Source: a virus (lineage: Duplodnaviria > Caudoviricetes). Taken from it: a stretch of DNA of 64,000 bases. The stretch spans positions 1-64,000 of the IMG/VR virus record IMGVR_UViG_3300043432_000237, one strand, 5' to 3'. The first letter of the stretch is position 1; the number at the start of each line of letters is the position of its first letter. The position numbers were made by a program, and so were the translations under genes. A model generated the notes under the pieces. That model saw only the letters and a program-made list of their open reading frames with translations, had not been told where the DNA came from and ran no database searches. This document shows positions 1 through 64,000 of this stretch, in pieces.

Positions 1-18
1 AAGCTGTGACCGACAATC

Positions 19-450
19 TCACCCGCACCGGCGGCTGAGCAGCGCTTCCACGAAGCGGGGGTTCGTGAGCGCGAAGTCTCGGTGCTGCTTGATGTGCCGA
101 ATGGCCTCCTGGGGCTGCCAGCCGCTCTGAATGAGCGTCAGCGCGCTCACCAGCCCCGACCGGTTCCGTCCCTGGGCGCAGGTCACCAGGACGCTCTGGC
201 CGCGCACCAGGCGCCTGCGCACGGCCTTGGCGCAGGCCACCGCAGCGCTCCACTCGCGCTCCGTCAGCGGGCGCGTAGGGTCGTCGGTGAGCGGGCAGCG
301 CAGCACGTCGAGCCCGACCAGGGCATGCTCCGGCGGCTGCACCTCGACCGCGGCCAGCACCAGCACCTGAAAGCCGGCCGACGTGACCGCGTGCGACGAC
401 GCCGGAGCGGCTCCCTGGTAGAGCCCGTGGCAGATGCGGGAAGCGTCCAC
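19..450 (-). CDS. Dual-specificity/tyrosine phosphatase family protein
   Basis: CX5R loop VLVTCAQGRNRSG, upstream acid loop PLTDD, C-terminal ALTNPRF. Confidence 0.85.
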   Translation of the reverse strand: MDASRICHGLYQGAAPASSHAVTSAGFQVLVLAAVEVQPPEHALVGLDVLRCPLTDDPTRPLTEREWSAAVACAKAVRRRLVRGQSVLVTCAQGRNRSGLVSALTLIQSGWQPQEAIRHIKQHRDFALTNPRFVEALLSRRCG

Positions 451-453
451 CGG

Positions 454-633
454 TCAGTACCCGCCGCTCTTGAACCAGCCCTCGCCCACCAGCTGAAAGC
501 CCGCGCCGCCGCTCACCAGGCGCTTGGCCTCGGGGCGATGACACTCCGGGCACTCGACCTCGGGAGGATCGGAGATCTTCTGCTCCTGCTCCCACTGGTG
601 GCCACAGATCTTGCACTCGTACTCGTAGGTCAC
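454..633 (-). CDS. FmdB-family zinc-ribbon protein (59 aa, missing from the ORF track)
   Basis: Hand translation MTYEYECKICGHQWEQEQKISDPPEVECPECHRPEAKRLVSGGAGFQLVGEGWFKSGGY; YEYEC..C / CPEC / F.L.G.GW pattern; GTG start overlaps the upstream stop. Confidence 0.8.
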   Translation of the reverse strand: MTYEYECKICGHQWEQEQKISDPPEVECPECHRPEAKRLVSGGAGFQLVGEGWFKSGGY

Positions 634-959
634 TTGCTTCTCTTCTTGTCGGCTCGCTCGTACTTCACCAGCGCGCTGAGGCCAGCCATCAACTTGTCCA
701 TCTTCTCACCGATCTCAGCTTGCCTGAGTTCCTCGAAAGCGTGAGCGACCTGCAGCGCTGCGCCGTACTTGCGCATGCACATGTCCATCGCTTGCTTGGA
801 GCGCTCTCGTTCTTTGCTTTGGGCACGGGCGGCGACCCACTTGATCACCGCCATCGTGCTGCCGTCTTGGCCAGCCTGGACGCTCGCATCGTAGTCCTTC
901 TGACACGCCCGACAGAGCGTTTCTCCGTAGCCGTCGCAAACGACGCACGACGGCTTCAT
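630..959 (-). CDS. Hypothetical protein with N-terminal CxxC..CxxC
   Basis: ORF coupled to both neighbours by 4-nt overlaps. Confidence 0.6.
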   Translation of the reverse strand: MKPSCVVCDGYGETLCRACQKDYDASVQAGQDGSTMAVIKWVAARAQSKERERSKQAMDMCMRKYGAALQVAHAFEELRQAEIGEKMDKLMAGLSALVKYERADKKRSK

Positions 960-3550
960 TCCGGATCTGCCCAGCTCGGCAACTCACGGCCGGAGCCACG
1001 ACCGTTGCGCTGGTAGTCTTCCAGGTCGCCCACGATCGAATCGATGAGGTCGTCGGTGAAGTCCAGGCTCTGAGCGTCGGCAGCGTCACCCGTGGCCAGC
1101 AGGCGCTCGGCAACCGCCATCTTGGCCGCCATGACGTCGCGCAGGCGATCGTCGATCGTGCCCGGAGCGTCGTAGTAGGTGATCGTGCAGCGATTGCGTT
1201 GCCCGATGCGGTGAATGCGATCTTCGGCCTGGATCATGTCGAACGGACGCCAGACGCGCTCGACCATCATCATTTCCTGAGCGCGAGTCAGCGTGAGGCC
1301 GACGCCTGCTGCCGTGATCGAGCACAGCAGCACGTCCAGGTACTCGCGCTGCTCCGGAGGGGCGGACAGAGGCAAGCCGTCCTGGAACTGGGTCTTGTTG
1401 CGCTCCTTGGTCTCGGGGCTGTCATCACCGGTGATCGTGCCGACCTTGAGCCCCGACTCGCTCAGCGTCATCTGCAACGCCGCGATGACCTCCTTGTGAT
1501 GCGCCATCACGATGAGCGGGCGATTCGTCGATCCGTGATGCTCCAGGATCTCCTGCGTGAGCGCCTCGACCTTGCCGAGCGCCGCCAGCCGACGGAGCGC
1601 GGTCAGTCGCACGATCACCTCCGACTTGCTGGCTCGGCGCGCAGCTTCCACACCGCGGCGCTGACGCACCCAATCCAGGAACTCGGCCGCGGCGGCGGTG
1701 TACTCGCGGGCCATGTCCGCCGACAGCGACACGCTCTTGCTCTGGCGCCACTTCTCCGGCAGGTCCAGCTCGTCCTTGGTCTTGCGCAGCAGGTACTGGC
1801 CGTGGATCTCCTCGCGCAGCTCGGAGAGGTTGGTTGCTCCGGTGTAGTCGGGGAAGCTCTTGCCGCGGATGCTCTTGAGCTGGTAGTCGCAGTAGTACTT
1901 CCAGAAGCTCTTCTGGTTGTTCCACTTCTTGGAGTCCACCATGTGCAAGAGCGGCCACAGCTCGTAGGGGCGGCCGTTGACCATGGGCGTGCCCGTGAGG
2001 AAGAAGCGGCGCCGAGCATTCAGCGCCAGCTTGTAGACGTTCACGGCGCGAGCAGAGCCGCCCGGGGCGCTCTGCCAGTCGCCGCGCGCGTCCTTCTTCC
2101 ACTTGATGACCAGTTCCTTGGTGTAGTGCGCTTCGTCGACGATCAGCGTGCCTACGCCGCGGCGCTGCAGCGCATCGAGGTTCTTCGCCAGACCCTCGTA
2201 GCCCAGGATGCAGACGTCGGCCTGCAGCTGCGACGCCGAAAAGGTTGCCGACTTTCCGGACAGGATCTTGTCCTCGGCCATGCGAATGCCCGCCACGGCC
2301 GTGGTCAGGTCGGGGCGCCACATGCTGACCTCGCGCGCCCAGTTCGCGCGCAGCGACGCCGGGCAGACCACGACGATGGGCGTGTCGGCTGCCACAAGCG
2401 AGCACGCAGTCTTGCCGAGGCCCATGTCGAGAGCCAGGATCCCAGAGCCGCGCTGGTCCAACCACATCACGCTCTCGCGCTGGTACGGGAACATGCGCTC
2501 GGGCACCTCGCGGTTCACGGTCGGCGGAAGCGGCGCCCGCGTCTCGACCTCGACTGCCTTCTCCTCCTGGGCAGTCGCGCGCGAGGTGGCCACCTCGGTC
2601 GTGCCGACCCAGATCGGCTCGCACCGCTTGGTCCAGATGTAGCCGTACTTGTCCAGCGACCACTGCGCGAGCGCGGGCGTCACCAGGCCCAGGCGCGTCT
2701 TGTCGTTGCTGATCCAGGACACGACCATCTCGCGACCGTCGCGCAGCGTGACGACCGAACCCTTGTCGATCACCAGGGGCTCGCGCGCCGCCTTCTCGGC
2801 CTCCTGGTCGACCGTGGCCACGTCCTCGGCAGGGCCCCGCGGAGCCGCGGCGTCTTCCGGCACGGGCAGCGGCTGCTTGGGAACCAGGAACGGCTCGCCC
2901 GACGGCATGACGCCCAGGGCTCCGCCCAGCGTGGGCACGATCGCGTTCAGGACGTGCAGCCACCGGTCGGGCGCGAAGTACAGCCGCCAGTTCGAGTGCT
3001 CTTGCACGACCCCAGCGGACTTGAGCGCGTTGATGGTCGAGTGCCAGACGCTCTTGCTGCTCAGGTAGGGCAGCTCGATCTCCCAGCGGTCACCACGGTC
3101 CGAAATCACGACGCCGAGCGGGCGTGCCTTGCCGATCTCCTTGCCGTTCTCGTCGAACTTGCGGCCCTCGATGAAGACCGCGCGCAGACCCTCGGCAGCG
3201 CCGTCGTAGCCCAGCGCCCGCGCCAGTTCCATCGCGGATCCGATGTACCAGTACGCATCCGTCGACTGCTGCTCCCAGGCCGCGCCGGCCGCGTGAATGG
3301 CCGACGACAGCGCCTTGCGCGGATCGTCCAGCTTGGGTCGCACCACCGACGCCATGTGCTCGGGCATCGTGTCCAGCGCGCGCTGCACGGCCTCCGCATC
3401 GGGTTCCGCCGTGGACTTGAACACGCCCCACTTCTTCGCGCACCACGGGCCGCAGCCGCGCTCCAGGGAGTCGGGGTCGCGCAGCGGGCGGTGGCAGTAG
3501 ACACAGTTGACTGCCAGCATCTGGGTCCCAGCTTCGCGTTCGTAGCTCAT
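956..3550 (-). CDS. SNF2/SMARCAL1-like SF2 helicase with N-terminal Zn finger (DUF6011-like)
   Basis: PYQ Q-motif, LALDMGLGKT, IVDEAH, LTGTP, AAGVGLTL, QAEDRIHRIGQ; N-terminal CVYCHRPLRDPDSLERGCGPWCAKK. Confidence 0.92.
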   Translation of the reverse strand: MSYEREAGTQMLAVNCVYCHRPLRDPDSLERGCGPWCAKKWGVFKSTAEPDAEAVQRALDTMPEHMASVVRPKLDDPRKALSSAIHAAGAAWEQQSTDAYWYIGSAMELARALGYDGAAEGLRAVFIEGRKFDENGKEIGKARPLGVVISDRGDRWEIELPYLSSKSVWHSTINALKSAGVVQEHSNWRLYFAPDRWLHVLNAIVPTLGGALGVMPSGEPFLVPKQPLPVPEDAAAPRGPAEDVATVDQEAEKAAREPLVIDKGSVVTLRDGREMVVSWISNDKTRLGLVTPALAQWSLDKYGYIWTKRCEPIWVGTTEVATSRATAQEEKAVEVETRAPLPPTVNREVPERMFPYQRESVMWLDQRGSGILALDMGLGKTACSLVAADTPIVVVCPASLRANWAREVSMWRPDLTTAVAGIRMAEDKILSGKSATFSASQLQADVCILGYEGLAKNLDALQRRGVGTLIVDEAHYTKELVIKWKKDARGDWQSAPGGSARAVNVYKLALNARRRFFLTGTPMVNGRPYELWPLLHMVDSKKWNNQKSFWKYYCDYQLKSIRGKSFPDYTGATNLSELREEIHGQYLLRKTKDELDLPEKWRQSKSVSLSADMAREYTAAAAEFLDWVRQRRGVEAARRASKSEVIVRLTALRRLAALGKVEALTQEILEHHGSTNRPLIVMAHHKEVIAALQMTLSESGLKVGTITGDDSPETKERNKTQFQDGLPLSAPPEQREYLDVLLCSITAAGVGLTLTRAQEMMMVERVWRPFDMIQAEDRIHRIGQRNRCTITYYDAPGTIDDRLRDVMAAKMAVAERLLATGDAADAQSLDFTDDLIDSIVGDLEDYQRNGRGSGRELPSWADPE

Positions 3551-4401
3551 CGGCGTGTCTTTCTCTTCTTGGGCTCACCCAGCTCGGGCGGCCAGGGCAA
3601 TTCCTGACCAGGGCGCGGCCACTTCATCCGATCCAAAATGGCATTCGCGCTGGTTCGATCTCTCCAGTGCGGAAACACGTACAGGTCTCCGCTCATCAGA
3701 CCGAAAGCGCGCCAGACGTGTGGGCGATCGATGATTTCCAACACGGCCTGCTTGGTTGGCACCTTCAGCTTGTCTCGGTAGTTGTCGCACAGGCTCTCGT
3801 AGATGTTGCCCAGCGCGGACATGTTCTGGTTGCGCACGGCCGAGTCGATGCGCGCCTGAGTGCGCGCGATCAGATCCGCGCGCTTCTGCTCCCGCTCGGC
3901 GGCCAGCTGCGTAGCGCGCTCGCGCTTCTGGCGCGCCAGCTGCTCCACCTCTTCCTCCACCGTCTTGAGAGGAAGGGGTTCCCAGGTCGCGATGTGCTTC
4001 TCCATGCGCTTGATGGCTCGGGAAGTCTCTGCGATTCGGAACTCCAGACTGTGCTTGTACTCCTCGAAGTGCCGGTACCAGTGCGGCTCGGACGGAGTGA
4101 CCTTCTCCACCTTGCGCGTTCGCCAGTTGGTGAAGACCAGCTCGGTGAGGCGCGGGAGGTTCTCGTAAGACGCTTGCAGGTAATTGAGTTGCTTGAGCAG
4201 ATCGGCGCGATAGTCTTTGGCCAGATCCGGACTGACCTCGTGCGGCTCGCGGCCGACGCCGTAGCAGTCGCCGTGGATCATTCCGTCGCCTGGCCGCTGG
4301 TAGCCGTGGTGCACCAGGTAGTTCCGCCCGCGCTCTGACTGGCACTTGTGGTATTCCTCGCAGACGGGACAGAAACCGATGTACCGAGTCGCAGTGGTCA
4401 T
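3547..4401 (-). CDS. Phage hypothetical protein with Cys/His Zn-binding N-terminus
   Basis: CPVC...LVHHGYQRPG...GDCYG; coupled to neighbours. Confidence 0.65.
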   Translation of the reverse strand: MTTATRYIGFCPVCEEYHKCQSERGRNYLVHHGYQRPGDGMIHGDCYGVGREPHEVSPDLAKDYRADLLKQLNYLQASYENLPRLTELVFTNWRTRKVEKVTPSEPHWYRHFEEYKHSLEFRIAETSRAIKRMEKHIATWEPLPLKTVEEEVEQLARQKRERATQLAAEREQKRADLIARTQARIDSAVRNQNMSALGNIYESLCDNYRDKLKVPTKQAVLEIIDRPHVWRAFGLMSGDLYVFPHWRDRTSANAILDRMKWPRPGQELPWPPELGEPKKRKTRR

Positions 4402-5510
4402 TCGATCAGCGTCTTTCCGGCGAACAGCCCCAACGCCAAACCGGCGGCGCCCCAGACCAGGGAGCCTCCAGTCGGGTATACGCCAGAGGGAACGAAATTC
4501 CCCCCTGGCCCCGGACAGCAGCGCGAGAAAGCCCCCAAGCCGGCGACGGTGTAGGGGCTTTTCTGCTCGGCGTTCCAGCGCGGGATGAGCAGCGTCTCCA
4601 GCAGCGCGCGCTGGACGTGCCAGGCCTGGAAGACGTGGTCGGCTGCCGTCGTTCCACCGTAGTCGAAATCGTACCAGTTGCCCCAGGCGCGCTTGATGAG
4701 CGGCATGGGCATCTTGGTCCAGGTCTTGGCCGGACCGGGCACGCCCTGCACCCAGGCCCCCTTGGCGGGCCCGATCGTCACCGGGAAGGCCTCCGCCGGC
4801 ACGCCGTGCACGAGCTGGCTGAAGTCGGTCTGGATGTGCCGCGGCGAGCCGTAGCCGGCCTGCTCGTACTCCGGGATCTCGGACAGGCGCTTGGCGCTCG
4901 CGTCGAACAGCGCATCAGAGCTGGCGGTGGTGTTGCCCACCATGGCCTCCAGCGTGGCCGACTGCTTGATGTTGGTGTGGGCCGTCACGAACACGGGGCC
5001 CAGGAACGGATCCGTGCTGGCCGTGCCCGTCTTCGCGCGCACCCCGGCGAGCAGCGCGCGCGCGCCGTAGTCCGCCCAGCCCGCCATGGCCTGCGGCACG
5101 AAGCCCGCGGGCGACTTCGAGATCATGAGCGCGTCCAGCAAGATCACCATGTCGACCATGCGGCGGTCGACCTCGGAGTTCAGGATGTTGCCCACGAACG
5201 TCCCGCCAGCGCTGAAACCGATCAGCGCAATCCGGCCGGGCTCGGTGCCGCGAGCACGAGACTGGATGAGCTTGCGCAGCACCGAGCCATCCGCGTCGCG
5301 ATACATGGCCGCCTCGCGCGAGAAGGGCGTGCCGCCCCAGGGCTCGCGGGGCGCGCGCTTGGTGTCGGTCGGCGCCATGTAGACGTCCGACCCAATGCCG
5401 TTGACGTCGATGACGAGGGGAGCGCTCTTGAAGCGGTCCAGCGGCTGGGCGAGGGCGCGCGGACGTGACTGCGGAGGAGTTGCGAACGCGCTGATGATGA
5501 TGTCCCGCAT
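4398..5510 (-). CDS. Alpha/beta-hydrolase with C-terminal membrane anchor
   Basis: Nucleophile elbow LIGFSAGG, ILLDA strand, candidate His in ADHVF; VAGLGA motif then hydrophobic LVWGAAGLALGLFAG. Confidence 0.7.
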   Translation of the reverse strand: MRDIIISAFATPPQSRPRALAQPLDRFKSAPLVIDVNGIGSDVYMAPTDTKRAPREPWGGTPFSREAAMYRDADGSVLRKLIQSRARGTEPGRIALIGFSAGGTFVGNILNSEVDRRMVDMVILLDALMISKSPAGFVPQAMAGWADYGARALLAGVRAKTGTASTDPFLGPVFVTAHTNIKQSATLEAMVGNTTASSDALFDASAKRLSEIPEYEQAGYGSPRHIQTDFSQLVHGVPAEAFPVTIGPAKGAWVQGVPGPAKTWTKMPMPLIKRAWGNWYDFDYGGTTAADHVFQAWHVQRALLETLLIPRWNAEQKSPYTVAGLGAFSRCCPGPGGNFVPSGVYPTGGSLVWGAAGLALGLFAGKTLIE

Positions 5511-5517
5511 GAGGCGA

Positions 5518-5547
5518 ATACTAAGCGCTCCTGACCAGAACTGACAA
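5518..5547 (-). promoter_or_regulatory. Sigma70-like promoter, probably leaderless transcript
   Basis: Minus strand TTGTCA-N18-TAGTAT-N7-ATG(5510), no Shine-Dalgarno. Confidence 0.55.
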
Positions 5548-5552
5548 AAATC

Positions 5553-6602
5553 CTAGCGCTGGCGTTTCTTGCGCGGCCTGGGTCGCCGATCGGCCAGCGC
5601 CACGACGGCGACGCTGACCAGCGCGGCCACGCCGACCAAGCCAATGGTCCACCAGATCCAGGTCGTCCGGGGCGGTGGTCCGGGCGAGACGGGTACCACG
5701 GGCTCCGGATCAGACCAGTCGGCCAGCGCGGGCGCGACCATCTGATCCTGCTCCTGCTCCCAGACTTGATGCGCGACCGCCCACTCGGTGTACCGGCGCT
5801 GCCAGTCTGCTTGCCGTTTCTCCCAAGCGGCGTGCTCCTGCTGCCAGGCGGCGTACTCGGTGTGCCACTTCGCCACCGCTGCGCGCCAGGTCTCCATTTC
5901 TGTCTTCAGGCCATCGAGCTGCTGGCGCCAGTCACTGGGAGCGTCGGTAGCGGTGGCCGGCGGCGGCAAGTTAGGGACGGACGCAAAGCGCTCTTCCTCG
6001 AACGCGGCGTGCTCGTCCAGATCGAAGCGCGAGGACGGATCCGCGTAGTGCCACCGATCGCCGATCCAGACTGTCACGACAAATCGAGTGGGCGTGTGCA
6101 GAACGAGCGCGGTGGGCAGACCCACGGCCGTGTACGCTGCGGCCAGGTGCGTTGCGCGCACGAGTGGACCTGCCAGGATGAAATCCTCGCTTTGGGCCGA
6201 CTTGAGCAGCACCTGCGCGAGCACCCGCTCCTGGGTCACGTCCTGGCCGGCCTGGCTCGCAGCTGAGAGCGACACACTGGTCCAGGTGCGCAGGCGCTCG
6301 GTGCGCGACAGGGCAGGCACCTGGCCCGCCGCGTGCTCCAGGAGTTGCAGCGGCAGCTGGCGCTCGATGGCGGACCGGTAGTAGCCGCCACCGCCACCGC
6401 CACCAAAACCGCCGGGTGAGCCGCCGCCGGACGGCGCGAAGTAGCTATTGTCGACCACCGCCAGGTTGCGGAAGGGGTTGGGGAGCGGCAGCGGATCGGT
6501 GACGTCCTCGTCTTCGTAGAAGAGACCCAAATGGGCATCGGCTAAAGGCCCGAAGCCTGCTCCCAGGTGACCACAGGCTTCGGGGTCGACAACGAGGGTC
6601 AT
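5553..6602 (-). CDS. Membrane-anchored protein: degenerate transglutaminase-like domain, Trp-heptad coiled coil, C-terminal TM and basic tail
   Basis: AVGLPTALV...VTVWIGDRWHYADPS resembles a TGase core lacking Cys/His; Trp every 7 residues; WIWWTIGLVGVAALVSVAVVALA-DRRPRPRKKRQR. Confidence 0.65.
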   Translation of the reverse strand: MTLVVDPEACGHLGAGFGPLADAHLGLFYEDEDVTDPLPLPNPFRNLAVVDNSYFAPSGGGSPGGFGGGGGGGYYRSAIERQLPLQLLEHAAGQVPALSRTERLRTWTSVSLSAASQAGQDVTQERVLAQVLLKSAQSEDFILAGPLVRATHLAAAYTAVGLPTALVLHTPTRFVVTVWIGDRWHYADPSSRFDLDEHAAFEEERFASVPNLPPPATATDAPSDWRQQLDGLKTEMETWRAAVAKWHTEYAAWQQEHAAWEKRQADWQRRYTEWAVAHQVWEQEQDQMVAPALADWSDPEPVVPVSPGPPPRTTWIWWTIGLVGVAALVSVAVVALADRRPRPRKKRQR

Positions 6603-7258
6603 AGACGCTGCTTGGTGACCGTCTTACTAGCTCCGGAGCCGGCTTCCGTCATCTGGATGTCGATGAGCGATCCGTCAGCGGGCACCCGAATGTAGGTCTT
6701 GCCGTGTTTGGCCTGGAAGGCCGGATCCAGCCCTAGCAGCTTATACATCTCGCGCAGCATGGTGACCTGCTCGATGGTGAGCTGCATATTGCCCCCTTCC
6801 AGCTCACCGAAGCTGCCCGCGGCCACGTGAGCCGCCACCGGCTCATCCCAGACGGCAGCAGCAATGTCCGGCGCGGACGGTCCCGCGCCAGTGGCGACTG
6901 CGATCAGACCGGCGCTGTTACCGATGATGAGTGAGACGTTGTTCAGATTCTGGACGTCGGAGATATTGTGGTTCGCACCGACACACTTCACGCGGTAGGG
7001 CGGTCCCACTTCCTCGAAGGTCACGGTGTACGGCGCCAAGATCTCCACCTGGCGCGCGTAGGTCTCGCCCGAGAGCGTTCTCTGTGTGGCGTGACTGTGG
7101 GTGTCGGGCATGGCCATGCCCAGCTCGCTGTCCTCCCAGTCCTTCAGCGCAAGCCGAAACGCATCCACATCCAGCTCGTAGAGCGAGCCAGAGACCGGCA
7201 ACAGATCCGCTTGTGGGACCGTAATGACGTAGGTGGCCGGATTGATGGATAGCGTCAC
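6599..7258 (-). CDS. Putative virion structural (fibre-associated) protein
   Basis: Beta-rich; DIAAAVWDEP..HVAAGSFG motif seen in phage fibre proteins; same operon as the two larger beta-rich genes. Confidence 0.55.
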   Translation of the reverse strand: MTLSINPATYVITVPQADLLPVSGSLYELDVDAFRLALKDWEDSELGMAMPDTHSHATQRTLSGETYARQVEILAPYTVTFEEVGPPYRVKCVGANHNISDVQNLNNVSLIIGNSAGLIAVATGAGPSAPDIAAAVWDEPVAAHVAAGSFGELEGGNMQLTIEQVTMLREMYKLLGLDPAFQAKHGKTYIRVPADGSLIDIQMTEAGSGASKTVTKQRL

Positions 7259-7261
7259 GAC

Positions 7262-10189
7262 TTAGTCCGGGATCAGAAGAATGGTCAGGTCGAGGCCAGA
7301 GCTGGTAATCGTACCGCTAACTGGGCTCGTCTTGTAGAGGGCACCATAACCCACGGTGGCGCGGCGCACACGACCCGTCACCGGCTGCGGGTTGGTGTAG
7401 TTGAAGCTCGTTGTCTGCAACACTCCCGAGGCATTGGTCAGCCCGGTGAGGATGTCGGTGCCCGCAGTGAGATCGCCGCCGCTGTCGGCCTCGATGAGCA
7501 CGCGGGCATTCTCGATCACGGCGCTCGTGTTGGCGTCGCGCACGGTCACCTTCACGGTCACCGAGTTGTTGACCGTCGTCGATGCTCCTGCGCCGTTGCG
7601 CACCGTGGGGGTGGAGCCACCGCCCGAAATGTTCAGCGTCACCGCGCCGCCCGAGTCGTTGTATATCGCAGCGCCGTTCGAGGTGTCCGCCCCAAACCCC
7701 GTGAACGTATTGCCCACCAGAGAGTACGTTCCCGGCGTCGTGATGCGGATTGCGTGCCCGCCTCCACCAGTGAAGGCGCAACCGCTGAAGATCGAGGGGT
7801 CTGCCACCGAGCACCAGCGGTTGCCACTGGTGACGCTCGCGACATTGATGCGGCAGTTGTCGACGTTGGTCGAGGCGTTGGTAGTAAGCGAATCGTTGGC
7901 GGCTGGCGGGGTACGGATCGCACAGTCATCCAGGGTAGCGTTGGATATGTCCAACGTGGTGTAGTCGTTGATCGTCAACCCAGAGATCGTGACTGCTCGA
8001 TTGAGCGTGATCGCGCCCGCGCCGATGACCGCGGTGCCGGAAAAGTCATAGCTCGCCGAGGTGTGGGCGCTCGCGTGCAGTCCCCATTTAAAACGGGATT
8101 GAGAAGAGATGACCGAGTTGCGGTGTTTGATGGTGTCGGAGGCCCCTGGGTAGTACAGAATGCCCACCTTGTCGTCGACCGAGTTGTAATTCACCTGCTT
8201 GGCGGTCGCCGAGTACTGGCGCGGGAACTCGACCGCAGTAGCATCCAGATCGAGGTACACCGGGTTGGTGCCTCCGTCGCCAATCTGAACGTCCTGCAGT
8301 AGCAGCATCTGCTTGGTGCCCTGCTGCAGGGCCGAGACGCGCTCCTTGCCGCCAGCGACTGCACGCACAATGCCCGCCACGTCGAGCGGCTCCGTACTGT
8401 TGCCACCCGCCACCACGGTTACGTCCATCAGCCACAGCGATCCAAATCCCATCTGTGCAGTGAGCGTTCCAATCCCGCTGGTCCAGAAGCCCACCGAGGC
8501 AATTACCGCGGTGTCCAGGGTGCCGCTGGTCGCCTTCGTGTTGCCGGCGCCGTTGTTGATCACGATCGGTATGTATGCACCCGATCCCCAGGGCACGTCG
8601 ACACCGTGTACCTGCCAGATCTTGTACCCGGTCGTGGCTCCACCGGATCCCGTATTGGAGCGCACGCCCATCCAACAGCCACGGCCCGAGGCCACGTTAG
8701 GGAAACGCTGCAGGTGCGCAGGCGTGGACGCACGAACGTGACAGAGCAGGTTTTTGGTCCCTAGGTTGAATCGGTTGCCAGCCGCCAAAACCAGCTCGGC
8801 GCCACTGACCTGTCCCGCCGTGCCCAGGTTAGTCATGCCTCCCATGGAGTGGAAGCTGTTGATTCCCACGTCCGTGATCGCCGCTACCGTGGCGTCGTTG
8901 GCCGTGTAGCTCCCGAGCGTCGTGCCATAGTTGGTGTCGGCGGTGGCCGCGAGCGCGGTGTTGCTGTTGTACGCGCTCGTGCCCGCAATAGGGTCCACGT
9001 ACGCGCACGAGTCACTGACGACGTAGCCCGGGATGATCGCGGCGCCGCCCGCGGGAGGGTTGATCTGTCCCACTCCCTTGACCGCTGCTCCCGTGACAGC
9101 CATCGAGCAATACACCGTCGCAGGCGTCGTCCCGGCCGCCTTCTGCCAAGCCCAGCCGAGCGCGTGTGACTCGGCGGCGCCGTCTGAGCCATGTATCTGG
9201 GTGACTGGGCCCTCCACGAAGGACGGCGTACCCGCCGATCCTGAGCCGCTTCCCAGGTAGAGCACCAGGGAGTTGTCGCGGTCAGTGACAATGGTGGGCA
9301 TGTTGGTGCGGGCCGCCGCGCTCTGGTTCGAGAAGTTCAAGCTGAAGCGCTGCGCGTAGAAACAGACGTCGTGACCCGACTGAGCCGACCAGGTGCCAGC
9401 CTGCGTGCTCTTGTTGCCGGCATGACCGGGTGCGCTGGCGTCGTAGCCCACCTGCACGTAGTTCGAGGCGTCGCCGCCGCTATACTCCAGCGCGATGACG
9501 TAGTTGGTGCTGGCCGTGAACTGGTACCAGGTGGCGAACACGAAGTCTTTGAGAGCGAGCGTGCCAGTCAGCGCGCTCACATCCACGTTGTCCGAGGTGG
9601 CCAGCGCCGCCCCGGTGGGAACTGAACTGGTACCGAAGGTGCCTGAGTGAGCGTAAAGCTTAGCCACCACGTTGCCCGTCGGGCTACCAACCTTCTTGAG
9701 GTAAAACTTGGCGCGCGCAAAACAGCCACGGGCGTTGGTGTTGGCCGTCGCCGCGGGCGTAGCAAAGCTCTGCGCTACGCCCGTCGTGGTGCCGTCGCCC
9801 AAGTTCTGGAGGCTGTCCTGGTTGCTCTCGGAGTACGAGGACAAGTCGGTCGTGCCTACCGGGGTGACGGTGTCCACGTCACGGACCGCCACCATCGATC
9901 CATTGTACGACTCGTTGGTGGTGGCGTGCGTCGTGGCCGCGATCGTCAGATCGGTCTCGGAGCCGCCCGAGATCTTCATGTACGCGATCAACGGCGTGGT
10001 GTTGTACCACTCCTGCAGAATCGCCCACCCCGTGGGTGGCGTGGCTGTGAACGTCGTCAGCCCTCCGGTGTCCGCCATGCAGAAGGCGATCAGTAGGTCA
10101 TTGGCCAGATTCGCGCAGACCGGTATGACGAGCCCGGCATCGGTCGTCGTAGTCTCATAGCTGAACGTGTAGTCCCGGACGGCCGGCAT
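7262..10189 (-). CDS. Large Thr/Gly/Ala-rich spike/fibre-like virion protein (beta-sandwich and beta-helix-like segments)
   Basis: 975 aa, low charge, beta-rich, C-terminal VTVKVTVRD...IENARVLI Ig/prealbumin-like segment. Confidence 0.65.
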   Translation of the reverse strand: MPAVRDYTFSYETTTTDAGLVIPVCANLANDLLIAFCMADTGGLTTFTATPPTGWAILQEWYNTTPLIAYMKISGGSETDLTIAATTHATTNESYNGSMVAVRDVDTVTPVGTTDLSSYSESNQDSLQNLGDGTTTGVAQSFATPAATANTNARGCFARAKFYLKKVGSPTGNVVAKLYAHSGTFGTSSVPTGAALATSDNVDVSALTGTLALKDFVFATWYQFTASTNYVIALEYSGGDASNYVQVGYDASAPGHAGNKSTQAGTWSAQSGHDVCFYAQRFSLNFSNQSAAARTNMPTIVTDRDNSLVLYLGSGSGSAGTPSFVEGPVTQIHGSDGAAESHALGWAWQKAAGTTPATVYCSMAVTGAAVKGVGQINPPAGGAAIIPGYVVSDSCAYVDPIAGTSAYNSNTALAATADTNYGTTLGSYTANDATVAAITDVGINSFHSMGGMTNLGTAGQVSGAELVLAAGNRFNLGTKNLLCHVRASTPAHLQRFPNVASGRGCWMGVRSNTGSGGATTGYKIWQVHGVDVPWGSGAYIPIVINNGAGNTKATSGTLDTAVIASVGFWTSGIGTLTAQMGFGSLWLMDVTVVAGGNSTEPLDVAGIVRAVAGGKERVSALQQGTKQMLLLQDVQIGDGGTNPVYLDLDATAVEFPRQYSATAKQVNYNSVDDKVGILYYPGASDTIKHRNSVISSQSRFKWGLHASAHTSASYDFSGTAVIGAGAITLNRAVTISGLTINDYTTLDISNATLDDCAIRTPPAANDSLTTNASTNVDNCRINVASVTSGNRWCSVADPSIFSGCAFTGGGGHAIRITTPGTYSLVGNTFTGFGADTSNGAAIYNDSGGAVTLNISGGGSTPTVRNGAGASTTVNNSVTVKVTVRDANTSAVIENARVLIEADSGGDLTAGTDILTGLTNASGVLQTTSFNYTNPQPVTGRVRRATVGYGALYKTSPVSGTITSSGLDLTILLIPD

Positions 10190-10197
10190 CCGGGCAC

Positions 10198-11898
10198 CTA
10201 GGCGTCACTAGTGCGCACGGCCGTCGCGGAGCCACCGGCAGATCCGAGTGCGCCTGTCGATTGAAAGGTTTTGATTGGTGTCACCCCACCGTCCCGTACG
10301 CGAATGAAGAGCGGACGATCCGAGCCCGAGTAGACGCCGGTGAAGCTCTCGGTCGCTGCCGTGGCCAGCTTGTCGATGTAGGAGCAGTAGGCATTGGCGC
10401 CGTTCGCGGCGCCGTTCGAGCTAAAGTCATGCGCCGTGATCGTGAACGTCTTGGTGCCCGAGTTGTAGGCCGAGTAAGGGTGCCGGGTGTACGCGCCGTT
10501 GGCGCGCTGGATGCGGATCGTGCCCGAGTTCGGGGTGTCCACCGGGATGGCCTCGTTCACGACGACACTGGTCACCGCGCCGCCGCTGAGCGCGCCGTTC
10601 AGGGTGAACTGATTGACCTTGATGCCTCCACCTTCCTCGGGCGCGACCAGCACGTAGTCCTCTCCCGAGACCAACCCGCCGACAGTGAACGTCACGTAGT
10701 TCGGTGCCTGTCGCAGGGTGTTCGTCAGGTCGAACACTTTGTCGTTGGCGGACAGATCGGTGGCCTCGACGCCAAACCCAAAGGCGCCGATGATGGCGCT
10801 GCCAGTACTGACGCCGCAGAACGGAAAGCTCAGGGTGCGCTCCGTCACGGTCACGTTGACCTGGCAGGTCGCACCCGACGTGCCACCCGTGATCACTTGG
10901 TTGTCGGTCGGCGGCACGCCGGTGAGCAACTGGATCCACATCTTGGTCGGGGCATTGACGTCGTTGATCGCCAGCATCTGCCCGGTGCCGCCCGACCACG
11001 ACACCGCCTCGAAAGCGCTGAAGTCCGTGACACTGGGCGTGTCCACTGTGATCTCGTGCGTGATGCCACGAAACAGCTCGCCGTTCAGTCCGTAGAGCGT
11101 CTCGGCAGTGCCGCGCCGAGTGAGGTACTTCATGCGCTCATAGAACTGGTTGATCGTGTACGTGTCCCGATTCCACTCCGAGTAGTAGAACTCGTCGGTG
11201 GTGTCGTTGTTCACGTCGATGCCGTTGTACCCCTCGCTGGTGTTCGTGATCGTGACCCAGCCGGCGACTGTGACTGACGCCGTCGCGTTGTTCAGATCGT
11301 CGGCGTAGGTAAGAGGCACCACGTTCACGCCTCGGCCGGTGCCATTGACCCGGAACTCGGAAAAGGTCTTGCCCCACTCGCGCGTCTGGAAGAGCAGCTT
11401 GCGCCCGTCGATGTCCGCCGCCGCCGTGCGCACCTTCACCATGAAGCGGTGACTAATGCCGTTCGTGGGGTCGGGGTTGATGCCCTTCAGCGCGGAGCCG
11501 TCGGGTATGCTGTTCCAGAAGTCGCTCGCTATGAGCGCTCCGGCCTGGACGATCTCAGCGTGCGCGCCAGCGTTCGCAATGATCTGCACACCGTCATAGA
11601 TGACGTCTCCATTGGTCTGAATGATCGAGCCACCGTAAACGTACTCGGCCGAGGCGTCGTCCAGGTTGTACCCGTTCAACAGCGTGATGATGGTGTCGTA
11701 TGCCTTGTCGCTCGGCGTGTCGCGCGTGATGTCCATGTAGTCATCACCCGATGACGAGGCGTCGTCAGCCAGGTCTTGAAGCCAGCGGTGCAGTTCGAGC
11801 ACGGTCACCCAGTTGGCACCAGCCGCGGTGTGGATCGGGCCGATGTACCGCACGTCCTTGTCGTTCTGAATTTCCCACTTGGTTGCGTCGAGTACCAT
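10198..11898 (-). CDS. Putative virion structural protein (beta-rich, 566 aa)
   Basis: Composition and position next to the 975-aa gene; promoter-like element upstream. Confidence 0.6.
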   Translation of the reverse strand: MVLDATKWEIQNDKDVRYIGPIHTAAGANWVTVLELHRWLQDLADDASSSGDDYMDITRDTPSDKAYDTIITLLNGYNLDDASAEYVYGGSIIQTNGDVIYDGVQIIANAGAHAEIVQAGALIASDFWNSIPDGSALKGINPDPTNGISHRFMVKVRTAAADIDGRKLLFQTREWGKTFSEFRVNGTGRGVNVVPLTYADDLNNATASVTVAGWVTITNTSEGYNGIDVNNDTTDEFYYSEWNRDTYTINQFYERMKYLTRRGTAETLYGLNGELFRGITHEITVDTPSVTDFSAFEAVSWSGGTGQMLAINDVNAPTKMWIQLLTGVPPTDNQVITGGTSGATCQVNVTVTERTLSFPFCGVSTGSAIIGAFGFGVEATDLSANDKVFDLTNTLRQAPNYVTFTVGGLVSGEDYVLVAPEEGGGIKVNQFTLNGALSGGAVTSVVVNEAIPVDTPNSGTIRIQRANGAYTRHPYSAYNSGTKTFTITAHDFSSNGAANGANAYCSYIDKLATAATESFTGVYSGSDRPLFIRVRDGGVTPIKTFQSTGALGSAGGSATAVRTSDA

Positions 11899-11955
11899 GG
11901 TGTCCAGAATCCTAGGCGCAGGGTGACCAGCCGGGCAAACTTTCCGACCACCGGA

Positions 11956-12252
11956 TCACGGTGGGGGCACCATGGCCTGCATTCTCCACAGTACGCGCAG
12001 GAGCACGATGTAGCCCGCCAGGTCGTTCCACACGTCCTCGGTGTCTTCGGGATCCATGGTCTTCAAGCGACTGAGCTTGTCGTCGATGCGCGTCAGGATC
12101 TGCTCTTCCGGGGTGCTCCGGCTGGCGATACGCAGGGGCTCCAGGGCGCTGTTGCCGTACTTGCGGTTCTTCTCCAGCAGCATGTCCCGAAGCGCCTCGC
12201 ACTCCTCGGTGATCAGCTTGGCTGCCAGTGCGATATTGTTGGGGTCGCTCAT
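11956..12252 (-). CDS. Nucleotide-modification-associated domain 1 (DUF1599-like) protein
   Basis: LLEKNRKYGNS...RIDDKLSRL...DVWNDLAGYIVL; start at MSDPNN. Confidence 0.7.
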   Translation of the reverse strand: MSDPNNIALAAKLITEECEALRDMLLEKNRKYGNSALEPLRIASRSTPEEQILTRIDDKLSRLKTMDPEDTEDVWNDLAGYIVLLRVLWRMQAMVPPP

Positions 12253-12440
12253 TTTGCTTTTCTCCGGGGCTTCGGTTTGGGTGCTCGCGGTGGCGGTGAC
12301 TCGGCCCAGAAGAGCACGGTGACTTCTAGCGCCTCGCAGCCCAGCTCGCGCATGGCCACGGCGCGCGCCGCAAACCACTCCGGCGCTTCGATGATCATGC
12401 CCCTGCCGTCTTTCTTCAGACTAGCTTTCCACAACGCCAC
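12249..12440 (-). CDS. Small hypothetical protein
   Basis: GTG start just after the upstream stop; overlaps the next start. Confidence 0.45.
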   Translation of the reverse strand: MALWKASLKKDGRGMIIEAPEWFAARAVAMRELGCEALEVTVLFWAESPPPRAPKPKPRRKAK

Positions 12441-12444
12441 CGCG

Positions 12445-12618
12445 TCACCTCTTCGGTTGACGCTTGTCGCGCAGCTCCAGCACCGCGTCAACGCCCTGGC
12501 GCACGTACTCGGCCACCGGCACCCGCGTCTCCTGGCTGAGCACCTTCAGGCGCGCGAACTGGTCCGAGCGCAGCGTGACGCCGATCTGCATCATGCGGCC
12601 CGGTCCGATCCGTTTCAT
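12445..12618 (-). CDS. Ribbon-helix-helix DNA-binding protein (57 aa, missing from the ORF track)
   Basis: Hand translation MKRIGPGRMMQIGVTLRSDQFARLKVLSQETRVPVAEYVRQGVDAVLELRDKRQPKR. Confidence 0.8.
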   Translation of the reverse strand: MKRIGPGRMMQIGVTLRSDQFARLKVLSQETRVPVAEYVRQGVDAVLELRDKRQPKR

Positions 12619-12899
12619 CGCAGCTCCTCGGGTTCCTTTGCGATCGGCGCCCGAGCCGCGCGCTCCGCACGCTGGTAGACCGCGCGCAGCTTGGTCAGAT
12701 CGGCCGGCTGCACCGACCAGTCGGCCACGCGCGGGTCCTGCTCTTCGTCCGGCACCAGGTGTCCGGTCTCTAGATCCACCTCGAAGAGGTCTCCCAGGGG
12801 CCAGCTGATCACGATGCGGCCGGCGGCGGTAAAGTCAGGGCGCAAAAAGGCGTACACGATCTTGGTGCGTCCACAGCGATGCTCGACGGTGATGTTCAT
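12615..12899 (-). CDS. Hypothetical protein
   Basis: Coupled ORF with SD. Confidence 0.55.
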   Translation of the reverse strand: MNITVEHRCGRTKIVYAFLRPDFTAAGRIVISWPLGDLFEVDLETGHLVPDEEQDPRVADWSVQPADLTKLRAVYQRAERAARAPIAKEPEELR

Positions 12900-13963
12900 G
12901 AAGTCTCCTCACTCTTCGCCAGCGCCAAAGCGCGAAGCCCAGCGCGACTCAGCCCGCTGGCCACGCCGCGCAGCATCTCGCGCTCGGCGCTGTCTTCTGG
13001 AGCGCGGCGCGCCAGCGCGCCTTCCTCTTCCGCCAGCTGCTCGGCTACACGCGCCAGTGTCTCGACGCGCCGATACTTTTTCGCCTGCAGGGCCTTCTCC
13101 AGCTCGGCGCGCACACGCTCGGCCTGCCCAGGCACGAACCGGCGCGGCTCAGCCGAGGGATCCTTGCAGCGGAACAGTTCCCAGGCGGGCACGTAGACGC
13201 AGCGACCGTGCGAAATCAGGATCCACATGTTGTTCATGTTCGGGCGCACCACGCCCCGGAAAAGCCGGCCGTGGCGGCGGCAGTACAGCGTCTCGCCACT
13301 CACGATGGCGCAGCCGTCCCGGTCCTTGCTCCCCCAAGCCCCCGTCTCCTTGGCCGAGGGCCAGCCGCTCGCGTCCCGCTCGAAGCGCCCGCCGCACTGC
13401 CAGTCGGACTCGAAGTTCCAGCGGCGGTTGAAGGCCGCGAGCGGGTCGCCTTCGTCGGTCCGTTCCTGCGCATGGCGCAGCACGGCCAAGAGATCTGCAC
13501 TCACGATGCCCTGGCGCGTGCCCTCCAACACGTAGCCGAGGGCCAGCAGTTTCTTGAGGACGTGACTCATCTCGACGGCGCACGCGAGCTGCATCGGCCG
13601 TGGCATCCGCGTGAACTTGTCAAAGTCGTATCGACCGCCGTGGCGGTTCTCGACGTTCACGTTCTGAAAGAACTCGAACTCGAACATTCGCCCCATGGTG
13701 TGCGCTGCGAACTCCAGCTGCCCCTTGCGCCCGACATAGTGCGAGCCCGCCAGGCGCGCCGCGACGCCGGGATCGCGCTGGACCCACCAGCCGCGCCGCA
13801 CGAGGTGACCCAGGACCGCGCGGAAACGCTGGAGCACGGTCTCCGTGACGCTTTCCTCCCGCGCGCCGATGTGTGTCTTGAAAAAGTTGATCGTGCCCCG
13901 CGGCTTCGGGTCCACCCGCGCGCGACCGTGGTCTACATCGCAACGCAAACTGGGCTCGGTCAT
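12896..13963 (-). CDS. Phage hypothetical protein (355 aa)
   Basis: Start MTEPSL overlapping the upstream stop; FFQNVN.EN.HGGRYDFDK motif. Confidence 0.65.
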   Translation of the reverse strand: MTEPSLRCDVDHGRARVDPKPRGTINFFKTHIGAREESVTETVLQRFRAVLGHLVRRGWWVQRDPGVAARLAGSHYVGRKGQLEFAAHTMGRMFEFEFFQNVNVENRHGGRYDFDKFTRMPRPMQLACAVEMSHVLKKLLALGYVLEGTRQGIVSADLLAVLRHAQERTDEGDPLAAFNRRWNFESDWQCGGRFERDASGWPSAKETGAWGSKDRDGCAIVSGETLYCRRHGRLFRGVVRPNMNNMWILISHGRCVYVPAWELFRCKDPSAEPRRFVPGQAERVRAELEKALQAKKYRRVETLARVAEQLAEEEGALARRAPEDSAEREMLRGVASGLSRAGLRALALAKSEETS

Positions 13964-14292
13964 GACCCAGCACCCTCCATGCCGCAGGGCGATTCGTTCT
14001 CCAGCCGCGTGAGCAGCTTCAAGCTCATAGCGGCGTACCCAGAAGCAAGACCGTACTCGGGCGCGTCGCGCAGCACGTACACCACCAACGCAAGCAGCGT
14101 GCGACCGGTGAAGATCTCCTGATCCCGCAACTCGAACTTCGCGATCTGTTCCGGAGCCCGCAGTTCCTTCAGGTGCAGGACATCTCCGATCTTGAAGCCC
14201 CGGTCGTCTGGTCGCAGCTCGAAGGTCTTGCGGCTGTGCCAGATGTTGTGGAAGCTCTTCGCGTCCGTCTTCAGTTCGTGCAGCGTGCTCAC
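13960..14292 (-). CDS. DUF3850/ASCH (PUA-like) domain protein
   Basis: HELKT...KTFELRPDDRGFKIGDVLHLKE...FTGR...YGLASGYAAMSL. Confidence 0.8.
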   Translation of the reverse strand: MSTLHELKTDAKSFHNIWHSRKTFELRPDDRGFKIGDVLHLKELRAPEQIAKFELRDQEIFTGRTLLALVVYVLRDAPEYGLASGYAAMSLKLLTRLENESPCGMEGAGS

Positions 14293-14546
14293 GTGCTCTC
14301 CTTTTCCGGCGCGATCCGATTGCGTGCAATGTCGGACTGGCGCGGCTCGTCGTAGTCCTCGTTTCCCTGCAGTCGCTGCCTGAGGATGCGCAGGCTGGCA
14401 CTCAGCCTGCCCTCCTGAAACAGCCGATCGATTTGCCAGCTCCAGCGCGCTCGCTCGCTCGCCTTCCCGCGCACGCGCCCGACGATGTATCCGACCACGA
14501 ACGCCACCTGCATTGCGGCAATCACCGCCCACGTTTCCGTCTGCAT
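14289..14546 (-). CDS. Small protein with N-terminal TM helix
   Basis: WAVIAAMQVAFVVGYIVG. Confidence 0.5.
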   Translation of the reverse strand: MQTETWAVIAAMQVAFVVGYIVGRVRGKASERARWSWQIDRLFQEGRLSASLRILRQRLQGNEDYDEPRQSDIARNRIAPEKEST

Positions 14547-14561
14547 CCCGTCGCCCCTTTC

Positions 14562-14888
14562 CTACATCAACCGATGCGCCGCGTAGCCCAGGCCCAACAG
14601 AAACAACCACATGGCCAGGTTCACGATCACGCGCGCCCAGTCTCGCTTGCTTCGCTCGAACTTCTCTTCCTCCGTCATCTCGGACGGCGCGTCGTAGCTC
14701 TCCGTGAACAGCAGTTCCCGGTGCGCCCCGCCCGTCAGTGCGCGGCACAGCAGGTCCAGCCCGAAGGCGTGCACGAACGTGATGGCCGGCACACCCAACG
14801 GCACCAGGAACCACCTCCAGAGCTGCATCACCGTCAGGGCGTGCACAGCCGTGCTGAGCCCAGAGAACCCCCAGAGCAGCGGCCTCAC
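14562..14888 (-). CDS. Small membrane protein
   Basis: LWRWFLVPLGVPAITFVHAFGL plus a C-terminal TM. Confidence 0.6.
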   Translation of the reverse strand: MRPLLWGFSGLSTAVHALTVMQLWRWFLVPLGVPAITFVHAFGLDLLCRALTGGAHRELLFTESYDAPSEMTEEEKFERSKRDWARVIVNLAMWLFLLGLGYAAHRLM

Positions 14889-15961
14889 GAGGTCACCCTC
14901 GCCACGATCGCCAAAAAGCCGTCGTCCGTCTCGATCACCAGCTGGTCCTGCGCGCGCTTGAGCTGGAAGTGAGCGTCCGCGGCGCGCACGGCGTCCAAGA
15001 GATAGCTCGGGTTCACCAGGACGTCGCAGTCACCCGCCGGCTCGACCGGGATCACGTCACGTCCCGAGCAGTCCTCGTGCGCCACGCTGACCTCCATGGT
15101 GTCGCCGCTGACCACGATGTGCAGCGGCACGTCCTGGGTGGTGCGGGCCGCCGACACCGCTTTGAGCACGTCGATCGTCAGTGGCCCAGGCGCGCGACAC
15201 ACCGGCGTCAGCTCGATGCTCTCCAGCAGGCGACGCCACGGCGGAAACTCTCCCGAGGGCAGGGAAGCGCAGATCAGCGACTGCTCGGTTTCGAGGAACA
15301 GCGTGTTGGTCTCCTTGCTGATCTGCACGCCCCCGCCCAGCAGCAGCTGGTGCGCCAGCTTGAGCACCGGCGAAGGGAAGAACAGCTCGATGTCCGGCGC
15401 CGTCCAGGGCTCACGCGAAATGGCCAACGTCGGCCCAGACAGCGCAACCGCGGCCAGTTCGTTCTCGTGCACGACGACCGACACGCCGTCCAAGAACGGC
15501 CGATCCCGGTTGGTCGAGATGGAGTGCTTCACGCGCCAGAGAGCGCGCGCCAGCTCGGGGCCCGCCACGAAGCGCTCCACGTCGCGGTTGGGCTGGCTGA
15601 GCTTGGGAAACTCGGCGCCGTTGCGCCCCGCGATCGTGTACTGCCGCTGGCCGGCGCACGCGACCACTAACCGCCAGCCCTTCTCGATCGACAGCTTTAC
15701 GTTGCCTGCAGGCATCGACGCCAGCGCCGAGCGCAAGCGCTTGAAGTGCACCGCGATGGGCGTCGGGCTCTTGACCTGCGCCTGCACCTCCGTGTCCACC
15801 GACACGATCAGGTTGGTGGCGCAGAGACGCAGCGCGTGCTCGGACGGCTGCAGCAGCACCAGCCCCGCGAACGGGTGAGCGGCGCGTTCCTCGGCGGCAG
15901 GCTCACAACGATCGAGCCCCGCCAGCAGCTCGTCGCGTTCCACAATCAACATGATGGGCAT
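14885..15961 (-). CDS. dnaN: DNA polymerase III beta sliding clamp homologue
   Basis: 358 aa; LRLCATNL, AEFPKL, ISTNRDRPFLDGV, SLPSGEFPPWRRLL, VNPSYLLDAV. Confidence 0.85.
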   Translation of the reverse strand: MPIMLIVERDELLAGLDRCEPAAEERAAHPFAGLVLLQPSEHALRLCATNLIVSVDTEVQAQVKSPTPIAVHFKRLRSALASMPAGNVKLSIEKGWRLVVACAGQRQYTIAGRNGAEFPKLSQPNRDVERFVAGPELARALWRVKHSISTNRDRPFLDGVSVVVHENELAAVALSGPTLAISREPWTAPDIELFFPSPVLKLAHQLLLGGGVQISKETNTLFLETEQSLICASLPSGEFPPWRRLLESIELTPVCRAPGPLTIDVLKAVSAARTTQDVPLHIVVSGDTMEVSVAHEDCSGRDVIPVEPAGDCDVLVNPSYLLDAVRAADAHFQLKRAQDQLVIETDDGFLAIVARVTS

Positions 15962-16008
15962 GGATGTCTGGTGCTCCTTGGGAATGGCCCAGGGTTACCA
16001 CAAGCCCG

Positions 16009-16035
16009 TTGCTAATTGCTAACACTTTGTTAGCA
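16009..16035. promoter_or_regulatory. Operator-like palindrome in the divergent promoter region
   Basis: TGCTAACA-CTT-TGTTAGCA (16017-16035) plus tandem TTGCTAA, between divergent genes. Confidence 0.65.
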
Positions 16036-16043
16036 TCGCTGAC

Positions 16044-16466
16044 ATGACCGAATTTCATGAGGATCAGGAAGTAGCGGCGAGCCTGGTGCGCGCCCAGACC
16101 CTAGCCGTCGTGCGCAAGCTCTCGAAGGGCCTGGGGCCAGCCGAGCGCGCGCGCCTGGCGGCCACGCTACTGAACACCGTGTGCTACTCGCGCCTGGAGC
16201 TGAAGGGCGACTCCGAGTGGCTGGCTGAGATGCTACGGGAGTTCTGGCAGTGGGCCAGCGACGAGCACCGGAGGACGCTGGCCAATGCAGTGTGCGAGCA
16301 GCTGATCGCGTTCGTGCGCAACGTGGACTCTGCGCAACCGTCTTACAGCGAGCGCGAGGTGATGACGGACTTCATCAAGGCGGCGGCGCGGGCGCTGCGG
16401 CAGGACATGGCGAAAGCGGCGGTGACCGCGGACACCCTGAACGCGATCAGTGGTGACAAGCCGTGA
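16044..16466 (+). CDS. Hypothetical helical protein
   Basis: First gene of the rightward unit. Confidence 0.6.
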   Translation: MTEFHEDQEVAASLVRAQTLAVVRKLSKGLGPAERARLAATLLNTVCYSRLELKGDSEWLAEMLREFWQWASDEHRRTLANAVCEQLIAFVRNVDSAQPSYSEREVMTDFIKAAARALRQDMAKAAVTADTLNAISGDKP

Positions 16467-16852
16467 TCCTGCTGGGGCGCGAGCGGGACTACCAGATCCC
16501 GGACCAGTACGTCGAGCGCACTGACGACCAGGTGGGCGTGCCCGCACTGCACCTCTGGGTGCTGGCCGAGGACGGTGACCCGCCCGGCGCGCTGGAGGGC
16601 GCACTGAGCGCGGCGCTGGATGAGCTGTTCGAGCTGGCCGGACAGGTATCTATGCAGCTCCGGCAGCAACGCGATCCGAACGCAGTACCGGACGGCCGGG
16701 TGTGCACGGAGTACGAGATTGCGCTGGTGGAGCGCTTCTGTGACATGGTGAGCGTGCGGCACCATGGTGTGGTCGAGCGCGCCTTCGGGCGCGGGCGGTT
16801 GCCGGATAGGGAGGGCGGTGGAGTGTTCGATGACGACGTCTTCCAAAACTGA
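16463..16852 (+). CDS. Hypothetical protein
   Basis: Coupled ORF. Confidence 0.5.
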   Translation: MILLGRERDYQIPDQYVERTDDQVGVPALHLWVLAEDGDPPGALEGALSAALDELFELAGQVSMQLRQQRDPNAVPDGRVCTEYEIALVERFCDMVSVRHHGVVERAFGRGRLPDREGGGVFDDDVFQN

Positions 16853-17138
16853 TTCGCAGCACCTGCTGCGCGCGGCAGGAGGCCGCTGTCAGTGCACGGG
16901 TGAGTGTGGGCACAACCACCGCTGGAGCGCCGGAGAGATCACGTTGCGCTGCGGGGCGCCGCACGGCTGCAACATCCAGCGCAAGCTCGGTCATCCCAGC
17001 TGCTGGCGCCTAGCGGGCACCGACGAGCGCCCGCTACAGTACGCCGAGCTGTACGACGAGCAGATCATGTTCGTGGAACTCGTGCCCGTGGGAGAGAAGG
17101 TCTACTGTGGATTTTGTCGACGACGACTTCCCAAGTGA
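16830..17138 (+). CDS. Zn-binding hypothetical protein (HNH-like scaffold)
   Basis: AGGRCQCTGECGHNH...RCGAPHG...YCGFCRR. Confidence 0.55.
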   Translation: MTTSSKTDSQHLLRAAGGRCQCTGECGHNHRWSAGEITLRCGAPHGCNIQRKLGHPSCWRLAGTDERPLQYAELYDEQIMFVELVPVGEKVYCGFCRRRLPK

Positions 17139-17460
17139 GCCGCACGAGGCCGACACCGACGAGCTACTGGACACGCTGACCGGTGGCGTTGTTCAGCACG
17201 TCATCACAAACGAGGCCGTGGTCACTAACAGTGGCACGTCTAGCGTGGTGATCCGGTTGCGTTTGATCGGCGGCTCTATGCGCCAGGTGCAACGGGAGCT
17301 GTGGTATCTGAAGACCGCGGCGCGCGAGCGCGGGGGTGTCTTCGTGTGTGACGTGGAACCTGAAAAGGGAACCGCATCGATCCGTGTTCGTTTGAGCTTC
17401 TGGAATGTGGACAACTTCGTGCGAGCGAGAGAGATCCTGAATTCGTTGCTGGATGGTTGA
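17107..17460 (+). CDS. Hypothetical protein
   Basis: ORF filling the operon. Confidence 0.5.
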   Translation: MDFVDDDFPSEPHEADTDELLDTLTGGVVQHVITNEAVVTNSGTSSVVIRLRLIGGSMRQVQRELWYLKTAARERGGVFVCDVEPEKGTASIRVRLSFWNVDNFVRAREILNSLLDG

Positions 17461-17493
17461 CAGACGCGCAGCGCCTTTGTTAAAGGCTTGAAC

Positions 17494-17712
17494 ATGTTTG
17501 CCACAGCCAAAACCCCTCACCGTGGCAGATCGCCACAGCCCGCTTCGGAAAAACCTCAGCAAGTTCGTGAGCGGCGATTGGTGGTCGTGCTGGACAAGTC
17601 CGATGCCAAGGACATGGAGCGCATCGCCAAGCACGAGAAGCTCTCGAAGAGCGACTGCGTCAGGCGTCTCATCCGTGACCGAGCCCGCCAGCTCCCCACG
17701 CGGGTGGGCTGA
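17494..17712 (+). CDS. CopG/RHH-type DNA-binding protein
   Basis: RLVVVLDKSDAKDMERIAKHEKLSKSDCVRRLI; TTGACA upstream at 17457. Confidence 0.7.
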   Translation: MFATAKTPHRGRSPQPASEKPQQVRERRLVVVLDKSDAKDMERIAKHEKLSKSDCVRRLIRDRARQLPTRVG

Positions 17713-17716
17713 TGCG

Positions 17717-18505
17717 ATGGGATACCCAATCGAACCACTGCTCTGGGATGACGAGAAGTTCGTGGGTCGCAGTCGGCTGGGCAAGCTGCTCTGGCTGTAC
17801 CTGCTGACCGGACGGTGTCGCAGTCGGCTGCCAGGGCTGATCGCGACCGAGGTCTTCATCGTCGCGAGACGACTACGCGAGCCGCAGGCGGAAGTCGAGC
17901 TGGAGATGTCCCGGCTGATCGAGGACGGCATGGTCGAGCTGGACGAGCCCCTGCAGCTCATCCGGGTCAAGAACGCCCCCCGCTACGCCGGCATCTGCCC
18001 GAACCCGAACATTTTGCGCTCCTGGTACCGGATCTGGAAAGAGCTGCCCAAGAGTCGCCTGAAGTACGAGCACCTGGGCATCCTGCACCAGCACTGCGTG
18101 GCCGGGGCTCACGAGCAGGTGCGGGCGGAGTGGGGCCGGTCGTTCCAGAAAGACTGGGACACTTGGAACGGTTCCCTAAACGGTTTGGTAAACGGTTCCG
18201 GTAACGGTTTACCAAACGGTTTAAACGGTTCCGGTAACGGTTCCCTAAACGGTTTGGGTAACCGTTCCTCCGATCTGGATCAGGATCAGGAACAGGATCA
18301 GGATCTGGATCCAACCGTTTCGGAAACGGTTTCGGTAACGGTTCCCGAAACCGTTTCGGCAAGACCACAGCGTTCGCACACACACACTAAAAGTTCCTCT
18401 ATTTCCCAGAGGATACCAGCAGCGCCAGCCTCTCCGGGCAGGGTGGCGACCATCGCCGAGCTGCGTCGCAACCGAAATTCCAGTCAGGTCGAAAAGAAGG
18501 GGTAG
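17717..18505 (+). CDS. Phage replication initiator (lambda O-like) containing the origin repeats
   Basis: N-terminal LWDDEKF..KLLWLYLLT..wHTH-like region; NGS/NGL and DQ repeats encoded by iterons; directly upstream of dnaC and dnaB. Confidence 0.75.
   Translation: MGYPIEPLLWDDEKFVGRSRLGKLLWLYLLTGRCRSRLPGLIATEVFIVARRLREPQAEVELEMSRLIEDGMVELDEPLQLIRVKNAPRYAGICPNPNILRSWYRIWKELPKSRLKYEHLGILHQHCVAGAHEQVRAEWGRSFQKDWDTWNGSLNGLVNGSGNGLPNGLNGSGNGSLNGLGNRSSDLDQDQEQDQDLDPTVSETVSVTVPETVSARPQRSHTHTKSSSISQRIPAAPASPGRVATIAELRRNRNSSQVEKKG
18167..18355. repeat. Putative replication origin: 13 AAC(G/C)GTT iterons plus a GATC cluster
   Basis: Heptamers at 18167,18179,18191,18203,18215,18224,18236,18248,18260 and 18313,18325,18337,18349; GATC at 18272,18278,18284,18296,18302,18308. 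Confidence 0.85.
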
Positions 18506-18508
18506 GGC

Positions 18509-19387
18509 ATGGAGCCGGTCGGAGAGGGAGACGCCGCCGACGCCCTCCGGGGCGCCCTGGCGAGCGGCCGGGCTGCGCTGGAGGTCGCCATCGAGGCGGC
18601 CGGTGGCGTCGCGGCCTGGTGGCACCAGCAGGGCCTGGGCGAGCCTCCGGCGACGCTCACGGTCGAGCAGGTGCTGGCGGACACCTGGGGCTTCTGGGAC
18701 TGGGCAGCGGAGCGCGAGCGGCTGTGCGCGCGATGCCCCCCGCATGGCGGCGCCTGCGCCGGCCCGGTCGAGCTGTTCCGGGGGCGGCGCCTGGGCCTGC
18801 ACCCGACGGGGGACCACTACGTCGCCGCCAAGTGTCCGCGCTGGGTCGAGTGGGTGCTGCGGGACTGGTTGCGCCGCTCGGGCGTCGAGCCGCGCAACGT
18901 CGGCTACTCGCTCGATGACTTTGAGACCACCGAGCAGACCTTGCTCGCGCTGGACACGTTCGTCGAAACCGTCTGCGCCAATAACGACGCCTGGCTGATC
19001 GTCTCCGGTGCACCAGGTACCGGCAAGACGCACCTGGCCGTCGGACTGCTGCGCGAGATCAAGCGCCGCCAGCGCTCGCGCGAGTGCTGGTACAGCAACA
19101 TGCTCAGCTTGCCGCGTGAGCTGAAAGACTTTTACGCGGACAAGAGCGACGCCGAAGATCCGCTGGAGCGCTTGCGCTCGACGCCGGTGCTGTTCCTGGA
19201 CAACCTGCCGACGCGGCTACCGTCTTGGTTGCACGCTGCGTTCGAGGAAGCGCTGTCGGTGCGCTGGCAGTTTCAACGCCCGACGGTCATCACTTCGCAC
19301 AACACGTTCGAGCAGGTCACCACCAGCTTGGGCGCGCTCACGGGACTGTCCACCTCAGCGGTTTCGATCACGTTGGGTGAGCCGTGA
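18509..19387 (+). CDS. dnaC: DnaC/IstB-like AAA+ helicase loader
   Basis: SGAPGTGKTHLA, VLFLDNL, RPTVITS. Confidence 0.85.
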   Translation: MEPVGEGDAADALRGALASGRAALEVAIEAAGGVAAWWHQQGLGEPPATLTVEQVLADTWGFWDWAAERERLCARCPPHGGACAGPVELFRGRRLGLHPTGDHYVAAKCPRWVEWVLRDWLRRSGVEPRNVGYSLDDFETTEQTLLALDTFVETVCANNDAWLIVSGAPGTGKTHLAVGLLREIKRRQRSRECWYSNMLSLPRELKDFYADKSDAEDPLERLRSTPVLFLDNLPTRLPSWLHAAFEEALSVRWQFQRPTVITSHNTFEQVTTSLGALTGLSTSAVSITLGEP

Positions 19388-20844
19388 CGCAACCTCACCG
19401 GCAAACGGAGCGGCCCACTGCTCAGGCGCGCGGCAACCTGATGCCGCCGCATGACCTGGATGCCGAGGGCATCGTACTCGGTCACCTGTTCGAGCATCCC
19501 GAGCAGCTGGAGAAGGTCGCTTTCCTCAAGCCCGAACACTTCTACGCGCAGGCCAACACGCTGGTGTACCGAGCCATGCTCGACCTCAGCGAACTCGGCA
19601 CCGAGGTGGATGTCGTTGCGGTCGCCACGCGCCTGCGCGCCCAGTCCGAGCTGGAGCGCGTCGGTGGCACGCCCTATTTGCACAAGCTGGCCTTCGAGCA
19701 GCCCGCGTGCGTGCGTCCCGAGCAGCACGCCATGGTCGTTTTCGAGCGATGGCGTTTGCGTCAGGTCATCGCGTACTCCCAGCAAGCGGCTGCTGTGGGA
19801 TTCCAGACCCCCGAGGATGTGCAAGCGTTCATCGAGCAGCACGAGAACGCCATCGCCGAGCTGGCCTACCAGAACCGCCGTCGTGGCTTGGAGCTGGCGG
19901 CCGACATTCTCGCCAAGCAGCTCGAAGTCATCCAGGACGCACACGAGCGCGGCGGTAGCGCCAGCGGCACAGCGACCGGCTTCAAGGATCTCGATAACCT
20001 GACCGGTGGCTGGTACGGCGGCGACCTGACCATTCTCGCGGCGCGCCCCGGCATGGGCAAGACCACGCTGGCCCTGACGTTGATCAATCACGTGGCTCGC
20101 CCGCGCGAGGAACCAGAGGACCAGGACGCTGCGGCGCTGTTCTCGCTGGAGATGCCCAGCGACCAGCTGGTGGTTCGGATTGCCTGCGCGCGCGCTGACG
20201 TGCCGTACACGGCCGTGCGCCGCAACGTGCTCACCAAGGAGCACATTCAGCGTCTGCTGGAGGCGCACGAGTACCTCAAGCGCGTGCCGCTCTGGATCGA
20301 TGACACACCCTCGCTGTCCATTGCGGAGCTGCGCGCCCGCGTGCGCAAGCTACGGCGCGAGGTCGAGCAGGGAACGTCCAAGGTGGCTGCCAAGCGCCTG
20401 GGTCTGGTGGCGATCGACTACCTGCAGCTCATGACGGGTATCCGCCAGCGCGGCGACTCGCGCGAACAAGAGGTCAGCTCCATCAGCCAGGCGCTCAAGA
20501 ACCTCGCTAAGCAAGAGGCGGTGCCCGTGCTGGCACTCAGTCAGCTCAACCGCGGCTTGGAAGCCAAGTCCGGGCGCAAGGACAAGCGCCCTCAGCTCCA
20601 CGACCTGCGCGAGTCGGGCGCCATCGAGCAGGACGCGGACAACATCTGGTTCGTGTTCCGGGAGGGCTACTACGACGACGCGAAGGACAAGAACGACACC
20701 GAAGTGATCGTGGCCAAGCAGCGCTCGGGCCCCATCGGATCCGTGTTTCTGATCATGGACGCGGCCCGCGCTCGCTTCCGCGCGAAGGTCAAAGATGGCG
20801 ACGTGGACCCAGACCAGTACGACGGCGACTACGAAGACAGGTGA
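19384..20844 (+). CDS. dnaB: Replicative DNA helicase DnaB
   Basis: PPHDLDAE, AARPGMGKT, FSLEM, IDYLQLM, LSQLNR, DLRESGAIEQDAD, KQRSGP. Confidence 0.97.
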   Translation: MTQPHRQTERPTAQARGNLMPPHDLDAEGIVLGHLFEHPEQLEKVAFLKPEHFYAQANTLVYRAMLDLSELGTEVDVVAVATRLRAQSELERVGGTPYLHKLAFEQPACVRPEQHAMVVFERWRLRQVIAYSQQAAAVGFQTPEDVQAFIEQHENAIAELAYQNRRRGLELAADILAKQLEVIQDAHERGGSASGTATGFKDLDNLTGGWYGGDLTILAARPGMGKTTLALTLINHVARPREEPEDQDAAALFSLEMPSDQLVVRIACARADVPYTAVRRNVLTKEHIQRLLEAHEYLKRVPLWIDDTPSLSIAELRARVRKLRREVEQGTSKVAAKRLGLVAIDYLQLMTGIRQRGDSREQEVSSISQALKNLAKQEAVPVLALSQLNRGLEAKSGRKDKRPQLHDLRESGAIEQDADNIWFVFREGYYDDAKDKNDTEVIVAKQRSGPIGSVFLIMDAARARFRAKVKDGDVDPDQYDGDYEDR

Positions 20845-20847
20845 GAG

Positions 20848-21015
20848 ATGTATCGGTGGCGAATGATTCATGCGGTGCTTCCTCAAAACAAGCGGGACCA
20901 GGTCGTCACTGGGTACTCGGAGGTCGACGCCAGGTCCGCGCTAGAGGCGATCGAGAAGTGGCAGTCGCTCAAGCAGCCGAGTTGGCATCTGGTTGACATG
21001 GAGGTCGCGTGCTGA
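20848..21015 (+). CDS. Small hypothetical protein (55 aa, missing from the ORF track)
   Basis: Hand-translated MYRWRMIHAVLPQNK...; fills the gap between dnaB and the SGNH gene. Confidence 0.4.
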   Translation: MYRWRMIHAVLPQNKRDQVVTGYSEVDARSALEAIEKWQSLKQPSWHLVDMEVAC

Positions 21016-21554
21016 GCCGCCGAGCGTTCCTGTTGGCCAGCTTGTCGGCTGCGGTAGTCGACGCCGCTCCGCCCCCGCGCACAGCCGTGCTGCTGCTGGG
21101 CGACTCGTTGGCCTTTCAGCTGGGGCCCCCGCTGTGGCGCCAAGCGCGCGAGGTCAAGCAGCGCGTGCACGTACGCGCGCACGGCGGCAGCAGCGCCCGC
21201 CAGTGGATCCAGCGCCGGTGGGTATCTCGGGCGGCGTCGTCGGTGCGAGCTGAGCGCGTGCTGGTCAGCCTGGGCGTGAACTGCACGCGCTCCGAGCGTC
21301 CGCGCTTGGCGCAGGACATTGCGACCATCGTCGACATCATCGCCGATCTGGGCGCTCCCACCCTGTGGCTGTTGCCGCCACCGCTGCGCTTCTCGACCGA
21401 GTACCTGGTGCAGGCCGTCAGTGAGGCCGGCGTCCCGAGCTTCGCACCAGGCCCGCTTCCGATGGAAAGCGATGGCGTGCACCCAACCTATCGCGGCCAG
21501 CAACGCTGGGCGCAGCTGCTGGTAGCTCACCTCTGGGGAAGGAACGAACAATGA
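21009..21554 (+). CDS. SGNH/GDSL hydrolase with Tat-like signal peptide
   Basis: SRRAFL signal; LLGDSL, SLGVN, DGVHP. Confidence 0.8.
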   Translation: MLSRRAFLLASLSAAVVDAAPPPRTAVLLLGDSLAFQLGPPLWRQAREVKQRVHVRAHGGSSARQWIQRRWVSRAASSVRAERVLVSLGVNCTRSERPRLAQDIATIVDIIADLGAPTLWLLPPPLRFSTEYLVQAVSEAGVPSFAPGPLPMESDGVHPTYRGQQRWAQLLVAHLWGRNEQ

Positions 21555-22135
21555 TCAAGAAACTGTTTGCTGACGAACGCACGACCACGCACAACCTGAC
21601 CTACTACGGCGTCAAGTTCTATCCGCTGGAGCCCCGCGCCAGTGACGTGTTGATCGAAGACATCGCCCATCACCTGAGCCTGCTCTGCAGGTTCACGGGC
21701 GGCATTCGCTGTCTGTACTCGGTGGCGGAGCACTCGGTGCGCGTGGCGCAGTTCGTCGCCAGCGTGCAGCCTGAGCACGCGCTGTGGGCGCTGCTGCACG
21801 ACGCTTCCGAGGCCTACACGAACGATCTCGCTCGACCGCTCAAGCACACCAAGCACCTGGCTCCGTTCCGAGACATCGAGCGCAAGATCATGCTGGCGGT
21901 GCTGGAGCGGTTCAACCTGCCCCAGGTCGAGCCGGCCATCGTGCGCGAAGTCGATCGGCGCATCTGCCTGACCGAGGCGGCGCAGCTGCGCGATCACGGC
22001 AAAGAGCACTGGGGCGCCATGATGGAGCACGCGGAGGGATGGACGCCGCTGCCCATCACGATCGATCCCTGGACTCAGGACGTGGCCAAGCGGAGATTTT
22101 TGCAAGCCTTCCAGCTCTACGGAGGTCGCCTGTGA
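21551..22135 (+). CDS. HD-domain 5'-deoxynucleotidase (YfbR/YfdR-like)
   Basis: IEDIAHHLS..CRFTG..YSVAEHSV...ALLHDASEAY.ND. Confidence 0.88.
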   Translation: MIKKLFADERTTTHNLTYYGVKFYPLEPRASDVLIEDIAHHLSLLCRFTGGIRCLYSVAEHSVRVAQFVASVQPEHALWALLHDASEAYTNDLARPLKHTKHLAPFRDIERKIMLAVLERFNLPQVEPAIVREVDRRICLTEAAQLRDHGKEHWGAMMEHAEGWTPLPITIDPWTQDVAKRRFLQAFQLYGGRL

Positions 22136-22503
22136 ACATCCGGGTGTACTTGGTGCTCTCCCCGGAGTACCCAGACCGCGTCATGGTTTCGTCGCACATG
22201 CCCAGCGCCGCACGCGCCCGAGCGTTGCGCGAGCAGGGCTGCGAGGTGCACGTGGCTGACGTGCACATCCAGACCGACATGGAAAGTCACTGGCGTCCAG
22301 CCAAGGCTTCAGTGACCAAGGTGCTGCCGGACTACCACGGCCAACGGGTGAGGGGCCCCAGGACAGCTGGCGTCGCCAGTTGCCCCAACGACCGCCAGGT
22401 GCAGGTCGAGTGGACCGACGGCTCGGTGGGTACGTTCGATCGAGATCGGTTCGAGCAGATGCTGACAAGCGGGGCACTGGTGCCCGTCGTGGAGGAGTCA
22501 TGA
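22132..22503 (+). CDS. Hypothetical protein
   Basis: GTG start with GGAGG SD. Confidence 0.5.
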   Translation: MNIRVYLVLSPEYPDRVMVSSHMPSAARARALREQGCEVHVADVHIQTDMESHWRPAKASVTKVLPDYHGQRVRGPRTAGVASCPNDRQVQVEWTDGSVGTFDRDRFEQMLTSGALVPVVEES

Positions 22504-22775
22504 AGAAGAAGGCCGTCAACCGTCGCCTGCAGGCGCAGCTCAGCAAGGCCAGCGCGAAGTGGAACTCCGCAGATCCCTATCCGCGCCACAAGCAGCCCTG
22601 GACCTCGCGCGAGGACAAGCTGCTGCTCAAGCTGATGGGCCGCACAGCTCGGCCCAAGAGCCAGGACCCAACGGAGCTGTACGACATTGCGGTGCGCGTG
22701 GGCCGCACGCCCATGGCCATCGCGAAGCGCCACCAGTTGCTTTGCCTCGCCATCAGCTACGGAGCGCCGCTGTGA
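22500..22775 (+). CDS. Small SANT/Myb-like helical protein
   Basis: PWTSREDKLLL...IAVRVGRTPMAI.KR. Confidence 0.55.
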   Translation: MKKKAVNRRLQAQLSKASAKWNSADPYPRHKQPWTSREDKLLLKLMGRTARPKSQDPTELYDIAVRVGRTPMAIAKRHQLLCLAISYGAPL

Positions 22776-23215
22776 GCGAGGTCGAGCGAACGCTGGATGC
22801 GCTGTCTGGCTACCGGACTGAGCCCTACCGATCTCCGTCTGGTCAGCGCTCGCCTCCGTTGCAAGTGGTCACCAGAACAGATTTGCAATCCGGCGAGCAC
22901 TACGACCTGCAGATTGGTCCAGTGATCGTCGCGACGTTTTACGATCTGTATTTGGCCAACGCGGTAGCTGCCGCGATCGACAGCAACCTGCCTTCCCACC
23001 CCACTTCTGTCGAGTGCGCGCTACATACGGCCGTCAAGAACTTGCTGAATGCGCAGGCCATGAAGTTCCTCCTGGTGGAGGTGCTGCGCAATGCTCGGCA
23101 GCAGTACGAGCAGCGCTCGACAGACCCTTTGGAGGGCAACATCTTCGGGTGCAGAAAGATCGCGGCGGTGCTGGCGGAAGAGCTGACCGCACTGGGACAC
23201 CAGGAGGTCCGATGA
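22772..23215 (+). CDS. Hypothetical protein
   Basis: Coupled ORF. Confidence 0.45.
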   Translation: MSEVERTLDALSGYRTEPYRSPSGQRSPPLQVVTRTDLQSGEHYDLQIGPVIVATFYDLYLANAVAAAIDSNLPSHPTSVECALHTAVKNLLNAQAMKFLLVEVLRNARQQYEQRSTDPLEGNIFGCRKIAAVLAEELTALGHQEVR

Positions 23216-23784
23216 CCACGCGCTTCTATCTCGACACGGAGTTCATCGAGGACGGCAAGACCATCGAGCTGATCTCGATTGGGATGGTCAGCTCCGAGGG
23301 TCACGAGTACTACGCGATCAATCGCGACTGCCACTTCGAGCGCGCCGACGAGTGGGTGCGCACGAACGTCCTAGCCAAGCTACCCTGGCCTTGGCCCATG
23401 GCGACCCAGCACGACTTCCGCGGGTCCGCCATGCCTGTGTTGCGCGAGCATTTGGATACGCCGCCCTGGTCGCCTCTGAGCGCCATCAAGCCTGAGCTGT
23501 TAGCGTTCATTCGGCAGCACCCGCCCCCCTACGAGTTCTGGGCGTACTTCGCGGACTACGACTGGGTGGTGTTTTGCCAGCTGTTCGGTCGCATGATCGA
23601 TCTGCCTGACGGCTTTCCGATGTTCTGCTGCGACCTCAAGCAGGAGATGAAACGTCAGGGCATTCGACGCGAAGAGCTGCCGCCCATTGCCAACGAGCAC
23701 GACGCGCTGTCGGACGCGCGCTGGGTCAAGCGCTGCTTCGAGGGCGGCGTAGGTCACGAGTGGATGAAGGGACAATCAAGATGA
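23212..23784 (+). CDS. DEDDh 3'-5' exo(ribo)nuclease (Rv2179c-like)
   Basis: FYLDTEF..LISIG..ADYDWV..EHDALSDARW. Confidence 0.85.
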   Translation: MTTRFYLDTEFIEDGKTIELISIGMVSSEGHEYYAINRDCHFERADEWVRTNVLAKLPWPWPMATQHDFRGSAMPVLREHLDTPPWSPLSAIKPELLAFIRQHPPPYEFWAYFADYDWVVFCQLFGRMIDLPDGFPMFCCDLKQEMKRQGIRREELPPIANEHDALSDARWVKRCFEGGVGHEWMKGQSR

Positions 23785-24398
23785 GACTGAACGAGCTGAG
23801 AGACACGAGCTACGAAATCGCCAAGAGCAAAGGCTGGCACGACCCGGAGTTCGACACCGCGACATTTGCGGATCGGATGGCGCTGGTGATCAGCGAGCTG
23901 GCCGAGGCGCTGGAGTCACACCGGGTCGATGCGGACTTGCTTTACTTCACCGGCGTCGCGTCCGCCGCCGTTCCGGAGACTCACGCGGCCCGCTTGGAAA
24001 TGGCGGAGCGCGGAGCGAAACCAGAGGGCACGCTCATCGAGCTAATCGACGCACTGATTCGCATCGGGGACTGCGCCGGCCGACACGAGATCGATCTAGA
24101 GGCCGAGGACGGTAACCCGCTCTTGGTGGAGCGGCTTCCCGTGCCCACCGACAACGGACCGCCCGTGCCCACGTTCGGATCCTGGATGTGCGCGGTCAGT
24201 CACTCGCTCGCGCTCGCTGCGATGTACCCCGATGACGCACCGTCTGGTCAGCGCTTCTTCCTGGTTAGCGCAACCAGGCAGATCGGTTACATGCTGCACT
24301 GGTTGGGGATCTCTGGCGACGAGGTCGTGCGCGCGATCGAGATCAAGCACGCCTACAACCGAACGCGATCGTTCCGCCACGGAGGCAAGAAGCTGTGA
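23781..24398 (+). CDS. MazG-like nucleotide pyrophosphohydrolase
   Basis: KGWH..MALVISELAEALE..ELIDALIRIGD..K.AYNRTRSFRHGGK. Confidence 0.8.
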   Translation: MRLNELRDTSYEIAKSKGWHDPEFDTATFADRMALVISELAEALESHRVDADLLYFTGVASAAVPETHAARLEMAERGAKPEGTLIELIDALIRIGDCAGRHEIDLEAEDGNPLLVERLPVPTDNGPPVPTFGSWMCAVSHSLALAAMYPDDAPSGQRFFLVSATRQIGYMLHWLGISGDEVVRAIEIKHAYNRTRSFRHGGKKL

Positions 24399-24688
24399 CG
24401 CAAGACGGGCAAGAGGAGAAGTTCAACCCAGAGGACGACCGGAACGCATCGAATGTTCTGGTGCGTGCCGGATACCTGCGCGCCATGGCGATGAAGGCTC
24501 CGGCGAAGAGCGACGACCGGCTGTTCTTGCTTCAGGCTGCGCGTTCCCTGATGGCCTACGCTGCCAGCTTGCGTGGGGTTGCTGGCAACGGGTGGGACAA
24601 CGCGCACGTTGGCGCTTTCGCTTTTCAGACCGAGGACGAGGACCCGTTGACAGACGACGAGCTGCTGGAGAAGCAGAATGCACGTTGA
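24395..24688 (+). CDS. Hypothetical protein
   Basis: Coupled ORF. Confidence 0.45.
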   Translation: MTQDGQEEKFNPEDDRNASNVLVRAGYLRAMAMKAPAKSDDRLFLLQAARSLMAYAASLRGVAGNGWDNAHVGAFAFQTEDEDPLTDDELLEKQNAR

Positions 24689-24950
24689 CGACTTCATCGA
24701 CGACTACAAGGGCGACGCCTACGCGCGCTGGATGTTCATGCACTTTCGGTTGCCGGCGACGCTACAGGTGGCGTTCCGTCCCTTCATCGCGGACCGGAAG
24801 TTGTTCTGCACGCACGGCGACCAGCGCTTCCGAGTGACCGGCGCGTCACGCCTTGGCGACGTCTGGCTCACCAGCAAGCACGATCAGGACACGGGATACG
24901 AAAAGAGGGTGGACCTGGAAGAGTGCACGGACTGGGGGCCGCAGCCCTAA
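24678..24950 (+). CDS. Phage hypothetical protein
   Basis: RVTGASRLGDVWL..GYEKRV motif. Confidence 0.6.
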   Translation: MHVDDFIDDYKGDAYARWMFMHFRLPATLQVAFRPFIADRKLFCTHGDQRFRVTGASRLGDVWLTSKHDQDTGYEKRVDLEECTDWGPQP

Positions 24951-25001
24951 GGGGCCTGGAAACTGGACTGCTCGGCAGCGGCAGACGTACTCTTGGGGCC
25001 C

Positions 25002-25139
25002 ATGAGCTACCACCTCGCTGCACGCCGCCCGATCGGCGCCGTCGACACTGGCAACGCTGTGCTGTACGTCGGCGTCGTGGCCCTGCTGGGCCTGCTCGCG
25101 CTGGCCTTCGGCGGCGGCCAGCAGCGGCGGCGCGCCTGA
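25002..25139 (+). CDS. 45-aa single-TM membrane peptide (missing from the ORF track)
   Basis: MSYHLAARRPIGAVDTGNAVLYVGVVALLGLLALAFGGGQQRRRA; same MSY start and TM-basic tail as the structural membrane proteins. Confidence 0.65.
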   Translation: MSYHLAARRPIGAVDTGNAVLYVGVVALLGLLALAFGGGQQRRRA

Positions 25140-25185
25140 GCCGAGATTTGACTCTCGACGCGACTCAGGGGTAGACCACCCTCCC

Positions 25186-25509
25186 ATGAACCTCATCCGC
25201 CTGTTCATGGTGCTGCTGGTGTCTGTCTTCTGCCTGGGCGCGTCGTGCTCCGACGTCAAGCCAGTGCTGCCGCGCGCGCTCGATGTCGCCGAGCAGCTCT
25301 GTCTGTTGCTCAGCGCTGAGCAGAAGCCCGGACTGAGTCCGCGCGAGGTCGCCGAGCAGCTCTGCAAGACCGAAGCTCAGCTCCGCCCGTTTCTGGACTA
25401 CGTGCTGCGCGCGAAGCAGCTGGGCGTGAGCACGGCCGAGCCGGCTACCACGGTGACGGTGACGGTGGTCAGCCCGGACGCGGCAGTGCTGGACGGTCCG
25501 GCAGAATGA
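25186..25509 (+). CDS. Putative lipoprotein
   Basis: Hydrophobic signal ending LGASC. Confidence 0.6.
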   Translation: MNLIRLFMVLLVSVFCLGASCSDVKPVLPRALDVAEQLCLLLSAEQKPGLSPREVAEQLCKTEAQLRPFLDYVLRAKQLGVSTAEPATTVTVTVVSPDAAVLDGPAE

Positions 25510-26285
25510 TCTCGACGCTCGTGCGCGGCGCGCTGGGGCGCCGCGGAACCGGGTACCGTTTCCCGACCTACCCGTCCGCGCGGGAGACGCCAGACTTCGC
25601 CAAGCTCGGGTTGCCCTCGCGCGAGTTGCCCGAGAGCTTCTCGTTGCGCGAGTACGTCGTGGAGGTGTTGGACCAGGGCCCGACCAATTCGTGCGTCGCC
25701 CAGGCCATCGCCCAGGCCATGCGCATCCAGCGCGCCTTCCGCGATGAGCCCGCCCCGCTCTACTCGCCGCTCTTCTTCTACTTCAACGGCCGCGCGCGCA
25801 CCGGCGACGAGCGCTTCGATGACGGCACCTACGTGGCCTCGACGTTCGACGGCATCCTCGACAAGGGGATGACCGAAGAGAAGTACTGGCCGTTCAACAG
25901 CTGGAAGGTCAACCGTCGACCCAGCTGGAACGCCTATCGCATGGCCGCCGACAGCTCGCAGATCAAGGGCTGGTACCGCGTGTACGACGACGACGCAGAC
26001 GCCTTGCTGCTCGCGATCAAGTCGGCCGTGCATGCAGGTCGTCCGGTCGTGGCGGGCTGGCGCGTGAACAAGACTTTCCTCGACGATCGCGGCCCTGCCG
26101 TCGTCGAGAATCCCAGCGGATCGATGGCCGGTGGTCACGCAATGGTCGTGACCGGCTGGGATGGCGACAACATCGAAGTGCTGTCATCGTGGAGTTCAAG
26201 ATGGAGAGACGGCGGATACGTTTTGCTCAGTCCCGACTACGCGGCGCGCTGCACCGAGGCTACGGTGCTGGACTTGCGATCCTGA
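25506..26285 (+). CDS. Papain-like cysteine peptidase (C1A family)
   Basis: DQGPTNSCVAQA, GGHAMVVTGW, SSW in place of NSW, W..GGY. Confidence 0.88.
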   Translation: MISTLVRGALGRRGTGYRFPTYPSARETPDFAKLGLPSRELPESFSLREYVVEVLDQGPTNSCVAQAIAQAMRIQRAFRDEPAPLYSPLFFYFNGRARTGDERFDDGTYVASTFDGILDKGMTEEKYWPFNSWKVNRRPSWNAYRMAADSSQIKGWYRVYDDDADALLLAIKSAVHAGRPVVAGWRVNKTFLDDRGPAVVENPSGSMAGGHAMVVTGWDGDNIEVLSSWSSRWRDGGYVLLSPDYAARCTEATVLDLRS

Positions 26286-26548
26286 TCACGCTGGGCTGCG
26301 ATCCGGCGGCGTACCCGGAGCGGCCCAGGCCCGTGGATGCTGGCACTCCAGCGGATTGCGCAGCAGCGTGCTCTCACCTGCAGCAGCTGGGCTGCGAAGA
26401 GGCCAAGCCCACCCCGAAGGGCAAGACGTGCGTGCGCGTGTGTGAGGACGTCGAGGCGAGTGGCGACGTGACGCTGATGCCTGCGTGCGTGGTCAAGATC
26501 GAGCGCTGCGAAGACATCGAGCAGTGCTCCTATGGTCGTGACCCGTGA
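26201..26548 (+). CDS. Cys-rich putative lipoprotein (start uncertain)
   Basis: LAILITLGC lipobox; CAAAC..GC..CVRVC..C..C..C. Confidence 0.5.
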   Translation: MERRRIRFAQSRLRGALHRGYGAGLAILITLGCDPAAYPERPRPVDAGTPADCAAACSHLQQLGCEEAKPTPKGKTCVRVCEDVEASGDVTLMPACVVKIERCEDIEQCSYGRDP

Positions 26549-27060
26549 TCGTGCTGGGGGTCGCACCTGGGCTGAGCGAGCTGGCGTACTCCGTCCTGGC
26601 TTGCTACCCCGATGCGGTCCTCGCAGATCCGATCGACGCTGACGTCTTGCACGGCGGGCGCGGAGGCCCGCCTGTCGGCGTAGTGCAGCTGCAGCGGCGC
26701 ACGCACGTGCATCACATGATCCTTGGGTTGATCTTCGAGCGGCACACCCCAGCGCTGGTCGTGCTGGGTCCGCCCAGCAAGCTGAAAGAGCCGCCCGAGC
26801 ACACGCAAGCCGTGCGCATGCTGCTGCGCGTGATCGCGGAGGGCATGCGAGTGCCGGTCGTCGAGCTGCCGGAGAAGGACGAGATGATCTCCGCGCTCGG
26901 CGCCGACCAGCGCAGCTGGCGCCGCACGGTGGACGAGCGGCTGCGCTCGCCGATGTCCTCGCACGACCGGCGCATCGTGCTGGCCACGGCCACGGCGATT
27001 GCTGGCCTGAACACCTTCCGCCGCCGGTCGACCTTGACGGGCGACTACCCCGCCTGTTAG
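26545..27060 (+). CDS. RuvC-like protein, catalytic residues lost
   Basis: MIVLGVAPGL (canonical ILGIDPG); RuvC-like length and layout but acidic active-site residues replaced. Confidence 0.65.
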   Translation: MIVLGVAPGLSELAYSVLACYPDAVLADPIDADVLHGGRGGPPVGVVQLQRRTHVHHMILGLIFERHTPALVVLGPPSKLKEPPEHTQAVRMLLRVIAEGMRVPVVELPEKDEMISALGADQRSWRRTVDERLRSPMSSHDRRIVLATATAIAGLNTFRRRSTLTGDYPAC

Positions 27061-27071
27061 GTCTGCGGTCG

Positions 27072-27893
27072 ATGTCCGAGGCCAGCGTTCCTGCCACGCG
27101 GGAGATGCACCCGCGGTGCCCCATCGAGAAGCTGCGCGTCTGGAAGGACCAGCCCCGCAGCAACGCTGCCGCCAGCGAAGGGCTGGACGAGCTGGCCAGC
27201 TCAATTCAGGCGACGGGCGTCATCGAGCCACTGGTGGTCCGCCGAACTGGGTTCGACGAGTTCGAGATCTTGGCCGGCGAGCGCCGCTGGCGCGCGGCCC
27301 AGCGCGCGGGGCTGCTCGAAGTGCCCATCGTGGTGCGCGAGTGCTTGACGGACGCGGACGCGCTGACGATCGCGCTCACCGAGAACACCGCACGCGAAAA
27401 CCTGAGCTTCGCCGACTTCGCGCACAGCGTGCAGCGCTTGCGAGACATGACCGGCGCCACCCTCGAAGAGGTGGGCAAGCGCATTGGCTGCTCCACGACC
27501 TACGTCTCGCAGTGCCAGGTCGTGGCGGCCATGCCCGAAGAGGTGCTGCAGCTCAACCGCGACGGGCACCTGGGCACCGCGGCTTTGCTCCACCTGCGGC
27601 ACGTCAAGACGCCGACCGCGTGCATCGAGCTGGCGCAGCGCGCCGTGCGCGAGTCGCTGCCCGTCGCCGAGGTCAAGAAGCTCGTCGATTCCGCGAAAGA
27701 AAGCCGCCGCGTGCGCCCCGGCCAGAACACACCCCGCGGGCACAAGAGCGCGGGCGTGCGCGACCTGGAGATGCGTTTCGCGCGCCGTCTGGGCTTGCGC
27801 TGCGACATCGCGCACGAGCGCAAGGGCTTCAAGCTCACCCTGGTGGGCACACTGGATCAGCTGGATCAGCTGGTCGAACAGCTGGAGATTTGA
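27072..27893 (+). CDS. parB: ParB/Spo0J family protein
   Basis: QPR..LDELASSI..GVIEPLVVR..ILAGERRWRAAQRAGL..ALTENTARENL plus HTH. Confidence 0.92.
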   Translation: MSEASVPATREMHPRCPIEKLRVWKDQPRSNAAASEGLDELASSIQATGVIEPLVVRRTGFDEFEILAGERRWRAAQRAGLLEVPIVVRECLTDADALTIALTENTARENLSFADFAHSVQRLRDMTGATLEEVGKRIGCSTTYVSQCQVVAAMPEEVLQLNRDGHLGTAALLHLRHVKTPTACIELAQRAVRESLPVAEVKKLVDSAKESRRVRPGQNTPRGHKSAGVRDLEMRFARRLGLRCDIAHERKGFKLTLVGTLDQLDQLVEQLEI

Positions 27894-27894
27894 G

Positions 27895-28368
27895 ATGTTC
27901 CTAAGCCAAGTCATCGTATGGGCTGTTTTGGTGATTTCGATCGGCTGGATCGTGCGCCTGTACGTGCTGCGCCACCAGGACCATGCCCGCATGACCGAGG
28001 CGGCCGAAGCACTCAAAGAGCTTCAGGTGTTGGTGGATAAGTCCGCGGAATTGCACGAGAAAGCGGCGAACCGCTCCAAGACGTACTACGAGGCGTGTCT
28101 GGGCGTGCAGGCCGAGCGGGACCAATGGAAGAAGCTCTATTACGCCGAGGCGATGATGCACGGCAACGCGCAGCAGCTGCTGCTCACCGAGCTGACGAAC
28201 CTGCGCACCCAGTACGTGCGCGCGACGGGAGGGAAGCAGCCGCGCGTGAGTTCGCTGGTCGACACGCTCACCCAGGAGTACGCCGGCACGCACCCGACGC
28301 CCAACCCGCCAGCGTCCTACGAGGTGCCCGAGACCAAGACGCTGGAGCCCGAGACCAAACAGGGCTAG
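27895..28368 (+). CDS. N-terminal TM plus coiled-coil protein
   Basis: MFLSQVIVWAVLVISIGWIV. Confidence 0.6.
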   Translation: MFLSQVIVWAVLVISIGWIVRLYVLRHQDHARMTEAAEALKELQVLVDKSAELHEKAANRSKTYYEACLGVQAERDQWKKLYYAEAMMHGNAQQLLLTELTNLRTQYVRATGGKQPRVSSLVDTLTQEYAGTHPTPNPPASYEVPETKTLEPETKQG

Positions 28369-28384
28369 TAGGTGGGGGAAAATT

Positions 28385-29131
28385 ATGTCCGTAGACGACC
28401 ACGACTCCGAGCTAGAGCACGAGGCGCCCTGGCGCATCGACGGCCCCACGCCTGCCCAGGAGGTCTACGAGGCCTTCCCCGAGGCGCCTGCGGCCTACGG
28501 CATCAACCCCGATGACGGCCTGCCGCAGCCGCGCGTGCCCGCCAGCATCAAGCTCGCGCGCGCAGCCCCGCTCTTGCGCGAGACGTTCGTGTGCATGGAG
28601 GACGTGCGCCGCTTCGTGATCCGCGACGACTGGGGCCGAGTGAAGTTCAGCTTCGCTCCCGAGCACGTGCGGCGGTACGAAGACGGGAAGTACCGCGTCG
28701 AGGTCACGCCGGCAGTCCCGCACGGTATGGAGGCGCTGGAGTACGTCGTCACGCGGCGTGGGTTGCAGCGGACGCGCCACATCGAGGTCGAGCCCGTGCG
28801 CCCGCAGTGCTCGCACTACGCGCGCCAGCTCGTCGACTTCCCCGACGATCCCGACTACCGCTTCGTGGTGCGGCTCTGCACGGCACGGCGCACCGACTCG
28901 GGTGAGTTCTTGTCGCTGCGGGACATGAAGATGTACGCCTGCGAGTTGCGCAACCCGCGCGCCTACCTGGTCGACGAAGACCAGCTGGTGCGCTCGGACG
29001 AGCAGCGTGTGCACGCTGCGGAGCAGCAGCGCCACGACGAGCAAGACTTCGATCCCACGCGGCGCTCGCACGAGACCATCCCGGCCTCGCCCCGCCCCAT
29101 TTTCAGTGACTCACCGGTGGACGACAGCTAA
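28385..29131 (+). CDS. Hypothetical protein with Cys motifs
   Basis: PQCSHYARQ..RLCTARR..YACELR. Confidence 0.6.
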   Translation: MSVDDHDSELEHEAPWRIDGPTPAQEVYEAFPEAPAAYGINPDDGLPQPRVPASIKLARAAPLLRETFVCMEDVRRFVIRDDWGRVKFSFAPEHVRRYEDGKYRVEVTPAVPHGMEALEYVVTRRGLQRTRHIEVEPVRPQCSHYARQLVDFPDDPDYRFVVRLCTARRTDSGEFLSLRDMKMYACELRNPRAYLVDEDQLVRSDEQRVHAAEQQRHDEQDFDPTRRSHETIPASPRPIFSDSPVDDS

Positions 29132-29142
29132 AGGAACACTTC

Positions 29143-29637
29143 ATGTCAGACGCAGACAAGGACGCACTGGATCGAGCCATTCAGTTGCGCGACGAAATCG
29201 AAGCTCACCGGGTGCGCCTGTCGGCGCTCGCCCAGAACCTGTCTCCCGAGGAAGCCGCCAAGGCGATCGTGAGCGAGGTGTGCGACACCATCATGCCGCT
29301 CTTCTCGGACTTCGCGACGGCATGCGTCGAGAACATGTCCGACGAGCGCGAGTTCCTGATGGACGAGATCGTGCCGACGCTCGACGAGTTGGCGGGTGAC
29401 GAAGGCGACGAAGAGGGCGCCTCCGACGAGTCGCAGCTGACGGTGGCGGACGCCGCGGAGTACACGGCGCTGCTCTCGCACTACCGCGCGCTGCTGCAGG
29501 CTCAGCACGACGCGATCGAGTCGGAGTCCGTGAAGGAAGAGCTGGCTGCCTGGATCGGTCGCACTGACGCTGCGACCGCGCGCACGTTGGCCATCACGAT
29601 CACGGACGAGAAAGAAGAAGAGCCCGAGGAGCCATGA
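29143..29637 (+). CDS. Acidic helical hypothetical protein
   Basis: AAGGA SD; D/E-rich. Confidence 0.6.
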   Translation: MSDADKDALDRAIQLRDEIEAHRVRLSALAQNLSPEEAAKAIVSEVCDTIMPLFSDFATACVENMSDEREFLMDEIVPTLDELAGDEGDEEGASDESQLTVADAAEYTALLSHYRALLQAQHDAIESESVKEELAAWIGRTDAATARTLAITITDEKEEEPEEP

Positions 29638-32222
29638 GCGAAGAGACCAGCTCGGCCACGCCGCCGCCGGTCAAGCCGAAGCGCAAGATGTCTCCGGAGC
29701 AGCTGGCCAACCTGGCCCGGGGACGCGAGAAGGCTGCCGCCGCTCGCGCCTCCAAGCTGGTGGCCTCGACGACGGCGCCTGGCGAAGAGCTGGACGGTCA
29801 GCGACTGGTCAAGGTCGAGCGTCAGCCGTACCAGCACGAGGCGCCTCGGAGCGAAGTCGACGACGACGCCTCGGCTGACGACGACGACGAGTTCCAGGGA
29901 CCGATCGACGACGATTCGCCGCCGGCCCGGGTGTCCTCGATCGAAGACATCCTGGCGCGCAGCAACCAGCGGCAGCGCCGGCAGCTGGACAGCAACGCGG
30001 ACAGCGCCGCGGAGACCCGTGCGGAGCGCGAGGTGGAGGAGTACACCAGTGCGCCGGCTGTACCGCCCGAGGAATCGCGCCCCGAGCGGCGCGACGCCCC
30101 CAGCATCGGCGCTGTGCAGTTTCGTGAGGGACCGCCAGACCTGTCGACCTCACAGCAGCCGCGCACGCTGGCGGATCTGACTCGTTACCTGGACACCTCG
30201 GGTAACTACGAGATCGACGTCACGCGCAAGGCACCGCGGATGTACGGCAGCGTGCCGTGCGCCGGATCCCAGCGACCGATCCGTGGCTACATGACGATGA
30301 GCGAGTTCGCGGAGCAGTACGGCGGCGGCGACTACGAGCTGATCCTGTACGGCCCGCCGCGCCGGGGCGGCATCTTCGATCCCAAGCTGGGCAAGATGCG
30401 GCCGGTGGCTCTGACTGATCCGGTGCGCGTCACCGTGCCGCACCACTACCCGCCGAACCTGGAAGCGGGCGTTCTGGACGACCTGGAAGAGGAAGAGGAA
30501 GACATGCAGCGATTTGGGCCTGGGCTGCGACGGGGGCCCGCGACGGCTGCCGACGCCAAGATCTTCGAGACCAGTCTGCAGCACGAGGAGCGCATGACGG
30601 ATCGTCAGCGTGATCGGGAGCGGGAGCTGGAGGAGCGCCTGCACTCGATGCCGGCACAGATGAAGCCCTTCATCGACTCGGTGCGTACGACCTCGGAGAA
30701 GATGGTCGACGTCGTGCGCGAAGAGTCTCAGCGTCGGGAGGAGCTGCTGCGTGAGAACGCCGAGCAGGAACGCCTGCGCGCTGAGCAGCAGGCCCGCGAG
30801 GTGCGTGGCCGTCCGACCGAGCTGGGCGCGATGGCCGACATGGTCACCAAGATGGTCAACGTGATGCGCCCTCAGGAGGGCAAGGAAGCGCACGTGATCG
30901 AGACGGCCAGTCGGGAGCGCGAGAATCTGGTCAAGCTGCACCAGGACGAGGTGCGGCGCATCACCGAGACCATGGACGCGCGCATCCGCGACGCGAACGC
31001 TCGCGCCGACGATCGCATTCGTGACATCGAGGCCCGAGCCGACCGCCGAGTGCAAGAAGCCGAGCAGCGCGCCGAGCGCTCGGTGCGCGAAGCCAAGGAC
31101 GAGGTCGCGCGGCAGATCGCGGACGTCACGCGCGTGTACGAAGCGCGCATCAAGGACGAAGAGCGCAACCACGAACGCGAGTTGCGAGCGCGTGAATCGT
31201 CCAACGAGGTGCGCGTCGAGTCCCTGCGCACGGCCTCCGAAATGCGGATCGCAGCGAAGGACGACGAGGTCAAGCGGCTGCAGGGTGAGCTGGACCGCCT
31301 GCGCCACGATCTGGCCGAGGTGAAGGATCTGCCGACGCAGGTCGAGAAGTTCAAGTCGACGGCCACCACGCTCGGCTTCGTGCAGGCCAGCGAGCAGCAC
31401 CAGGACGAGGACAAGGAGCCGCCGGACTGGAAGTCCATGGTGGGTCAGATCGGACTCAACCTGGTCAGCAACCTCCCCAACATCATCCAGAGCGCGTCGG
31501 ACAGCGTGACGCGCATGCGCGCGCAGCAACAGCAGCCCCAGCAGGTCTACAGCCAGATGCAGGGCGACGCCTACCAGACGCAGCCACGCCAGATGGCCGG
31601 CGGCGGCGTGCCGGCGTTGCGCGGCCCAGGCGGCCAGCCTTTCGTGCCGCGTCGCCTGGCGTTCGCGACCGAAGACGGCCCGGAGTACGTGGGCGGCCCG
31701 CCCATTCAGCCGCCGCCGCGCTACCCGGGTCAAGCGCCTCAGGCACCCGGTGCGCCGCCTGGCGCTCCGCCTGTTCCGCCCGCGCCCCTGCAGGGCGCTC
31801 AGCAGCCGCTGGCGCCCGCGCCCCTGCCTCCGCAGGCGCCCCTGCAGGTTGCTCCGCCCATGCCGCCGCCCCAGCCCGCGATGCAGCCGCTCCAGCCGGT
31901 CCTGCAGCAGGCGGCTCCCCCGCCGCCCGCCGCCTCGGCTGCGGTCCTGTCCTTGCCCAAGGAACAGCTCGCGCAGATCCGACTTGCGCTGGAAGGCGCG
32001 TTCGAGCAAGCCGAGTCGGTCGACGAGGTCGCGCAGAGCTTCATCCAGCAGCTCGGTGCGCCCACGATCGGTCAGGTCGTGGCGAACATCAGCGCCGAGC
32101 AGGTCATCGCGACCGTGCAGGCGCAACCCGACGGCGCCACCAGTCCGCTCGTGCGGCGAGAAGGGCAGAAGTTCGTTCGGGCGCTGTGGGAAAGCCTCAA
32201 GCAGCGCGTGGGCATGGGCTGA
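29634..32222 (+). CDS. Large (862 aa) acidic/coiled-coil/Pro-Gln-rich protein
   Basis: Long E/R coiled coil and PQ-rich linker. Confidence 0.75.
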   Translation: MSEETSSATPPPVKPKRKMSPEQLANLARGREKAAAARASKLVASTTAPGEELDGQRLVKVERQPYQHEAPRSEVDDDASADDDDEFQGPIDDDSPPARVSSIEDILARSNQRQRRQLDSNADSAAETRAEREVEEYTSAPAVPPEESRPERRDAPSIGAVQFREGPPDLSTSQQPRTLADLTRYLDTSGNYEIDVTRKAPRMYGSVPCAGSQRPIRGYMTMSEFAEQYGGGDYELILYGPPRRGGIFDPKLGKMRPVALTDPVRVTVPHHYPPNLEAGVLDDLEEEEEDMQRFGPGLRRGPATAADAKIFETSLQHEERMTDRQRDRERELEERLHSMPAQMKPFIDSVRTTSEKMVDVVREESQRREELLRENAEQERLRAEQQAREVRGRPTELGAMADMVTKMVNVMRPQEGKEAHVIETASRERENLVKLHQDEVRRITETMDARIRDANARADDRIRDIEARADRRVQEAEQRAERSVREAKDEVARQIADVTRVYEARIKDEERNHERELRARESSNEVRVESLRTASEMRIAAKDDEVKRLQGELDRLRHDLAEVKDLPTQVEKFKSTATTLGFVQASEQHQDEDKEPPDWKSMVGQIGLNLVSNLPNIIQSASDSVTRMRAQQQQPQQVYSQMQGDAYQTQPRQMAGGGVPALRGPGGQPFVPRRLAFATEDGPEYVGGPPIQPPPRYPGQAPQAPGAPPGAPPVPPAPLQGAQQPLAPAPLPPQAPLQVAPPMPPPQPAMQPLQPVLQQAAPPPPAASAAVLSLPKEQLAQIRLALEGAFEQAESVDEVAQSFIQQLGAPTIGQVVANISAEQVIATVQAQPDGATSPLVRREGQKFVRALWESLKQRVGMG

Positions 32223-32241
32223 TCAACAAGGAGCGAAAGAC

Positions 32242-32715
32242 ATGGAACAGCAACTGCATCTGGATCAACTCGCCGGCTACCTCACGCGCACCGACGCGCT
32301 GCTACAGCTGACGAAGCAGCAAGCGACTTCTCTGTCTCCCGAGACGCAGGCCGCGCTGGCTGCGCTGGAGGCCGAGCGTGCAGCGTGGCCGGAGTGGGAC
32401 ATCGGGTCGATGACGTGCAATACCGGAGCGCAGAAGCAGCTGCCCTGGGCGCTGCCCGCAACGGTGGAGGTTTCGGCTCCCACCGACAAACCCTTCCTGG
32501 TGAGCGAGGTGGACTTCGGTAATGCACCGGTCAACGTGGACGTGCGCGCCCCGGGTCAGCTCAAAGCGTTTGCCACGGGCTCGGGCGTAATCAGTTGCTG
32601 GTGCGTGTTGCCCCCAGGCGAGAAGCTCACGCTGAGGATCACGCCCCAGGTGCCGGGGGCTCAGCTCACGAGTCTGCCCGTCGTGAAAGGCTACCCTCTC
32701 GGCCGCGCCGAGTAG
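32242..32715 (+). CDS. Helix plus small beta-sandwich protein (possible minor capsid/penton single jelly roll)
   Basis: AAGGAG SD; PFLVSEV...VLPPGEKLTLRIT...VVKGY strand pattern. Confidence 0.5.
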   Translation: MEQQLHLDQLAGYLTRTDALLQLTKQQATSLSPETQAALAALEAERAAWPEWDIGSMTCNTGAQKQLPWALPATVEVSAPTDKPFLVSEVDFGNAPVNVDVRAPGQLKAFATGSGVISCWCVLPPGEKLTLRITPQVPGAQLTSLPVVKGYPLGRAE

Positions 32716-32767
32716 CACGTGTCCGAAAGTTTGGGTGGCAGAATGATGCCAGGTAACCTCCTGGGTC

Positions 32768-33382
32768 ATGTCGGCAGTTGGCCTGCGTAGGCTCTCACCC
32801 GTCCTCACGCTCCTGAACACTCCAGGTTTCGATCTGGAGGGCATCAACACTCATGAGCTGCCGGACGGAGCGATTTGCTACTGCGCAGAAACGAAGTGCG
32901 ACTTTCAGCTCGACCTGACGTCCACGGCTGCAGCAGTGGTGGGTGCGGTCGTTGTGCCGCTGTCCGGACCTGGACGCTGGAAGTCTGCAGCGCCTTCGGT
33001 GCAAGGCAGCTCGACCGTGTTCCGGCGCTCGGACTTCACTCCGCTGACGACGCCGAGCAATGTCCAGGCCACGCTGTTCTCCTTTGCCCTGGATGCCTAC
33101 CAGGACGGCACATACGACCTGGGCATCCTGGTGCAGCTGCGCAACGAGGCAACGGGTGACACGGCATCCTACCGGCGCGTGGCAACCTTCAAGGTCGTCG
33201 CAGGCGTGGTGACGCAAGTGTCGACCACCGACGCGACGTACGACAAGGTGGACGCAGCGCTGGCCGCGTGCGTGGTGACCATCGACACGAGCGGCGGCGA
33301 CGCGCGTGTGCAGGTGACCGGCTTGCTCGCGACGCCGCTGACCTGGACAGGTGGGTACGAAAGCGCGCTGACGCTCTACTAG
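32768..33382 (+). CDS. Virion appendage protein with shared N-terminal adaptor domain
   Basis: GLRRLSP..ELPDGAIC.C.ET.CD.QL...GPGRW shared with 51522..52964. Confidence 0.65.
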   Translation: MSAVGLRRLSPVLTLLNTPGFDLEGINTHELPDGAICYCAETKCDFQLDLTSTAAAVVGAVVVPLSGPGRWKSAAPSVQGSSTVFRRSDFTPLTTPSNVQATLFSFALDAYQDGTYDLGILVQLRNEATGDTASYRRVATFKVVAGVVTQVSTTDATYDKVDAALAACVVTIDTSGGDARVQVTGLLATPLTWTGGYESALTLY

Positions 33383-33392
33383 CCAGGTTCAC

Positions 33393-34694
33393 ATGCTGAG
33401 GATGTTCAACAACCTGGGCTGGTCTCCGACAGACGTCGCTGACCTCGTCTTTTGGGGTGACGCCTCCAAGGAGCTGCCCGGAGCAAGCGTGCTCTTCACA
33501 GACCGAAGCGGCAGTGGCAACCATGCTGTGGGTACCGGGACCGTGGGCACAACCGTGCAAAACGGTCTGCGCACGATGCGGTTCAACGGCACCACGGATA
33601 AGTTCGCCACACCCAACGTCGACTGGACCGCGGTCAACGCCTTCACGATCTGCACGGTGTTCAAGTCGAACAGTGTCGCCGTGGACCAAGCCATTTGCAC
33701 GAAGGGCTACAGCGGATACCCGTTTGCGTCAGAGGGGACGATGTTTTACATCGACACCTCTGTGTCTGCCGAGGTGAAGGGGGCGCAGTACAGCGCCGGC
33801 AACAACTTCAACGTCAAGGATCTGGACGCGGACAACGGACAGAGTTTTGCTGTGCGCTCGCAGCGCGTAAATCGAGCGTTGGCCGCAGCGTACCAGCAGA
33901 GCTTCACGCGCGATGGTGGCATCTGTTACGACCCGGTCACCTTTGGTGGCACCGCTGCGGCAGCCGGCCTCGGGAACAGCCCGATCTACATCGGCGTGCA
34001 CGGCAACGGGACCAACATCCCGCTCTCGGGAGACATCGCAGAGATCCTGATCTTCTCGCGTCGTCTGACCGACGACGAGCTGCGTCGGGTCGAAATGTAC
34101 TTGGGCATCAAGTGGGCGTTGCCGTACCGCTCCATCTATCCGCTCGGCAACTCCATCACGTACGGAGACGTGAACGACGGGTGGCGAGGCCCACTGATGG
34201 ACTCGAACCTGATCACGCTGGTCTCGCGAGGAAATCTCCTCGCCCCGGGCGTCTACCATCACGAAGGACACCCGGGTGCGGCGATTGCGTTCATCGACGC
34301 CAACATCACTGGCTACTGGAACTCTGCCCGAGGCAGAGAAATCCTGCTGACCATCGGCACCAATGACGCGCTTACTCCTGGTTTGCGCGCTGGCATGCTG
34401 GCTGCCTACGACACGCTGCTCAACACGATCGACGCGCTCTCGCCTGCGCCGTCGATCGTCTGGTGCGCGACGCTCACGCCCCTGGGTGACGCGCCGAGCG
34501 ACGCTGCGGTCAACACCTTCAATGCGGGTCTGCCAGCGGTGGTCGCCGGACACCCCAAGGCTCGCTACGTGGACGTAGGCTCGTGTCTGACCGTGGCTGA
34601 CCTGGCGGACTTCATCCACCCGACGCCTGCCGGATTCTTGAAGATGGGCCAGCGTTGGGCCAACGTCCTGAACGGCCTGGTCATCCCGCCCTGA
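33393..34694 (+). CDS. LamG/ConA-like lectin domain fused to an SGNH hydrolase
   Basis: WGDAS..DRSGSGNHA...SGDIAEILIFSRRL; GNSIT, IGTND, DFIHP. Confidence 0.8.
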   Translation: MLRMFNNLGWSPTDVADLVFWGDASKELPGASVLFTDRSGSGNHAVGTGTVGTTVQNGLRTMRFNGTTDKFATPNVDWTAVNAFTICTVFKSNSVAVDQAICTKGYSGYPFASEGTMFYIDTSVSAEVKGAQYSAGNNFNVKDLDADNGQSFAVRSQRVNRALAAAYQQSFTRDGGICYDPVTFGGTAAAAGLGNSPIYIGVHGNGTNIPLSGDIAEILIFSRRLTDDELRRVEMYLGIKWALPYRSIYPLGNSITYGDVNDGWRGPLMDSNLITLVSRGNLLAPGVYHHEGHPGAAIAFIDANITGYWNSARGREILLTIGTNDALTPGLRAGMLAAYDTLLNTIDALSPAPSIVWCATLTPLGDAPSDAAVNTFNAGLPAVVAGHPKARYVDVGSCLTVADLADFIHPTPAGFLKMGQRWANVLNGLVIPP

Positions 34695-34753
34695 GCGCTC
34701 ACGTGTCCGAAAACTTGAGGCGGCTGGCGCAGGACCCGTACAGTGCCAGGTGA

Positions 34754-35287
34754 ATGCAAAACCGCCTGGAGCTGTCGCCGCCAACCGTGACGCGCCCCTT
34801 CCGCGGGCCCGAGGACACCGTGCGCGAAATGGTGCGCGCGGTGCTGGGGCCGCGAGGCGAGCGCTCGATGCTGGTGCGCACGATGACCGAGCAGTGCGTG
34901 CACCTGCTGCAGGACAAGGACTACCAGAGCGAGCTAATCGCCATCCGCAACTTCGTCGCCACCAAGGGTCGTTACACCAACGACTCACTGGGCGTCGAGG
35001 TGGTGAAGGATCCGCAGCGCCAGGTGGAAGAGATCCTGGCCCGCGGTGTGACCGTCGGCGACTGCGACGACTGCGCCACGCTGATTGCCACCATGTGCCG
35101 CCAGGTGGGCCGCGAGGCCGAGTTCGTGACGGTGGGCTTCGGCTCCCCGAACACCTACTCGCACGTGTTCACGCGCGTGCGCGAGCCCAAGAGCAAACAG
35201 TGGATCGTGCTGGACACGGTGGCGGGTAGCGACGAAGCCAAGATGCTCCGTCGGGTGACGACCTGGCGAGCATGGAGGATTGACTGA
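34754..35287 (+). CDS. Transglutaminase-like (papain-fold) Cys protease
   Basis: GDCDD, YSHVF, WIVLD: Cys-His-Asp triad. Confidence 0.85.
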   Translation: MQNRLELSPPTVTRPFRGPEDTVREMVRAVLGPRGERSMLVRTMTEQCVHLLQDKDYQSELIAIRNFVATKGRYTNDSLGVEVVKDPQRQVEEILARGVTVGDCDDCATLIATMCRQVGREAEFVTVGFGSPNTYSHVFTRVREPKSKQWIVLDTVAGSDEAKMLRRVTTWRAWRID

Positions 35288-36051
35288 TGAGCTACGTTGC
35301 TGTCGGAGCCCTTACGCGCGTGTCCACCATCAACGCCCCCGCGGTACCGGTCTCGAACCCGTCGGCTGGGCAGGCCAGTAGTTTCAAGACGCGCATGACG
35401 ACGTACAGCGCACCGCCGCCGCCGCCCGCTGCCGCCCCGACCAACCAGGTCGAGTTCGGCGTGCCCATGCAGAAGACGGTGCAAGCCCCCCAGGCCACGG
35501 TGCAACAGGTAGTGCCAGTGCCCCAGGCCGTGTTGCAGCAGGCGGTTCCGGTCGCGGAAGCCTCGGTGCAAAAGGTGCCTAGTCTGCCCGTGCAGCCCAC
35601 GGTTACGCCGCCGCCCTCCAGCTGGTCGCCGCTCCAGGCGCCCGTCAAAGTCGAGGTGCCCGCGCCCGCGCCCAAGTTGTCCCCCATCAGCTTGGGCTTG
35701 CAGTACGCGCTCATTCCGCCGCCGGCCGCGCCGGCCGCGCCGGCCGCGCCGCGGGCTGCTCGTCGGCCAGCTCCGGCTCCGGCTGCGCGCCCGAGCGCAG
35801 GCAGCTGGCTGAGCCGCCCGGCCGCGCCGCTGGTGCCGCCGGCCGTGATGAGCTACCTGCCGGGCGCCAGCTGGTCAGCGGCGCCGGCTCCCGTCATCAC
35901 CAACACGCAACAGGTGACGCTGCCGCCGTCGGTGCGCGAGCCATCCGAGGCTCCTGCTGGCATGAGCAAGCGTGACTGGATGATCGCGGGGTTGATCGGA
36001 CTCGTCGCAGTGGGTGCGGCGGCCGTGTACGTGAAGCAGAAGAAAGGCTGA
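35287..36051 (+). CDS. Pro-rich tail-anchored membrane protein
   Basis: C-terminal WMIAGLIGLVAVGAAAVYV-KQKKG. Confidence 0.7.
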   Translation: MSYVAVGALTRVSTINAPAVPVSNPSAGQASSFKTRMTTYSAPPPPPAAAPTNQVEFGVPMQKTVQAPQATVQQVVPVPQAVLQQAVPVAEASVQKVPSLPVQPTVTPPPSSWSPLQAPVKVEVPAPAPKLSPISLGLQYALIPPPAAPAAPAAPRAARRPAPAPAARPSAGSWLSRPAAPLVPPAVMSYLPGASWSAAPAPVITNTQQVTLPPSVREPSEAPAGMSKRDWMIAGLIGLVAVGAAAVYVKQKKG

Positions 36052-36056
36052 GAGCA

Positions 36057-36491
36057 ATGTTGGGTCAGACAGGTTTCATGGTTCCGGGGCCGACGGCCTA
36101 CAGTCCGCCGCGCGGATTCCCCACGTGCGTGCCGGCCGATCGCAAGGCGCTCGCCGAGTACGCCTGCAAGCGCTACCAGACCGTCAAGGGACTGGGCACG
36201 GTGGCCGATCCGTACGCGGTGGCCCCCGCCTGCTACGTCGCGGCCATGCCGACCTGTGCGCCGACGCTGGTGCGCAGCTCGTTCCCGACGGCGCAGCTCA
36301 GCACGTCCGTCCTGAACGCCCTGCGGACGCCACCCGTCCTGAACACCGAGCCGCAGCCCATTCCGCCGCCCCCGGCGCCCGCTCCGTCGAGCAACAAGGC
36401 GCTGGTCGTCGGTGGCATTCTGGCCGCCGCGCTGGTCGTCGGCGGTGGCTACCTGGTCTACAAGTCCAGGAAGAAAACCGCAGCCGCCTGA
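36057..36491 (+). CDS. Tail-anchored membrane protein
   Basis: VKGLG motif; TM followed by KSRKK. Confidence 0.7.
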   Translation: MLGQTGFMVPGPTAYSPPRGFPTCVPADRKALAEYACKRYQTVKGLGTVADPYAVAPACYVAAMPTCAPTLVRSSFPTAQLSTSVLNALRTPPVLNTEPQPIPPPPAPAPSSNKALVVGGILAAALVVGGGYLVYKSRKKTAAA

Positions 36492-36495
36492 CTTT

Positions 36496-36524
36496 TTGGG
36501 TCACCCGACCCAGAGTGATAGGCT
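36496..36524 (+). promoter_or_regulatory. Sigma70-like promoter
   Basis: TTGGGT-N17-TAGGCT with TGn extension, preceded by a T-run. Confidence 0.5.
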
Positions 36525-36543
36525 GCACGAGACAGGAGACAGA

Positions 36544-37194
36544 ATGACGGCTTTCCCCAATCAGCCCATCGGTGGCCGGCTCCCGACGATGTGGGAGGTC
36601 GGCCCGAGCGACTTGCGCTACTCGTCGAGCACTGCGCCGGCCATGCAGACCCAGATCGATCGGGCGCACGGGCGTCATCTCGCCGGGACCGACGACCAGG
36701 TCCAGGACGAGGCCGCCGATCAAGGCATGGCCAAGAACGAGCTGGACTACTACGCGCAGATGGACGACGTCCAGGGCGCGGGCGTGTTCGATCCGCCGGG
36801 TAGTCATGGCAACATCCACCCCGACGCCGGGATCTTCACGGCGCGGTTCGACGTGCCGGGCTACCTCGCCCGCGAGCGCTTCAACCGCCCGAGCGAAGTC
36901 ATCGACGCCACCACGGGCCGCCCGACGATCTACGTCAACGGCGGCGCCGTGGCGATGGACGACAGCGCGCGCGTGGCGTTCATCGAGAACGATCAGTACC
37001 AGACGCCGCAGCCGGTACTGGACTCGCTGGCCGAGCACCGCATGCCGGGCCGCTCGACCGTCAACGTCCAGCAGAACCCGCAAGCCATCGGCGCCGTCTC
37101 GCAGCCGATGAGCGGGATCAAGCTGTTCGCGATCACGGCCGCTGTCGGCCTGGCCGCGGGCGCCGCCTACGCGGCGTTCCGCAAGAAGAAGTGA
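36544..37194 (+). CDS. Tail-anchored membrane protein
   Basis: GGAG SD; GAGVF and AGIF motifs; TM followed by RKKK. Confidence 0.7.
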   Translation: MTAFPNQPIGGRLPTMWEVGPSDLRYSSSTAPAMQTQIDRAHGRHLAGTDDQVQDEAADQGMAKNELDYYAQMDDVQGAGVFDPPGSHGNIHPDAGIFTARFDVPGYLARERFNRPSEVIDATTGRPTIYVNGGAVAMDDSARVAFIENDQYQTPQPVLDSLAEHRMPGRSTVNVQQNPQAIGAVSQPMSGIKLFAITAAVGLAAGAAYAAFRKKK

Positions 37195-37200
37195 GCGCCA

Positions 37201-37479
37201 ATGGACTGGGAGCAGGCAGCAGCTGGGACCGGGGACTATCACAGCTACCCGATCACGCCGGGCGTGGGCGACGTCTACAGTGACGCCGCGGTCAGCCAGG
37301 CGCGCGCCATTTGGGGTGCGCTCAGCGTCGCGGGCGCTGCTGCCAGTGCCTACCACGGCTACAAGCGCACGCAGAGCGTCGGCTGGGCGTTCGTGTGGGC
37401 GCTGTGCGGCTCGATCGCTCCGGTCGTCACCGTGCCCGTGGCCATCGCGCAGGGATTCGGCAAGCCGAAGCGAGGGTGA
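37201..37479 (+). CDS. Small two-TM membrane protein
   Basis: PGVGD; AASAYHGYKR..SVGWAFVW..IAQGFGKPK. Confidence 0.7.
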   Translation: MDWEQAAAGTGDYHSYPITPGVGDVYSDAAVSQARAIWGALSVAGAAASAYHGYKRTQSVGWAFVWALCGSIAPVVTVPVAIAQGFGKPKRG

Positions 37480-37485
37480 GCGGAG

Positions 37486-38937
37486 ATGGCGTTCTATCGG
37501 GTGCTGGTGGCAGAAAACGGTCGCATGCGCGAAGCAGGCGAGGTGCGCCTTGTGGAGCGTGCCAGCAACGCCGAGCTGGAGCGCGTGCTCGCCGACATAT
37601 CAGTCTTCGCGCCCCGGGGACAAGACCGAGTGAAGTGGACCGCAGAGGGCGCCACCATCACGGATGCGCACGGCGACCTGGTGGTACTGAAGAAGGTGGA
37701 GCGCATGAAGGCCAATGCAATGCGGATCCGTAAAGACTGTGCGCACTGTGGTCACCACATGTCGGCGCACCGGTACGACCCGGCAGTGCGCGGCGGTCCG
37801 CAACGCTGCTCTGTGCATGGGTGCCGCTGCACGGTGTTCGAGCGCGCAGCGAAGGGCGCGAGGAAAGTGAAGTTGGAGGCCAACGTGCGCAAGCAGCACT
37901 TTGCTGGGTACGACTTTTCCTCGGGTCCCGAAGGAACGGTAGTGCATCGTCCGCATGCGTCAGAGCTGCGCAGCGGCGATCGGGTCAAGTACAAGGACGT
38001 GAACCTGACCGACCAGGGCACAGTCGTATCGGCATCCGGTAAGTGGGCAGAGGTGCGTTGGGACCGATACCCGAACACTGCCACCAGAGAGTGGGCAGAC
38101 AATCTGAAAGTAGTGTCTCAGATGAACCGAAACTCACGTCACGCTCAGCTCGACTCGCGCACGCGCGAGATCGCCGAGACCGCTCCCATCCTGAACGACG
38201 GCGAGTTCGACTGGAAGGGCGAGGAGGGGCTGCTGCGCATCTGGATGGGCCAGCACGCTCCGACCTTCCTGTACTACTTCGGCAGCAGCGTCGAGGACGC
38301 TTTCGAGGAAGCGGTCGAATGGGCCGATGACCACGCTCCGGGCTTGCTGTTTATGCTGGGGCTCGAAGAGTACAAAGGAGCGGCCGAGGACGAGGGCATC
38401 GAGTGGAACGACGCCTGGCCGGACTTCGAGGACCCGGACTTCCAGCGAGTGGTCGATGCTGCCGAAGCAGACATGACTATCATCGGGCACACCACGCTCA
38501 AGAACGGCAATGCGGTACCAAGCTGGGAGTGGGGAGTCGACGAGATCCACGGCGAGGAGCGCGAGATCGTGACCGCGCGCGCCGCGCCGTACACGTACCG
38601 CATGACCTACGAGATCGTGACCCCGGAGAGCGCCGAAGATGGTGACGCCGCGGAGCGTGGGTGGGAAGTCGAGGAGCCCGCCGGACCCTTCTCACTCGAA
38701 GACCTCGTGCGGGAGGTCAACGATCACACCTGGGTCGAGTGGTCGAACAGCAACCCCACGGGCCAACGGGGCGAGTGGCTGATCAGCGAAGCGGAGCAGA
38801 ACTACTCCACCGGCGAAGACACCAGCTACCACCTGTTCATCGAACGGGTGGACGGGAAGCCGCTTTCCACGGCAGAGATCAAGGACATCAGCAAGGCGCT
38901 CGGTGTCTCGACGTTCGGCATGATGTTTCGGACCTGA
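37486..38937 (+). CDS. Modular polyprotein-like protein (Zn finger, SH3/KOW-like and acidic modules)
   Basis: CAHCGH..H..CSVHGCRC; LRSGDRVKY..GTVV..AEVRWD; modules separated by MKAN, LEAN, MNRN. Confidence 0.65.
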   Translation: MAFYRVLVAENGRMREAGEVRLVERASNAELERVLADISVFAPRGQDRVKWTAEGATITDAHGDLVVLKKVERMKANAMRIRKDCAHCGHHMSAHRYDPAVRGGPQRCSVHGCRCTVFERAAKGARKVKLEANVRKQHFAGYDFSSGPEGTVVHRPHASELRSGDRVKYKDVNLTDQGTVVSASGKWAEVRWDRYPNTATREWADNLKVVSQMNRNSRHAQLDSRTREIAETAPILNDGEFDWKGEEGLLRIWMGQHAPTFLYYFGSSVEDAFEEAVEWADDHAPGLLFMLGLEEYKGAAEDEGIEWNDAWPDFEDPDFQRVVDAAEADMTIIGHTTLKNGNAVPSWEWGVDEIHGEEREIVTARAAPYTYRMTYEIVTPESAEDGDAAERGWEVEEPAGPFSLEDLVREVNDHTWVEWSNSNPTGQRGEWLISEAEQNYSTGEDTSYHLFIERVDGKPLSTAEIKDISKALGVSTFGMMFRT

Positions 38938-38940
38938 GGA

Positions 38941-39546
38941 ATGACTATGCAGATGCCCGGCTACCCTCCTGGAGTTCCCAACCCGCTCGTGCGGCACGTG
39001 CACCCGTACCCCACGCGCTTCCATGGCACGATCTACACGCGCCCGGTGTTCGGGCTGCCGTACGTGCTCAGCCCGGGCAACGTCGCCATGCCGGGTGAGA
39101 TCGCCGGCCTGGGCGACTACAACGTGGGCCAGGGCGTGTTCCGCCCGGGCGGCTACGGCGGCGGCGTGTTCGACGGCAACCTCGCGGGACTCGGAGCCAC
39201 GGATCCGGTGGCGGCGGCCCAGACCAACCTCACCCAGCTGCAAGCCACCATTTCGGCGCTGGCGTCCCAGATGGCGTCGGTGACGCCCAACCAGGCCGCT
39301 CTGCTGGCAGAGCAGATCGCTGCGCTGCAGAAGCAGGAGACCGCGCTCAAGGCGGAGATCAAGAAGCTGCAGAGCGTGCCGAAGGTGCCCGTGTCGTTCT
39401 CGCCTCCAGTGGCCGCTCCGCCGGTGCAGACGGCGCCAGTCGAGTCGCTGATGGTGCCCAGCGACAACAAGTGGGTCATGTTCGTGGTGGGTGGCGGAAT
39501 CGCCATCGGTGCGCTGATCTACCTCAAGAAGAAGAAGAAGATCTGA
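38941..39546 (+). CDS. Tail-anchored membrane protein with short coiled coil
   Basis: IAGLGDY, LAGLGAT, GVF motifs; TM followed by KKKKK. Confidence 0.75.
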   Translation: MTMQMPGYPPGVPNPLVRHVHPYPTRFHGTIYTRPVFGLPYVLSPGNVAMPGEIAGLGDYNVGQGVFRPGGYGGGVFDGNLAGLGATDPVAAAQTNLTQLQATISALASQMASVTPNQAALLAEQIAALQKQETALKAEIKKLQSVPKVPVSFSPPVAAPPVQTAPVESLMVPSDNKWVMFVVGGGIAIGALIYLKKKKKI

Positions 39547-39980
39547 TGTACGTCTCGCTCGGAGCCGAGCTGCAGCACTTGCCACTGCCGGGACTCTCCA
39601 GCGGTGGCTCGTGCAGTATGGCGTCCAACGCCTACAGCGTGTTGACCGGTCGCGTGCAGGATGCCTTGGCCGAAGAAGGCGCCTCGCTGATCTCGGACGG
39701 CATCTGGAGCAAGCGCACCTGTGCGGGCTGGTGGCTGGTGATGGAAGAGGCGCCGACCGAGTCGGGCGTGCGCGAGCTGCTGGGCGACTACGTCCCGACG
39801 CAGTGCAAGTCCATCAGCGTGCCCGCCTGCCCGCGCCCGAGCGCGGCCGAGCTGGCGGCGGTCAAGGTCGCCAAGCCGGGCTGGCAGGCCGACATCGGCG
39901 GCAAGCCCTGGAACCTGTGGCTGGTGGGCGGCGTGGTCGCCGTGGCCGCTGCCTTGGCCTACACGCGCCGCAACAAGTAG
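39546..39980 (+). CDS. Tail-anchored protein with degenerate PG-binding-like domain
   Basis: MYVSLG start; VQDAL..DGIWSKRT; TM followed by RRNK. Confidence 0.65.
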   Translation: MYVSLGAELQHLPLPGLSSGGSCSMASNAYSVLTGRVQDALAEEGASLISDGIWSKRTCAGWWLVMEEAPTESGVRELLGDYVPTQCKSISVPACPRPSAAELAAVKVAKPGWQADIGGKPWNLWLVGGVVAVAAALAYTRRNK

Positions 39981-40029
39981 CGGTCGGGATTTTTGCAGCC
40001 GTTGGCTGCCCCGTGATGTACTCGGCCTC

Positions 40030-40671
40030 ATGAGTTTCGGAATTCTCGGAGGTCTGGGAGCAACGGGACTGGGGTCAGCTCCATACCCGGTGTGCTCCTA
40101 CTTCGGCTACGAGTGTCAGCACTGGAACGAGTACCCGCCGGACATTCAGAGCCAGATCATCGCCGCGGCGAAGCAGATCGACGCGAACCTGCAGGCGCAG
40201 TACGCGACCATCCGCAACGACGGCGGCTGCGACGCCAACGTCTCGGGTCGTCTGGCTGGCGCGCTCAAGGAGAAGCTGATCAAGTCCGGTGGTGATCCGG
40301 CCAAGATGAGCGCGGACGACTCCAGCTTCGGCCCCAAGGAGTGCGCCGAGTGGTGGAGGATCTACGACCGCGGCGTGACCATGGACGACGTGCTGGCGGT
40401 CAGCACGGCCGTGCTGGGCGGCGTGAAGGCGTCGGTCCAGACGATCTGCCAAAACAAGATCACGCTGCCGACCTGCGTGAAGCCGCCGCCGCCGCCGCCC
40501 CCCGGCGGTGGCAGCAGCAGCGGTGGCGGTGGTGGCGGAGTGATCCTGCCGCTGCCCATGCCGGCCAAGCCCAAGGTCAGCTACGCCAACCTGCTGGTGA
40601 CGGGCGGCGTGGTTGCCGCCGTCAGCGTGACGGGCTACTTCGTGGCGAAGAAGAAAGGCTGGCTCAAGTGA
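40030..40671 (+). CDS. Tail-anchored protein, paralogue of 39546..39980
   Basis: LGGLGATGLG leader; DSSFGPKECAEWW; TM followed by KKKG; promoter-like TTGCAG-N18-TGTACT upstream. Confidence 0.7.
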   Translation: MSFGILGGLGATGLGSAPYPVCSYFGYECQHWNEYPPDIQSQIIAAAKQIDANLQAQYATIRNDGGCDANVSGRLAGALKEKLIKSGGDPAKMSADDSSFGPKECAEWWRIYDRGVTMDDVLAVSTAVLGGVKASVQTICQNKITLPTCVKPPPPPPPGGGSSSGGGGGGVILPLPMPAKPKVSYANLLVTGGVVAAVSVTGYFVAKKKGWLK

Positions 40672-41039
40672 AGCGAGTCAACGTGGACGTGAGCAACTTT
40701 CGCGGCCCGCTCGATCCGGTGCCGTTCGCGGGGCTGGGTGCAGCGGCGCCCGGCTGGCCGGGTGGGCGCTCCTACTGGAACGTCTCGAACTTTCGCGCTC
40801 CCTACGACACCGGCCGGTTCAACGCGAGCCTGATGGGCCTGGGCGCGACGCAGGTGGCCGTGCCGCCGAGCGCGCTCTTGCCACCGCGCTTCCAGGAGTA
40901 CCTCGCCACGGGCGCCCCGATGCGCTCGGTCGTGGGCGCCGTGCAGCCCGCGCTCTGCCAGATCCCGCGCTGGGCCTGGGCGCTGATTGCCGCAGGCGCC
41001 GGCTACGCCGCCTATCGGGCGTTCAAGCCCAAGACCTGA
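40668..41039 (+). CDS. Tail-anchored protein with internal peptide repeat
   Basis: VSNFR.P.D...GLGA twice; C-terminal TM. Confidence 0.65.
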   Translation: MKRVNVDVSNFRGPLDPVPFAGLGAAAPGWPGGRSYWNVSNFRAPYDTGRFNASLMGLGATQVAVPPSALLPPRFQEYLATGAPMRSVVGAVQPALCQIPRWAWALIAAGAGYAAYRAFKPKT

Positions 41040-41049
41040 GAGAGCGACC

Positions 41050-41871
41050 ATGGGAAGCCTACAGGCACTTGCGTCCAAGTTCGTGATGGATCCGCCGCCG
41101 GATGACCCGGCAGGTCGGCTGCAGTTCCTTGCTCAGCATCTGCAGTACGTCGAGCAGATCATCGCGAAGCTGCCGCTGCCCGGCTACATCGCGGAGGATC
41201 AGGCGCTCCGCGACATGAACTCCGTGCGCGATCTGCTGGACAAGCTCAAGGACGTGACGGTGTCCACGGCTTTCCAGCTGCCCGGCGACGTGATGCGCAA
41301 CGTGATCCTGGGTCTCTGGCACGTCTGCAACTACGGCGTGAAGGTGCACTCTCCGGAGTGGCGCCAGCTGGCGCTGACCAACAAGGTCATGACGGCCGCC
41401 GAGCTGGAGCAGGACTACCTGGCGCGCCTGGGTGTGATGCAGGTGATCATCCGCATCCAGCAGTCGGGCGCGCTCAATCCGCTGTTCGCGAAGAAGGGTT
41501 CGATCACCTCGCTGGGTGAGCCCATCACGACCATCGCCATCGTCGCCATCGTCGCCACCGCCGTGGTGCTCGTCGCGCTGGGCTACGCGCTGATGCAGTG
41601 GACGGTGCTGTCCCTGAACAACAAGAAGATCCTGGACCGCCTGGACAAGATCTGTTTTGACTCGCAGGGGCGACCCATCGAGGCTGTCAAGGCCGACTGC
41701 GTGAAGGCCTACCAGGATGCCAACGACAAGCTCAACACGCAGGGCCCCAAGAACCCGATCGAAGACCTGGTGAAGTACGCGGCCATCGGTGGCGCCGTGT
41801 ACCTGGGCGTGCTGTTCCTGCCTGACATCGTGCGCACGCTGCGCGAGACCCGCGCTGCGTCCAAAGCCTGA
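41050..41871 (+). CDS. Two-TM membrane protein
   Basis: SLGEP followed by long hydrophobic ITTIAIVAIVATAVVLVALGYALM; second TM near the C-terminus. Confidence 0.7.
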   Translation: MGSLQALASKFVMDPPPDDPAGRLQFLAQHLQYVEQIIAKLPLPGYIAEDQALRDMNSVRDLLDKLKDVTVSTAFQLPGDVMRNVILGLWHVCNYGVKVHSPEWRQLALTNKVMTAAELEQDYLARLGVMQVIIRIQQSGALNPLFAKKGSITSLGEPITTIAIVAIVATAVVLVALGYALMQWTVLSLNNKKILDRLDKICFDSQGRPIEAVKADCVKAYQDANDKLNTQGPKNPIEDLVKYAAIGGAVYLGVLFLPDIVRTLRETRAASKA

Positions 41872-41884
41872 GGAGCATCCAGTC

Positions 41885-42223
41885 GTGATCTACTCACAGT
41901 GGAAGCCCGACACGGGGCGCTACGAGTACTACGAGTCGGCCGAGCGCTACGCGCGCGGCGACGATCTGCCGGTGCCGCGCCTGCGTGCCACCTCTCCAAT
42001 CGGTGTGCCCAGCACCGAGATCGGTCGCACGCCGACCCAGGCTCTGCGGCGCGTGGGCGAGGGCGAGCATGCCCGCGGCATGATCCTGCCGCTCAGTCGC
42101 GTGGGGCTGCTCGGCAGCACGACGCTCGACAGCATCCCGACCTGGGTGTGGGTGGGGCTGGGCGTGGCGGCGGGGTACGTCTTGTCGCGTCCCATCGCCA
42201 AGATGCTGAGGAGCGCGCTGTGA
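41885..42223 (+). CDS. Tail-anchored protein
   Basis: GAGGAG SD; YSQW.P..GRYEYYE; C-terminal TM. Confidence 0.65.
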   Translation: MIYSQWKPDTGRYEYYESAERYARGDDLPVPRLRATSPIGVPSTEIGRTPTQALRRVGEGEHARGMILPLSRVGLLGSTTLDSIPTWVWVGLGVAAGYVLSRPIAKMLRSAL

Positions 42224-42795
42224 GTCGACGCTACGTCGTCAACCGCGCCGAGTCGTTCGAGGCGGCCAAGCGCATCCGGGAGACGTTCCAGGACGCCCCC
42301 ATGCGCCGGCAGACCCCTGTGCCCTGGCAGTGGCCGAGCAGCATGCAAGAGGTGGGGATCTGCATTGGCGTCATGTACGCCTCCAACAAGTGGCAGTCCA
42401 ACCCGCGCACGCTGGTCGACTACAAGCACCTTGCCGAAGGTCCGCAGCGCCTCTACGTGCGCCGCGGTTTTCTGCGCGAGCACAAGACTCCCGAGCGCCA
42501 GCTGCGCGTCTGTGGCCCGATGGTGCCGCTCGACAAGCCGATGCCCACCGCGTTCGCGGAGCTGGCCAAGATCTTGGGCATCCAAGCCCAGCTCTATCAG
42601 GGCACCAACGAGCGCTTCGTGGTGCCCGAGGGCGACGAGCACATCTACCAGGTCAACATTCCCCGCGCGCACCTGGGGGCGGCCAAGCACCCCAAGACAG
42701 GTGAGACGTTCTTGCTGGTCTACAACGCCGACGGTGTTCACTGCATCATCTGCGGTGATGAGCTGGACGTCGAGAAGGACGGCATCGTGGGATGA
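42220..42795 (+). CDS. Hypothetical soluble protein
   Basis: GAGGAG SD; YVVN leader motif; DYKH. Confidence 0.65.
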   Translation: MSRRYVVNRAESFEAAKRIRETFQDAPMRRQTPVPWQWPSSMQEVGICIGVMYASNKWQSNPRTLVDYKHLAEGPQRLYVRRGFLREHKTPERQLRVCGPMVPLDKPMPTAFAELAKILGIQAQLYQGTNERFVVPEGDEHIYQVNIPRAHLGAAKHPKTGETFLLVYNADGVHCIICGDELDVEKDGIVG

Positions 42796-43106
42796 GCTAC
42801 GTCGTGGCCCGCCCGCAGAAGAGCCTCGGCGTCGTCCCGGGAGGACAGAACTTGTGGCTTGGACTCGCACTGTCAGTGGTCCTGCTGTACGTGTTCCGCG
42901 CGGAGCTGTTCGGTGGTGTGTCCACCGCGGGCTGGTACGTGGAGCTGTACGAGTATCCGGTGGGCCACCGGGAGCGTCGCATCAAGCTGGTGGAGGGACC
43001 GTTCGAGAGCAAGCGTGAGGCGAACGAAGTCGCGCGCGAGAACGACGACGTCTGGTATCCGCGCGTGGTCTACCGTGAGCGCGCGTACACGGAAGAGGAC
43101 TTCTGA
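42792..43106 (+). CDS. Small membrane protein
   Basis: MSY..KSLG leader, TM, GPFESK.EA domain. Confidence 0.6.
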   Translation: MSYVVARPQKSLGVVPGGQNLWLGLALSVVLLYVFRAELFGGVSTAGWYVELYEYPVGHRERRIKLVEGPFESKREANEVARENDDVWYPRVVYRERAYTEEDF

Positions 43107-44209
43107 TGGCCTACACCGCAATGAACCTGCAACCGATGGGCAAACAGATCATTGCCCGCGGCGGTTCGACCGACAGCTCCAGCATGCAGGTCTACGCACA
43201 GACGGCCGGCGCGATCGGTGGCGCCGCGATCTGCGCAGCCAGCGGTGCGGGCGCCGTGGCTGCTTCGATCTGTGCCCAGGTGGGCGGCGCAATCGTCAAG
43301 GTCATCGCGGGCAACATCGGCACCCCGGCCACGTCAGGCAACGCCTACGGCTTGTTCAATTTGTGGAAGGACGCCATGGTGCCGCAGGCGCGCATCGCCC
43401 AGGAGGGTTCGATGGCGGTGCGCGCGTACCTGACCATGCGCGATCAGCTGATCGACGAGCTGGCCCAGCAGCTGCGCCCGTTGCAGTCTGTGGAGTCAGG
43501 TAGGGCCTGGGCCGACGCTCGTCTGAGTCAGCTGGGCTTGCCGCCCGCACCCGTGTTGCCGCAGTGGGCGCCCCGTGACGACCTCTGGCAGGCCTACAAG
43601 GACAACCAGGTCTGGAGCAAGAATCCGCTCGGAGATCCTCCGACGTGGAAGTCGTCGCTGACGACGCCACTCTTCCCGACCAAGAACTACTGCACCTACG
43701 GCGAGATCTGGGGCTACCAGAGTCCGTCCATCAATCAGCTGCGCGACAAGGTCGGGCTGAGCTGCTCAGATCTGTTGTTGCTCTGGCTCTACCCGATGGG
43801 CGCTCCTGCACCGCCGGGTGAGCCGATCAACTGGGCCATGGTGGGCGCCTGGGAGCTGGCGCAGCGCTTCACGCAGCTGAGCATGATCAGTATCCCAGTG
43901 CACCAGGCGAGCGCCGTGCGCGTCGTCCGCCCCGGCGTGAAGGTGACGCAGCTGCCGTACAAGAGTCCGCAGCAGGTCGTGACGGCCACGGTGACTCCGT
44001 CGCAGCATGCCACGCTGTTGGTGCTCAACCTGCAAGAGGCCAGCGCGAAGCTCAAGCAAGAGGTCAAGGCCCGCTTGGCTTCGTCAGCTGCCGTGGCGCT
44101 CGTCCAGCTGCGCACCGAAAGTGATCGCAAGCTCACGTGGGCTGTCGCAGCTGGCGTACTGGGCGTCGGCGCTGCCGGCTACTGGTGGCACCGACGCAGC
44201 AAGCGATGA
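43106..44209 (+). CDS. Membrane protein with Gly/Ala-rich N-terminal hairpin and C-terminal anchor
   Basis: AGAIGGAAICAASGAGAVAASICAQVGG; TM followed by HRRSKR. Confidence 0.7.
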   Translation: MAYTAMNLQPMGKQIIARGGSTDSSSMQVYAQTAGAIGGAAICAASGAGAVAASICAQVGGAIVKVIAGNIGTPATSGNAYGLFNLWKDAMVPQARIAQEGSMAVRAYLTMRDQLIDELAQQLRPLQSVESGRAWADARLSQLGLPPAPVLPQWAPRDDLWQAYKDNQVWSKNPLGDPPTWKSSLTTPLFPTKNYCTYGEIWGYQSPSINQLRDKVGLSCSDLLLLWLYPMGAPAPPGEPINWAMVGAWELAQRFTQLSMISIPVHQASAVRVVRPGVKVTQLPYKSPQQVVTATVTPSQHATLLVLNLQEASAKLKQEVKARLASSAAVALVQLRTESDRKLTWAVAAGVLGVGAAGYWWHRRSKR

Positions 44210-44400
44210 ACGTCTTGCCGCCGCGTTTCCCGTACTTGGGGACCGCACAAAAAGCGAACGCCGGGCGATCACTCCCGGCGCACGCAGCGCCCCACCTGAA
44301 GCAGGCAGGTAGGACATGAACAAGATACACGACCAGTACCTCACGAACCAGGCGCAAATTAGCCTGAAAAATAGGCCTGTCGGGCACGTGTGTGAAAAAT

Positions 44401-44430
44401 TGACGAGCTGCCCGCCTCCCCGCTAGGGTG
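44401..44430 (+). promoter_or_regulatory. Sigma70-like promoter of the core/capsid operon
   Basis: A-tract then TTGACG-N18-TAGGGT in a locally AT-richer intergenic region. Confidence 0.6.
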
Positions 44431-44505
44431 CTCTTCAGTAACGGAATCCCAGGTTGGTCCGGAACCACTTGGCCTGCTCCGCGACAGCGGTGAGGTGTGC
44501 CCAAG

Positions 44506-46287
44506 ATGCCCGGAACCATCGGACGAGCGTTCAAGATCAGCAGCAAGCAGGCGAAGAGCTACGGCTACGCCCGCCCCAACCCTGGCGTGACGGCCATCGC
44601 CGCCGTCAACGGCCGCGGGTCCTACACCGCGCGCACGGCCATGACGGGTCGCAGCGCTGCCGGTCGCCTGTCGCACGCGCGCAACGCGACTCGTCGCCAG
44701 CTGAGCGCGGCCGACCGCGCCGCGTTCGCCAAGCGCATGCGCGACGCGCGCCAGCGCAAGATGACCGGCAACATGTCCCGCTCTGCGGCGGGCAAGAAGA
44801 ACATCAAGCGCGCCATCGCCACCCGTAAGGCATGGGGTCGCAGTCTGCAGCGCGGGCACCGGTATCGCGTCGGCGCCGCCGCTTACGGAAAGTCACCCGG
44901 GGCCGCCAAAAAGCTGTCTCCGGGCGTCTACACAGCAAATCGGAGGACAAGAATGCTCAGGAAAAATCGCACCACCGCACGTCGGCGGGGGCGGGTTCTC
45001 CGGAAGAGCCGCAAGGCGCGCCGGATGACCAGCAACCCGAAGGCGCGTCGCACGACTCGCCGCCGCCGGAAGAAGACCACCGCAGCCGCCGCGCCGAAGC
45101 GCCGCCGTCGGGTGAAGCGCCGCCGCAAGGCGACCGCTCGCAAGACGCCGGTGCGCCGTCGCCGCCGCCGCAAGGCCAAGGCCAGCTCGGCAACCCCGAA
45201 GCGTCGCCGTCGGGTGAAGCGCAAGAGCCGCAAGGCGAGCGCTCGCAAGTCGCCGGTGCGTCGTCGTCGTCGCCGCAAGGCCAAGGCCAGCTCGGCCGCG
45301 CCGAAGCGTCGCCGCCGCGTGAAGCGCCGCAAGGGTCGCAAGGCGAAGGCCATGTCGCCCAACCGTCGCCGCCGGGTGAAGCACCGCCGCAACCGTCGCC
45401 GGTCCGGCCGTCGCCTGGGGATGTTCCGCCGCAATCAGGGCTTCATGACCACCCTCAAGGAGGGCGCGAAGGTCGGCCTGATCGTGTTCGCGGGCGTCGC
45501 GGCCCACAAGGCCGCCACCAAGCTCCTGACCGAGCTGGTGCTGGACAAGTTCCTCGGCGCCGCTGCCACCCCGGCCACCCCGCCGGCTCCGGCCGCGGTT
45601 TCGGGACTCGAAGTCCTGCAGCCCTACAAGAAGATCATCGCGGGCATCGCGGTTGCCGGTCTCGGCAGCTTCGCAGCCAACGCCGTGATCAAGGACCAAG
45701 AGACCAAGAAGTACGCCATCGCCGGCATGTGGGGCTCGCTCCTGCACACCGTCATCGTGGACCTCTTGGCCGCCTTCGGTGGAGCCACCGGTGGCAAGGT
45801 TGCGCAGTACCTGTCGGGCTACGACGACAGCACCGCGTACTCCCTCGGCGCTTCGATCATGCCGATGTACCGCCCCGTGGGCGAGTACTTCGATCAGGGC
45901 ATGGGCGAGTACTTCGAGGGCGCCACGGCCGGTCTCGGCAACTACGGCATGAACGGCGACATCTACCAGGCGCAAGCCGGGTACGGCGCCATGCCGGACT
46001 CGAACTCGGGCCACATCGATCCGTCCAGCGACCTCGACCGCGAGCTGACCCTCGCGGAAGCGGCAGCGGGCGTCGGTGCTCTGCCGTCGTACGAAGCAGC
46101 CGCCGGTCTCGGCGACTTCATCGGCAACGGCCACAAGGCGATCGGGTCGCGTTCCACCTGGATCCCGGGTGAGACGAACCCCGGCACCTGGGCACCGGTG
46201 ACCAGCGTCAGCCGCGGCCAGGCCGCGACGGCCATGGTCCCGGCCGGCATCCTGCAGACCGGTGGAGGCTCGGGCGTCTTCGGCTGA
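44506..46287 (+). CDS. Protamine-like Arg/Lys-rich core protein fused to hydrophobic helices and a motif-rich acidic tail
   Basis: GAGGTG SD; about 300-aa basic region with PKRRRRVK repeats; about three hydrophobic helices; tail with repeated GLG/GMG/GVG. Confidence 0.8.
   Translation: MPGTIGRAFKISSKQAKSYGYARPNPGVTAIAAVNGRGSYTARTAMTGRSAAGRLSHARNATRRQLSAADRAAFAKRMRDARQRKMTGNMSRSAAGKKNIKRAIATRKAWGRSLQRGHRYRVGAAAYGKSPGAAKKLSPGVYTANRRTRMLRKNRTTARRRGRVLRKSRKARRMTSNPKARRTTRRRRKKTTAAAAPKRRRRVKRRRKATARKTPVRRRRRRKAKASSATPKRRRRVKRKSRKASARKSPVRRRRRRKAKASSAAPKRRRRVKRRKGRKAKAMSPNRRRRVKHRRNRRRSGRRLGMFRRNQGFMTTLKEGAKVGLIVFAGVAAHKAATKLLTELVLDKFLGAAATPATPPAPAAVSGLEVLQPYKKIIAGIAVAGLGSFAANAVIKDQETKKYAIAGMWGSLLHTVIVDLLAAFGGATGGKVAQYLSGYDDSTAYSLGASIMPMYRPVGEYFDQGMGEYFEGATAGLGNYGMNGDIYQAQAGYGAMPDSNSGHIDPSSDLDRELTLAEAAAGVGALPSYEAAAGLGDFIGNGHKAIGSRSTWIPGETNPGTWAPVTSVSRGQAATAMVPAGILQTGGGSGVFG
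45094..45400 (+). repeat. Tandem 102-105-nt coding repeat (Arg clusters)
   Basis: PKRRRRVK units begin at 45094, 45196 and 45301. Confidence 0.8.
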
Positions 46288-46340
46288 GCCACACGGGCGA
46301 TGAGCTGAGCGCTTCGTCGGCGCGCAGCGAGGCCCCACGA

Positions 46341-46380
46341 CGAGCCCGGGAGGGTGCGGAAAACCGCATCCCCGGGCTCG
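46341..46380 (+). other. Strong RNA hairpin upstream of the major capsid candidate
   Basis: CGAGCCCGGG/CCCGGGCTCG outer stem, GGTGCGG-AAAA-CCGCATC inner stem. Confidence 0.7.
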
Positions 46381-46468
46381 ACGTGTCGAAAGAGGACGAG
46401 AGGAACCACGCCTCTCAAAAAATGGTGCTCGCGCTTTGCGGGCAGTAGTCCTCAGGAGAACAAGGACC

Positions 46469-47221
46469 ATGGCAAAAGTAGTTTCCATTCGCGAGCGCGT
46501 TCACCAGCCCTTCTACGACACCCTCGTCCGCACGGCGGGTCTCACGGCCGGTGCGCTCACCGACAACACCTCCCTCTTCACCAGCAACGGTGCACGCACC
46601 GAGGCGACGACCAACCTGATCAACGGCGCCACGCTGCCCTCCGATCAGAGCCACGTCGTGCTCGCGCTCCGCGTCTTCACCTGGTACCGCAACCCGCGCC
46701 TGCGCGTGGCCGGTGCCGGTGCCGGCGAGATCGCGCAGAACGGTGACTACAACTTGCTGGCCCCCTGGCTCGCGGGCGGCGCGGCCGTCGGCCAGGCCCC
46801 CGGTCAGGTGCAGGACGTGTACCGCCTGCACTGGCAGACCGAGGAGCAGCTGCACTGGTCGTTCGGGACCGGGCTCAAGAACTCGATCGACAACATGCCG
46901 ACCTGGTACTTCCCGGCGGGCGGCGGCATCTCGGGCGACATGGGTGGGACGACCGACCTCATCCACTGGCAGAACTCGGGCTACGACGGGCACGCCGGCA
47001 TCCTGCGGCTCGCTCGCGCCGTCCTGATTCCGCCTCGCCAGAACATCCTGTGCCAGGCCAAGGTCTTCGCCCTCCCGAACGCGGGTCAGGCGGTCACCTT
47101 CGGCACGACCCAGGGTGCGCGCGACATGCTCAACCTCCGCGACAACCTGAACGCCATCGACGCGATCGGGAAGTGCGTGATGTTCTGCTTCGACGGCCTC
47201 TTCTCGCGCGACGTTCAGTGA
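46469..47221 (+). CDS. Putative major capsid protein (single jelly roll), 250 aa
   Basis: Strong SD, flanking hairpins, strongly biased codons; QPFYDT..SLF..TNL..GATLP..HVVLALRV...LIPPRQNI...VMFCFDG beta pattern; follows the core-protein gene. Confidence 0.6.
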   Translation: MAKVVSIRERVHQPFYDTLVRTAGLTAGALTDNTSLFTSNGARTEATTNLINGATLPSDQSHVVLALRVFTWYRNPRLRVAGAGAGEIAQNGDYNLLAPWLAGGAAVGQAPGQVQDVYRLHWQTEEQLHWSFGTGLKNSIDNMPTWYFPAGGGISGDMGGTTDLIHWQNSGYDGHAGILRLARAVLIPPRQNILCQAKVFALPNAGQAVTFGTTQGARDMLNLRDNLNAIDAIGKCVMFCFDGLFSRDVQ

Positions 47222-47230
47222 TCCCACACG

Positions 47231-47264
47231 CGCCGGTGGGGGTCCTCTCCGGCCCCCTCCGGCG
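47231..47264 (+). terminator. GC-rich hairpin after the capsid gene (weak U-tract)
   Basis: CGCCGG.GGGGG...CCCCC.CCGGCG. Confidence 0.5.
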
Positions 47265-47291
47265 TTCGTCTGCTCCCGAAGAGCGTGGCAC

Positions 47292-47360
47292 GAGCGGCGC
47301 CGCGCTGGCAGCCCAAGCCGCTACGGGATCTGGTTCGCCAGGTCTCGTAGCGGCCCGCTC
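47292..47360 (+). other. Structured intergenic RNA element with UUCG tetraloop
   Basis: GCCGCTACGGGATCTGG-TTCG-CCAGGTCTCGTAGCGGC (47317-47354), enclosed by GAGCGG/CCGCTC. Confidence 0.65.
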
Positions 47361-47414
47361 AGACCCTTTGATCCTCAACTCCCAGCCCTCGCCTGAGCGA
47401 GCACGGGGTTTCCC

Positions 47415-48365
47415 ATGAACGTCAATCAGCAGCTCTTGAACCAGCTCAACGCCGCGGCGCAGAACGCCCGCGTCGCATTCGAGCGCGCCGCCCGCGCCGA
47501 ACAGCAGGGCCAGGCCTTGTACGCCCAGGCATCGCAGCTCGCCGGTGAGCTGGAGGCCATGAAGCGCGTCGTCGCCAACCTCGAAGTCTCGCGCTCCGGC
47601 GCTCCGGCTTCCATCCAGCGGGTGGAGAACATCCCGGGCCGACGCATCCCGTTCGATGCACTGGTCGACATCGCCATCGGTGACTCGGTGCAGTCGGTGC
47701 AGCAGGGCTCGATCACCATCTCGCAGGAAGGCCCGTTCGTGGGCGTCAGCCGCGTGATGGCGCTGCTCAGCACGTTCGAGTTCCAGTACCGCGATCCGGT
47801 CTCGGGCGCCGCCAGCGCCTTCCAGGGTCGCTCCTACGGCCGCTACCGTCCCGCGCACAGCGCCTGGGACCTGAACGACAGCATGGTCTCGCCGCAGGTC
47901 TCGCAGGCCGTGGGCTTCCCCGGCACCGGCGCGCCGCACGTGACCAGCCCCGGCACGGCGTCCAGCTTCCGCTCGATGGAGGGCGACTTCCGCATCATCG
48001 TCGAGAACGCCGGCTCCAGCTTCCCGCGCTCGAACCAGGAGGTCCCCTCGGCGTTCTGGTCGCGCGCCATCAACGAGCCCTTCGAGCTGGGCGCGCTCGA
48101 CGTCTTCGAGCGTGGCGAGGTCATCGTCTTCAAGGTGCTGCCGCTGCACCCGAACAACCCGAGCTACGGCAACCTGAGCGCGTTCGGCGCGCCCAACGCC
48201 AGCTTCCCGTTCGTGACGGCCGGCTTCGATGCCGTCGAGGGCGTCAACGACCAGAACGACGCGAACGCCTCCACGACCGATCCCGTGACGCGCCTGGCGA
48301 ACGCCATCGTCACGATCGGCTACCACGGCTACCGCATCATCCAGCAGCCGGGTCTGCCGGGCTGA
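47415..48365 (+). CDS. Putative second capsid protein (N-terminal coiled coil plus jelly roll)
   Basis: GSITISQEGPFVGV...DVFERGEVIVFKV...VTIGYHGYRI. Confidence 0.55.
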   Translation: MNVNQQLLNQLNAAAQNARVAFERAARAEQQGQALYAQASQLAGELEAMKRVVANLEVSRSGAPASIQRVENIPGRRIPFDALVDIAIGDSVQSVQQGSITISQEGPFVGVSRVMALLSTFEFQYRDPVSGAASAFQGRSYGRYRPAHSAWDLNDSMVSPQVSQAVGFPGTGAPHVTSPGTASSFRSMEGDFRIIVENAGSSFPRSNQEVPSAFWSRAINEPFELGALDVFERGEVIVFKVLPLHPNNPSYGNLSAFGAPNASFPFVTAGFDAVEGVNDQNDANASTTDPVTRLANAIVTIGYHGYRIIQQPGLPG

Positions 48366-48382
48366 GGCGTGCCGACCGAGAG

Positions 48383-48415
48383 GGTCACCGGAGGGATTGC
48401 GAGCCTCCGGTGGCC
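48383..48415 (+). terminator. Hairpin between capsid-like genes
   Basis: GGTCACCGGAGG-N9-CCTCCGGTGGCC followed by ATTTC. Confidence 0.55.
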
Positions 48416-48436
48416 ATTTCGAGGTAGGCTCACACC

Positions 48437-49312
48437 ATGACGGACTACCGCAACCAGCTGTCGTCAGCCTTCCAGCTCCCGAGCATGGGTCATGTGCCGC
48501 GCGACGCCGGAGGCCCGCTCGGTCCCGGTGGTGGAGCGCACCCTGCGCCGAGCGCTCAGGCTGCGCCGCACCCGGAGCCCGCGCCGGACTTCGTGCGCAC
48601 GGTCGCAGCCGGCGGCGCGCTGCCCGAGCTGTTGCTGCACCCGACCTTCCTGCCCTTCGAGAACTTGTTCCGGCGGCTGCCGGAGGAGGCGATGTTCAAC
48701 GCCTCGCCCGACCGCCCCTACAAGTTCGAGCTGGGCGCGTTCGAGGTCCCCAAGAACCAGGCGCTCCTGCTCGCCGACTTTCGGTTCGCGCTGCATCGCT
48801 TGAGCGGCGCCGCCGCCTCCGACACGGTGCCGATGGAGCCCGAGCGGCTGAGCATGCTGCTGGCGTTCGATCTCACGATCGCCAACAACCGCAAGGCGCA
48901 GCTGCGCATGGAGATCGATCCGGTCACCATCCAGGCACAGAAGGAAGCCTTCCAGAGCCAGGTGTCGGGCGGCACGATCTTCCCCGGCGCGCGCACGGGC
49001 GGCTCTGCGCTCAGCCCGGCCAACAACCTGCAGTACGCGCTCTCGCGCTTCGCGCAGTCGGTGGTGCCGGGTGGCCTGGGCCTCTCGGGCTTGCCGAACC
49101 GCCCGCGCCGCCTGGGCGCCGAAGACTTGCCCTTCACGATGGTCGCCGTCGAGACCCAGCGCGTCCAAGCGAGCTGCGTGGTCTTCCGGCCCATCCCCAT
49201 CCCGATCGCGTTCTTCCAGTGCGACATTTCGGGAGTGCTGATGAGCATGAACACGATGCGCGCGCTCTTCGATGCAGTGAAACCTGCCGTCGAGCGTGGA
49301 GGCATCCGATGA
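48437..49312 (+). CDS. Putative third capsid-like jelly-roll protein
   Basis: FELGAFEVPKNQALLL...FTMVAVETQRVQASC...FFQCDISGVL. Confidence 0.55.
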   Translation: MTDYRNQLSSAFQLPSMGHVPRDAGGPLGPGGGAHPAPSAQAAPHPEPAPDFVRTVAAGGALPELLLHPTFLPFENLFRRLPEEAMFNASPDRPYKFELGAFEVPKNQALLLADFRFALHRLSGAAASDTVPMEPERLSMLLAFDLTIANNRKAQLRMEIDPVTIQAQKEAFQSQVSGGTIFPGARTGGSALSPANNLQYALSRFAQSVVPGGLGLSGLPNRPRRLGAEDLPFTMVAVETQRVQASCVVFRPIPIPIAFFQCDISGVLMSMNTMRALFDAVKPAVERGGIR

Positions 49313-49430
49313 CTTGGGAAAGCGACCGGCCCATGGAGCCCGCGAGCGTTGCAGCGGATCGGACAACTGCTGCAGCGAGCACGAGCCTTCCGGCTTGGGC
49401 CGGTCGTTTCTCCATTCGTGAGGTGAGCTG

Positions 49431-50180
49431 ATGGCCCTGGGAGCATATTTCCGAGCAGTCGAGAGTCAGCCGATCCCGGAGCCGCAGCTGGACGGGCTGG
49501 GCTCGCAGGATCAGTTCGCGGTCGAGGCGTTGCAGGAGCTGCTGGAGGCACAGGGTATCCGGCCTGCGGCGGCGATGGCGCCCTGGGGCATCCAGGAGGG
49601 CAGCGTCGACTGGCAAGCCGAGCACCCGGACCACAGCCTGCTGCTGTATCCGATCAGCGATGGCCTGCTGACGCAGGTCGAGAAGTCGACCTTCGGCATG
49701 CCCGTGCCGGCCGTCGCGATCTTGACCACCACGCCCGTCGTGCTGGCCAAGGCGCGCGAGGCCTACGACGATACGCCGTACCGCTTTCACGCCGTCGAGG
49801 GCGTCTACCGCCTGGACGACAAGAAGCCGGTGCCGACGATCTACTTCCTCTACTGGGGTCACTACCGCGAGCCCAACGACAGCGGAGGTGGCCGCTCGGC
49901 GCTGCAGAGCGTCGCGTCCATGCTCGGCGGCTCGCTCGTCTTCCCGTTGCAGCTGCCGCGCACCGGCCAGGAGCGCCAGCACCCGTCGGTGACCTTCCAG
50001 CTCGCCCTGGCGGCGCAGCTGAGCGGCCAGCCGGCGGCAGCGCTGCCGCCGACGGCGGTGCCCAGCGCGCTGGCACCCAGTGCCGCCCCGGCGCCTAGCG
50101 CGGCCTGGTGGCTGCTCCCGGTGGTCGGCGGGCTGGCCGCCTATGGCGGCTACCGCTGGTGGAAAGGACGCAAGAGCTGA
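49431..50180 (+). CDS. Tail-anchored membrane protein
   Basis: MALGAY, LDGLGS; TM followed by RWWKGRKS. Confidence 0.7.
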   Translation: MALGAYFRAVESQPIPEPQLDGLGSQDQFAVEALQELLEAQGIRPAAAMAPWGIQEGSVDWQAEHPDHSLLLYPISDGLLTQVEKSTFGMPVPAVAILTTTPVVLAKAREAYDDTPYRFHAVEGVYRLDDKKPVPTIYFLYWGHYREPNDSGGGRSALQSVASMLGGSLVFPLQLPRTGQERQHPSVTFQLALAAQLSGQPAAALPPTAVPSALAPSAAPAPSAAWWLLPVVGGLAAYGGYRWWKGRKS

Positions 50181-50329
50181 TGGCCAAGATCGTTGCTATC
50201 TCGGGCACCGAGCCCCAACCCAACCAGGCGGCACTCATGAGCGCAGCAGCACTCGGATGGACGGTCGTGCTCGGCGTGACCTTCTACATCTTCTGGAGCA
50301 CGGCCAAGCCGGCCCGCAAGCGGAGGTAG
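50180..50329 (+). CDS. Small tail-anchored peptide
   Basis: TM followed by KPARKRR. Confidence 0.6.
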   Translation: MAKIVAISGTEPQPNQAALMSAAALGWTVVLGVTFYIFWSTAKPARKRR

Positions 50330-50332
50330 ATC

Positions 50333-50548
50333 ATGATCTCGCTCACCGATCTGGGAACCGTGGCCGACGTCGCCCAACAGGTCGAGGCCAACCCCTTCAT
50401 GCTGGCGGGCCGTCTGATCGGCCTGAGCGGTGACGAGCAGAAGGCGGGCGTGCCGATGTGGGCGTGGGTCTCGCTGGCGTTCGTGGGCGGAGCAGTCGCG
50501 ACGCTGAAGTACGGTCCGCAGATCCGCGCCAAGCTCAAGCAGCTCTGA
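50333..50548 (+). CDS. Small membrane protein
   Basis: GGAGG SD; TDLGT; C-terminal TM. Confidence 0.65.
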   Translation: MISLTDLGTVADVAQQVEANPFMLAGRLIGLSGDEQKAGVPMWAWVSLAFVGGAVATLKYGPQIRAKLKQL

Positions 50549-50600
50549 TTTTTGGAGGTCGAGCAGACCTTTGATAGCGTCGGACCTGGAGCCACTCAAC

Positions 50601-50942
50601 ATGTACCAGCCAACCAGCAAAGCAGACGGGATCTTCTCACACGGTGTGGGTCCGAGCTACGCCTACGGCGCGCAGCGAACGGCGCACGCAGACGGCTCGC
50701 TCGGCGAGTACGCCTACGGCGCGCGCACCTCTTCGTTCGCGGACGGATCACTGGGTGGCTGCAGCAGCTGCTCGGGCATGGGCGCCCTGACGCCCGAGCT
50801 GGCGACCAAGGTGTTGTCCGCGATGCAGCCGCAGTTGCCCGCTGCACCGCCGATGTCACCGGTGGTGCGTGGTCTGCTCATCGGCGGCGGCGTGCTGGTC
50901 GTGGCCGCCATCGGCTACGCCGTGATGAAGAAGAAGGGATGA
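50601..50942 (+). CDS. Tail-anchored protein with duplicated YAYGA..ADGSLG motif
   Basis: GGAG SD; upstream TTGGAG-N17-TAGCGT; TM followed by MKKKG. Confidence 0.7.
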   Translation: MYQPTSKADGIFSHGVGPSYAYGAQRTAHADGSLGEYAYGARTSSFADGSLGGCSSCSGMGALTPELATKVLSAMQPQLPAAPPMSPVVRGLLIGGGVLVVAAIGYAVMKKKG

Positions 50943-50946
50943 GGTC

Positions 50947-51216
50947 ATGGCGCTAACGAATAGGTGCCTGAGCGGTCTCGGCGCGGCGTTCATCGAGATG
51001 CCCCGCGCCCGCCTCGGGTTCCGCGCGGGCGGCGTGTTCTCGCCGCGCGCTTCGGCCGCCGAGTACAAGCCGAGCCTGGGTGAAGTGCAGGCCGTGACGG
51101 AAAGCGCCAGCTCGATCGAACAGCGCCAGGAGAAGCAGAAGCTGCTGCTGGTGACGAGCCTGGCCAGCCTGGCCGTCGGCGCCGCCATCACCTACGCTGT
51201 GATGAAGAAGAGCTGA
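50947..51216 (+). CDS. Small tail-anchored protein
   Basis: LSGLGA, GGVF, SLGE; TM followed by MKKS. Confidence 0.7.
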   Translation: MALTNRCLSGLGAAFIEMPRARLGFRAGGVFSPRASAAEYKPSLGEVQAVTESASSIEQRQEKQKLLLVTSLASLAVGAAITYAVMKKS

Positions 51217-51221
51217 CCGCC

Positions 51222-51515
51222 ATGCAAGACGGTATCTTTCTCTCGTCTCCCACGCGGGGAACGCTGCCCACGTCGCGCAACGCGCTCATTGTGGCTCAGC
51301 GGCCGACTTCGCTGGGCCGAGTCAACTCGGCCGGCGTGGCCCTCACGTTCGGTGTGTTCGGTTTGGTGCTGGCCGGAGGAGCCTACGGGGGCTACCAGCT
51401 GGGTAGGCGTTACAAGCATCCCCTGGTGGGCGCCGCCGCGGGTGCTGCCGTCGCGTACGTCCCCGCCTGGATGGCGGGTGCTGTCACTGCGCTTCTCACG
51501 ATGGGCAGCGTGTGA
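51222..51515 (+). CDS. Small multi-TM protein
   Basis: DGIF, TSLG, glycine-zipper-like TMs. Confidence 0.65.
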   Translation: MQDGIFLSSPTRGTLPTSRNALIVAQRPTSLGRVNSAGVALTFGVFGLVLAGGAYGGYQLGRRYKHPLVGAAAGAAVAYVPAWMAGAVTALLTMGSV

Positions 51516-51521
51516 GGATCC

Positions 51522-52964
51522 ATGCAAGACGCTGGAATCGGGCTCCGCCGACTCTCCCCTCGCGACACCCTGGCCGGCGATCCGGGCGGGAGCATAACCG
51601 GCGTCAGCACCTACGAGCTGCCCGACGGAGCGATCTGTTGGTGTGTCGAAACGCAGTGCGACTACCAGTTGCACAAGAGTTCCACGACAGCGGCTGACGG
51701 AGTCTACGTCGTGGCGCCGGCCGCTGGCCCTGGTCGCTGGTTTCAACTGGCAGTGGGGAACAACGTGCTGGTGCAGCCGAGCTGGTACGTCAACGCGGTC
51801 ACTGGTTCAGACGCCAACGACGGCACGACGGCGCTGACCCCGCTGCTCACGTTGGCGGAGCTGTACCGTCGAACGGTGGGCAAAGTGTTCGCCGTGAACG
51901 CTACGGTGTACCTGAGTGGTGACTTCAGCGCAGAGGCACTGGTGCTGGACGCCTGCGTCGCGCCGGGGGTGCAGGTCACGGTGCGCGGTGAAGTCCGACA
52001 GGACGGCAGTTACTCTGTCGGGGCGTATACCGCGTACAACGGTGCAACGAGCACTCCGGCGGTAGTGAGCGACGGCGGAGCGACCGCATACGCTGGCGAC
52101 GTGGGCAAGATCGCGCGGATGACTTCGGGAGCGGCAATCAACTGCTCTGCTCCGATCATGAAGGCGACGGCCGCTGGAGCGTTCCGACCTGGACACTTCC
52201 AGTCGGTGGACTACGTGACGATGGCTCCGGGCGTCGGCGACACCTACGTGGTCGAGGAACTGCTCACCAAGGTAGGGACCATCCAAACGCGCATGAGCGG
52301 CAGCGGTGGAGACTACTCGGTCTATGCCCCGCGCCTGCTCGTGCGGGACCTGGATGTGTACCCGCCGGCAAACACGCCTCAAGACCTGTCGTTCAACGCA
52401 GGCGACGCGAGCGGAGCGGGCACCTTGCTCTACCGCGTGCGTCTGTCCGGTGGCGCCCTGGGCAATGTGTGGCTGACCGGTAGCGGGGTCCAGCTGCTCT
52501 GCACGTACTCCAAAGCCGATTGCTATCTCACCGTCGCCGGTTCAGCGCTCTACTGCTGGGGCTTCGTGGCGATGGGCGGGCTGCAGGTCAACAACAGCAT
52601 CTTGAATGTCCCCTTTGACATGATGCTGGTACAGGGTCACGCGGTTTACTTCTACGGAGGCCAAGTCGCCGCAGTCGCAGGCATCGGGTTCCTGGACATC
52701 GGAGCCGGCGACGGTGCCGGGCTGATCGTCAGCACCGGAGCCAACGTCGAGGCATCCGCCGGGACGTCGTACCTCTGGAGCAACGGAAACCTGTGCGCGT
52801 ACGGTATCCGAGTAGGAGCAGGATCGATGGTCACCTACGGAGTGAAGCCGACGGCCACCGGCGTCACGAACGACACGCTAGTCGGCGGGACCGCCAAGGC
52901 CTATGCCGCGATCCCCTACTTCGAGGCCGCCAACGGCGCGGGCATCGTGGTCTACCAGGGATAG
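51522..52964 (+). CDS. Spike/receptor-binding protein: shared adaptor plus beta-helix-like domain
   Basis: Adaptor shared with 32768..33382; WYVNAVTGSDANDG...PLLTL motif typical of the start of pectin-lyase-like folds. Confidence 0.7.
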   Translation: MQDAGIGLRRLSPRDTLAGDPGGSITGVSTYELPDGAICWCVETQCDYQLHKSSTTAADGVYVVAPAAGPGRWFQLAVGNNVLVQPSWYVNAVTGSDANDGTTALTPLLTLAELYRRTVGKVFAVNATVYLSGDFSAEALVLDACVAPGVQVTVRGEVRQDGSYSVGAYTAYNGATSTPAVVSDGGATAYAGDVGKIARMTSGAAINCSAPIMKATAAGAFRPGHFQSVDYVTMAPGVGDTYVVEELLTKVGTIQTRMSGSGGDYSVYAPRLLVRDLDVYPPANTPQDLSFNAGDASGAGTLLYRVRLSGGALGNVWLTGSGVQLLCTYSKADCYLTVAGSALYCWGFVAMGGLQVNNSILNVPFDMMLVQGHAVYFYGGQVAAVAGIGFLDIGAGDGAGLIVSTGANVEASAGTSYLWSNGNLCAYGIRVGAGSMVTYGVKPTATGVTNDTLVGGTAKAYAAIPYFEAANGAGIVVYQG

Positions 52965-53019
52965 AGCAGCCACCGAACCCTTGGCAGCGCCAGGCGCCCA
53001 GTGATAAGTCACCAGGCAG

Positions 53020-53610
53020 ATGGCCAATGAGCTGTTCGAGGCGCTGAGCAAGGTTGCGTTCTCCCTGCAGGGCTTGCCGCGCGGCTCACTGGGTGGCCCG
53101 GTCTGGGAAGAGCTGAAGCCCTGGCTGGAGAAGTTGATGTCACACGCGGCGCCCAAGTGGTTGCCGCGCCTGAGCTTCGCGTTCCCCTGCCAGGTGGCTG
53201 TGCATCGACAGGGCGTGCCCATTGGGCCCTGTCCGCACCGGGCCATCGCGAGCTGCGACGTCTGCGGTGGCGCCTGCTGCCTGCACCACGCGCGCATCGA
53301 CCAGCTGGGCGACGCCATCTGCTACCCGTGCGTGGCGCGCGCTGTGGCGGCACACCGTGGCGGCGGCGCACCTCCGGCGCCCCCTCCGCGCAGCAAGGCA
53401 GAAGAGCTGCGCTGGGCCCGCAAGCTGCTCAAGGTCAAGCCGGAGGACGACTGGGAGACCATCCGCGCGGCGCACCGGCGCGAGAGCGGAAAAACCCACC
53501 CGGACCGGCAGCGCACCGACAAGGCCAAGGCCAAGGCCACCGAGCGCTTCAAGCTGGTGCAGCAGGCGTTCGAGGTGCTCAAGCTCGAACACGGCCCCAA
53601 GACGGGCTGA
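53020..53610 (+). CDS. B-box-like Zn finger plus C-terminal J-domain
   Basis: CDVCGGACCLHH..CYPC; ARKLL.V..IRAAHR..THPDR..FKLVQQAFEVL. Confidence 0.85.
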   Translation: MANELFEALSKVAFSLQGLPRGSLGGPVWEELKPWLEKLMSHAAPKWLPRLSFAFPCQVAVHRQGVPIGPCPHRAIASCDVCGGACCLHHARIDQLGDAICYPCVARAVAAHRGGGAPPAPPPRSKAEELRWARKLLKVKPEDDWETIRAAHRRESGKTHPDRQRTDKAKAKATERFKLVQQAFEVLKLEHGPKTG

Positions 53611-53658
53611 CGTTCAGGTTTTTGGTCGATGGCCGAGCCGGGTGGTAGCCTGACCTCC

Positions 53659-53868
53659 ATGAGCTACGGATCGCTGGGTGAGAGCTACGCCATCACGCTG
53701 CCGGTGGTGGGGCACACCTCCATGGAGCTGCCGGTCCAGAAAATCACGCACGACGCCATGAGCTACGCGCTGGAGGATCTCAAGCTCCGCGTCAAGGCGA
53801 AGCTGCCGGTCGTGATCGGTGTCGGTCTGCTCGGCGTGGCCGGCTATCTCGTGATCAAGAGGATGTGA
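53659..53868 (+). CDS. Small tail-anchored protein (leaderless)
   Basis: TTGGTC-N18-TAGCCT-N7-ATG; MSYGSLGE; TM followed by KR. Confidence 0.65.
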   Translation: MSYGSLGESYAITLPVVGHTSMELPVQKITHDAMSYALEDLKLRVKAKLPVVIGVGLLGVAGYLVIKRM

Positions 53869-54194
53869 TGAGCTACGTGAACACCAGCAGGCCGTACTAC
53901 GAGCAGTTCCAGATCGACACGCCCCTCGAAGAGGGCACGATGGGCTGGTCGCGCGCTCCCTGGCCCGGGTGGGGTCAGAACGCCAACCTGATCGGTCCCA
54001 AGCAGATCGCGGTCGGCTCCAGCCCTGACGGACTCGGTGCGTACTACCGGAACCAGGAGAACCGCGCGATCGGCCAGGACGCTGGCTCGGGCGGTGGTGC
54101 GCTGGTGGTCGTGATGTTCGCGTGCGCGGTGGTCGGCGGGCTGGTGCTGCTCGGCAGCATGCGCGAGATCGGCAAGCAGCCGCGTCGTCGGTGA
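53868..54194 (+). CDS. Small tail-anchored protein
   Basis: MSY start, DGLGAY, AIGQD; TM followed by KQPRRR. Confidence 0.65.
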   Translation: MSYVNTSRPYYEQFQIDTPLEEGTMGWSRAPWPGWGQNANLIGPKQIAVGSSPDGLGAYYRNQENRAIGQDAGSGGGALVVVMFACAVVGGLVLLGSMREIGKQPRRR

Positions 54195-54198
54195 GATC

Positions 54199-54570
54199 GT
54201 GATCGCGCCGCTGACCGATCCGTGGTTCGAGGCGGAGTTCTACGGGCAGGCCACGCAGTACAGCTACCGCTTGCAGGGAGCGAGCATCGAGGGCGCGCAG
54301 GGACTCTTTCTGTGGTGTCCCTGTGGCTACGGCCAGGCGCAGTACCCGCTGTCCGGGCCTCGTCCCCATGGCCTGCTGGTGCCCTTCGCCAACCCTCGCA
54401 ACGCCCCCGCGTTGCCGGCCGAGCATGGACCAGTCGGTCACTCAGGAGAGCATCCGCGCTGGACGATGGCCGGGTCCGGGCTCGCAGATTTGACGCTTGC
54501 GCCGTCAGTAGACGTCGGCGCGCCGCAGTCCTGCTGGCACGGATTCATCCGCAACGGAGAAGTCAGTTGA
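54199..54570 (+). CDS. Cys/His Zn-binding protein (DUF6527-like)
   Basis: WCPCG...LTLAPSV...CWHGFIRNGEV. Confidence 0.55.
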   Translation: MIAPLTDPWFEAEFYGQATQYSYRLQGASIEGAQGLFLWCPCGYGQAQYPLSGPRPHGLLVPFANPRNAPALPAEHGPVGHSGEHPRWTMAGSGLADLTLAPSVDVGAPQSCWHGFIRNGEVS

Positions 54571-54605
54571 CAGCTCTGCTAGCGCGGTGCTAGCCATCAG
54601 CGAAC
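54567..54605 (+). promoter_or_regulatory. Promoter with GCTAGC operator repeats, copy 1
   Basis: TTGACAGC-N3-GCTAGCGCG-N-TGCTAGC; ATG 39 nt after the start of TTGACA. Confidence 0.75.
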
Positions 54606-55220
54606 ATGTCCGAGGGAAACAAGCTGATCCCGCCCGTTGCGCCGATGGGCTGGGTCAAGGGTGGCACTCCGACGAGCGCGCACGAGCGCCAGATCGCCAA
54701 GCAGGATTTCGACGCCGAGCAGCGCAGGAAGTTGCTCGATGCGCAGGTCGGGGCGACGCAGACCGGCAAGCTGCCGGATGCTTTGCGCGCTCCGGGCATG
54801 GACGGCGGCCCCGGCGTCGCGCGCATGAACAGTCTGCGCCTGGGCGGGCGCGACCACGCGGCCATCGTGCTGGGTGTGCGCCACCCGAAGGACAACCAGA
54901 TCCTGGACTGGATCACCTGTGAGCTGAGCGCCGAGCCGAAGCCGGACGGCACGCAGGAGCTGGTCCTGGTCCTGGCGTGCGTGCGCTGCATCAAGACGCT
55001 GGGCAAGCACAGTCAGCGCTCGCAGATGACCATTCGCCAGAGCAACCGCATGTTCTGGTTGGACCAGCGTCGAGCCGGCGAGATCTGGGTCAACCCGAAA
55101 GACAAGAACGAGGTCTACACGCTGGCGGGCACCATCACGACCAACGACTGGATCACCTGCCCCAATGAGGGGTGCGGGTGGAGATTCAAGATCGACGACA
55201 GCATCGTGAGGTGTGACTGA
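54606..55220 (+). CDS. Hypothetical Zn-binding protein
   Basis: CVRC and CP..GC motifs. Confidence 0.6.
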   Translation: MSEGNKLIPPVAPMGWVKGGTPTSAHERQIAKQDFDAEQRRKLLDAQVGATQTGKLPDALRAPGMDGGPGVARMNSLRLGGRDHAAIVLGVRHPKDNQILDWITCELSAEPKPDGTQELVLVLACVRCIKTLGKHSQRSQMTIRQSNRMFWLDQRRAGEIWVNPKDKNEVYTLAGTITTNDWITCPNEGCGWRFKIDDSIVRCD

Positions 55221-55534
55221 TGGGACAGGATCGCCGCCGCCGCCGCTTGGCGGCCAAGGGACACTTGAAGCTCTTGCGCGGAGGCGTGGAGCCCGCCCCG
55301 GTAGGGGCGCCGCTGTCTAGTGCTCCGGACCGCTTGGGTCAGGCCGTGCTGGTGCTGATTCAGAAGATGCGCACGATGCCGGAGCGCTGTGATCCCGCGG
55401 CCGAGGTCAAGGTGTTGCTGCAGGTTGCAGCCAAGCTGGCCGAGCAGCTGGGAGCTGACGCCGATCAGTTTGCGGCGGTCGCCCAGCACGAGTTCGTGGA
55501 GTACCTGTCGCAGCCGTCCAAGCCAGGAGCCTGA
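55220..55534 (+). CDS. Hypothetical protein
   Basis: Coupled ORF. Confidence 0.5.
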   Translation: MGQDRRRRRLAAKGHLKLLRGGVEPAPVGAPLSSAPDRLGQAVLVLIQKMRTMPERCDPAAEVKVLLQVAAKLAEQLGADADQFAAVAQHEFVEYLSQPSKPGA

Positions 55535-55535
55535 G

Positions 55536-56876
55536 GTGGAAGAGTTCACGGAGCCTCCGACTCCGACCGCCGAGTCGCTGCGCGAGGTGGTCTTCGCTTC
55601 TGGTACTGCCGCCGAGCATGCGTTCGGGGTGCTCTACCAGGGCGAGCACGAGACGCTGTGGGACGGTACGGGCGTGGCGGTGCGCTTGCACGCGCGCGCA
55701 CTGGCCTCGACGGGGCTACCGCTGCTGCTCAAGAGCTTCAGCAACGTCGTGATCAACGAGAACGGCATTGCGGAGCCGCTGCACGTCGTCGGCCTGGATC
55801 CCAAGCTGCAAGAGCAGGTCGGCGCGCTGCGCAACAGCTCGATCGCCACGCTGGTGCCGCTCATCAAGCACCTGGTCGTCCGTGACGCCGATCACCTGCG
55901 CAACGTGATCTACCCCAAGGGCGTCGTGGCCGCGGACATGGATCAGCTCATGCAGATGCGTGAGTCGGTGGCCCGGGCGACGATCCTCTACACGGTCTGG
56001 GAGCGTGAGAAGATCGATCCTGCCATCGCCAAGCACCTCGCGCGCGTGGCCGAGTGCTGGGTGCCATGCGAGGACAACGCGGCCATGTTGCGCCGGGCCG
56101 GTGTGCAGCGCGTGCACGTGGTGCCGCACCCCTACGACCCCGCCGATCCGTTGTGCACCTTCCGCGCGACGCGCCGCCCGCTGGCGCAGCGGCGCTTCTA
56201 CTCCATCGGGGCCTGGCAACCCCGCAAGGGCTATGATCGGCTCCTGGGCGCCTTCCTGCTCGCGTTCCGGCCGGGGGACGATGTGCACCTGACGCTGAAG
56301 ATCAGCGGCGGCCAGTGGCCCAGCTACGAGCCGCCGGAGGCCGCACTGGGGCGCTGGCTGCAGGACAAGCGCGTCGTGCAGCGCGGCTGGACGTACGACA
56401 GCCTGCAAGGCTACCTGCGGGTCGCCACCGCACGCCTGCCGCAGCCGGTCATCCAGCGCATGCACTACGAGAACAACATCTACGTGAGCAGCTCGCACGG
56501 CGAGGCCTGGTGCTTGCCGGCGTTCGACGCCAAGCTCGCGGGCAATCGCCTCGTGCACGTTCCATTCGGGGGGACGAAGGACTTCGCTGGTCCGGGGGAT
56601 GTGGCGGTGCCGATGCGCCCCGGGCCGGTGCACCCGAGCTACCGGTGGGAAGCGGATGCGACCTGGGCGGACTACGAGGTCGAGGAATTGGCGGCGGCGT
56701 TGCAGACAGCGGAAGCCCCGACGACGTACGAGTTGCCGCCAGGTTTCGAGCAGCGGTTCCAGCTTGGCCACGTGGGCCAGCAGATGGCCGAGCGCGTGCT
56801 GGCCGTTGTGACCGCGACGCAGATCCGGCTGGCCGAGGCCTATCTGCGGAGCCAAGTGCGTCCGTGGTTGCCATGA
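55536..56876 (+). CDS. GT-B (GT4-like) glycosyltransferase
   Basis: YTVWE, WVPC..N, FYSIG.WQPRKG...L, YVSSSHGEAWCLPAFDA. Confidence 0.85.
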   Translation: MEEFTEPPTPTAESLREVVFASGTAAEHAFGVLYQGEHETLWDGTGVAVRLHARALASTGLPLLLKSFSNVVINENGIAEPLHVVGLDPKLQEQVGALRNSSIATLVPLIKHLVVRDADHLRNVIYPKGVVAADMDQLMQMRESVARATILYTVWEREKIDPAIAKHLARVAECWVPCEDNAAMLRRAGVQRVHVVPHPYDPADPLCTFRATRRPLAQRRFYSIGAWQPRKGYDRLLGAFLLAFRPGDDVHLTLKISGGQWPSYEPPEAALGRWLQDKRVVQRGWTYDSLQGYLRVATARLPQPVIQRMHYENNIYVSSSHGEAWCLPAFDAKLAGNRLVHVPFGGTKDFAGPGDVAVPMRPGPVHPSYRWEADATWADYEVEELAAALQTAEAPTTYELPPGFEQRFQLGHVGQQMAERVLAVVTATQIRLAEAYLRSQVRPWLP

Positions 56877-57073
56877 AGACCTGTTGCTGGTGCTCTGGGG
56901 TGAGTGCGCGACCGCTCGACGTGGACGGCGAGCACTACCATGCGCGCTGTCTGCGCGAGTGGCGAGCGCTGGCGCGCACGCTGCGCGCCAGGGCCGGGCA
57001 CAGCACGCAGTTGCACGACAGCCTGGAGGTCGTGCCACCGCAGATCCATTCCAGCGTGGGAGTGCTGCCATGA
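56873..57073 (+). CDS. Small Cys/His protein
   Basis: MKTCCWC...YHARC; coupled on both sides. Confidence 0.4.
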   Translation: MKTCCWCSGVSARPLDVDGEHYHARCLREWRALARTLRARAGHSTQLHDSLEVVPPQIHSSVGVLP

Positions 57074-58149
57074 GTCAAGCCCGGTTGTATGGTCGCGTGC
57101 TGGGCAACGGCTCGCACGTGCAGGTGACGCGCGGCTTCCAGCAAGCCCTGAGCGCTGCGGGCCTGCTGGCGGGTCAGGTGCACCTGGATCTGGACGAGGT
57201 GGACGAGGTGCCGCCTGGAGCGAGCGCGCCCGTGGCGGTGTTCACGGGGCCGCTCAACATGGTGGCGGCCATGCGGCGCAACGCCGACCACCGCGAGCGC
57301 TGGACGCTGGTGGCCCCGAACAGCGACAAGAGCCCGCCGCGCCTGCTGGCTACCGTGGTGGAGCACTCCACCCGCATCCTGACCCCGAGTGACTGGGGCA
57401 CGCGCGTGGTCCAGGCGCAGCTCACGGAGCTGGGGTTGAGCTGTCCCGTTTCGACCGCTCCGCACGGCATCGCCCCGGAGCTGCGAGTGCACCCCGAGGC
57501 GCGCGCGACGATGGAGCGGAGCTACCAGGAGGGCGCCTTCAAGGTGCTGCACTTCTCGACCAGTGATCGCCAGCGCAAGGGCACGCGCGAGCTGCTGCAG
57601 GCCTGGCAGGAGCTGGCGCCGGTGCTGGGAGACCGCGCACACCTGATCTTGGTGCTGGATCCTCTGGCGGAAAGCGCACTGAGAGCCTGGTGTGTGGACG
57701 AAGATGCGCAGCGCCTGATCCTGCACCCGCAGGTCAGCTTGCTCACTCGACTGGATTGTTCCCCCGCGGACATGGCCCGCGTGCTCTCGTCGGTGCACGT
57801 GGTCTGTCAACCCTCACGGGGAGAAGGTTTCGGACTGGTGCCGCTCGAAGCGCGCGCCTGTGGCGTGCCGGTAGTCATGACCGACTGCACCGGGCACAGT
57901 CAGCACACGCACATTGGGGATCCGGGCGTGCTGGTGGTGCCGACGTACGACCCCGCCCCCATCGACGACTGGGAGGGCGCACGCGCCCCTGCGCTGCGCG
58001 TGCCCGATCTGATCGAGTTTTTGGCCGGTGCGCACGCGCTCTGGCCGTCCCTGAATGCCTCCGCGCGCGCCGCCGCGCCGGAGATTCAGTCCTGGTGGAG
58101 CTGGCCCGAACAGCTGAGAGGAGTGCTAGATGCCATCCGAGAAACCTGA
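57070..58149 (+). CDS. GT-B (GT4-like) glycosyltransferase
   Basis: RQRKG, QPSRGEGFGLVPLEARACGVPVV. Confidence 0.9.
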   Translation: MSQARLYGRVLGNGSHVQVTRGFQQALSAAGLLAGQVHLDLDEVDEVPPGASAPVAVFTGPLNMVAAMRRNADHRERWTLVAPNSDKSPPRLLATVVEHSTRILTPSDWGTRVVQAQLTELGLSCPVSTAPHGIAPELRVHPEARATMERSYQEGAFKVLHFSTSDRQRKGTRELLQAWQELAPVLGDRAHLILVLDPLAESALRAWCVDEDAQRLILHPQVSLLTRLDCSPADMARVLSSVHVVCQPSRGEGFGLVPLEARACGVPVVMTDCTGHSQHTHIGDPGVLVVPTYDPAPIDDWEGARAPALRVPDLIEFLAGAHALWPSLNASARAAAPEIQSWWSWPEQLRGVLDAIRET

Positions 58150-58639
58150 GGGCGCGTCGGGAAATCTTCCGGGCCCGTGTCGATCGCTAACGGCTCCCGA
58201 GATCGTTCGCATCATCAACGGTATGTTGTTCTTCCTGTGTGGAGCCGTCTCGGGCACTCGGCTTCAGGCTCGGCTACCTGCGTTCAGCGATGAAGAGCTG
58301 GCCGAGGTCGTGCAGCAGTCTCTGCTGGGCATCGAGGCCTACTACCAGACGCCGATCTCCACGGCTGCGGAGCTGGAGCGCACGGCGCGCGGGGTGCGTA
58401 GCAACCCCTTCGTGGCCATGGTCATGACCCCAATCGAAAGTTTGCTCAAGTCCAGCGCGCTGCTGTTTCCTGCGCCGGTCGTGCAAGAAGCGCTGAGCTG
58501 GTGGGTGACCTCACCCAACGGCCGCGAGCGCATCCGCCTGATCGCCGAATTCACAAAGAAAGAGTTCGAGGCGCACGCCGACTTTTTCGATCAGCTGCTC
58601 AAGCAAGCCACCGCACCAGGAGAACCAGATGGACAGTGA
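58130..58639 (+). CDS. Hypothetical protein
   Basis: ORF with SD. Confidence 0.5.
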   Translation: MPSEKPEGASGNLPGPCRSLTAPEIVRIINGMLFFLCGAVSGTRLQARLPAFSDEELAEVVQQSLLGIEAYYQTPISTAAELERTARGVRSNPFVAMVMTPIESLLKSSALLFPAPVVQEALSWWVTSPNGRERIRLIAEFTKKEFEAHADFFDQLLKQATAPGEPDGQ

Positions 58640-59108
58640 CAACAAGAAATCAGATCCCGCCGCCGCCGCCGCTTCAACGCTGGCCGTGCCCGAGAAGAAC
58701 AACGGTCTCGGTCACGCAACGGAGGGTGTGTTGCCGCCGCCGCTGGCGCCTGGGGTGGAGCGGCTGCAGCGCTACTTCAACAAGCCGGTGGCCGTGCAGC
58801 TCAGGCGCCCGCTGATCATTCTGGACTACGCCGGTGAGGCACAGATCGGCGATCAGCGGTTCGGGTTGCTGGGCCCCGCCATGATGACCGAGGGCGGCAA
58901 GGAGTCCGCCGTGGGCTCGCACTTCCTGCTGCCGACCGTGTTCCTGAACCCGTCTCCGAATGGCTGTGACCTGGTGGCGTGGATCCAGATGCCCGCGACC
59001 GGGGCAATGGTCGAGGTACTGATCGATCCCGCGGACGTGGAGTTCGTGACGTTCGTGGCCCGCATGCCGACGCCTCCCTCTCCGCTGGTGATGCCCAGGC
59101 AGAACTGA
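58629..59108 (+). CDS. Hypothetical protein
   Basis: AGGAG SD. Confidence 0.55.
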   Translation: MDSDNKKSDPAAAAASTLAVPEKNNGLGHATEGVLPPPLAPGVERLQRYFNKPVAVQLRRPLIILDYAGEAQIGDQRFGLLGPAMMTEGGKESAVGSHFLLPTVFLNPSPNGCDLVAWIQMPATGAMVEVLIDPADVEFVTFVARMPTPPSPLVMPRQN

Positions 59109-59788
59109 TGCCCAGTCCGCTGGAAACGCGCTTCCGGCGGTGGCTGATCGACAAGCTCAAGGTCACGCGCTGGGCCTCGTCGGAAACGGTCAACGCCGAG
59201 CTGGCGCGGCGCCTGGGCGTGCAGCTAGAGGTGCTACTGGCCGCCCAGGCCGAGCTGGACCAGGAGAACCGCGCCGCCGGCCGCCCCCTGACTCAGCTCG
59301 GCCGCCCGACCATCGCCAGCTCGCCCGCCGCGCGCAAGGCTCAGCTGACCCTGCAGCTGCCGCAGGTGGTCTACGCGCGCTGGACCACCGCGGCCCGCGA
59401 CCGAAACCTGAGCCGCGCTTCCCTGCTCCGCAGCGCCGTGCACACCTTCCTGCTGCAGCCCGAGCCTCCCTATCACCCGCCGACCAGCGGGTGGGTGATC
59501 GATGGCGTGCTGCAACCGCTGCCCTGGGAGCCCGAGAAGGCCATCAAGGGCAAGGGGTGGTGGCCGTACTGGGTGAACGCCTCGGTGACCCGGGGCGCCA
59601 AGGAAGCGCTCACGCGCCGCGCTCGCGCGACGGGCTGCAGCGAGTTCGCGTTGCTCCGGTCCATCATGCTGGACGTGATGTCGGGCCAGTTGCAGCACGT
59701 GATCTACTTGACGTCGCACACGGGGATGTGGGACGACCCTGACAAGTACCTGACGATGGAGCCAGCAGCATGGACACGGAAGACCTGA
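59108..59788 (+). CDS. Putative tandem RHH DNA-binding protein
   Basis: LTLQLP..ARDRNLSRASLLRSAV and VNASVT..ARATGCSEFALLRSIM. Confidence 0.55.
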   Translation: MPSPLETRFRRWLIDKLKVTRWASSETVNAELARRLGVQLEVLLAAQAELDQENRAAGRPLTQLGRPTIASSPAARKAQLTLQLPQVVYARWTTAARDRNLSRASLLRSAVHTFLLQPEPPYHPPTSGWVIDGVLQPLPWEPEKAIKGKGWWPYWVNASVTRGAKEALTRRARATGCSEFALLRSIMLDVMSGQLQHVIYLTSHTGMWDDPDKYLTMEPAAWTRKT

Positions 59789-59943
59789 AGGAAGCCCTCG
59801 CTGAAGCCTGTGAGAACGGTCTGGATGGTCTCGACGAATGCGAGATCACCAAGAAGGGTGTCGTGCTCACCTTCATGACCGGCGCGCAGTTTCGGTTGGT
59901 CGTCGAGGATCTGAGCGAAGACGAAGACGACGACGAGGACTGA
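59770..59943 (+). CDS. Small acidic protein (57 aa, missing from the ORF track)
   Basis: MDTEDLKEAL...KGVVLTFMTGAQFRLVVEDLSEDEDDDED. Confidence 0.5.
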   Translation: MDTEDLKEALAEACENGLDGLDECEITKKGVVLTFMTGAQFRLVVEDLSEDEDDDED

Positions 59944-59947
59944 GCGG

Positions 59948-60175
59948 TCAACGCGGAGGCGGGTCGAGGCGCATCAGACGAGCCTTGCGATTGCGCCAGA
60001 ACCTCCAGACGTTCCGGGCGTCCATCCCGAACATGCGCTTGCCGATCGGCGCTCCCCCGACCACCTTGCCGTCGTGGACCGCCAGACAGAAGACAAGCCA
60101 CTGGCCGGTCTCCCCCTGCACCTCGATGCGCATCCAAGGCAGCTCGTGCAGGGGCGGAACGTCAGCCATGCCCAA
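59948..60175 (-). CDS. Small hypothetical protein
   Basis: DGKVVGGAPIGK motif; the only plausible minus-strand gene in the right arm. Confidence 0.45.
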   Translation of the reverse strand: MGMADVPPLHELPWMRIEVQGETGQWLVFCLAVHDGKVVGGAPIGKRMFGMDARNVWRFWRNRKARLMRLDPPPR

Positions 60176-60211
60176 GCACGTAGCACCCCTGGCGCTCGTT
60201 CCGCAAGCGGG

Positions 60212-60250
60212 TTGACAGCGAAGCTAGCGCGATGCTAGCGTCGCTAGCGC
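60212..60250 (+). promoter_or_regulatory. Promoter with GCTAGC operator repeats, copy 2
   Basis: TTGACAGCgaaGCTAGCGCGaTGCTAGCgtcGCTAGCgc-ATG, same spacing as copy 1. Confidence 0.75.
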
Positions 60251-60487
60251 ATGGCCAAGAAACTGCTGTTCGACATCAAGGATCTCACCCGGCTGGTGGT
60301 GGCCGGCGTAGTGGAAGAGTACGCCTGCTCGGGCACCGAGGTCTCGGTGCGCTGGATCGTCGAGCCCGGAGCGATCAGCTGCATCGTCCTGGTAGGCGGC
60401 GCTGCCGAAGAGCACGAGGAGTTCCACAACGAGCCAGCTCGCGCGGACACCGTCAAGACCACGATCCCGATGGAACTGAAGTCATGA
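60251..60487 (+). CDS. Hypothetical protein
   Basis: Follows the promoter; coupled to the MTase gene. Confidence 0.55.
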   Translation: MAKKLLFDIKDLTRLVVAGVVEEYACSGTEVSVRWIVEPGAISCIVLVGGAAEEHEEFHNEPARADTVKTTIPMELKS

Positions 60488-61074
60488 ACTCCAAGCATTT
60501 GTCCAAGACCGCAGAGCAGTACACGCCGCTCTGGCTGGTGGAGAAGGGGCGCGAAGTGCTGGGCGGCACGATCGATCTCGATCCTGCCTCGACGGCCGAA
60601 GTGAACTACGACGGAGTCTGCGCGCGGAAGTTCTTCACCAAGCGCGACGACGGCTTGAAACAGGACTGGGGTACCAGTCGCCGCCCCAGCACCGTGTTCG
60701 TGAACCCTCCCGGGGGACAGTTCAGTCCACGTCAGGCCAAGCAGATCGGCACGCGCAGCAAACAGGTGGCCTTCTGGGTCAAGCTCATGGATGAGGTGCA
60801 CGCAGGGCATGTGCACCGCGCGATGTTCCTGAGCTTCAGCGTCGAGCTGTTGCAGTCGTGCCAGCGCGCGTTGCCGTCGGAGCCGGGCTGGTACCCATTG
60901 GACTTTTCGTGGTGCATTCCTGCTCAGCGCATCAAGTTCGAGAAGATCAAGCGCGGGCAGCGCATAGTCGGCAAGCAGCCGAGTCACGCCAACATCCTGA
61001 TCTTTCCAGGCTGCAACCTGAGCGAGGTGCGGCGCGTGTTCGGGGATGTGGGGCGCTGCGGCAGGGGCGGGTGA
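60484..61074 (+). CDS. Phage DNA N6-adenine methyltransferase
   Basis: EQYTP..IDLDPAS..DDGL.QDW..VFVNPPGG. Confidence 0.8.
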   Translation: MNSKHLSKTAEQYTPLWLVEKGREVLGGTIDLDPASTAEVNYDGVCARKFFTKRDDGLKQDWGTSRRPSTVFVNPPGGQFSPRQAKQIGTRSKQVAFWVKLMDEVHAGHVHRAMFLSFSVELLQSCQRALPSEPGWYPLDFSWCIPAQRIKFEKIKRGQRIVGKQPSHANILIFPGCNLSEVRRVFGDVGRCGRGG

Positions 61075-61469
61075 TGAGCGCGATAGGCATTGGCTCGAAG
61101 CTCTGGAGGTTCGACCAGAACCGGCGCTTCTACGCGCCACCGGAGAACAAGGGGGGCTTCGGCAAGCTCATCTGGCGTGAGCACTGGGTCCCCATGGTGG
61201 TGTGCGGGGAGACGCGGGTGTCCTGGCTAGTCGGGTACGCGCCCAGCGCGATCAATCGCCACCGAACGCCGTCCGTCACGCACAAGCTGCCGAAGGCGGA
61301 GTTCCGAAACGGTGGGTGCCCCAGGGACTGGGCGCTCTCAGAAGAGCATCTGGACGAGCTGGCGTGGGCTGAAGAAAACCGGTGTCGGCTGTCCGATCTG
61401 GTGCAGCGCTGTAACGACCCCAAGGTGCTGCGCGCGGTAGATGAGGTGTTGCGTGGAGGTGCACGGTGA
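61074..61469 (+). CDS. Phage hypothetical protein
   Basis: W.FD.NRR.Y...GETRVSW motif. Confidence 0.6.
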   Translation: MSAIGIGSKLWRFDQNRRFYAPPENKGGFGKLIWREHWVPMVVCGETRVSWLVGYAPSAINRHRTPSVTHKLPKAEFRNGGCPRDWALSEEHLDELAWAEENRCRLSDLVQRCNDPKVLRAVDEVLRGGAR

Positions 61470-62119
61470 CAGTGCTGTTTACAGCTGCGGAGCTGCGAGC
61501 AATGCGGAAGGCCTTCGTGGTGCAGGACGACGGCGGCGAGGGTCACGGCGACGTCGTGTTTGCGCGCAACGCGATGGAGGCCCGCCGCATCGGCGCTGCC
61601 GACCTGGACACCGACGAAACTGCGCTGACTGTTTGCCGCGCACCCGAGTTCGATGCGTGCGCGAGCATGGAAGCAGTGCGTGCGGAGCAGCTGGATCGAG
61701 GCTGGTGGTTCACGTGTGGGCACTGCGAAAGGCATGTTGATCAGGATGGCACCCGATACGTCGGCGAAGCTGACTACGAATATCCGTTCGATCCGGTCAT
61801 CCGGGGCAGAGACGTGTACTGTGACGGGTGGTGCGCGGGCGCGGAAGCGGTAGCGCACGTCGAACGACGGATTCAAAAGTGGACCGTGGTCGAGGCGGCG
61901 ATGGAGAAGTTCCCGGGTGCCGTGATCTGCGACGTGTCAGCGAACACCTATCACATGACCCGCAGGAACGAGATCGTACCCACGGTGCGGTTTCAGGTGC
62001 CGCCCAGGTACCACGCGACGTTTACTTGGCAGCTCGGGGACGAGACGCTGCTGATGAACGAATGCGTGCTGGAGGAGTGGAACGAGTACAGGGTGCTGAG
62101 GCAGGAGAAGCGGACATGA
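61466..62119 (+). CDS. Phage hypothetical protein
   Basis: VVFA..A.EARR.GA..CRAPEFD..GWWFTCGHC. Confidence 0.6.
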   Translation: MTVLFTAAELRAMRKAFVVQDDGGEGHGDVVFARNAMEARRIGAADLDTDETALTVCRAPEFDACASMEAVRAEQLDRGWWFTCGHCERHVDQDGTRYVGEADYEYPFDPVIRGRDVYCDGWCAGAEAVAHVERRIQKWTVVEAAMEKFPGAVICDVSANTYHMTRRNEIVPTVRFQVPPRYHATFTWQLGDETLLMNECVLEEWNEYRVLRQEKRT

Positions 62120-62439
62120 GGCTCGACAAGGTCATCGAGGCGTTACGCCCGTTTGTGGATGAGGGCTACCCGCATGTCGTCTCCAACGCTGACAAGCTGC
62201 GCGCTGCGGGCATCGTGCGCGAATACGACCGGCTCCCGCGTGCGAAAAACTACGACGCAGGCGCCGCGCAGCCAACGACTGTGGTTCTGGGGACCAATGG
62301 GCGTCACGTCGTGCTCCAGTCTTCCGGCAACGAAGAGGTCGAGCCGAGCTACATCGTCTGGTCGCCTGCTCAGGCCAGAGAGATTGCTGAGCACCTGCTG
62401 CGACTGGCGGCGCACTTGGAGGAAGGAACAAGGGTATGA
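62116..62439 (+). CDS. Hypothetical protein
   Basis: Coupled ORF. Confidence 0.5.
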   Translation: MRLDKVIEALRPFVDEGYPHVVSNADKLRAAGIVREYDRLPRAKNYDAGAAQPTTVVLGTNGRHVVLQSSGNEEVEPSYIVWSPAQAREIAEHLLRLAAHLEEGTRV

Positions 62440-63038
62440 CCGAGCTGGAGTCTCCGGAAGAGTTCGCCAGTGCGCTGGCTGCTAGCATGGATGTGCTGGG
62501 AGGCGGAGTGTGGTCACCTTCGGTCAGCGCCACCCGAGAAACCATCGAGCTGATTCTTACTCGGGACGCAGCGCTGGCGACCAGGCGAACTGCGCTCGAT
62601 GAGGCTGCTGAGGAAATCGCGCACCTCTGCGGGTGCTCGACGTGGGACTACCCGGCCCAGTTAGTACGGTGGGTGGCCGACCTCAAGGCCGAGCGCGACG
62701 TGCTGCGCTCTGAGCTGTCTGGCGCCGCTCGCGCGCTCGAACAGGCCGATGCGTGGATCGGCGGGTTTGCAGGTCACGTGCGATCTGCGCGCGCCGCGCT
62801 GGCGTTTGGCACTCAACCCAGTAGCGGTGTGAATGATGCCGACGTTCGCTTTCTCGCCGAAGCCATCTCCGCCCGCGATTCCACCATCCGCGCGGCGGTG
62901 CTCGAAGAGGCGGCGCGCACCTGTTCCGACCTGTCCCGCAACGCCTACCGGCACGCGCCGGACATCACCGCCGAGACAGCCGCGCATGAGTGCGCCGACG
63001 CCATCCGCGCCCTCGCCACGAAAGGACCGACCCGATGA
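62436..63038 (+). CDS. Phage hypothetical protein
   Basis: RAAVLEEAAR..CADAIRAL motif common in phage accessory genes. Confidence 0.55.
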   Translation: MTELESPEEFASALAASMDVLGGGVWSPSVSATRETIELILTRDAALATRRTALDEAAEEIAHLCGCSTWDYPAQLVRWVADLKAERDVLRSELSGAARALEQADAWIGGFAGHVRSARAALAFGTQPSSGVNDADVRFLAEAISARDSTIRAAVLEEAARTCSDLSRNAYRHAPDITAETAAHECADAIRALATKGPTR

Positions 63039-63658
63039 CCGACACCGACGACGTGATTCGTGAGGTGCGGAGGCTGGACGCGGAGGCAACGAGTGGGCCG
63101 TGGTTCTACAACAGCTACTCCACCGTGTTCTCCGAGCCGGCCTCTGAGGCGTACGAAGCGCTCGTCCAGGCCATCCCCGACGACGCGCCGGACGAGGCGT
63201 GGGAGGCCCTGCCCGCTGGCTACGTCGCGTCGGTCCCCGTCGTTGGCGGCGACACGGCTACTGCGGAGGGGTCAAAAGACGCCGCACTGATAGCCCACTT
63301 CCGCACCGCCGCCCCCCTGCTCGCGGCCGAGGTAGAGCGGCTGAGGGCGGAGAATGCGGCACGTCGCGAGGAGCTGCGCCTCGCCCAGTGTCCGAACCCG
63401 CGCGACCCGGAGTACGCCGGCCACTGTGAGACGTGCTCGGGGCTGTCCGTCGCGCGCACGCGGAGGCTTGCGGAACTGGAGGCTGAGAATGCGGAGCTGC
63501 GGGAGGCGTTGGTCGTCGCCGAGCAATCGCTGGGCTGGTGGGCGTCATCGAGCCACGCGAAGCGGTTCGTGTGGGACGGGCGCGAGCAAGACCCAAACGG
63601 CACGCACCACGCACTGGTAGTCGCCCGCGCAGCGCTCGCGAAGGGAGGCGGCAAGTGA
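63035..63658 (+). CDS. Ead/Ea22-like phage protein
   Basis: ATSGPW...DAALIAHFRTAAPLLAAEVERLRAE. Confidence 0.6.
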   Translation: MTDTDDVIREVRRLDAEATSGPWFYNSYSTVFSEPASEAYEALVQAIPDDAPDEAWEALPAGYVASVPVVGGDTATAEGSKDAALIAHFRTAAPLLAAEVERLRAENAARREELRLAQCPNPRDPEYAGHCETCSGLSVARTRRLAELEAENAELREALVVAEQSLGWWASSSHAKRFVWDGREQDPNGTHHALVVARAALAKGGGK

Positions 63659-64000
63659 GTGAACTGAAGTTGGCGACGGGAACCGATGGCAAGTTGTGTC
63701 TGATGGCGAGCGTTCCAGGTGTCGCAGCGATGTTCGGTCTAGATGACCTGGTCCAGTGCCTCAAGGCCAACCCCGAGGCGTGCGCGGAGGTGTGGGACGC
63801 GCTGTGCGAGACGGAATGCGCCGGGCTCGTGTCGCGCCGCTGGTACGTGGGGGAGCAGACCGCGCGCAAAGAAGCCGAAGCCCGCGCAGAGAAGTTCGCC
63901 GCAGAGCGCGAGGAGAAGCCCGCGCAGGGAAGGCGGGAGGACGAACGCGAGAGAGGGGAGCCCGCTCTGACTTGCCGTGCATGTGGCAAGCCTCTCGTGG
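63655..64000 (+). CDS. Hypothetical protein, truncated by the window end
   Basis: GTG start overlapping the previous stop; frame open to the end. Confidence 0.45.
   Translation, partial: MSELKLATGTDGKLCLMASVPGVAAMFGLDDLVQCLKANPEACAEVWDALCETECAGLVSRRWYVGEQTARKEAEARAEKFAAEREEKPAQGRREDERERGEPALTCRACGKPLV

Follow-up and report, generated by a model that had tools for sequence, protein, structure and literature searches.

A putative virion-building gene block in a widespread lineage of large, uncultured viruses

The dense block of plus-strand genes at 34.7-54.2 kb of the window, the 64-kb stretch of DNA analysed here, most likely represents conserved virion-morphogenesis genes, which probably build the particle, perhaps a motor-less one, of a circular, tailless virus of ~125 kb. 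The most constrained of these genes encode proteins of 250 and 316 aa that structure prediction shows to be jelly rolls, and the same block has conserved genes for membrane proteins and for an Arg-rich protein. The combination of a jelly-roll shell, membrane-anchored proteins and an Arg-rich condenser appears to have been described so far only in small viruses. We read these viruses as bacterial ones that are large, tailless and membrane-containing and that make up a new lineage; no paper describing such a lineage was found in the literature. Our confidence is moderate in the explanation as a whole, in which the lineage is uncultured and widespread, has genomes of ~105-180 kb and does not use the tailed-phage toolkit.

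Genome and layout of the block

The window covers the first half of an IMG/VR virus record, circular and ~124.9 kb long, whose first and last 127 nt are identical (direct terminal repeats), and the original prediction of a large virus exceeding 64 kb is borne out by this circular 125-kb genome. Its source is most likely an uncultured freshwater bacterial virus with dsDNA. The genome set consisted of this genome (G0) and six relatives, which measure 116-179 kb and of which G2, G5 and G6 are 96-100% complete; contigs of the lineage are tightly clustered in size, at ~105-140 kb. Whole related contigs sit in MAGs of different phyla. Pfam and PHROGs scans revealed genes for replication and maintenance, including ParB, DnaB, a DnaC-like loader, the beta clamp and an integrase, while the variable part of the genome carries genes typical of tailed phages, namely a phrog_1645 protein, tailspike-like proteins and an AAA_5 ATPase. 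The phrog_1645 'virion structural protein', common to cyanomyoviruses and HMO-2011, is accessory and has no homologue in the relatives.

The block is blank to Pfam and PHROGs bar a few matches, which within 29.6-55.5 kb are confined to 33393-34694, 34754-35287, 53020-53610, a DUF6527 gene (54199-54570, Pfam) and glycosyltransferases from 55389 onward. At the upstream edge of the conserved region lies a gene for a 248-aa protein (28385..29131, plus strand, as are all genes described below), with homologues of 33-42% identity in G1, G2, G5 and G6 and no PHROGs match. The 862-aa protein that follows (29634..32222), 26-34% identical in the same four genomes and without a match in Pfam or PHROGs, has a charged coiled-coil middle and a Pro/Gln-rich C-terminal third and is a candidate scaffold or size-determining protein. 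The gene order running from 42220 through the Arg-rich, 250-aa, 316-aa, 291-aa, 249-aa and 71-aa genes to the J-domain gene is kept in nearly all relatives, and in the most distant contig, in which the 250-aa protein is 34% identical, detection was limited to the genes for the 42220-like, 250-aa and 316-aa proteins. The first gene in this order (42220..42795) encodes a universal core protein of ~190 aa, 38-55% identical in nine relatives and 23% in a Planctomycetota-binned contig, with no match in Pfam or PHROGs. A predicted soluble protein of 483 aa (37486..38937), for which these databases also returned nothing, occupies the place where G1 and G2 have a Mg-chelatase/ComM-like AAA+ protein (G1_33759-35405 and its G2 homologue) that has no counterpart in G0.

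Jelly-roll proteins and other capsid candidates

No gene of the lineage is better conserved than that of the 250-aa protein (46469..47221), with 686 homologous clusters and identities of 79-80% in G1 and G2 and 53-59% in G4-G6. Its AlphaFold2 model (pLDDT 83, pTM 0.80) is an eight-stranded jelly roll, for which the best structural match is the capsid protein 6oj0_A of Sulfolobus polyhedral virus 1 (SPV1; Z 8.2, about the 7-8 that the tool gives as its upper limit of noise; rmsd 3.6, 136 aa), a match to which Foldseek assigns prob 1.0. Further matches include P23-77 VP17 (Z 6.6 and 6.0), STIV (5.9), HHIV-2 (5.9) and SH1 (5.7), and chains of VP17, HHIV-2, SH1 and HCIV-1 rank just under SPV1 (Z 5.3-6.6), among a few non-capsid jelly rolls. 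In BFVD, the top match was a 211-aa viral protein (E 6e-5), which equals gp46 of Salisaeta phage SSIP-1 in length and may be that protein, and SPV1 VP4 was returned with prob 0.90; hhalign comparison with SSIP-1 gp45 and gp46 was not significant (E 0.15-0.17). Jelly rolls are found in cement, fibre and cellular proteins as well. The 250-aa protein is a candidate for the major shell protein.

The 316-aa protein (47415..48365; 604 homologues, 45-57% identical in relatives) is predicted to consist of an N-terminal helix of 55 residues and a jelly-roll domain. Its AlphaFold2 model, of moderate confidence (pLDDT 67), again has eight strands and again matches SPV1 6oj0_A best, with a Z of 7.1 that likewise lies at the noise ceiling and is tied with a cellular PHM jelly roll (Z 6.9); comparisons with PBCV-1, EhV, HHIV-2, HCIV-1 and VP17 gave Z of 5.8-7.4. 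This protein is a candidate second shell, vertex or sub-capsomer protein. Directly after its gene there is always that of a 291-aa conserved core protein (48437..49312), present in all relatives. In the protein atlas, the four clusters with names nearest to the latter are all PM2 P2 or PRD1 P3 capsid families, a weak lead (score 0.77). Another conserved protein, of ~265 aa, is encoded beyond the window at 121345-122277; it is possible that the role of major capsid protein really belongs to this one or to the 48437-49312 product.

Three or four beta-sandwich capsid-like genes had been proposed originally, of which 46469 and 47415 stand as modelled jelly rolls and 32242 falls. The 157-aa product of the latter (32242..32715) has a tblastn homologue in none of 10 related genomes or loci and is blank in Pfam and PHROGs, and it was rejected as a capsid paralogue, being encoded by a strain-specific gene within a variable host-recognition cassette. 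Paralogy among the candidates is not supported: profile comparison of the candidate families tested, 32242-32715 having no homologues to compare, detected no sequence paralogy.

Membrane, core and accessory proteins

Of the proteins encoded by the block, 15 have one hydrophobic helix, located at the C-terminus with a Lys/Arg tail behind it, and four are membrane proteins of other types; the total is 19, against the about 20 tail-anchored proteins noted originally. Four anchored proteins are encoded at 35287-36051, 36057-36491, 36544-37194 (conserved, 40-56%) and 37201-37479, and four more, several with Gly-Leu-Gly motifs, at 38941-39546, 39546-39980, 40030-40671 and 40668-41039, the last gene having a GC3 of 0.90. 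These are followed by a 273-aa protein with three hydrophobic helices (41050..41871; 32% homologue in L041) and by two membrane proteins within 42792..44209, a 104-aa one whose helix is N-terminal and a 367-aa one anchored at its C-terminus (34% homologue in L041). Five small membrane proteins occupy 49431..51515, four of them C-terminally anchored (49431-50180, 50333-50548, 50601-50942 and 50947-51216) and one with two helices (51222-51515); the 49431 and 50333 genes are conserved in all relatives. The final two anchored proteins lie at 53629-53868 and 53868-54194, the latter conserved in most relatives.

The predicted protamine-like protein is recognized in the 593-aa product of 44506..46287, in which Arg/Lys-rich repeats are combined with two to three hydrophobic helices and a tail that is acidic and rich in Gly. 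Its first 330 residues contain 38% K+R, reaching 62% in some 50-aa windows, and three acidic residues. In most relatives the gene immediately precedes that of the 250-aa protein, and the homologues that take its place in G1 and G2 (676 and 746 aa) differ in their basic repeats. The protein is a candidate for a membrane-tethered DNA-condensing core protein.

The first conserved gene of the block (34754..35287) encodes a transglutaminase-like (papain-fold) Cys-His-Asp enzyme (Pfam Transglut_core, E 3.2e-8) that is 56-62% identical in G1, G2, G5 and G6, with an intact triad: DCDD, SHVF and D-x-VAG are invariant in the aligned G0, G1 and G2 copies. A papain-fold protease had been placed at the operon head; the fold and the leading position among conserved genes hold, but the genes at the head itself, 32242-34694, are not conserved. 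Proteolytic maturation, as proposed originally, is not supported beyond this enzyme and an enriched motif, Gly-Leu/Met-Gly followed by Ala, Asp or Ser. The motif forms tandem repeats in G1 and G2, an arrangement no less fitting for binding than for cleavage. In addition, a J-domain protein with a Cys-rich N-terminal part (53020..53610; Pfam DnaJ, E 4e-10), collinear and 28-48% identical in all relatives, is a candidate recruiter of host Hsp70 for assembly.

Two spike or receptor-binding candidates, of 204 aa (32768..33382) and 480 aa (51522..52964), have in common an N-terminal adaptor of ~70 residues and match the same G2 gene (42-47%). The remainder of the former is variable; in the latter, which is blank in Pfam and PHROGs, the C-terminal part resembles repetitive beta structure, and conservation is limited to the N-terminal ~105 aa in G2 and amounts to 29% over 463 aa in G6. 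A ConA-like lectin with an SGNH/GDSL esterase (33393..34694; Pfam Lipase_GDSL_2, E 1.7e-10; Laminin_G_3, E 9e-5), not conserved in relatives, gives the sole PHROGs 'virion structural protein' match of the region, a weak one (phrog_10356, E 5e-7), and is a candidate receptor-modifying spike enzyme.

The architecture as a whole is a reading of the sequence. The 250-aa and 316-aa jelly rolls would form an icosahedral outer shell, and the 15 tail-anchored and four other membrane proteins would populate a lipid layer beneath it, with their N-terminal domains bridging membrane and capsomers and their Lys/Arg tails facing the DNA. The 593-aa protein, with its basic stretch of ~330 residues and its membrane helices, may condense the genome and tie it to the membrane, such that the particle would be built around condensed DNA, as proposed for SPV1, rather than filled by a motor. 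The transglutaminase-like enzyme may process or cross-link virion proteins, the J-domain protein may bring in host Hsp70, and the variable genes at 32242-34694 and 51522-52964 may provide vertex spikes.

Packaging genes, alternative readings and known systems

The absence of terminase, portal and HK97 capsid genes, noted originally, holds both here and in the complete relatives in profile searches at E<=1. Terminase_6N, TerL_ATPase, Phage_portal, HK97 Phage_capsid, FtsK and Pox_A32, each searched for in at least five genomes of the set of seven, gave no match at that threshold, and no gene of 29.6-55.5 kb belongs to a head, packaging, tail, tape-measure or baseplate family in Pfam or PHROGs. 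Among nearly all ORFs >400 aa, scanned by PHROGs and/or Pfam outside one low-GC3 stretch at 101.8-104.1 kb, the accessory phrog_1645 protein is the sole head or packaging match. An FtsK/HerA (A32/P9-like) packaging ATPase had been expected, but was detected neither in this genome nor in the six relatives, a negative of profile searches. Walker-A proteins are restricted to DnaB, the DnaC-like protein and the AAA_5 ATPase in G0 and to DnaB in G5, the AAA_5 ATPase does not occur in G4-G6, and no P-loop packaging enzyme conserved across the lineage is detectable. On the two points that would have spoken against the original prediction, two of the capsid candidates do model as jelly rolls, and no HK97 head-tail module is detectable on the contig.

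It is unlikely that the element lacks an icosahedral capsid altogether. It would then be a virus, enveloped or pleomorphic, or else something non-viral, such as a vesicle-spread plasmid, and the jelly rolls would be surface or nucleoid-associated proteins. The replication genes with ParB and integrase do resemble a plasmid-like maintenance set, membrane proteins are many and packaging enzymes none, and the distribution of whole contigs over MAGs of different phyla would fit; yet conjugation ATPases and a relaxase were not found, the only three Walker-A proteins are of replication type or AAA+, contig sizes are tight, spike-like variable cassettes are typical of virions, and most of the best structural neighbours of the 250-aa protein are capsid proteins from icosahedral viruses with a membrane.

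About as unlikely is a PRD1/PM2-type double jelly-roll virus with an undetected, divergent packaging ATPase, in which the 250-aa and 316-aa proteins would be penton, spike-base or minor capsid proteins. The 291-aa protein, to which the atlas lead applies, is about the size of PM2 P2, but its family is blank in Pfam (E<=10, 19 members) and in the PDB profile search, and it is less conserved than the 250-aa protein (30-46% against 53-80%). It would fit that double jelly-roll viruses have adjoining capsid and penton genes and many small membrane proteins (PMC6356626), but no A32/FtsK ATPase was found at E<=1 in the genomes searched, and the common P-loop proteins are replication ones only.

A highly divergent tailed phage, with unrecognisable HK97 capsid, portal and terminase, jelly rolls as cement, decoration or fibre, and membrane proteins for lysis, superinfection exclusion or host takeover, is similarly unlikely: jelly-roll cement proteins of Pam1 and KHP40 are among the matches (Z 5.4-6.2), and the genome has the phrog_1645 protein, tailspike-like genes and an ATPase of the AAA_5 family, which is common in tailed phages, but terminase and portal, the best conserved tailed-phage genes, have no profile match at E<=1 in the genomes searched, no gene common to G0, G1, G2, G5 and G6 is large or similar enough to encode them, a suspected minus-strand head-tail block is mostly strain-specific, a tblastn search of 50,697 phage records with the 250-aa protein gave no match at a threshold as loose as E<=10, and the jelly rolls are the most conserved proteins, which is unusual for decoration proteins.

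As for the favored tailless membrane-containing virus, likenesses to several known systems are evident. Adenovirus, drawn on originally as an analogy, has an Arg-rich condenser (core proteins VII and mu), a cysteine enzyme of papain-like fold (adenain) and jelly-roll capsid proteins, but the motif enriched here differs from the adenain consensus. Tectiviridae and Corticoviridae (PRD1, PM2) are likewise tailless, with many small virion membrane proteins and spikes with a common N-terminal adaptor, and the weak atlas lead from 48437-49312 points to their P2 and P3 capsid families; their genomes are 10-15 kb, however, and the searches here detected neither the double jelly-roll capsid nor the A32-like ATPase that are their hallmarks. 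Members of the kingdom Helvetiavirae of the realm Singelaviria (Sphaerolipoviridae, Simuloviridae, Thermus phage P23-77) and the unclassified SSIP-1 are tailless, with an internal membrane and a pair of neighbouring capsid genes for single jelly rolls (PMC12643093, PMC12642351, PMC6356626), but have genomes of 16-44 kb and an ATPase as a structural protein, whereas no such ATPase was found here.

The particle of SPV1 (Portogloboviridae) combines a shell of jelly rolls with a nucleoprotein core and a membrane that has sub-capsomer proteins, and none of its proteins has been assigned as an ATPase (ICTV profile PMC8459092). The claim that no equivalent has been described is therefore overstated, and the supposed eukaryotic-virus-like core and maturation give way to this archaeal virus, which is the closest described design, rather than adeno-, asfar- or poxviruses. 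SPV1 provides the best structural match of both jelly rolls, without sequence similarity, and resembles the present virus in its circular dsDNA genome, the lack of a recognisable packaging ATPase, and the encoding of a glycosyltransferase and a methyltransferase. It differs in its hyperthermophilic archaeal host, its 20-kb genome of 45 short genes and its small VP1-type core protein, as opposed to the bacterial-type replication genes, the 105-180 kb and the giant membrane-anchored Arg-rich repeat protein of this lineage. In SPV1 a single jelly-roll shell covers a lipid layer with spanning proteins and a nucleoprotein core, the same design that gene content would predict here.

Genome and gene content of the block

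The source genome (G0) is a contig of 125,036 nt, of which the window is the first 64 kb. IMG/VR lists it as a virus record with direct terminal repeats, and because its opening 127 nt recur at the contig end as the overlap of a circular assembly, the molecule is regarded as circular; the original prediction of a virus exceeding 64 kb is thus borne out at 125 kb. The G+C content is 66% over the whole sequence, and genes were therefore called by third-position G+C. Between 28.4 and 55.5 kb almost every gene lies on the plus strand, with short gaps and frequent start-stop overlaps of 1 or 4 nt, and Shine-Dalgarno-like motifs are found upstream of 19 of the 35 starts. The sequence comes from a freshwater metagenome run; one freshwater sediment run has a quarter of the sampled sequence words, with smaller, unverified shares in groundwater and soil runs, and no RNA run is listed among the sequencing runs that contain the sequence. 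Replication and maintenance genes include those for an SNF2 helicase, beta clamp, DnaC-like loader, DnaB, ParB and integrase, accompanied by sugar-modifying enzymes, an AAA_5 ATPase and a GHKL ATPase. The last is an 882-aa protein with an N-terminal GHKL (HATPase_c) domain (genome 107503-110151, minus; L003:3503-6151, on a piece of G0 outside the window), found by blastp at 38-40% in the relatives G1 and G2 and without a tblastn match in G5 or G6. Three clustered tRNA genes, Gln-TTG, Ile-AAT and Arg-ACG (genome 84505-85667; L002:505-1667, likewise outside the window), adjoin a 'tmRNA' reported by ARAGORN whose tag peptide is unusual and which is probably a false call. A 143-aa protein at 19-450 (minus), with a Cys-x5-Arg phosphatase-type loop as read from the sequence, is kept at 35-45% identity in all four fully compared relatives.

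To Pfam and PHROGs the putative morphogenesis block is almost blank. The few matches comprise a ConA-like lectin fused to a GDSL/SGNH esterase (33393-34694, plus), a transglutaminase-core protein (34754-35287, plus), a J-domain protein (53020-53610, plus), DUF6527 (54199-54570) and two glycosyltransferases downstream of 55389; no head, packaging or tail family was returned, in agreement with the original claim that the block holds no recognizable tailed-phage genes. Reading of the translations revealed 15 proteins whose one hydrophobic helix lies at the extreme C-terminus and is followed by a Lys/Arg tail; one of these proteins (40668-41039) is missed in simple ORF lists. Four more membrane proteins raise the predicted number to 19, so that of some 20 tail-anchored proteins claimed earlier, 15 are indeed C-terminally anchored while the other four are membrane proteins of different types. 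The syntenic blocks of two relatives are filled by the same C-terminally anchored type. The protamine-like protein anticipated from the sequence is real: the 593-aa product of 44506-46287 has 38% Lys+Arg and three acidic residues in its first 330 residues, followed by two to three hydrophobic helices and a Gly-rich acidic tail, and its homologues in relatives (676 and 746 aa) have different basic repeats in the same layout. The papain-fold protease placed at the head of the operon survives in part, as the transglutaminase-like protein whose Cys, His and Asp are kept within conserved motifs in three genomes, while the head-of-operon genes (32242-34694) are variable.

Relatives of these genes are numerous. 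Homologous 90% clusters number 604 for the 316-aa protein (47415-48365) and 686 for the 250-aa protein (46469-47221), all annotated as 'hypothetical' and on contigs of up to 138 kb, and clusters of these candidate capsid genes occur by the hundred in freshwater, sediment, groundwater and soil data. IMG/VR relatives measure 63-179 kb, counting records of 63 and 95 kb that may be incomplete. Whole contigs of 106 and 123 kb in MAG collections are binned as Planctomycetota and Pseudomonadota, and the MAG labels of homologue-bearing contigs conflict overall (Gemmatimonadales, Pseudomonadota, Planctomycetota). Four relatives compared with G0 at full length have a common plus-strand order, in which the transglutaminase-like gene, several anchored genes, the 42220 gene and the Arg-rich gene precede those of the 250-, 316-, 291- (48437-49312), 249- (49431-50180) and 71-aa (50333-50548) proteins and the J-domain gene. 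Also common to the compared genomes are an 862-aa coiled-coil protein (29634-32222), DnaB with its loader, glycosyl- and methyltransferases, and a few genes clustered around 121345-122277. Nearly all relatives retain the core order; in the remotest contig (250-aa identity 34%) only three core genes were detected, and the distant homologues P0287 and P0276 lie on contigs below 2.2 kb. The 250-aa gene is the best conserved, its identity being 79-80% in G1 and G2 and falling to 53-59% in remoter genomes; variable parts include the genes of 32242-34694 and most of 51522-52964.

Several further features accompany this core. The otherwise unrelated proteins of 32768-33382 and 51522-52964 have a common N-terminal domain of about 70 residues, also present on a G2 gene, which looks like an adaptor by which interchangeable spikes are attached to the particle. 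A Lon-like plus Mg-chelatase/ComM-like AAA+ protein lies inside the morphogenesis block of G1 (33759-35405; L021:13759-15405) and G2 (3278-6553), its position in G0 being taken by an unrelated 483-aa gene (37486-38937). Moreover, Gly-Leu/Met-Gly followed by Ala, Asp or Ser occurs ten times in the block's 26 proteins at 38941-54194, where shuffling gives an expectation of 1.4 and a maximum of 6 in 1000 trials, and only three copies occur in the other 32,000 residues; it is also found at 4398-5510 (minus) and in relatives' pieces L011-L012 and L022. The Arg-rich protein of G1 and G2 ends in four to five tandem copies of Asn-Gly-Leu-Gly-Glu-Tyr-Phe-Ala-Gln. The motif might serve for docking or mark a site of processing.

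Folds of the shell candidates

The earlier count of three to four capsid-like genes stands for the two at 46469 and 47415, which are predicted to fold as jelly rolls, and fails for 32242-32715, which has no homologue in any relative. AlphaFold2, supplied with an alignment whose members go as low as 23% identity, modeled the 250-aa protein with confidence (pLDDT 83, pTM 0.80) as eight main strands and one helix. Its sole probable PDB match in Foldseek was the capsid of Sulfolobus polyhedral virus 1 (SPV1; probability 1.0, E 3e-3), which also ranked first in an independent wide structural search (Z 7.6). In a second comparison SPV1 (6oj0) reached Z 8.2 (rmsd 3.6, 136 of 178 residues), followed by P23-77 VP17 (Z 6.6, 6.0), STIV, HHIV-2 (5.9), SH1 (5.7) and HCIV-1 (5.3). 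Among predicted viral structures (BFVD), where I1ZBH9 is one of the matches, the top match had E 6e-5 and SPV1 VP4 a probability of 0.90. The 316-aa model (pLDDT 67) consists of a 55-residue N-terminal helix and a jelly roll; SPV1 6oj0 again came first at Z 7.1, level with a cellular jelly roll (6.9), and capsid proteins (PBCV-1, EhV, HHIV-2, HCIV-1, P23-77) make up much of the list. The SPV1 values of 8.2 and 7.1 stand at the tool's stated noise ceiling. The jelly-roll fold of both models is well supported, and kinship to the capsids of membrane-containing icosahedral viruses is only suggested by their consistent enrichment among the matches. PDB sequence-profile searches gave nothing significant for the 250-, 316-, 291-aa and 121345 families, nor did hhalign reveal a significant relation among core families, and a complex prediction for the 250- and 316-aa proteins (score 0.00) is evidence neither way.

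One unlikely alternative is a double jelly-roll virus, in which 48437-49312 would encode the capsid protein. A weak protein-atlas lead (score 0.77) points this gene toward Bamfordvirae-type (PRD1/PM2) capsid families, and Pfam and PDB profile searches with it returned nothing.

A further virion protein candidate may lie outside the window. The minus-strand gene at genome 121345-122277 (L003:17345-18277) encodes a beta-rich protein of about 265 aa, 34-41% identical in G2, G5 and G6 and without a match in Pfam, PHROGs or PDB profile searches; its neighbors in this second conserved cluster are 114265-114852, 119452-119880 and 122133-122603.

Tailed-phage genes and the packaging motor

A tailed phage divergent past recognition is another unlikely alternative, and the main refutation of the original prediction would have come from a terminase, portal or HK97 module elsewhere on the contig. 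PHROGs or Pfam scans covering nearly all ORFs above 400 aa across G0, outside the low-GC3 stretch at 101.8-104.1 kb, revealed no terminase, portal, HK97 capsid, tape measure or baseplate. In addition, six-frame genome-wide profile searches with Terminase_6N, TerL_ATPase, Phage_portal, Phage_capsid, FtsK_SpoIIIE and Pox_A32, each covering four to six of the seven genomes (G0 and six relatives, three of them rated 96-100% complete), gave no match at E<=1 for any family. For the large terminase this is a profile-level negative over four to six genomes per family, and no gene in the shared core qualifies; for Phage_capsid it covers six genomes (all but G3), and the two most conserved structural candidates are modeled by AlphaFold2 as jelly rolls, not HK97. 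For the portal, one Pfam family was searched genome-wide in four genomes, and no large ORF matched a PHROGs portal family. On the side of a tailed phage stands one G0 'virion structural protein' (phrog_1645), common to cyanomyoviruses and podovirus HMO-2011. A hidden head-tail module had been suspected in the minus-strand genes from 107 to 125 kb and on round the circle to 1-12.9 kb, and was rejected: PHROGs and Pfam gave nothing there besides phrog_1645, and most of the genes are strain-specific, among them those of two tailspike-like proteins (975 and 566 aa), of three paralogues in tandem and of phrog_1645. A sub-cluster around 121345-122277 is conserved, yet its products fall below the size of a terminase or portal. 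The two tailspike/fiber-like proteins (7262-11898, minus) are repetitive and beta-rich, and C-terminally anchored proteins adjoin them, one with a GxSxG hydrolase motif (4398-5510, minus). The paralogues (371-375 aa; genome 115182-118443, minus; L003:11182-14443) are G0-specific and matched no known family.

An FtsK/HerA (A32/P9-like) packaging ATPase had also been expected, and this expectation was disappointed, no FtsK or Pox_A32 match being obtained at E<=1 in the genomes searched. G0 has only three Walker-A proteins: DnaB, the DnaC-like loader and the non-core AAA_5 ATPase (72944-74107, minus). The last was rejected as the packaging enzyme, being MoxR-like, of a family common in tailed phages, and absent from the more distant relatives G4-G6. 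Because of this absence, and because DnaB is the sole Walker-A protein in one distant complete relative, no packaging enzyme of any known class appears conserved. The giant basic Arg-rich membrane protein holds a conserved position directly upstream of the 250-aa gene, which would fit an SPV1-like assembly by condensation.

A proposed lineage and its nearest known designs

Taken together, the observation behind the original prediction is largely confirmed and its first reading partly supported. We consider it reasonably probable that the block holds the morphogenesis genes of large bacterial viruses of a new lineage, which lack tails, probably contain a membrane and have jelly-roll proteins in their shell; a non-icosahedral or non-viral element is a further, unlikely rival. 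A bolder proposal, tentative and rather less likely than the first, is that of a realm-level, motor-less bacterial virus lineage with 105-180 kb of DNA, combining protamine-like condensation, a vesicle, a single jelly-roll icosahedral shell and a Gly-Leu-Gly code. In such an assembly the giant membrane-anchored protamine-like protein would condense the genome, a vesicle studded with tail-anchored proteins would wrap it, and single jelly-roll proteins would close an icosahedral shell over the vesicle. The recurrent Gly-Leu-Gly-acidic-aromatic peptide might serve as a code docking membrane and core proteins to the shell or, alternatively, mark them for the transglutaminase-like enzyme.

Among the tailless membrane-containing viruses described from bacteria and archaea, genomes span 10-44 kb, and to our knowledge bacterial viruses above about 100 kb have so far all been tailed. 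If true, a jelly-roll, membrane and condensed-core lineage of 105-180 kb would break this division between small tailless and large tailed viruses, and would offer a bacterial system for asking how large genomes are enclosed without a terminase or FtsK-type motor. It would also mean that marker-gene-based virus surveys overlook a whole class of large phages. A search of the literature found no description of a lineage of this kind, and the 250-aa protein had no tblastn match, even at E<=10, among 50,697 deposited phage genomes.

Among described designs the closest are Portogloboviridae, Helvetiavirae and Salisaeta phage SSIP-1, with genomes of 16-44 kb. SSIP-1 is unclassified and has two capsid protein types (PMC6356626, PMC5332951). 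Its gp45 and gp46 (210 and 211 aa; 34635-35959 of NC_017983, L029) are apparent paralogues, gp46 having another match elsewhere in the SSIP-1 record. Comparison with them by hhalign gave a non-significant E of 0.15-0.17, the N-terminus of gp46 aligning with that of the 250-aa family, including a common Pro-Phe-x-Asp-Thr, and the AAA_5 ATPase showed nothing significant with the gp40 ATPase. Helvetiavirae are now placed in the realm Singelaviria (PMC12714852); their hallmarks include two major capsid proteins of vertical single jelly-roll fold. In G0 two adjacent single jelly rolls are predicted, with VP17, HHIV-2 and SH1 matches of only Z 5.7-6.6; the hallmark FtsK/HerA-type (A32-like) packaging ATPase was not found in the G0 lineage, and the 19 predicted membrane proteins of the block give an indirect hint of an internal lipid membrane.

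SPV1 is without an assigned ATPase, and its DNA forms a nucleoprotein coil below a membrane and a single jelly-roll shell (PMC8459092). Its VP4/VP10-type capsid (6oj0) tops the matches of both G0 models at the edge of the noise range (Z 8.2, 7.1) and without sequence similarity in PDB profiles. The Arg-rich protein, a putative DNA binder, is a candidate functional analogue of the SPV1 core, and a packaging ATPase was likewise not found in G0. By contrast, Portogloboviridae infect archaea (Sulfolobales) and have genomes of about 20 kb, whereas G0 is a 125-kb genome of freshwater source with bacterial-type DnaB, beta clamp and ParB. Membership in Portogloboviridae, Helvetiavirae or the SSIP-1 group fails, because the ATPase hallmark is absent, host domain and genome size differ from those of SPV1, and sequence similarity is lacking. 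If the bolder proposal is correct, the lineage would represent the archaeal SPV1 design among bacteria for the first time, scaled up about sixfold in genome size.

Follow-up and report, generated by a model that had tools for sequence, protein, structure and literature searches.

A short glycine motif in late membrane and core proteins of an uncultured virus family is a candidate docking tag

What do the short glycine-centred peptides that recur in a run of otherwise unrelated late proteins do for a virus particle? The question arises from a window of 64,000 nucleotides (positions 1 to 64,000 of IMG/VR record IMGVR_UViG_3300043432_000237), part of a viral genome of 125 kb (G000). Because this genome encodes DnaB, a DnaC-like loader and a beta clamp, we take the host to be bacterial. 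A preliminary description of the window had reported a recurrent [GSAP]-[LMVI]-G motif in about 20 structural proteins of a block at 35.3–54.2 kb, often resembling the adenovirus protease site, and had proposed a virion-wide maturation code. Tags that direct targeting or cleavage throughout a particle have been described in T4, jumbo phages, adenovirus, poxviruses and encapsulins; to our knowledge, no such tag has been described across the membrane proteins of a bacterial virus, and none that a transglutaminase-fold enzyme reads. The present family of viruses is large, uncultured and wholly unannotated. Literature searches on the group returned nothing relevant, and no paper was found on the strings GLGEYF, GMGEYF, GLGEYV or GLGAYF. 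The features discussed are as follows.

34754..35287 (+): transglutaminase-fold protein at the head of the late block (Pfam Transglut_core)
35287..44209 (+): small late genes, first run; most encode a C-terminal membrane helix and a basic tail
44506..46287 (+): basic core protein, about 40% Arg+Lys, with hydrophobic helices and a C-terminal tail predicted to be disordered
46469..47221 (+): capsid-protein candidate, no tag, best-conserved protein of the block
47415..49312 (+): two late proteins of 316 and 291 residues, conserved in relatives
49431..54194 (+): small late genes, second run; most products are tail-anchored
4398..5510 (−): outlying 370-residue protein, VAGLGA at residue 322 of its sequence

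Results

A narrow glycine motif is enriched in the late block

All of the peptides listed in the preliminary description were present in the open reading frames (ORFs) to which they had been assigned, including VAGLGA in 4398–5510 (−). With the start codons used there, 18 of 28 block ORFs hold 29 instances of the strict form [GS]-[LM]-G. Tags lie in the first run at nt 35689, 36189, 39106, 39187, 39555, 40051, 40066, 40731, 40836, 41509 and 42822, and in the second run at nt 49494, 50697, 50748, 50775, 50974, 51073, 51309, 53086, 53671 and 54030. No Pfam family was found for any of the first-run proteins tested, and an NCBIfam search with eight late proteins gave no match.

Against shuffles of whole proteins, the broad form [GSAP][LMVI]G occurred 69 times in the G000 block where about 45 were expected (1.5x, z 3.8), [GS][LM]G 27 times where 9.6 were expected (2.8x, z 5.8) and GLG 13 times where 4.6 were expected. 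Outside the block, the same motifs stood at 0.8–1.0x, and the motif is rare in the remainder of the genome. When shuffling was confined to windows of 12 or 20 residues, thereby keeping local composition, the [GS][LM]G count was still 27 versus 11 expected (z 4.8–4.9). The block is thus enriched over composition-matched shuffles, with the remainder of the genome at background. The definition itself was too broad, as Ala or Pro at the first position and Ile at the second occurred at background frequency. Among control tripeptides, LGG, GGL, GAG, GIG, ALG, PLG, GLA and GLS showed no enrichment in four genomes, and GVG was enriched in just one of the four (G002, z ~3) and reached 1.5–1.8x in further loci. 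Since GLG-like controls were mostly unenriched, the motif core is Φ-x-[GS]-[LM]-G, narrower than [GSAP]-[LMVI]-G. The window shuffles and the permuted tripeptides rule out a composition artefact.

The excess recurs in relatives and points to selection on protein

In the syntenic blocks of three full-length relatives, GLG was enriched 3.9–4.7x (z 7–10), with about 1x elsewhere in each genome. Across 24 further loci, the enrichment was 4.5x, 2.8x and 2.5x in tiers of 72–82%, 53–60% and 33–34% capsid-candidate identity, respectively. Conservation in homologues therefore holds for the excess in the block but mostly not for single sites: retention between orthologues was 24 of 101 comparisons (24%), while overall density was maintained. 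Sites that are kept include SSPDGLGAY (54030) and DGSLGEY / GLGGCSSC (50697–50756); a lipobox reading of GLGGC was set aside, as no signal peptide lies upstream. In the 291-residue protein, SMG (residue 16) and GLG (residue 213) are present but not kept in orthologues, and the 316-residue protein is without a tag; no Pfam or PHROG family was found for either. The homologue of the outlying 4398..5510 protein in one relative (G003, 33% identity) lies within the late block of that genome.

GLG is encoded by 7–19 different 9-mers per genome. Such varied synonymous codons show selection on the protein and not on the DNA, and they rule out a repeated DNA word as the cause. On sequence evidence, the motif is a real and conserved signal at the level of the protein, limited to late membrane and core proteins.

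Tag position, flanks and membrane architecture

The motif had been described as typically ending a short N-terminal leader or preceding the transmembrane anchor. The former was borne out by motif densities of 8–9 per 1,000 residues in the first 30 residues, about five-fold higher, and of 1–3 per 1,000 past residue 100. There are 110 distinct N-termini with a tag inside 28 residues, behind leaders of variable length, and many proteins start straight with the tag (M-x(0-3)-[GS][LM]G, as in MSLGAYF and MNNGLGEYF). Starts of the form M[STA][YF] are found in 19 of 126 block genes and 17 of 716 genes elsewhere; the start at 40030 gives a family-typical MSF...GLG N-terminus. A position ahead of the membrane anchor is occasional (for example, 41509–41517) rather than general. 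Some copies fall inside membrane helices, such as those at nt 45658 and nt 42155, the latter an extra first-run match in a hydrophobic, membrane-like segment. Tagged proteins were more often tail-anchored (odds ratio 2.9, p 0.006), and tail-anchored genes number 74 of 126 in the block (59%) and 48 of 717 elsewhere.

Flanking residues were analysed over 432 de-duplicated sites. Position −2 was M/I/L/V in 39% of sites, compared with a background of 21% (p 3e-17), in agreement with the earlier comparison to adenovirus sites; positions −1, −3 and −4 showed no such excess, and position −1 was enriched in small residues. Matches to the adenain-type pattern (M/I/L)-X-G-X-G in G000 are IAGLG, LAGLG, LMGLG, LDGLG and LSGLG. 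Gln was enriched at −4, +1, +4 and +5 in several tiers, with QAAAG-x-G and EYFAQN as recurring units. In its full form, the tag reads hydrophobic-x-Gly/Ser-Leu/Met-Gly, often followed by Glu/Ala-Tyr-Phe.

Tag arrays in the core protein and a tag-free capsid candidate

The core protein (44506..46287) carries an array in its tail at nt 45841–46113, made up of SLGA, PVGEYF, GMGEYF, GLGNY, AAAGVG and AAGLGDF. Core tails contain tandem arrays with units of 9–11 residues (GLGEYFAQN x4, GLGEYFEGTA x3, G[LM]GEYVNQPMS). In an orthologue alignment, G-x-G-E-Y, G-x-G-x-Y and AE.AAG were invariant in 25 of 25 tails, as were two copies of the tag. The invariant AE.AAG stands before G-x-G; most tags are without Ala-Ala. 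AlphaFold2 predicted the tail to be disordered (pTM 0.21), and some copies follow a predicted helix (for example, AEAAAG-V-G).

The capsid candidate is 72–80% identical in relatives, compared with 35–60% for other late proteins. It has 686 homologues, all unnamed, which form 93 clusters at 50% identity and lie on contigs of up to 138 kb; there was no match in the phage collection. Its AlphaFold2 model is beta-rich and of low confidence (pLDDT 58). Foldseek returned nothing at E < 1e-3 and a weak list of mostly jelly-roll capsid proteins, and exhaustive structure alignment gave a best Z of 4.9, to generic jelly-roll or beta-sandwich chains only. This protein is a possible receptor for the tag.

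A transglutaminase-fold protein is the family-wide candidate enzyme

The protein encoded at 34754..35287 matches Pfam Transglut_core (PF01841, E 3e-8). It was found in eight of eight related genomes at 44–62% identity, always upstream of the late block, and its triad Cys104-His137-Asp154 is invariant in the eight sequences. No other candidate for a tag-reading enzyme is family-wide. A search of solved structures with its sequence gave no match. In a tblastn search of 50,697 phage records, only two phages matched. One was Salisaeta icosahedral phage 1 (SSIP-1), through a weak match to gp34 (24% identity over 135 residues, E 2e-3); the other match was a cell-wall (pseudomurein) endoisopeptidase. 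As the latter is the sole phage match besides gp34, the 34754 protein may instead be a lytic enzyme, acting in lysis or entry.

Across four or five genomes, HMM searches detected no clan-CE protease (PF00770, C5, adenain; PF02902, C48, Ulp1; PF03290, C57, I7) at E <= 1, and across five genomes they detected neither of the prohead serine proteases PF03420 (S77, T4 gp21) and PF04586 (S78, HK97-type) at that threshold. The papain-like 25506 protein had also been named as a candidate for cutting the motif. Of three relatives compared, just G003 has a homologue, and this protein therefore cannot be the family-wide enzyme.

Discussion

The reading we favour, to which we give a probability of roughly 0.4, is a shared short linear tag that serves mainly for particle incorporation or docking and is read by one common viral factor. 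The tag lies in segments predicted to be disordered; these would be free N-terminal arms in about 18 tail-anchored proteins and, in a putatively membrane-tethered, DNA-condensing core protein, its C-terminal tail. One viral factor would read it during particle assembly, and the tag would recruit and tether otherwise unrelated proteins to an assembly hub, plausibly the capsid candidate encoded just downstream of the core protein, with the core-tail arrays giving multivalent attachment. Later trimming of the tag by the Cys-His-Asp enzyme encoded at 34754 may follow, comparable to the T4 capsid-targeting sequence. We infer all three of the elements on which this reading turns: that there is a single reader, what that reader is, and that docking prevails over cutting.

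Judged from sequence, the arrays, the leaders of 1–3 residues and the poor positional retention would be no less compatible with docking than with a cleavage site. Such short leaders leave no room for the residues that a protease needs N-terminal of its cut, and turnover of sites at steady density is typical of multivalent binding motifs. That the tag-free capsid candidate is best conserved is, indirectly, as expected of a hub. Counting against docking are the strict pattern of Gly-x-Gly with a hydrophobic residue at −2, which is just what papain-like proteases such as adenain recognise, the Cys-His-Asp enzyme that is always co-encoded, and the N-terminal bias of the motif, which is what leader removal would give.

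These last points lead to a maturation-cleavage code, a serious but doubtful alternative, in which Φ-x-G-[LM]|G or G-[LM]-G|x is cut by a viral cysteine protease, most likely the 34754 protein. After assembly, this enzyme would take off the N-terminal leaders and cut up the core tail, much as adenain acts on pVI, pVII, pX and L1 52/55k. With M/I/L/V favoured only at −2 and small residues at −1, the motif is formally an adenain type-1 consensus, and the adenain sites include IVGL|G in pVI, which contains it; the multi-site cutting of L1 52/55k provides precedent for such treatment of a scaffold-like protein (PMC4246237). Cleavage would also fit the N-terminal concentration of motifs behind variable leaders, the invariant-triad enzyme in 8/8 genomes, always upstream of the late block, and the fact that SSIP-1 gp34, the homologue from the sole cultured relative, is annotated as a structural protein. 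LapG, which has a transglutaminase fold, cleaves at a di-alanine, small-residue motif (PMC10990149), and the core tails have an invariant AAG before G-x-G. Against cleavage, however, C5, C48, C57, S77 and S78 proteases were not found, leaders of 1–3 residues lack P4 and P3, and positional retention between orthologues is low. The fully conserved nine-residue array unit and the invariant Glu-Tyr after the main tail copy suggest recognition on the C-terminal side as well, and the other phage match of the 34754 protein is a cell-wall endoisopeptidase. It is rather unlikely that both activities combine, with a peptide code Φ-x-G-[LM]-G sorting the tail-anchored proteins and the protamine-like core protein and the transglutaminase-fold enzyme then maturing them. 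Such a combination would be a maturation logic like that of adenovirus but resting on another protease fold, in a widespread family of prokaryotic viruses of 125–180 kb.

Covalent modification is quite improbable, whether as isopeptide cross-linking by the transglutaminase-fold enzyme or as glycosylation by the glycosyltransferases encoded downstream at 55536–56876 and 57070–58149. The Transglut_core fold of the 34754 protein and the Gln enrichment near the tag in several tiers are consistent with it, but many instances are without Gln, Lys is unenriched, no known sequon is matched and most small bacterial members of Transglut_core are believed to be proteases. We also consider it improbable that the tag has no common reader, G-[LM]-G being a convergent helix cap or hinge in Gly-rich linkers of membrane-adjacent disordered arms. 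This would accommodate copies that follow a predicted helix or lie inside membrane helices, together with the high site turnover. It sits poorly with the lack of enrichment of LGG, GGL, GAG, ALG, GLA and GLS under local-composition shuffles, the specific flanking positions, the copies that are invariant across 25 diverged tails, and the disordered proteins elsewhere in the same genomes, which show no excess. Chance, a high-G+C artefact or a repeated DNA word has next to no credibility. The genome has a G+C content of 66% and encodes much Gly, Ala and Leu, and the motif was defined post hoc in the preliminary description; replication in independent genomes (z 5–16), with about 1x in the remainder of each and diverse codons, nevertheless refutes this explanation.

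A sorting or maturation code, if that is what the tag is, would account for the gathering of dozens of unrelated small membrane proteins in one particle. It would make virion proteins simple to predict from metagenomes, and the tag would be portable to cargo that is to be loaded into such particles. Such a code would also bear on whether adenovirus-style maturation predates eukaryotic viruses or arose by convergence. In adenovirus, as here, one short Gly motif is common to many unrelated core and inner-shell proteins, including a DNA-condensing protein, and a hydrophobic residue stands four positions ahead of the second Gly; adenain does not act on the major capsid protein, and the capsid candidate here carries no tag. 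Adenain substrates are pIIIa, pVI, pVII, pVIII, pX, pTP and L1 52/55k, at sites (M/I/L)XGX-G and (M/I/L)XGG-X. By contrast, no clan-CE protease was found here, the host is bacterial, tags occur in arrays and at extreme N-termini, and cleavage is putative.

The 10-residue capsid-targeting sequence of T4 sends proteins into the head and is then processed, and thus joins targeting with trimming in a short N-terminal tag on unrelated proteins (PMC9026906). The T4 motif, however, ends in L/I-x-E and is cut by the S77 serine protease gp21, a family not found here; its carriers are soluble and enter an HK97-fold head, whereas those described here are membrane-anchored. Encapsulin targeting peptides (DGSLGIGSLKG) are also short, with hydrophobic residues flanking a glycine hinge, and bind a shell pocket, docking diverse cargo to the inner face of the shell (PMC7925596). 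They are C-terminal and single-copy, on an HK97-fold shell, whereas the tags here sit at N-termini or internally, often in several copies, and the low-confidence model of the shell candidate resembles a beta-sandwich. The local strings DGSLGEY and SGSLG[VI]LG resemble the encapsulin consensus, a resemblance only.

LapG and its BTLCP class share the transglutaminase fold class and a Cys-His-Asp triad with the 34754 protein. LapG is periplasmic and calcium-dependent and regulates a single adhesin; sequence similarity between the two does not extend beyond the Pfam core. The second run also encodes a J-domain protein at 53020–53610 (DnaJ PF00226, E 4e-10), which prompted a reading of the tag as a DnaK-binding peptide; this reading was set aside, as DnaK disfavours acidic residues adjoining the hydrophobic core of a bound peptide. 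SSIP-1 represents tailless phages that contain a membrane, with jelly-roll capsid proteins and the membrane inside the particle; among cultured phages, it alone has a detectable homologue of the 34754 protein. SSIP-1 differs in its genome of 44 kb and in that gp34 is itself membrane-anchored, and its late genes showed no significant motif enrichment (GLG 4 versus 4.2 expected). As in the late block described here, its gp34 gene is followed by genes for small tail-anchored proteins.

Late block of tail-anchored proteins

The window covers the first 64 kb of a complete virus record (G000), which comprises 125,036 bp, carries direct terminal repeats and has a G+C content of 66%; gene calling on this record with a codon-usage model yielded 185 genes. 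Its replication genes are of bacterial type, including DnaB (E 3e-85), an IstB/DnaC-like loader, a DNA polymerase III beta clamp and an SNF2 helicase, and show the virus to have a bacterial host. The late block (35287-54194) consists of 28 genes, all co-oriented, and 17 of them encode proteins with a hydrophobic C-terminal helix and, after it, a small number of Lys/Arg residues, a tail-anchored architecture. Across this block and the syntenic blocks of three full-length related virus records (G001–G003), 74 of 126 genes (59%) have this architecture, compared with 7% elsewhere. Among the scanned block proteins, a J-domain protein gave the only Pfam match, and a PHROG search returned no match.

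Features of the late block and its surroundings
upstream of the block: GDSL-lipase/lectin-like protein
34754-35287, upstream of the block: transglutaminase-fold protein, 177 residues
44506-46287, + strand, inside the block: core protein, 593 residues, first half about 40% Arg+Lys
after the core protein, inside the block: three conserved proteins of 250, 316 and 291 residues
50748-50783: cysteine sub-variant of the tag (G003, 88401; G001, 56605; G002, 28157)
downstream of the block: glycosyltransferases

The J-domain protein (53020-53610, + strand), one of those encoded within the block, is of DnaJ type with an HPD motif, contains a Cys-rich stretch and is conserved across the four full genomes. 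With dozens of tail-anchored proteins to handle, the virus may require its own co-chaperone among the particle genes. A 370-residue protein containing VAGLGA (4398-5510, − strand) is encoded on the other arm of G000. Its G003 homologue, which has a basic tail at its end, lies within the late block, indicating that in G000 part of the late module is separated from the rest.

A Gly-Leu-Gly-type peptide is enriched in late proteins

A preliminary description had listed instances of a [GSAP][LMVI]G motif in the late proteins, and we found every one of them in G000. With whole proteins shuffled, this motif occurred 69 times in the block against approximately 45 expected (1.5×, z 3.8), and the narrower [GS][LM]G occurred 27 times against 9.6 (2.8×, z 5.8); shuffling within 12- or 20-residue windows left the latter at 27 against approximately 11 (z 4.8–4.9). 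In the remaining 157 genes, the motif was present at 0.9–1.0× of expectation. Permuted or neighbouring tripeptides (LGG, GGL, GAG, GIG, ALG, PLG, GLA and GLS) were not in excess in any of the four genomes, and the controls LGG, GGL, GAG and ALG were mostly at about 1× in further loci, never in significant excess. Only G002 of the four genomes had an excess of GVG, and in the further loci GVG enrichment was weak. On this basis, we take [GS]-[LM]-G as the core and consider the wider residue choice of the original definition too broad.

As the motif was defined after seeing G000, its replication elsewhere is what counts. In the syntenic late blocks of the three relatives (125–179 kb, 35–80% protein identity), GLG reached 3.9–4.7× expectation (z 7–10) and [GS][LM]G[EDASTN][YFW] 21–29×, whereas GLG and [GS][LM]G were at about 1× outside the block. 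In 24 further loci, centred on homologues of the 250-residue protein and grouped by its identity (72–82%, 53–60% and 33–34%), GLG was enriched 4.5×, 2.8× and 2.5×, respectively (z 16, 14 and 7). Between 7 and 19 distinct 9-mers code for GLG per genome, which shows that selection acts on the peptide rather than on a DNA word. Within the motif, the Leu codon CTC is preferred and CTG avoided in all four genomes (in G003, CTG in 0 of 20 copies compared with 34% genome-wide), which may reflect avoidance of CCWGG-type sites in GGC-CTG-G.

Anatomy of the tag

Flanking residues were analysed at 432 de-duplicated sites, leaving out the core protein. The strongest signal was M/I/L/V at −2 (39% versus 21% background, p 3e-17); there was no hydrophobic excess at −1, −3 or −4, and aromatic residues were mildly enriched at −4 to −7, +2 and +3. 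In a narrower set of 405 de-duplicated contexts, −1 favoured S/N/A/G and +1 favoured E/D/A/S/T. Motif density per 1,000 residues fell from 8–9 in the first 30 residues to 1–3 past residue 100. Unrelated proteins frequently begin with M-[STA]-[YF]-x(0-12)-G-L-G or even M-x(0-3)-[GS][LM]G-A-Y-F, and M[STA][YF] starts were found in 19 of 126 block genes compared with 17 of 716 elsewhere. The starts at 40030 and 53659 in the preliminary description, which give the N termini MSF..GLG and MSYGSLGE, match this family pattern better than those of the gene caller (40090 and 53629).

Within the blocks, the tag was associated with the tail-anchored architecture (odds ratio 2.9, p 0.006); the conserved 250- and 316-residue proteins are without it. 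Individual sites turn over, with those outside the core-protein tail kept in 24 of 101 orthologue comparisons, although FAGLG, SSPDGLGAY and DGSLGEY-GLGGCSSC were kept in most genomes compared. A sub-variant has clustered cysteines after the tag (GLGGCSSC, GLGGCGC, GLGCGC or GLGACLPC), which may be metal-binding or acylation sites.

The core protein carries tag arrays in its tail: four copies of GLGEYFAQN in G001 and G002, three of GLGEYFEGTA in G003, PVGEYFDQ-GMGEYFEGATA-GLGNYG in G000, and G[LM]GEYVNQP[ML]S / G[LM]GT.YAAAG in the distant tier. In an alignment of 25 core tails (28–64% identity), G-x-G-E-Y, G-x-G-x-Y and AE.AAG were invariant. AlphaFold2 predicted the tail to be disordered with one short helix (pTM 0.21); the invariance of residues in a region predicted to lack structure implies that a partner recognizes them, not that they maintain a fold. 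The Arg/Lys-rich first half of the protein contains repeats of about 35 residues and is followed by hydrophobic helices, and the conserved C terminus of the protein reads GG.G[VI]FG in close relatives and GG.GVLSG, with longer variants, further out.

The tag-free 250-residue protein, our capsid candidate (46469-47221, + strand), is predicted to be beta-rich and is 72–80% identical among relatives, compared with 35–60% for other late proteins. Public protein data contain 686 homologues of it, each labelled 'hypothetical'; clustering at 50% identity gives 93 groups, the contigs that carry these homologues reach 138 kb, and one homologue belongs to a Gemmatimonadales bin.

Candidate enzymes

Four or five genomes were searched with HMMs for adenain, Ulp1, poxvirus I7, T4 gp21 and the HK97-type prohead protease, with no match. 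The papain-like protein (25506-26285) was set aside as a family enzyme, having a homologue in G003 only. The transglutaminase-fold protein was present in all eight genomes examined, with an invariant Cys104-His137-Asp154 triad and 44–47% identity where the 250-residue protein is about 33% identical; in the six genomes compared for position, its gene precedes the late block and is co-oriented with it. Against 50,697 phage records, it matched a pseudomurein endoisopeptidase of an archaeal virus and, weakly, gp34 of Salisaeta icosahedral phage 1 (SSIP-1), annotated as a structural protein, and no others. The late genes of SSIP-1 showed no significant excess of the motif. Given its presence throughout, invariant triad, position and gp34 match, the protein could be a maturation protease, and a transglutaminase fold can cut at small-residue motifs, as in LapG (PMC10990149). 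A role as a cell-wall enzyme carried by the virion is just as possible.

Docking or cleavage

In our estimate (probability about 0.9), the peptide functions as a tag that one common reader recognizes. The preliminary description had read it as a virion-wide, adenovirus-protease-like code for maturation cleavage or modification. Compact Φ-x-G-x-G (Φ, hydrophobic) is formally an adenain type-1 site, of which IVGL|G in pVI is an instance (PMC4246237); the N-terminal bias of the motif, the Cys-His-Asp enzyme co-encoded in every case and the precedent of scaffold-like proteins that are cut many times also speak for cleavage. However, a tag placed right at the start of a protein leaves no space for the residues that a protease requires N-terminal to its cut, the arrays keep a fully conserved 9–11-residue unit, and motif density is maintained despite site turnover. 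The location of tags in predicted disorder and the unusually high conservation of the tag-free capsid candidate likewise count for docking. We rate a pure cleavage code as only a little less probable than docking.

We tentatively favour docking or incorporation as the primary role, at somewhat less than even odds; the tag would first recruit its protein to the particle, and trimming could follow. Encapsulin targeting peptides offer a Gly-hinged hydrophobic precedent for docking (PMC7925596), and the capsid-targeting sequence of T4 illustrates that one peptide can combine targeting and trimming (PMC9026906). A particle-wide peptide tag is a known kind of system. Strings of the GLGEYF type were not mentioned in the literature searched, and we found no description of such a tag on the membrane proteome of a bacterial virus in which a transglutaminase-fold protein is the candidate reader.

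Other genes beyond the window

At 70798-74107 (− strand) of G000, a MoxR-type AAA+ ATPase adjoins a protein with DUF2201 metallopeptidase-like and VWA domains; each of the three full-length relatives compared has homologues of the two proteins, and the PHROGs label 'HNH endonuclease' on the second looks wrong. The protein encoded at 112995-114260 (− strand) matches the 'virion structural protein' family PHROG 1645 (E 5e-95, 35–39% identity), whose members come from cyanomyoviruses and Puniceispirillum phage HMO-2011; we saw no other strong link to cultured tailed phages.

Follow-up and report, generated by a model that had tools for sequence, protein, structure and literature searches.

The proteins that carry the motif

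The window analysed here, a stretch of 64,000 nucleotides, belongs to a virus of an undescribed 95-180 kb group whose host is presumably bacterial; no tailed-phage hallmark genes were seen among the ~70 proteins scanned. A four-residue signature, [M/L/Y/F/H]-x-x-N, made of a bulky residue, two variable residues and then Asn, recurs in a 596-residue polybasic protein, a 483-residue modular protein, a 191-residue protein of the structural module and, near its C-terminus, an SNF2 protein. The original prediction had defined the signature with Met, Leu, Tyr or Phe in the first position, to which His must be added, and had placed MKAN, LEAN and MNRN in the modular protein and MTGN, YTAN, LRKN, MTSN, MSPN and FRRN in the polybasic one, where all of them are indeed found.

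The polybasic protein (44497-46287, plus strand; 76 homologues) consists of a conserved N-domain, an Arg/Lys-rich arm extending to approximately residue 313 and a hydrophobic and Gly-rich C-terminal domain, and can be described as a conserved membrane protein with an arginine-rich arm. In nine related loci its gene is the neighbour of the one that is best conserved within the structural module. It carries nine motifs against 2.2 expected, a count reached in none of 2000 shuffles (11 against 2.4 when His is allowed), and is the sole protein that is motif-enriched in every related genome. The first site (44566-44580, plus strand) reads Y-A-R-P-N followed by P-G-V-T, with the hydrophobic residue at -4; when the G-V-T block is compared among homologues, hydrophobic-x-x-N-[PGA] stands directly before G-V-T-x-I-A-A-I-N-G in 22 of 26 sequences, this one included. 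Seven sites follow in the basic arm (44674-45393, plus strand), namely HARN (44674), MTGN (44761), YTAN (44929), LRKN (44956), MTSN (45025), MSPN (45352) and HRRN (45382), and bound pieces of 9-109 residues with net charges of +5 to +61. FRRN (45424-45435, plus strand), predicted to be the last motif before the hydrophobic part, lies directly ahead of that domain; at this junction 75 of the 76 homologues have [FMYLH]xxN, mostly followed by G, A or Q, and the Asn is invariant in a 37-sequence alignment. Within the C-terminal domain, YGMN (45943-45954, plus strand), with G-L-G ahead of it, has its Tyr and Asn invariant in 37 homologues, their consensus being G-L-G-x-Y-G-x-N-P-D. Many database homologues start at M-x-x-N, and these starts may be miscalled.

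The modular protein (37486-38937, plus strand) is built of an N-domain, a Cys/His module, an SH3-like module and two acidic modules, D (residues ~225-356) and E (~368-474). No Pfam family matches it at E <= 0.01, so that the Zn-finger and SH3/KOW labels attached to it earlier are unconfirmed; the modules themselves are real, since each recurs alone in other proteins. MKAN (37705-37716, plus strand) marks the end of the N-domain and LEAN (37873-37884, plus strand) separates the Cys/His and SH3-like modules, in keeping with the proposal that the motifs fall between modules. The proposal needs correcting for MNRN (38122-38133, plus strand), which lies ~20 residues upstream of module D but within a stretch still common to stand-alone SH3-like homologues, and thus at no clean edge. 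The D/E joint (residues ~356-367) has no motif. The AF2 model is confident for module D only, and all three sites are outside confidently folded regions, MKAN at the border of a stretch with pLDDT <50 and LEAN within such a stretch (residues 116-161).

Relatives of the modular protein show which of these sites are kept. P0086, its positional orthologue, has the same N-domain and different modules thereafter; its first joint, MKKN|A, preserves MK-x-N|A, and each of its joints reads M/H/L-K-x-N, so that the module shuffling at joints that had been anticipated does occur. MKAN has a further counterpart, YDRN|A, ahead of the Cys/His module of P0003. LEAN is not kept in the stand-alone SH3-like homologues P0008 and P0009, and MNRN has counterparts in P0002 (MQRN), P0006 (MNAN), P0003 (HRPN) and G005 (HTPN); a motif is found no more than 35 residues upstream of module D in 17 of 25 internal copies, against a background of 19%. 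More generally, a motif stands at -16 to +2 of 26 of the 34 internal module starts in modular proteins from related viruses (background 19%, P = 6e-13); at these joints the Asn is fixed, whereas the residue at -3 and the two x positions differ, and stand-alone versions of the modules start directly after the Asn position. The motif does not depend on the surrounding charge, being also present in the acidic linkers of the family of a 671-residue modular protein, whose ORF (89855-91870 of the genome) has a weak zinc-ribbon Pfam match only.

The 191-residue protein (42220-42795, plus strand) has a GTG start, no Pfam or PDB match and orthologues of 182-192 residues in six related loci. Its beginning reads M-S-R-R-Y-V-V-N; YVVN had been said to start at 42220, which is the start of the ORF, and itself occupies residues 5-8 (42232-42243, plus strand), within an N-terminal leader. 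The leader pattern R-R-hydrophobic-x-x-N is kept in five of six aligned sequences, the window copy among them (orthologues have MGRRLLIN, MSRRLIVN, MRRYVAN and ..RRIYTPN), whereas three internal motif copies are not conserved and provide an internal control. The structural module also contains a conserved DnaJ-domain gene. In the 864-residue SNF2 helicase (956-3550, minus strand), outside the region to which the prediction was assigned, YQRN (1004-1015, minus strand) occupies residues 846-849, 15 from the C-terminus, and thus the predicted place; a comparison of two sequences finds MQAN instead in the G002 orthologue, ahead of a common W-A-x-P tail.

Specificity of the motif

The preferences of the motif were derived from 39 non-redundant homologues of the polybasic protein, whose basic arms contain 468 Asn residues. 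One of Met, Leu, Tyr, Phe or His is found at -3 of 65.8% of these, against a background of 9.0%, a 7.3-fold excess, and none of the other offsets from -8 to +8 rises above 2-fold. Putting Gln, Ser, Thr, Gly, Asp, Glu or any other residue in the place of Asn leaves a -3 coupling of at most 1.3-fold, the value obtained with Glu. Ile and Val are barely enriched at -3, Ile not being favoured, while Met is the second commonest residue there and Tyr, Phe and His together make up ~22% of the positions, or about one-third of the motif sites. Residue -1 is Arg, Ala, Ser, Lys or Pro, Gly follows the Asn in 17% of sites, and Arg predominates at -6, -5, -2, -1 and +1 to +3.

Abundance in this genome was judged by shuffling each protein and recounting the motif; the genome as a whole has 184 motifs against 156 (~1.2-fold) and the 483-residue protein three against 2.4, i.e. 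no enrichment. The 76 homologues of the polybasic protein hold 625 motifs against 199 expected. Rather than being general to the structural module, the excess concerns the polybasic protein and, besides it, a few modular proteins only; in conserved structural proteins the motif is not depleted. The original prediction of an Asn-specific signal is corrected in this respect, and the enrichment test that it proposed is positive for the polybasic protein. The motif falls outside conserved, confidently folded modules and is kept at equivalent joints of homologues while flanking residues change, so that neither of the outcomes named beforehand as contrary to the prediction occurred; [M/L/Y/F/H]-x-x-N is a real, selected and position-specific short linear signal of this virus lineage. 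That so loose a pattern should reflect chance or composition, as the counts for the 483-residue protein and for the whole genome might by themselves suggest, is scarcely credible in the light of an excess over 468 sites that concerns one residue pair at one spacing, and of the P value at module starts.

Candidate processing enzymes

A 177-residue transglutaminase-fold protein (34754-35287, plus strand) is the candidate processing protease. It matches PF01841 with 34.3 bits (curated cut-off 23, E = 3e-8), its Cys104, His137 and Asp154 are invariant in three aligned genomes, and at 50-63% identity it is found in all eight related genomes checked, being the one protease-like gene present in every relative checked. 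The alternative candidate, a homologue of papain-family (C1) peptidases (25506-26285, plus strand; PF00112, 32.2 bits), has no counterpart in G002 and G007, both of them complete relatives. Six-frame searches of the genome gave no match to Peptidase_C13 (legumain), whose control matched in Caulobacter, or to Peptidase_C5 (adenain), a model that matched none of the control genomes either. No match to the S78 prohead protease was obtained, with its control responding in four genomes, or to S77, for which the control was silent too; among the ~70 proteins scanned, trypsin- or 3C-like families had no Pfam match.

We know of no Asn-specific endopeptidase that is viral or of transglutaminase fold. 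The B enzymes of lasso-peptide pathways illustrate that a transglutaminase-fold enzyme can serve as a site-specific leader peptidase. A possible alternative role of the viral protein is that of a peptidase acting on the cell wall, as pseudomurein endoisopeptidases do in methanogen viruses, which would speak against its role in cutting at the motif.

Cleavage, docking and other readings of the signal

The reading that we favour, while holding it to be about evenly poised between right and wrong, is that an endopeptidase recognises the motif and cuts the chain after its Asn, so that Asn would occupy P1, a bulky hydrophobic residue or His P4 and, usually, a small residue or Arg P1'. The polybasic protein would then be a precursor giving several arginine-rich peptides of ~10-110 residues, with cutting at the invariant FRRN site setting free the hydrophobic C-terminal domain; the 483- and 671-residue modular proteins would be cut into single domains, the 191-residue protein would lose an eight-residue leader, and the enzyme would be the transglutaminase-fold Cys-His-Asp protein. 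What the sequences show is the motif with its specificity, conservation and position at joints, and the presence of the candidate enzyme in every genome checked; the cutting, the bond concerned, the role of the enzyme and a possible packaging of the products are inferred from them. Observations that weigh against cutting are the D/E joint devoid of a motif, the lack of a conserved LEAN in stand-alone homologues and the motif copies tolerated by the structural proteins; if the M-x-x-N starts in the databases are real, moreover, cutting there would take off four residues only.

A site so close to a true N-terminus makes a better tag than a cut, and the conservation data would fit equally well a signal that stays uncut and to which a capsid protein, a scaffold or membrane protein or a chaperone binds, the last possibly the product of the DnaJ-domain gene, in order to tether the basic arm and the accessory modules in the particle. 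We consider such docking rather unlikely, because a tag before every module and 8-20 copies of it per basic arm are less economical than cut sites, because stand-alone modules start exactly after the Asn, and because the small residue favoured next to it resembles a P1' preference. It is quite improbable that the backbone breaks at Asn via a succinimide with no dedicated protease, as in the asparagine peptide lyases (nodavirus N|A, reovirus mu1 N|P, FlhB/YscU N|PTH), even though Asn is the one invariant residue and is often followed by Pro, Gly or Ala: known self-cleaving Asn residues are single sites in folded proteins that supply the catalytic groups, whereas here many sites lie in disordered Arg-rich or acidic linkers and a residue so strongly required at -3 suggests recognition in a binding pocket.

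Given the Arg-rich surroundings of the Asn in the basic arms, the motif might also belong to a repeated element that binds DNA, R-R-x-hydrophobic-R-R-N-R-R-R, akin to SPKK or AT-hook repeats; this would apply to the polybasic protein alone, and occurrences elsewhere would be coincidental. Such a role has little likelihood, as unrelated modular proteins carry the same two-position signature in acidic and neutral linkers, and a leader peptide has it too. Very doubtful, in our opinion, is a derivation from gene starts, separate M-x-x-N genes having been fused in frame with some internal starts perhaps persisting. The frequency of Met at -3 and the beginnings of MKAN (an ATG codon, GGAG upstream) and LEAN (a TTG codon, GAGGA upstream), both at ribosome-binding distance, are what such fusions would leave; Tyr, Phe and His, however, cannot be start codons, no ribosome-binding sequence lies ahead of the sites in the polybasic protein, and the fixed Asn is left unexplained.

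Among known systems, the adenovirus protease cuts pVII, pX/mu and pVI at (M/I/L)-x-G-x-G or (M/I/L)-x-G-G-x. The hydrophobic residue at P4 if Asn is taken as P1 (here M/L/Y/F/H), the basic protamine-like DNA-associated precursors with several sites and the use of one code on unrelated virion proteins are points of likeness to the motif as known from sequences; Asn, however, replaces the Gly at P1, P2 is not Gly, the enzyme proposed is of transglutaminase fold and the host is presumably bacterial. T4 gp21 (L/I-x-E) and phiKZ gp175 likewise process virion proteins at short consensus sites in which a hydrophobic residue precedes an unvarying P1, remove short N-terminal leaders and cut internal proteins at multiple sites, as would happen here, but with Glu at P1 and a spacing of -2 instead of Asn and -3, and by proteases whose S77 or S78 type was not found in this genome (the S77 search to be read with its silent control). 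Capsid asparagine peptide lyases (nodavirus N|A, tetravirus N|F, reovirus mu1 N|P, picornavirus VP0 N|S) would share with the proposed process an Asn at the scissile bond and a part in virion maturation, yet they act autocatalytically at single sites of folded capsid proteins, in contrast to the many sites here in linkers, low-confidence regions and an Arg-rich arm, with a recognition residue at -3. The sites of picornavirus-type 3C proteases have the layout proposed here, with a determinant (hydrophobic or small) at P4, an amide residue at P1 and a small residue at P1'; they differ in having Gln as the P1 residue, and the enzymes in their chymotrypsin fold and occurrence in RNA viruses. A tentative and on balance doubtful model is that a transglutaminase-fold Asn-specific protease might turn a membrane-anchored polybasic precursor into protamine-like DNA-condensing peptides and, by the same code, swappable cargo polyproteins into single domains, in a core maturation similar to that of adenovirus.

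The modular proteins can also be compared with the polyvalent proteins of phages and conjugative elements, in which unrelated small domains are shuffled, some of them in late or virion gene blocks, and which are predicted to be processed and delivered, embedded zincin-like peptidase domains having been proposed for the processing (Iyer et al. 2017, PMC5512222); that survey does not use the word 'linker' or mention transglutaminase. Several unrelated domains per polypeptide, shuffled between relatives, are common to both, but the hallmark domains (MuF, zincin-like peptidase, ArdC-N, DarA and others) were not detected by Pfam in the 483- and 671-residue ORFs.

If the motif is cut, these uncultured 95-180 kb viruses would make DNA-condensing peptides and accessory proteins from precursors by one code, a route known for adenovirus, T4 and phiKZ with other residues and enzymes. 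The code would predict the ends of mature proteins in genomes where almost nothing has a database match, and the specificity for Asn at P1 would be a new one, of possible practical use and not previously known for the transglutaminase fold. The joints would be points of exchange, which accounts for the swapping of modules between relatives. Should no cutting take place, the motif still serves as a strong marker, easy to search for, of the polybasic and modular proteins of these viruses.

Genome setting of the motif-bearing genes

The IMG/VR record is 125,036 bp long, has a G+C content of 66% and carries direct terminal repeats, the window being its initial 64 kb. Among the gene products are DnaB, a DnaC-like loader, a beta clamp, ParB, an SNF2 helicase, an integrase and several sugar enzymes; a scan of ~70 proteins turned up no tailed-phage hallmark. 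From ~34.7 to 57 kb runs a one-directional gene block with many small proteins carrying C-terminal membrane segments, in which almost none of the proteins has a Pfam or PHROGs match; the ten ORFs of the motif region found none in either search. No relatives were found in 185,579 representative prokaryote genomes, and the literature searched describes neither the motif nor the lineage. Conservation in the lineage is highest for the protein at 46469-47221, directly after the polybasic gene, with 54-82% identity across nine loci. It has no family match, and its AF2 model, with a pLDDT of only 32, offers no usable fold. A DnaJ-domain protein (window 53020-53610; PF00226, E = 4e-10) is conserved in the structural block of related loci. 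Three successive ORFs of matching size (371-375 aa; genome 115182-118443, i.e. L004:11182-14443 on a stretch beyond the window, minus strand) have no family match, and three GDSL/SGNH hydrolase homologues (window 33393-34694, window 21009-21554 and genome 68396-68959), together with an SLT transglycosylase (genome 68991-69710) and a weak M23 peptidase match (114265-114852), look like a large cell-envelope toolkit.

The motif in the polybasic protein family

All instances of [MLYF]-x-x-N named in the original prediction are present in the sequence, and the observation of the motif is confirmed. In the 483-aa ORF (37486-38937), MKAN, LEAN and MNRN are the sole such sites, a count that is ordinary by itself, as shuffling gives an expectation of 2.4. 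The polybasic protein (596 aa, 44497-46287), in which an N-domain and an Arg/Lys-rich arm precede a hydrophobic, Gly-rich C-terminal domain, carries 9 sites against 2.2 expected, or 11 against 2.4 when His is also allowed at position -3 from the Asn ([MLYFH]xxN), and the observed count was reached by 0 of 2000 shuffles. With its C-terminal domain as query, 76 homologues were retrieved on contigs up to 135 kb, together holding 625 motifs against 199 expected; relatives were absent from the phage collection. In nine related loci of IMG/VR and in two complete relatives, of 135 and 179 kb, no other protein comes near the polybasic orthologue in the strength and consistency of its excess; apart from it, P<0.01 was reached only by one large ORF in the complete genome G002.

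Basic arms were compared for 39 non-redundant members and total 12,149 residues, 25% of them Arg and 14% Lys. In these arms M, L, Y or F stands at -3 in 51.6% of the 426 Asn residues with full -6 to +6 flanks (background 7.8%), and M, L, Y, F or H in 65.8% of the 468 Asn having a -3 position (background 9.0%). The coupling is specific both to Asn (no value exceeds 1.3-fold for Q, S, T, G, D, E, P, A, K, R, H or V) and to the spacing (the remaining offsets from -8 to +8 are all <2-fold). Arg and Lys are nearly excluded from -3, where Ile and Val show hardly any enrichment; R, G, A, K and P predominate directly after Asn, and the median inter-site distance is 22 residues. Just ahead of the hydrophobic domain, the site that reads FRRN in the window copy is kept in 75 of the 76 homologues, its Asn being invariant in a 37-sequence alignment, as is the Tyr and Asn pair of G-L-G-x-Y-G-x-N-P-D in the C-terminal domain. 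A site ahead of the conserved G-V-T-x-I-A-A-I-N-G block is found in 22 of the 26 sequences carrying this block; in the window copy, one of the 26, the Tyr lies one position farther from the Asn. Homologues of 327-350 aa (P0012, P0018, P0050, P0072 and others) begin M-R-R-N or M-F-R-K-N, and may owe their length to wrongly called starts, not to a true short form, because the frame is open >1 kb farther upstream in related loci. Within the C-terminal domain (window 45650-46130) three motif copies are preceded by a G-L-G triplet (GLGSFAAN, GLGNYGMN, GLGDFIGN), and orthologues of the 249-aa protein (49431-50180) begin F-Y-R-N or Y-F-R-N, then x-x-S-G-L-G; the two motifs, Gly and Asn, may be parts of a single composite signal.

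The 191-aa protein from 42220 provides an internal control. It had been thought to start with YVVN; a GTG-initiated ORF does begin there, but reads M-S-R-R-Y-V-V-N, with YVVN as residues 5-8. Only this N-terminal copy of its four (R-R-hydrophobic-x-x-N) is conserved, in 5 of 6 aligned sequences including that of the window, the three internal Asn being replaced in orthologues by Asp, Thr or other residues. A PDB sequence search with the family gave no match. The small membrane-protein ORF 41789-42223 shares four bases (GTGA) with the GTG start, a hint that the two ORFs are translationally coupled. The YQRN placed near the C-terminus of the SNF2 helicase (956-3550, minus strand; DUF6011 at its N-terminus) is indeed 15 residues from the end, although outside the region to which the claim was attached, and is matched in the 179-kb relative by MQAN, ahead of a shared W-A-x-P tail.

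Joints of the modular proteins

Module shuffling at motif boundaries in related genomes, proposed as a check on the motif, was found on comparing the 483-aa ORF with its homologue P0086, which occupies the same position in a syntenic 31.9-kb contig: P0086 has the N-domain, ending likewise in MK-x-N|A, followed by three different modules and then module D, and each of its joints reads M/H/L-K-x-N. A HMMER search of 1.8 billion representative proteins yielded 498 that share single modules with the ORF, many of them stand-alone. Module D occurs internally in 25 copies, of which 17 have the motif <=35 residues upstream (background 19%). As sole query, the ORF retrieved nothing in the IMG/VR scan, and from the phage collection one weak match, to module E. 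Three findings go against the original prediction: LEAN is absent from stand-alone SH3-like homologues, MNRN falls in a stretch still common to them, and no motif marks the D|E joint. In the AF2 model no site falls in module D, which is the only confidently modelled part, so the placement in linkers of MKAN, at the edge of a stretch with pLDDT <50, and of MNRN, in a low-confidence helix, is suggestive rather than proven (LEAN lies within such a stretch). Foldseek comparison of the model with the PDB returned nothing at E <= 0.001, and a usable match to module D was not found in the ESM Atlas. The Met of MKAN is an ATG with GGAG five bases upstream (window 37683-37716) and the Leu of LEAN a TTG with GAGGA nine bases upstream (window 37851-37884); either codon may be an internal start of the ORF, fossil or still live.

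The 671-aa modular ORF (genome 89855-91870) consists of modules recombined differently in related viruses. Among 28 database homologues, its two C-terminal modules start internally 34 times, and in 26 of these cases [MLYFH]xxN lies between -16 and +2 residues of the start; for windows of these proteins the background is 19% (P = 6e-13). One joint reads MESN, LREN/HRRN, LEQN, HQRN and FSVN in five virus copies, another LRPN, FAVN, LTAN and LRRN; the Asn is constant and the -3 residue class is kept while other positions vary. Whole proteins made of one such module begin right at the motif point.

Proposed processing and candidate enzymes

The motif combines a fixed Asn with one recognition residue at a set distance, tolerates any charge context, and lies at domain joints, before the membrane domain or at the end of a short leader, usually with a small residue next. 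Protease sites have this pattern, and we give about an even chance to an endopeptidase site with a hydrophobic P4 and Asn at P1, the cutting and the exact bond being inferred. An uncut docking signal would fit the conservation data equally well, but is less economical given 8-20 copies per arm, and we consider it unlikely. Self-cleavage at Asn would suit a fixed Asn that is often followed by Pro, Gly or Ala, but many sites are disordered and the -3 requirement does not fit, which makes it very improbable; as slim a chance is left to a DNA-binding repeat of the polybasic protein, against which acidic linkers bearing the motif speak. A slightly slimmer one falls to a relic of gene starts, which would account for the ribosome-binding-like sequences ahead of MKAN and LEAN, but leaves the Tyr, Phe and His sites and the polybasic protein unexplained. 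A DNA-level origin is ruled out, as the motif persists in relatives of 56-70% GC with differing -3 residues. For single sites, 2A-like, intein-like and Tat-signal readings were dropped: NPGP is absent, as is H-N followed by C/S/T, and Lys-Lys variants are common, respectively.

If the putative endopeptidase cut at all sites, the polybasic arm would yield pieces of 9-109 residues with net charges of +5 to +61, and the 283-residue hydrophobic domain would be released. The genome has three protease-like genes: (i) a transglutaminase-fold protein (34754-35287), which opens the structural block and whose Cys-His-Asp is kept in three aligned genomes; (ii) a papain C1-like protein (25506-26285), ruled out as the family-wide protease by its absence from two complete relatives; and (iii) a DUF2201 metallopeptidase-VWA protein (genome 70798-72042). 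Only the first is present in 8 of 8 related genomes checked, and it is the candidate enzyme; a PDB sequence search gave it one weak match (E = 0.92). The DUF2201 gene adjoins a MoxR-like AAA ATPase (genome 70798-74107, L002:6798-10107, minus strand), a pair common to the 179-kb relative. Models of legumain and the HK97 prohead protease found no match in the genome, nor did those of adenain and the T4 prohead protease, which matched no control genome either.

The modular proteins of these viruses resemble polyvalent proteins (PMC5512222), in the account of which neither a linker code nor a transglutaminase-fold enzyme is discussed. The original interpretation, an Asn-specific processing or packaging signal for internal cargo, is partly supported by conservation, by the joints and by module swapping, although the cutting is still something that we infer. 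Among working systems, the nearest counterparts are the core maturation of adenovirus and the head maturation of T4 and phiKZ; the motif would represent a variant of the already known consensus-site maturation of virion proteins.
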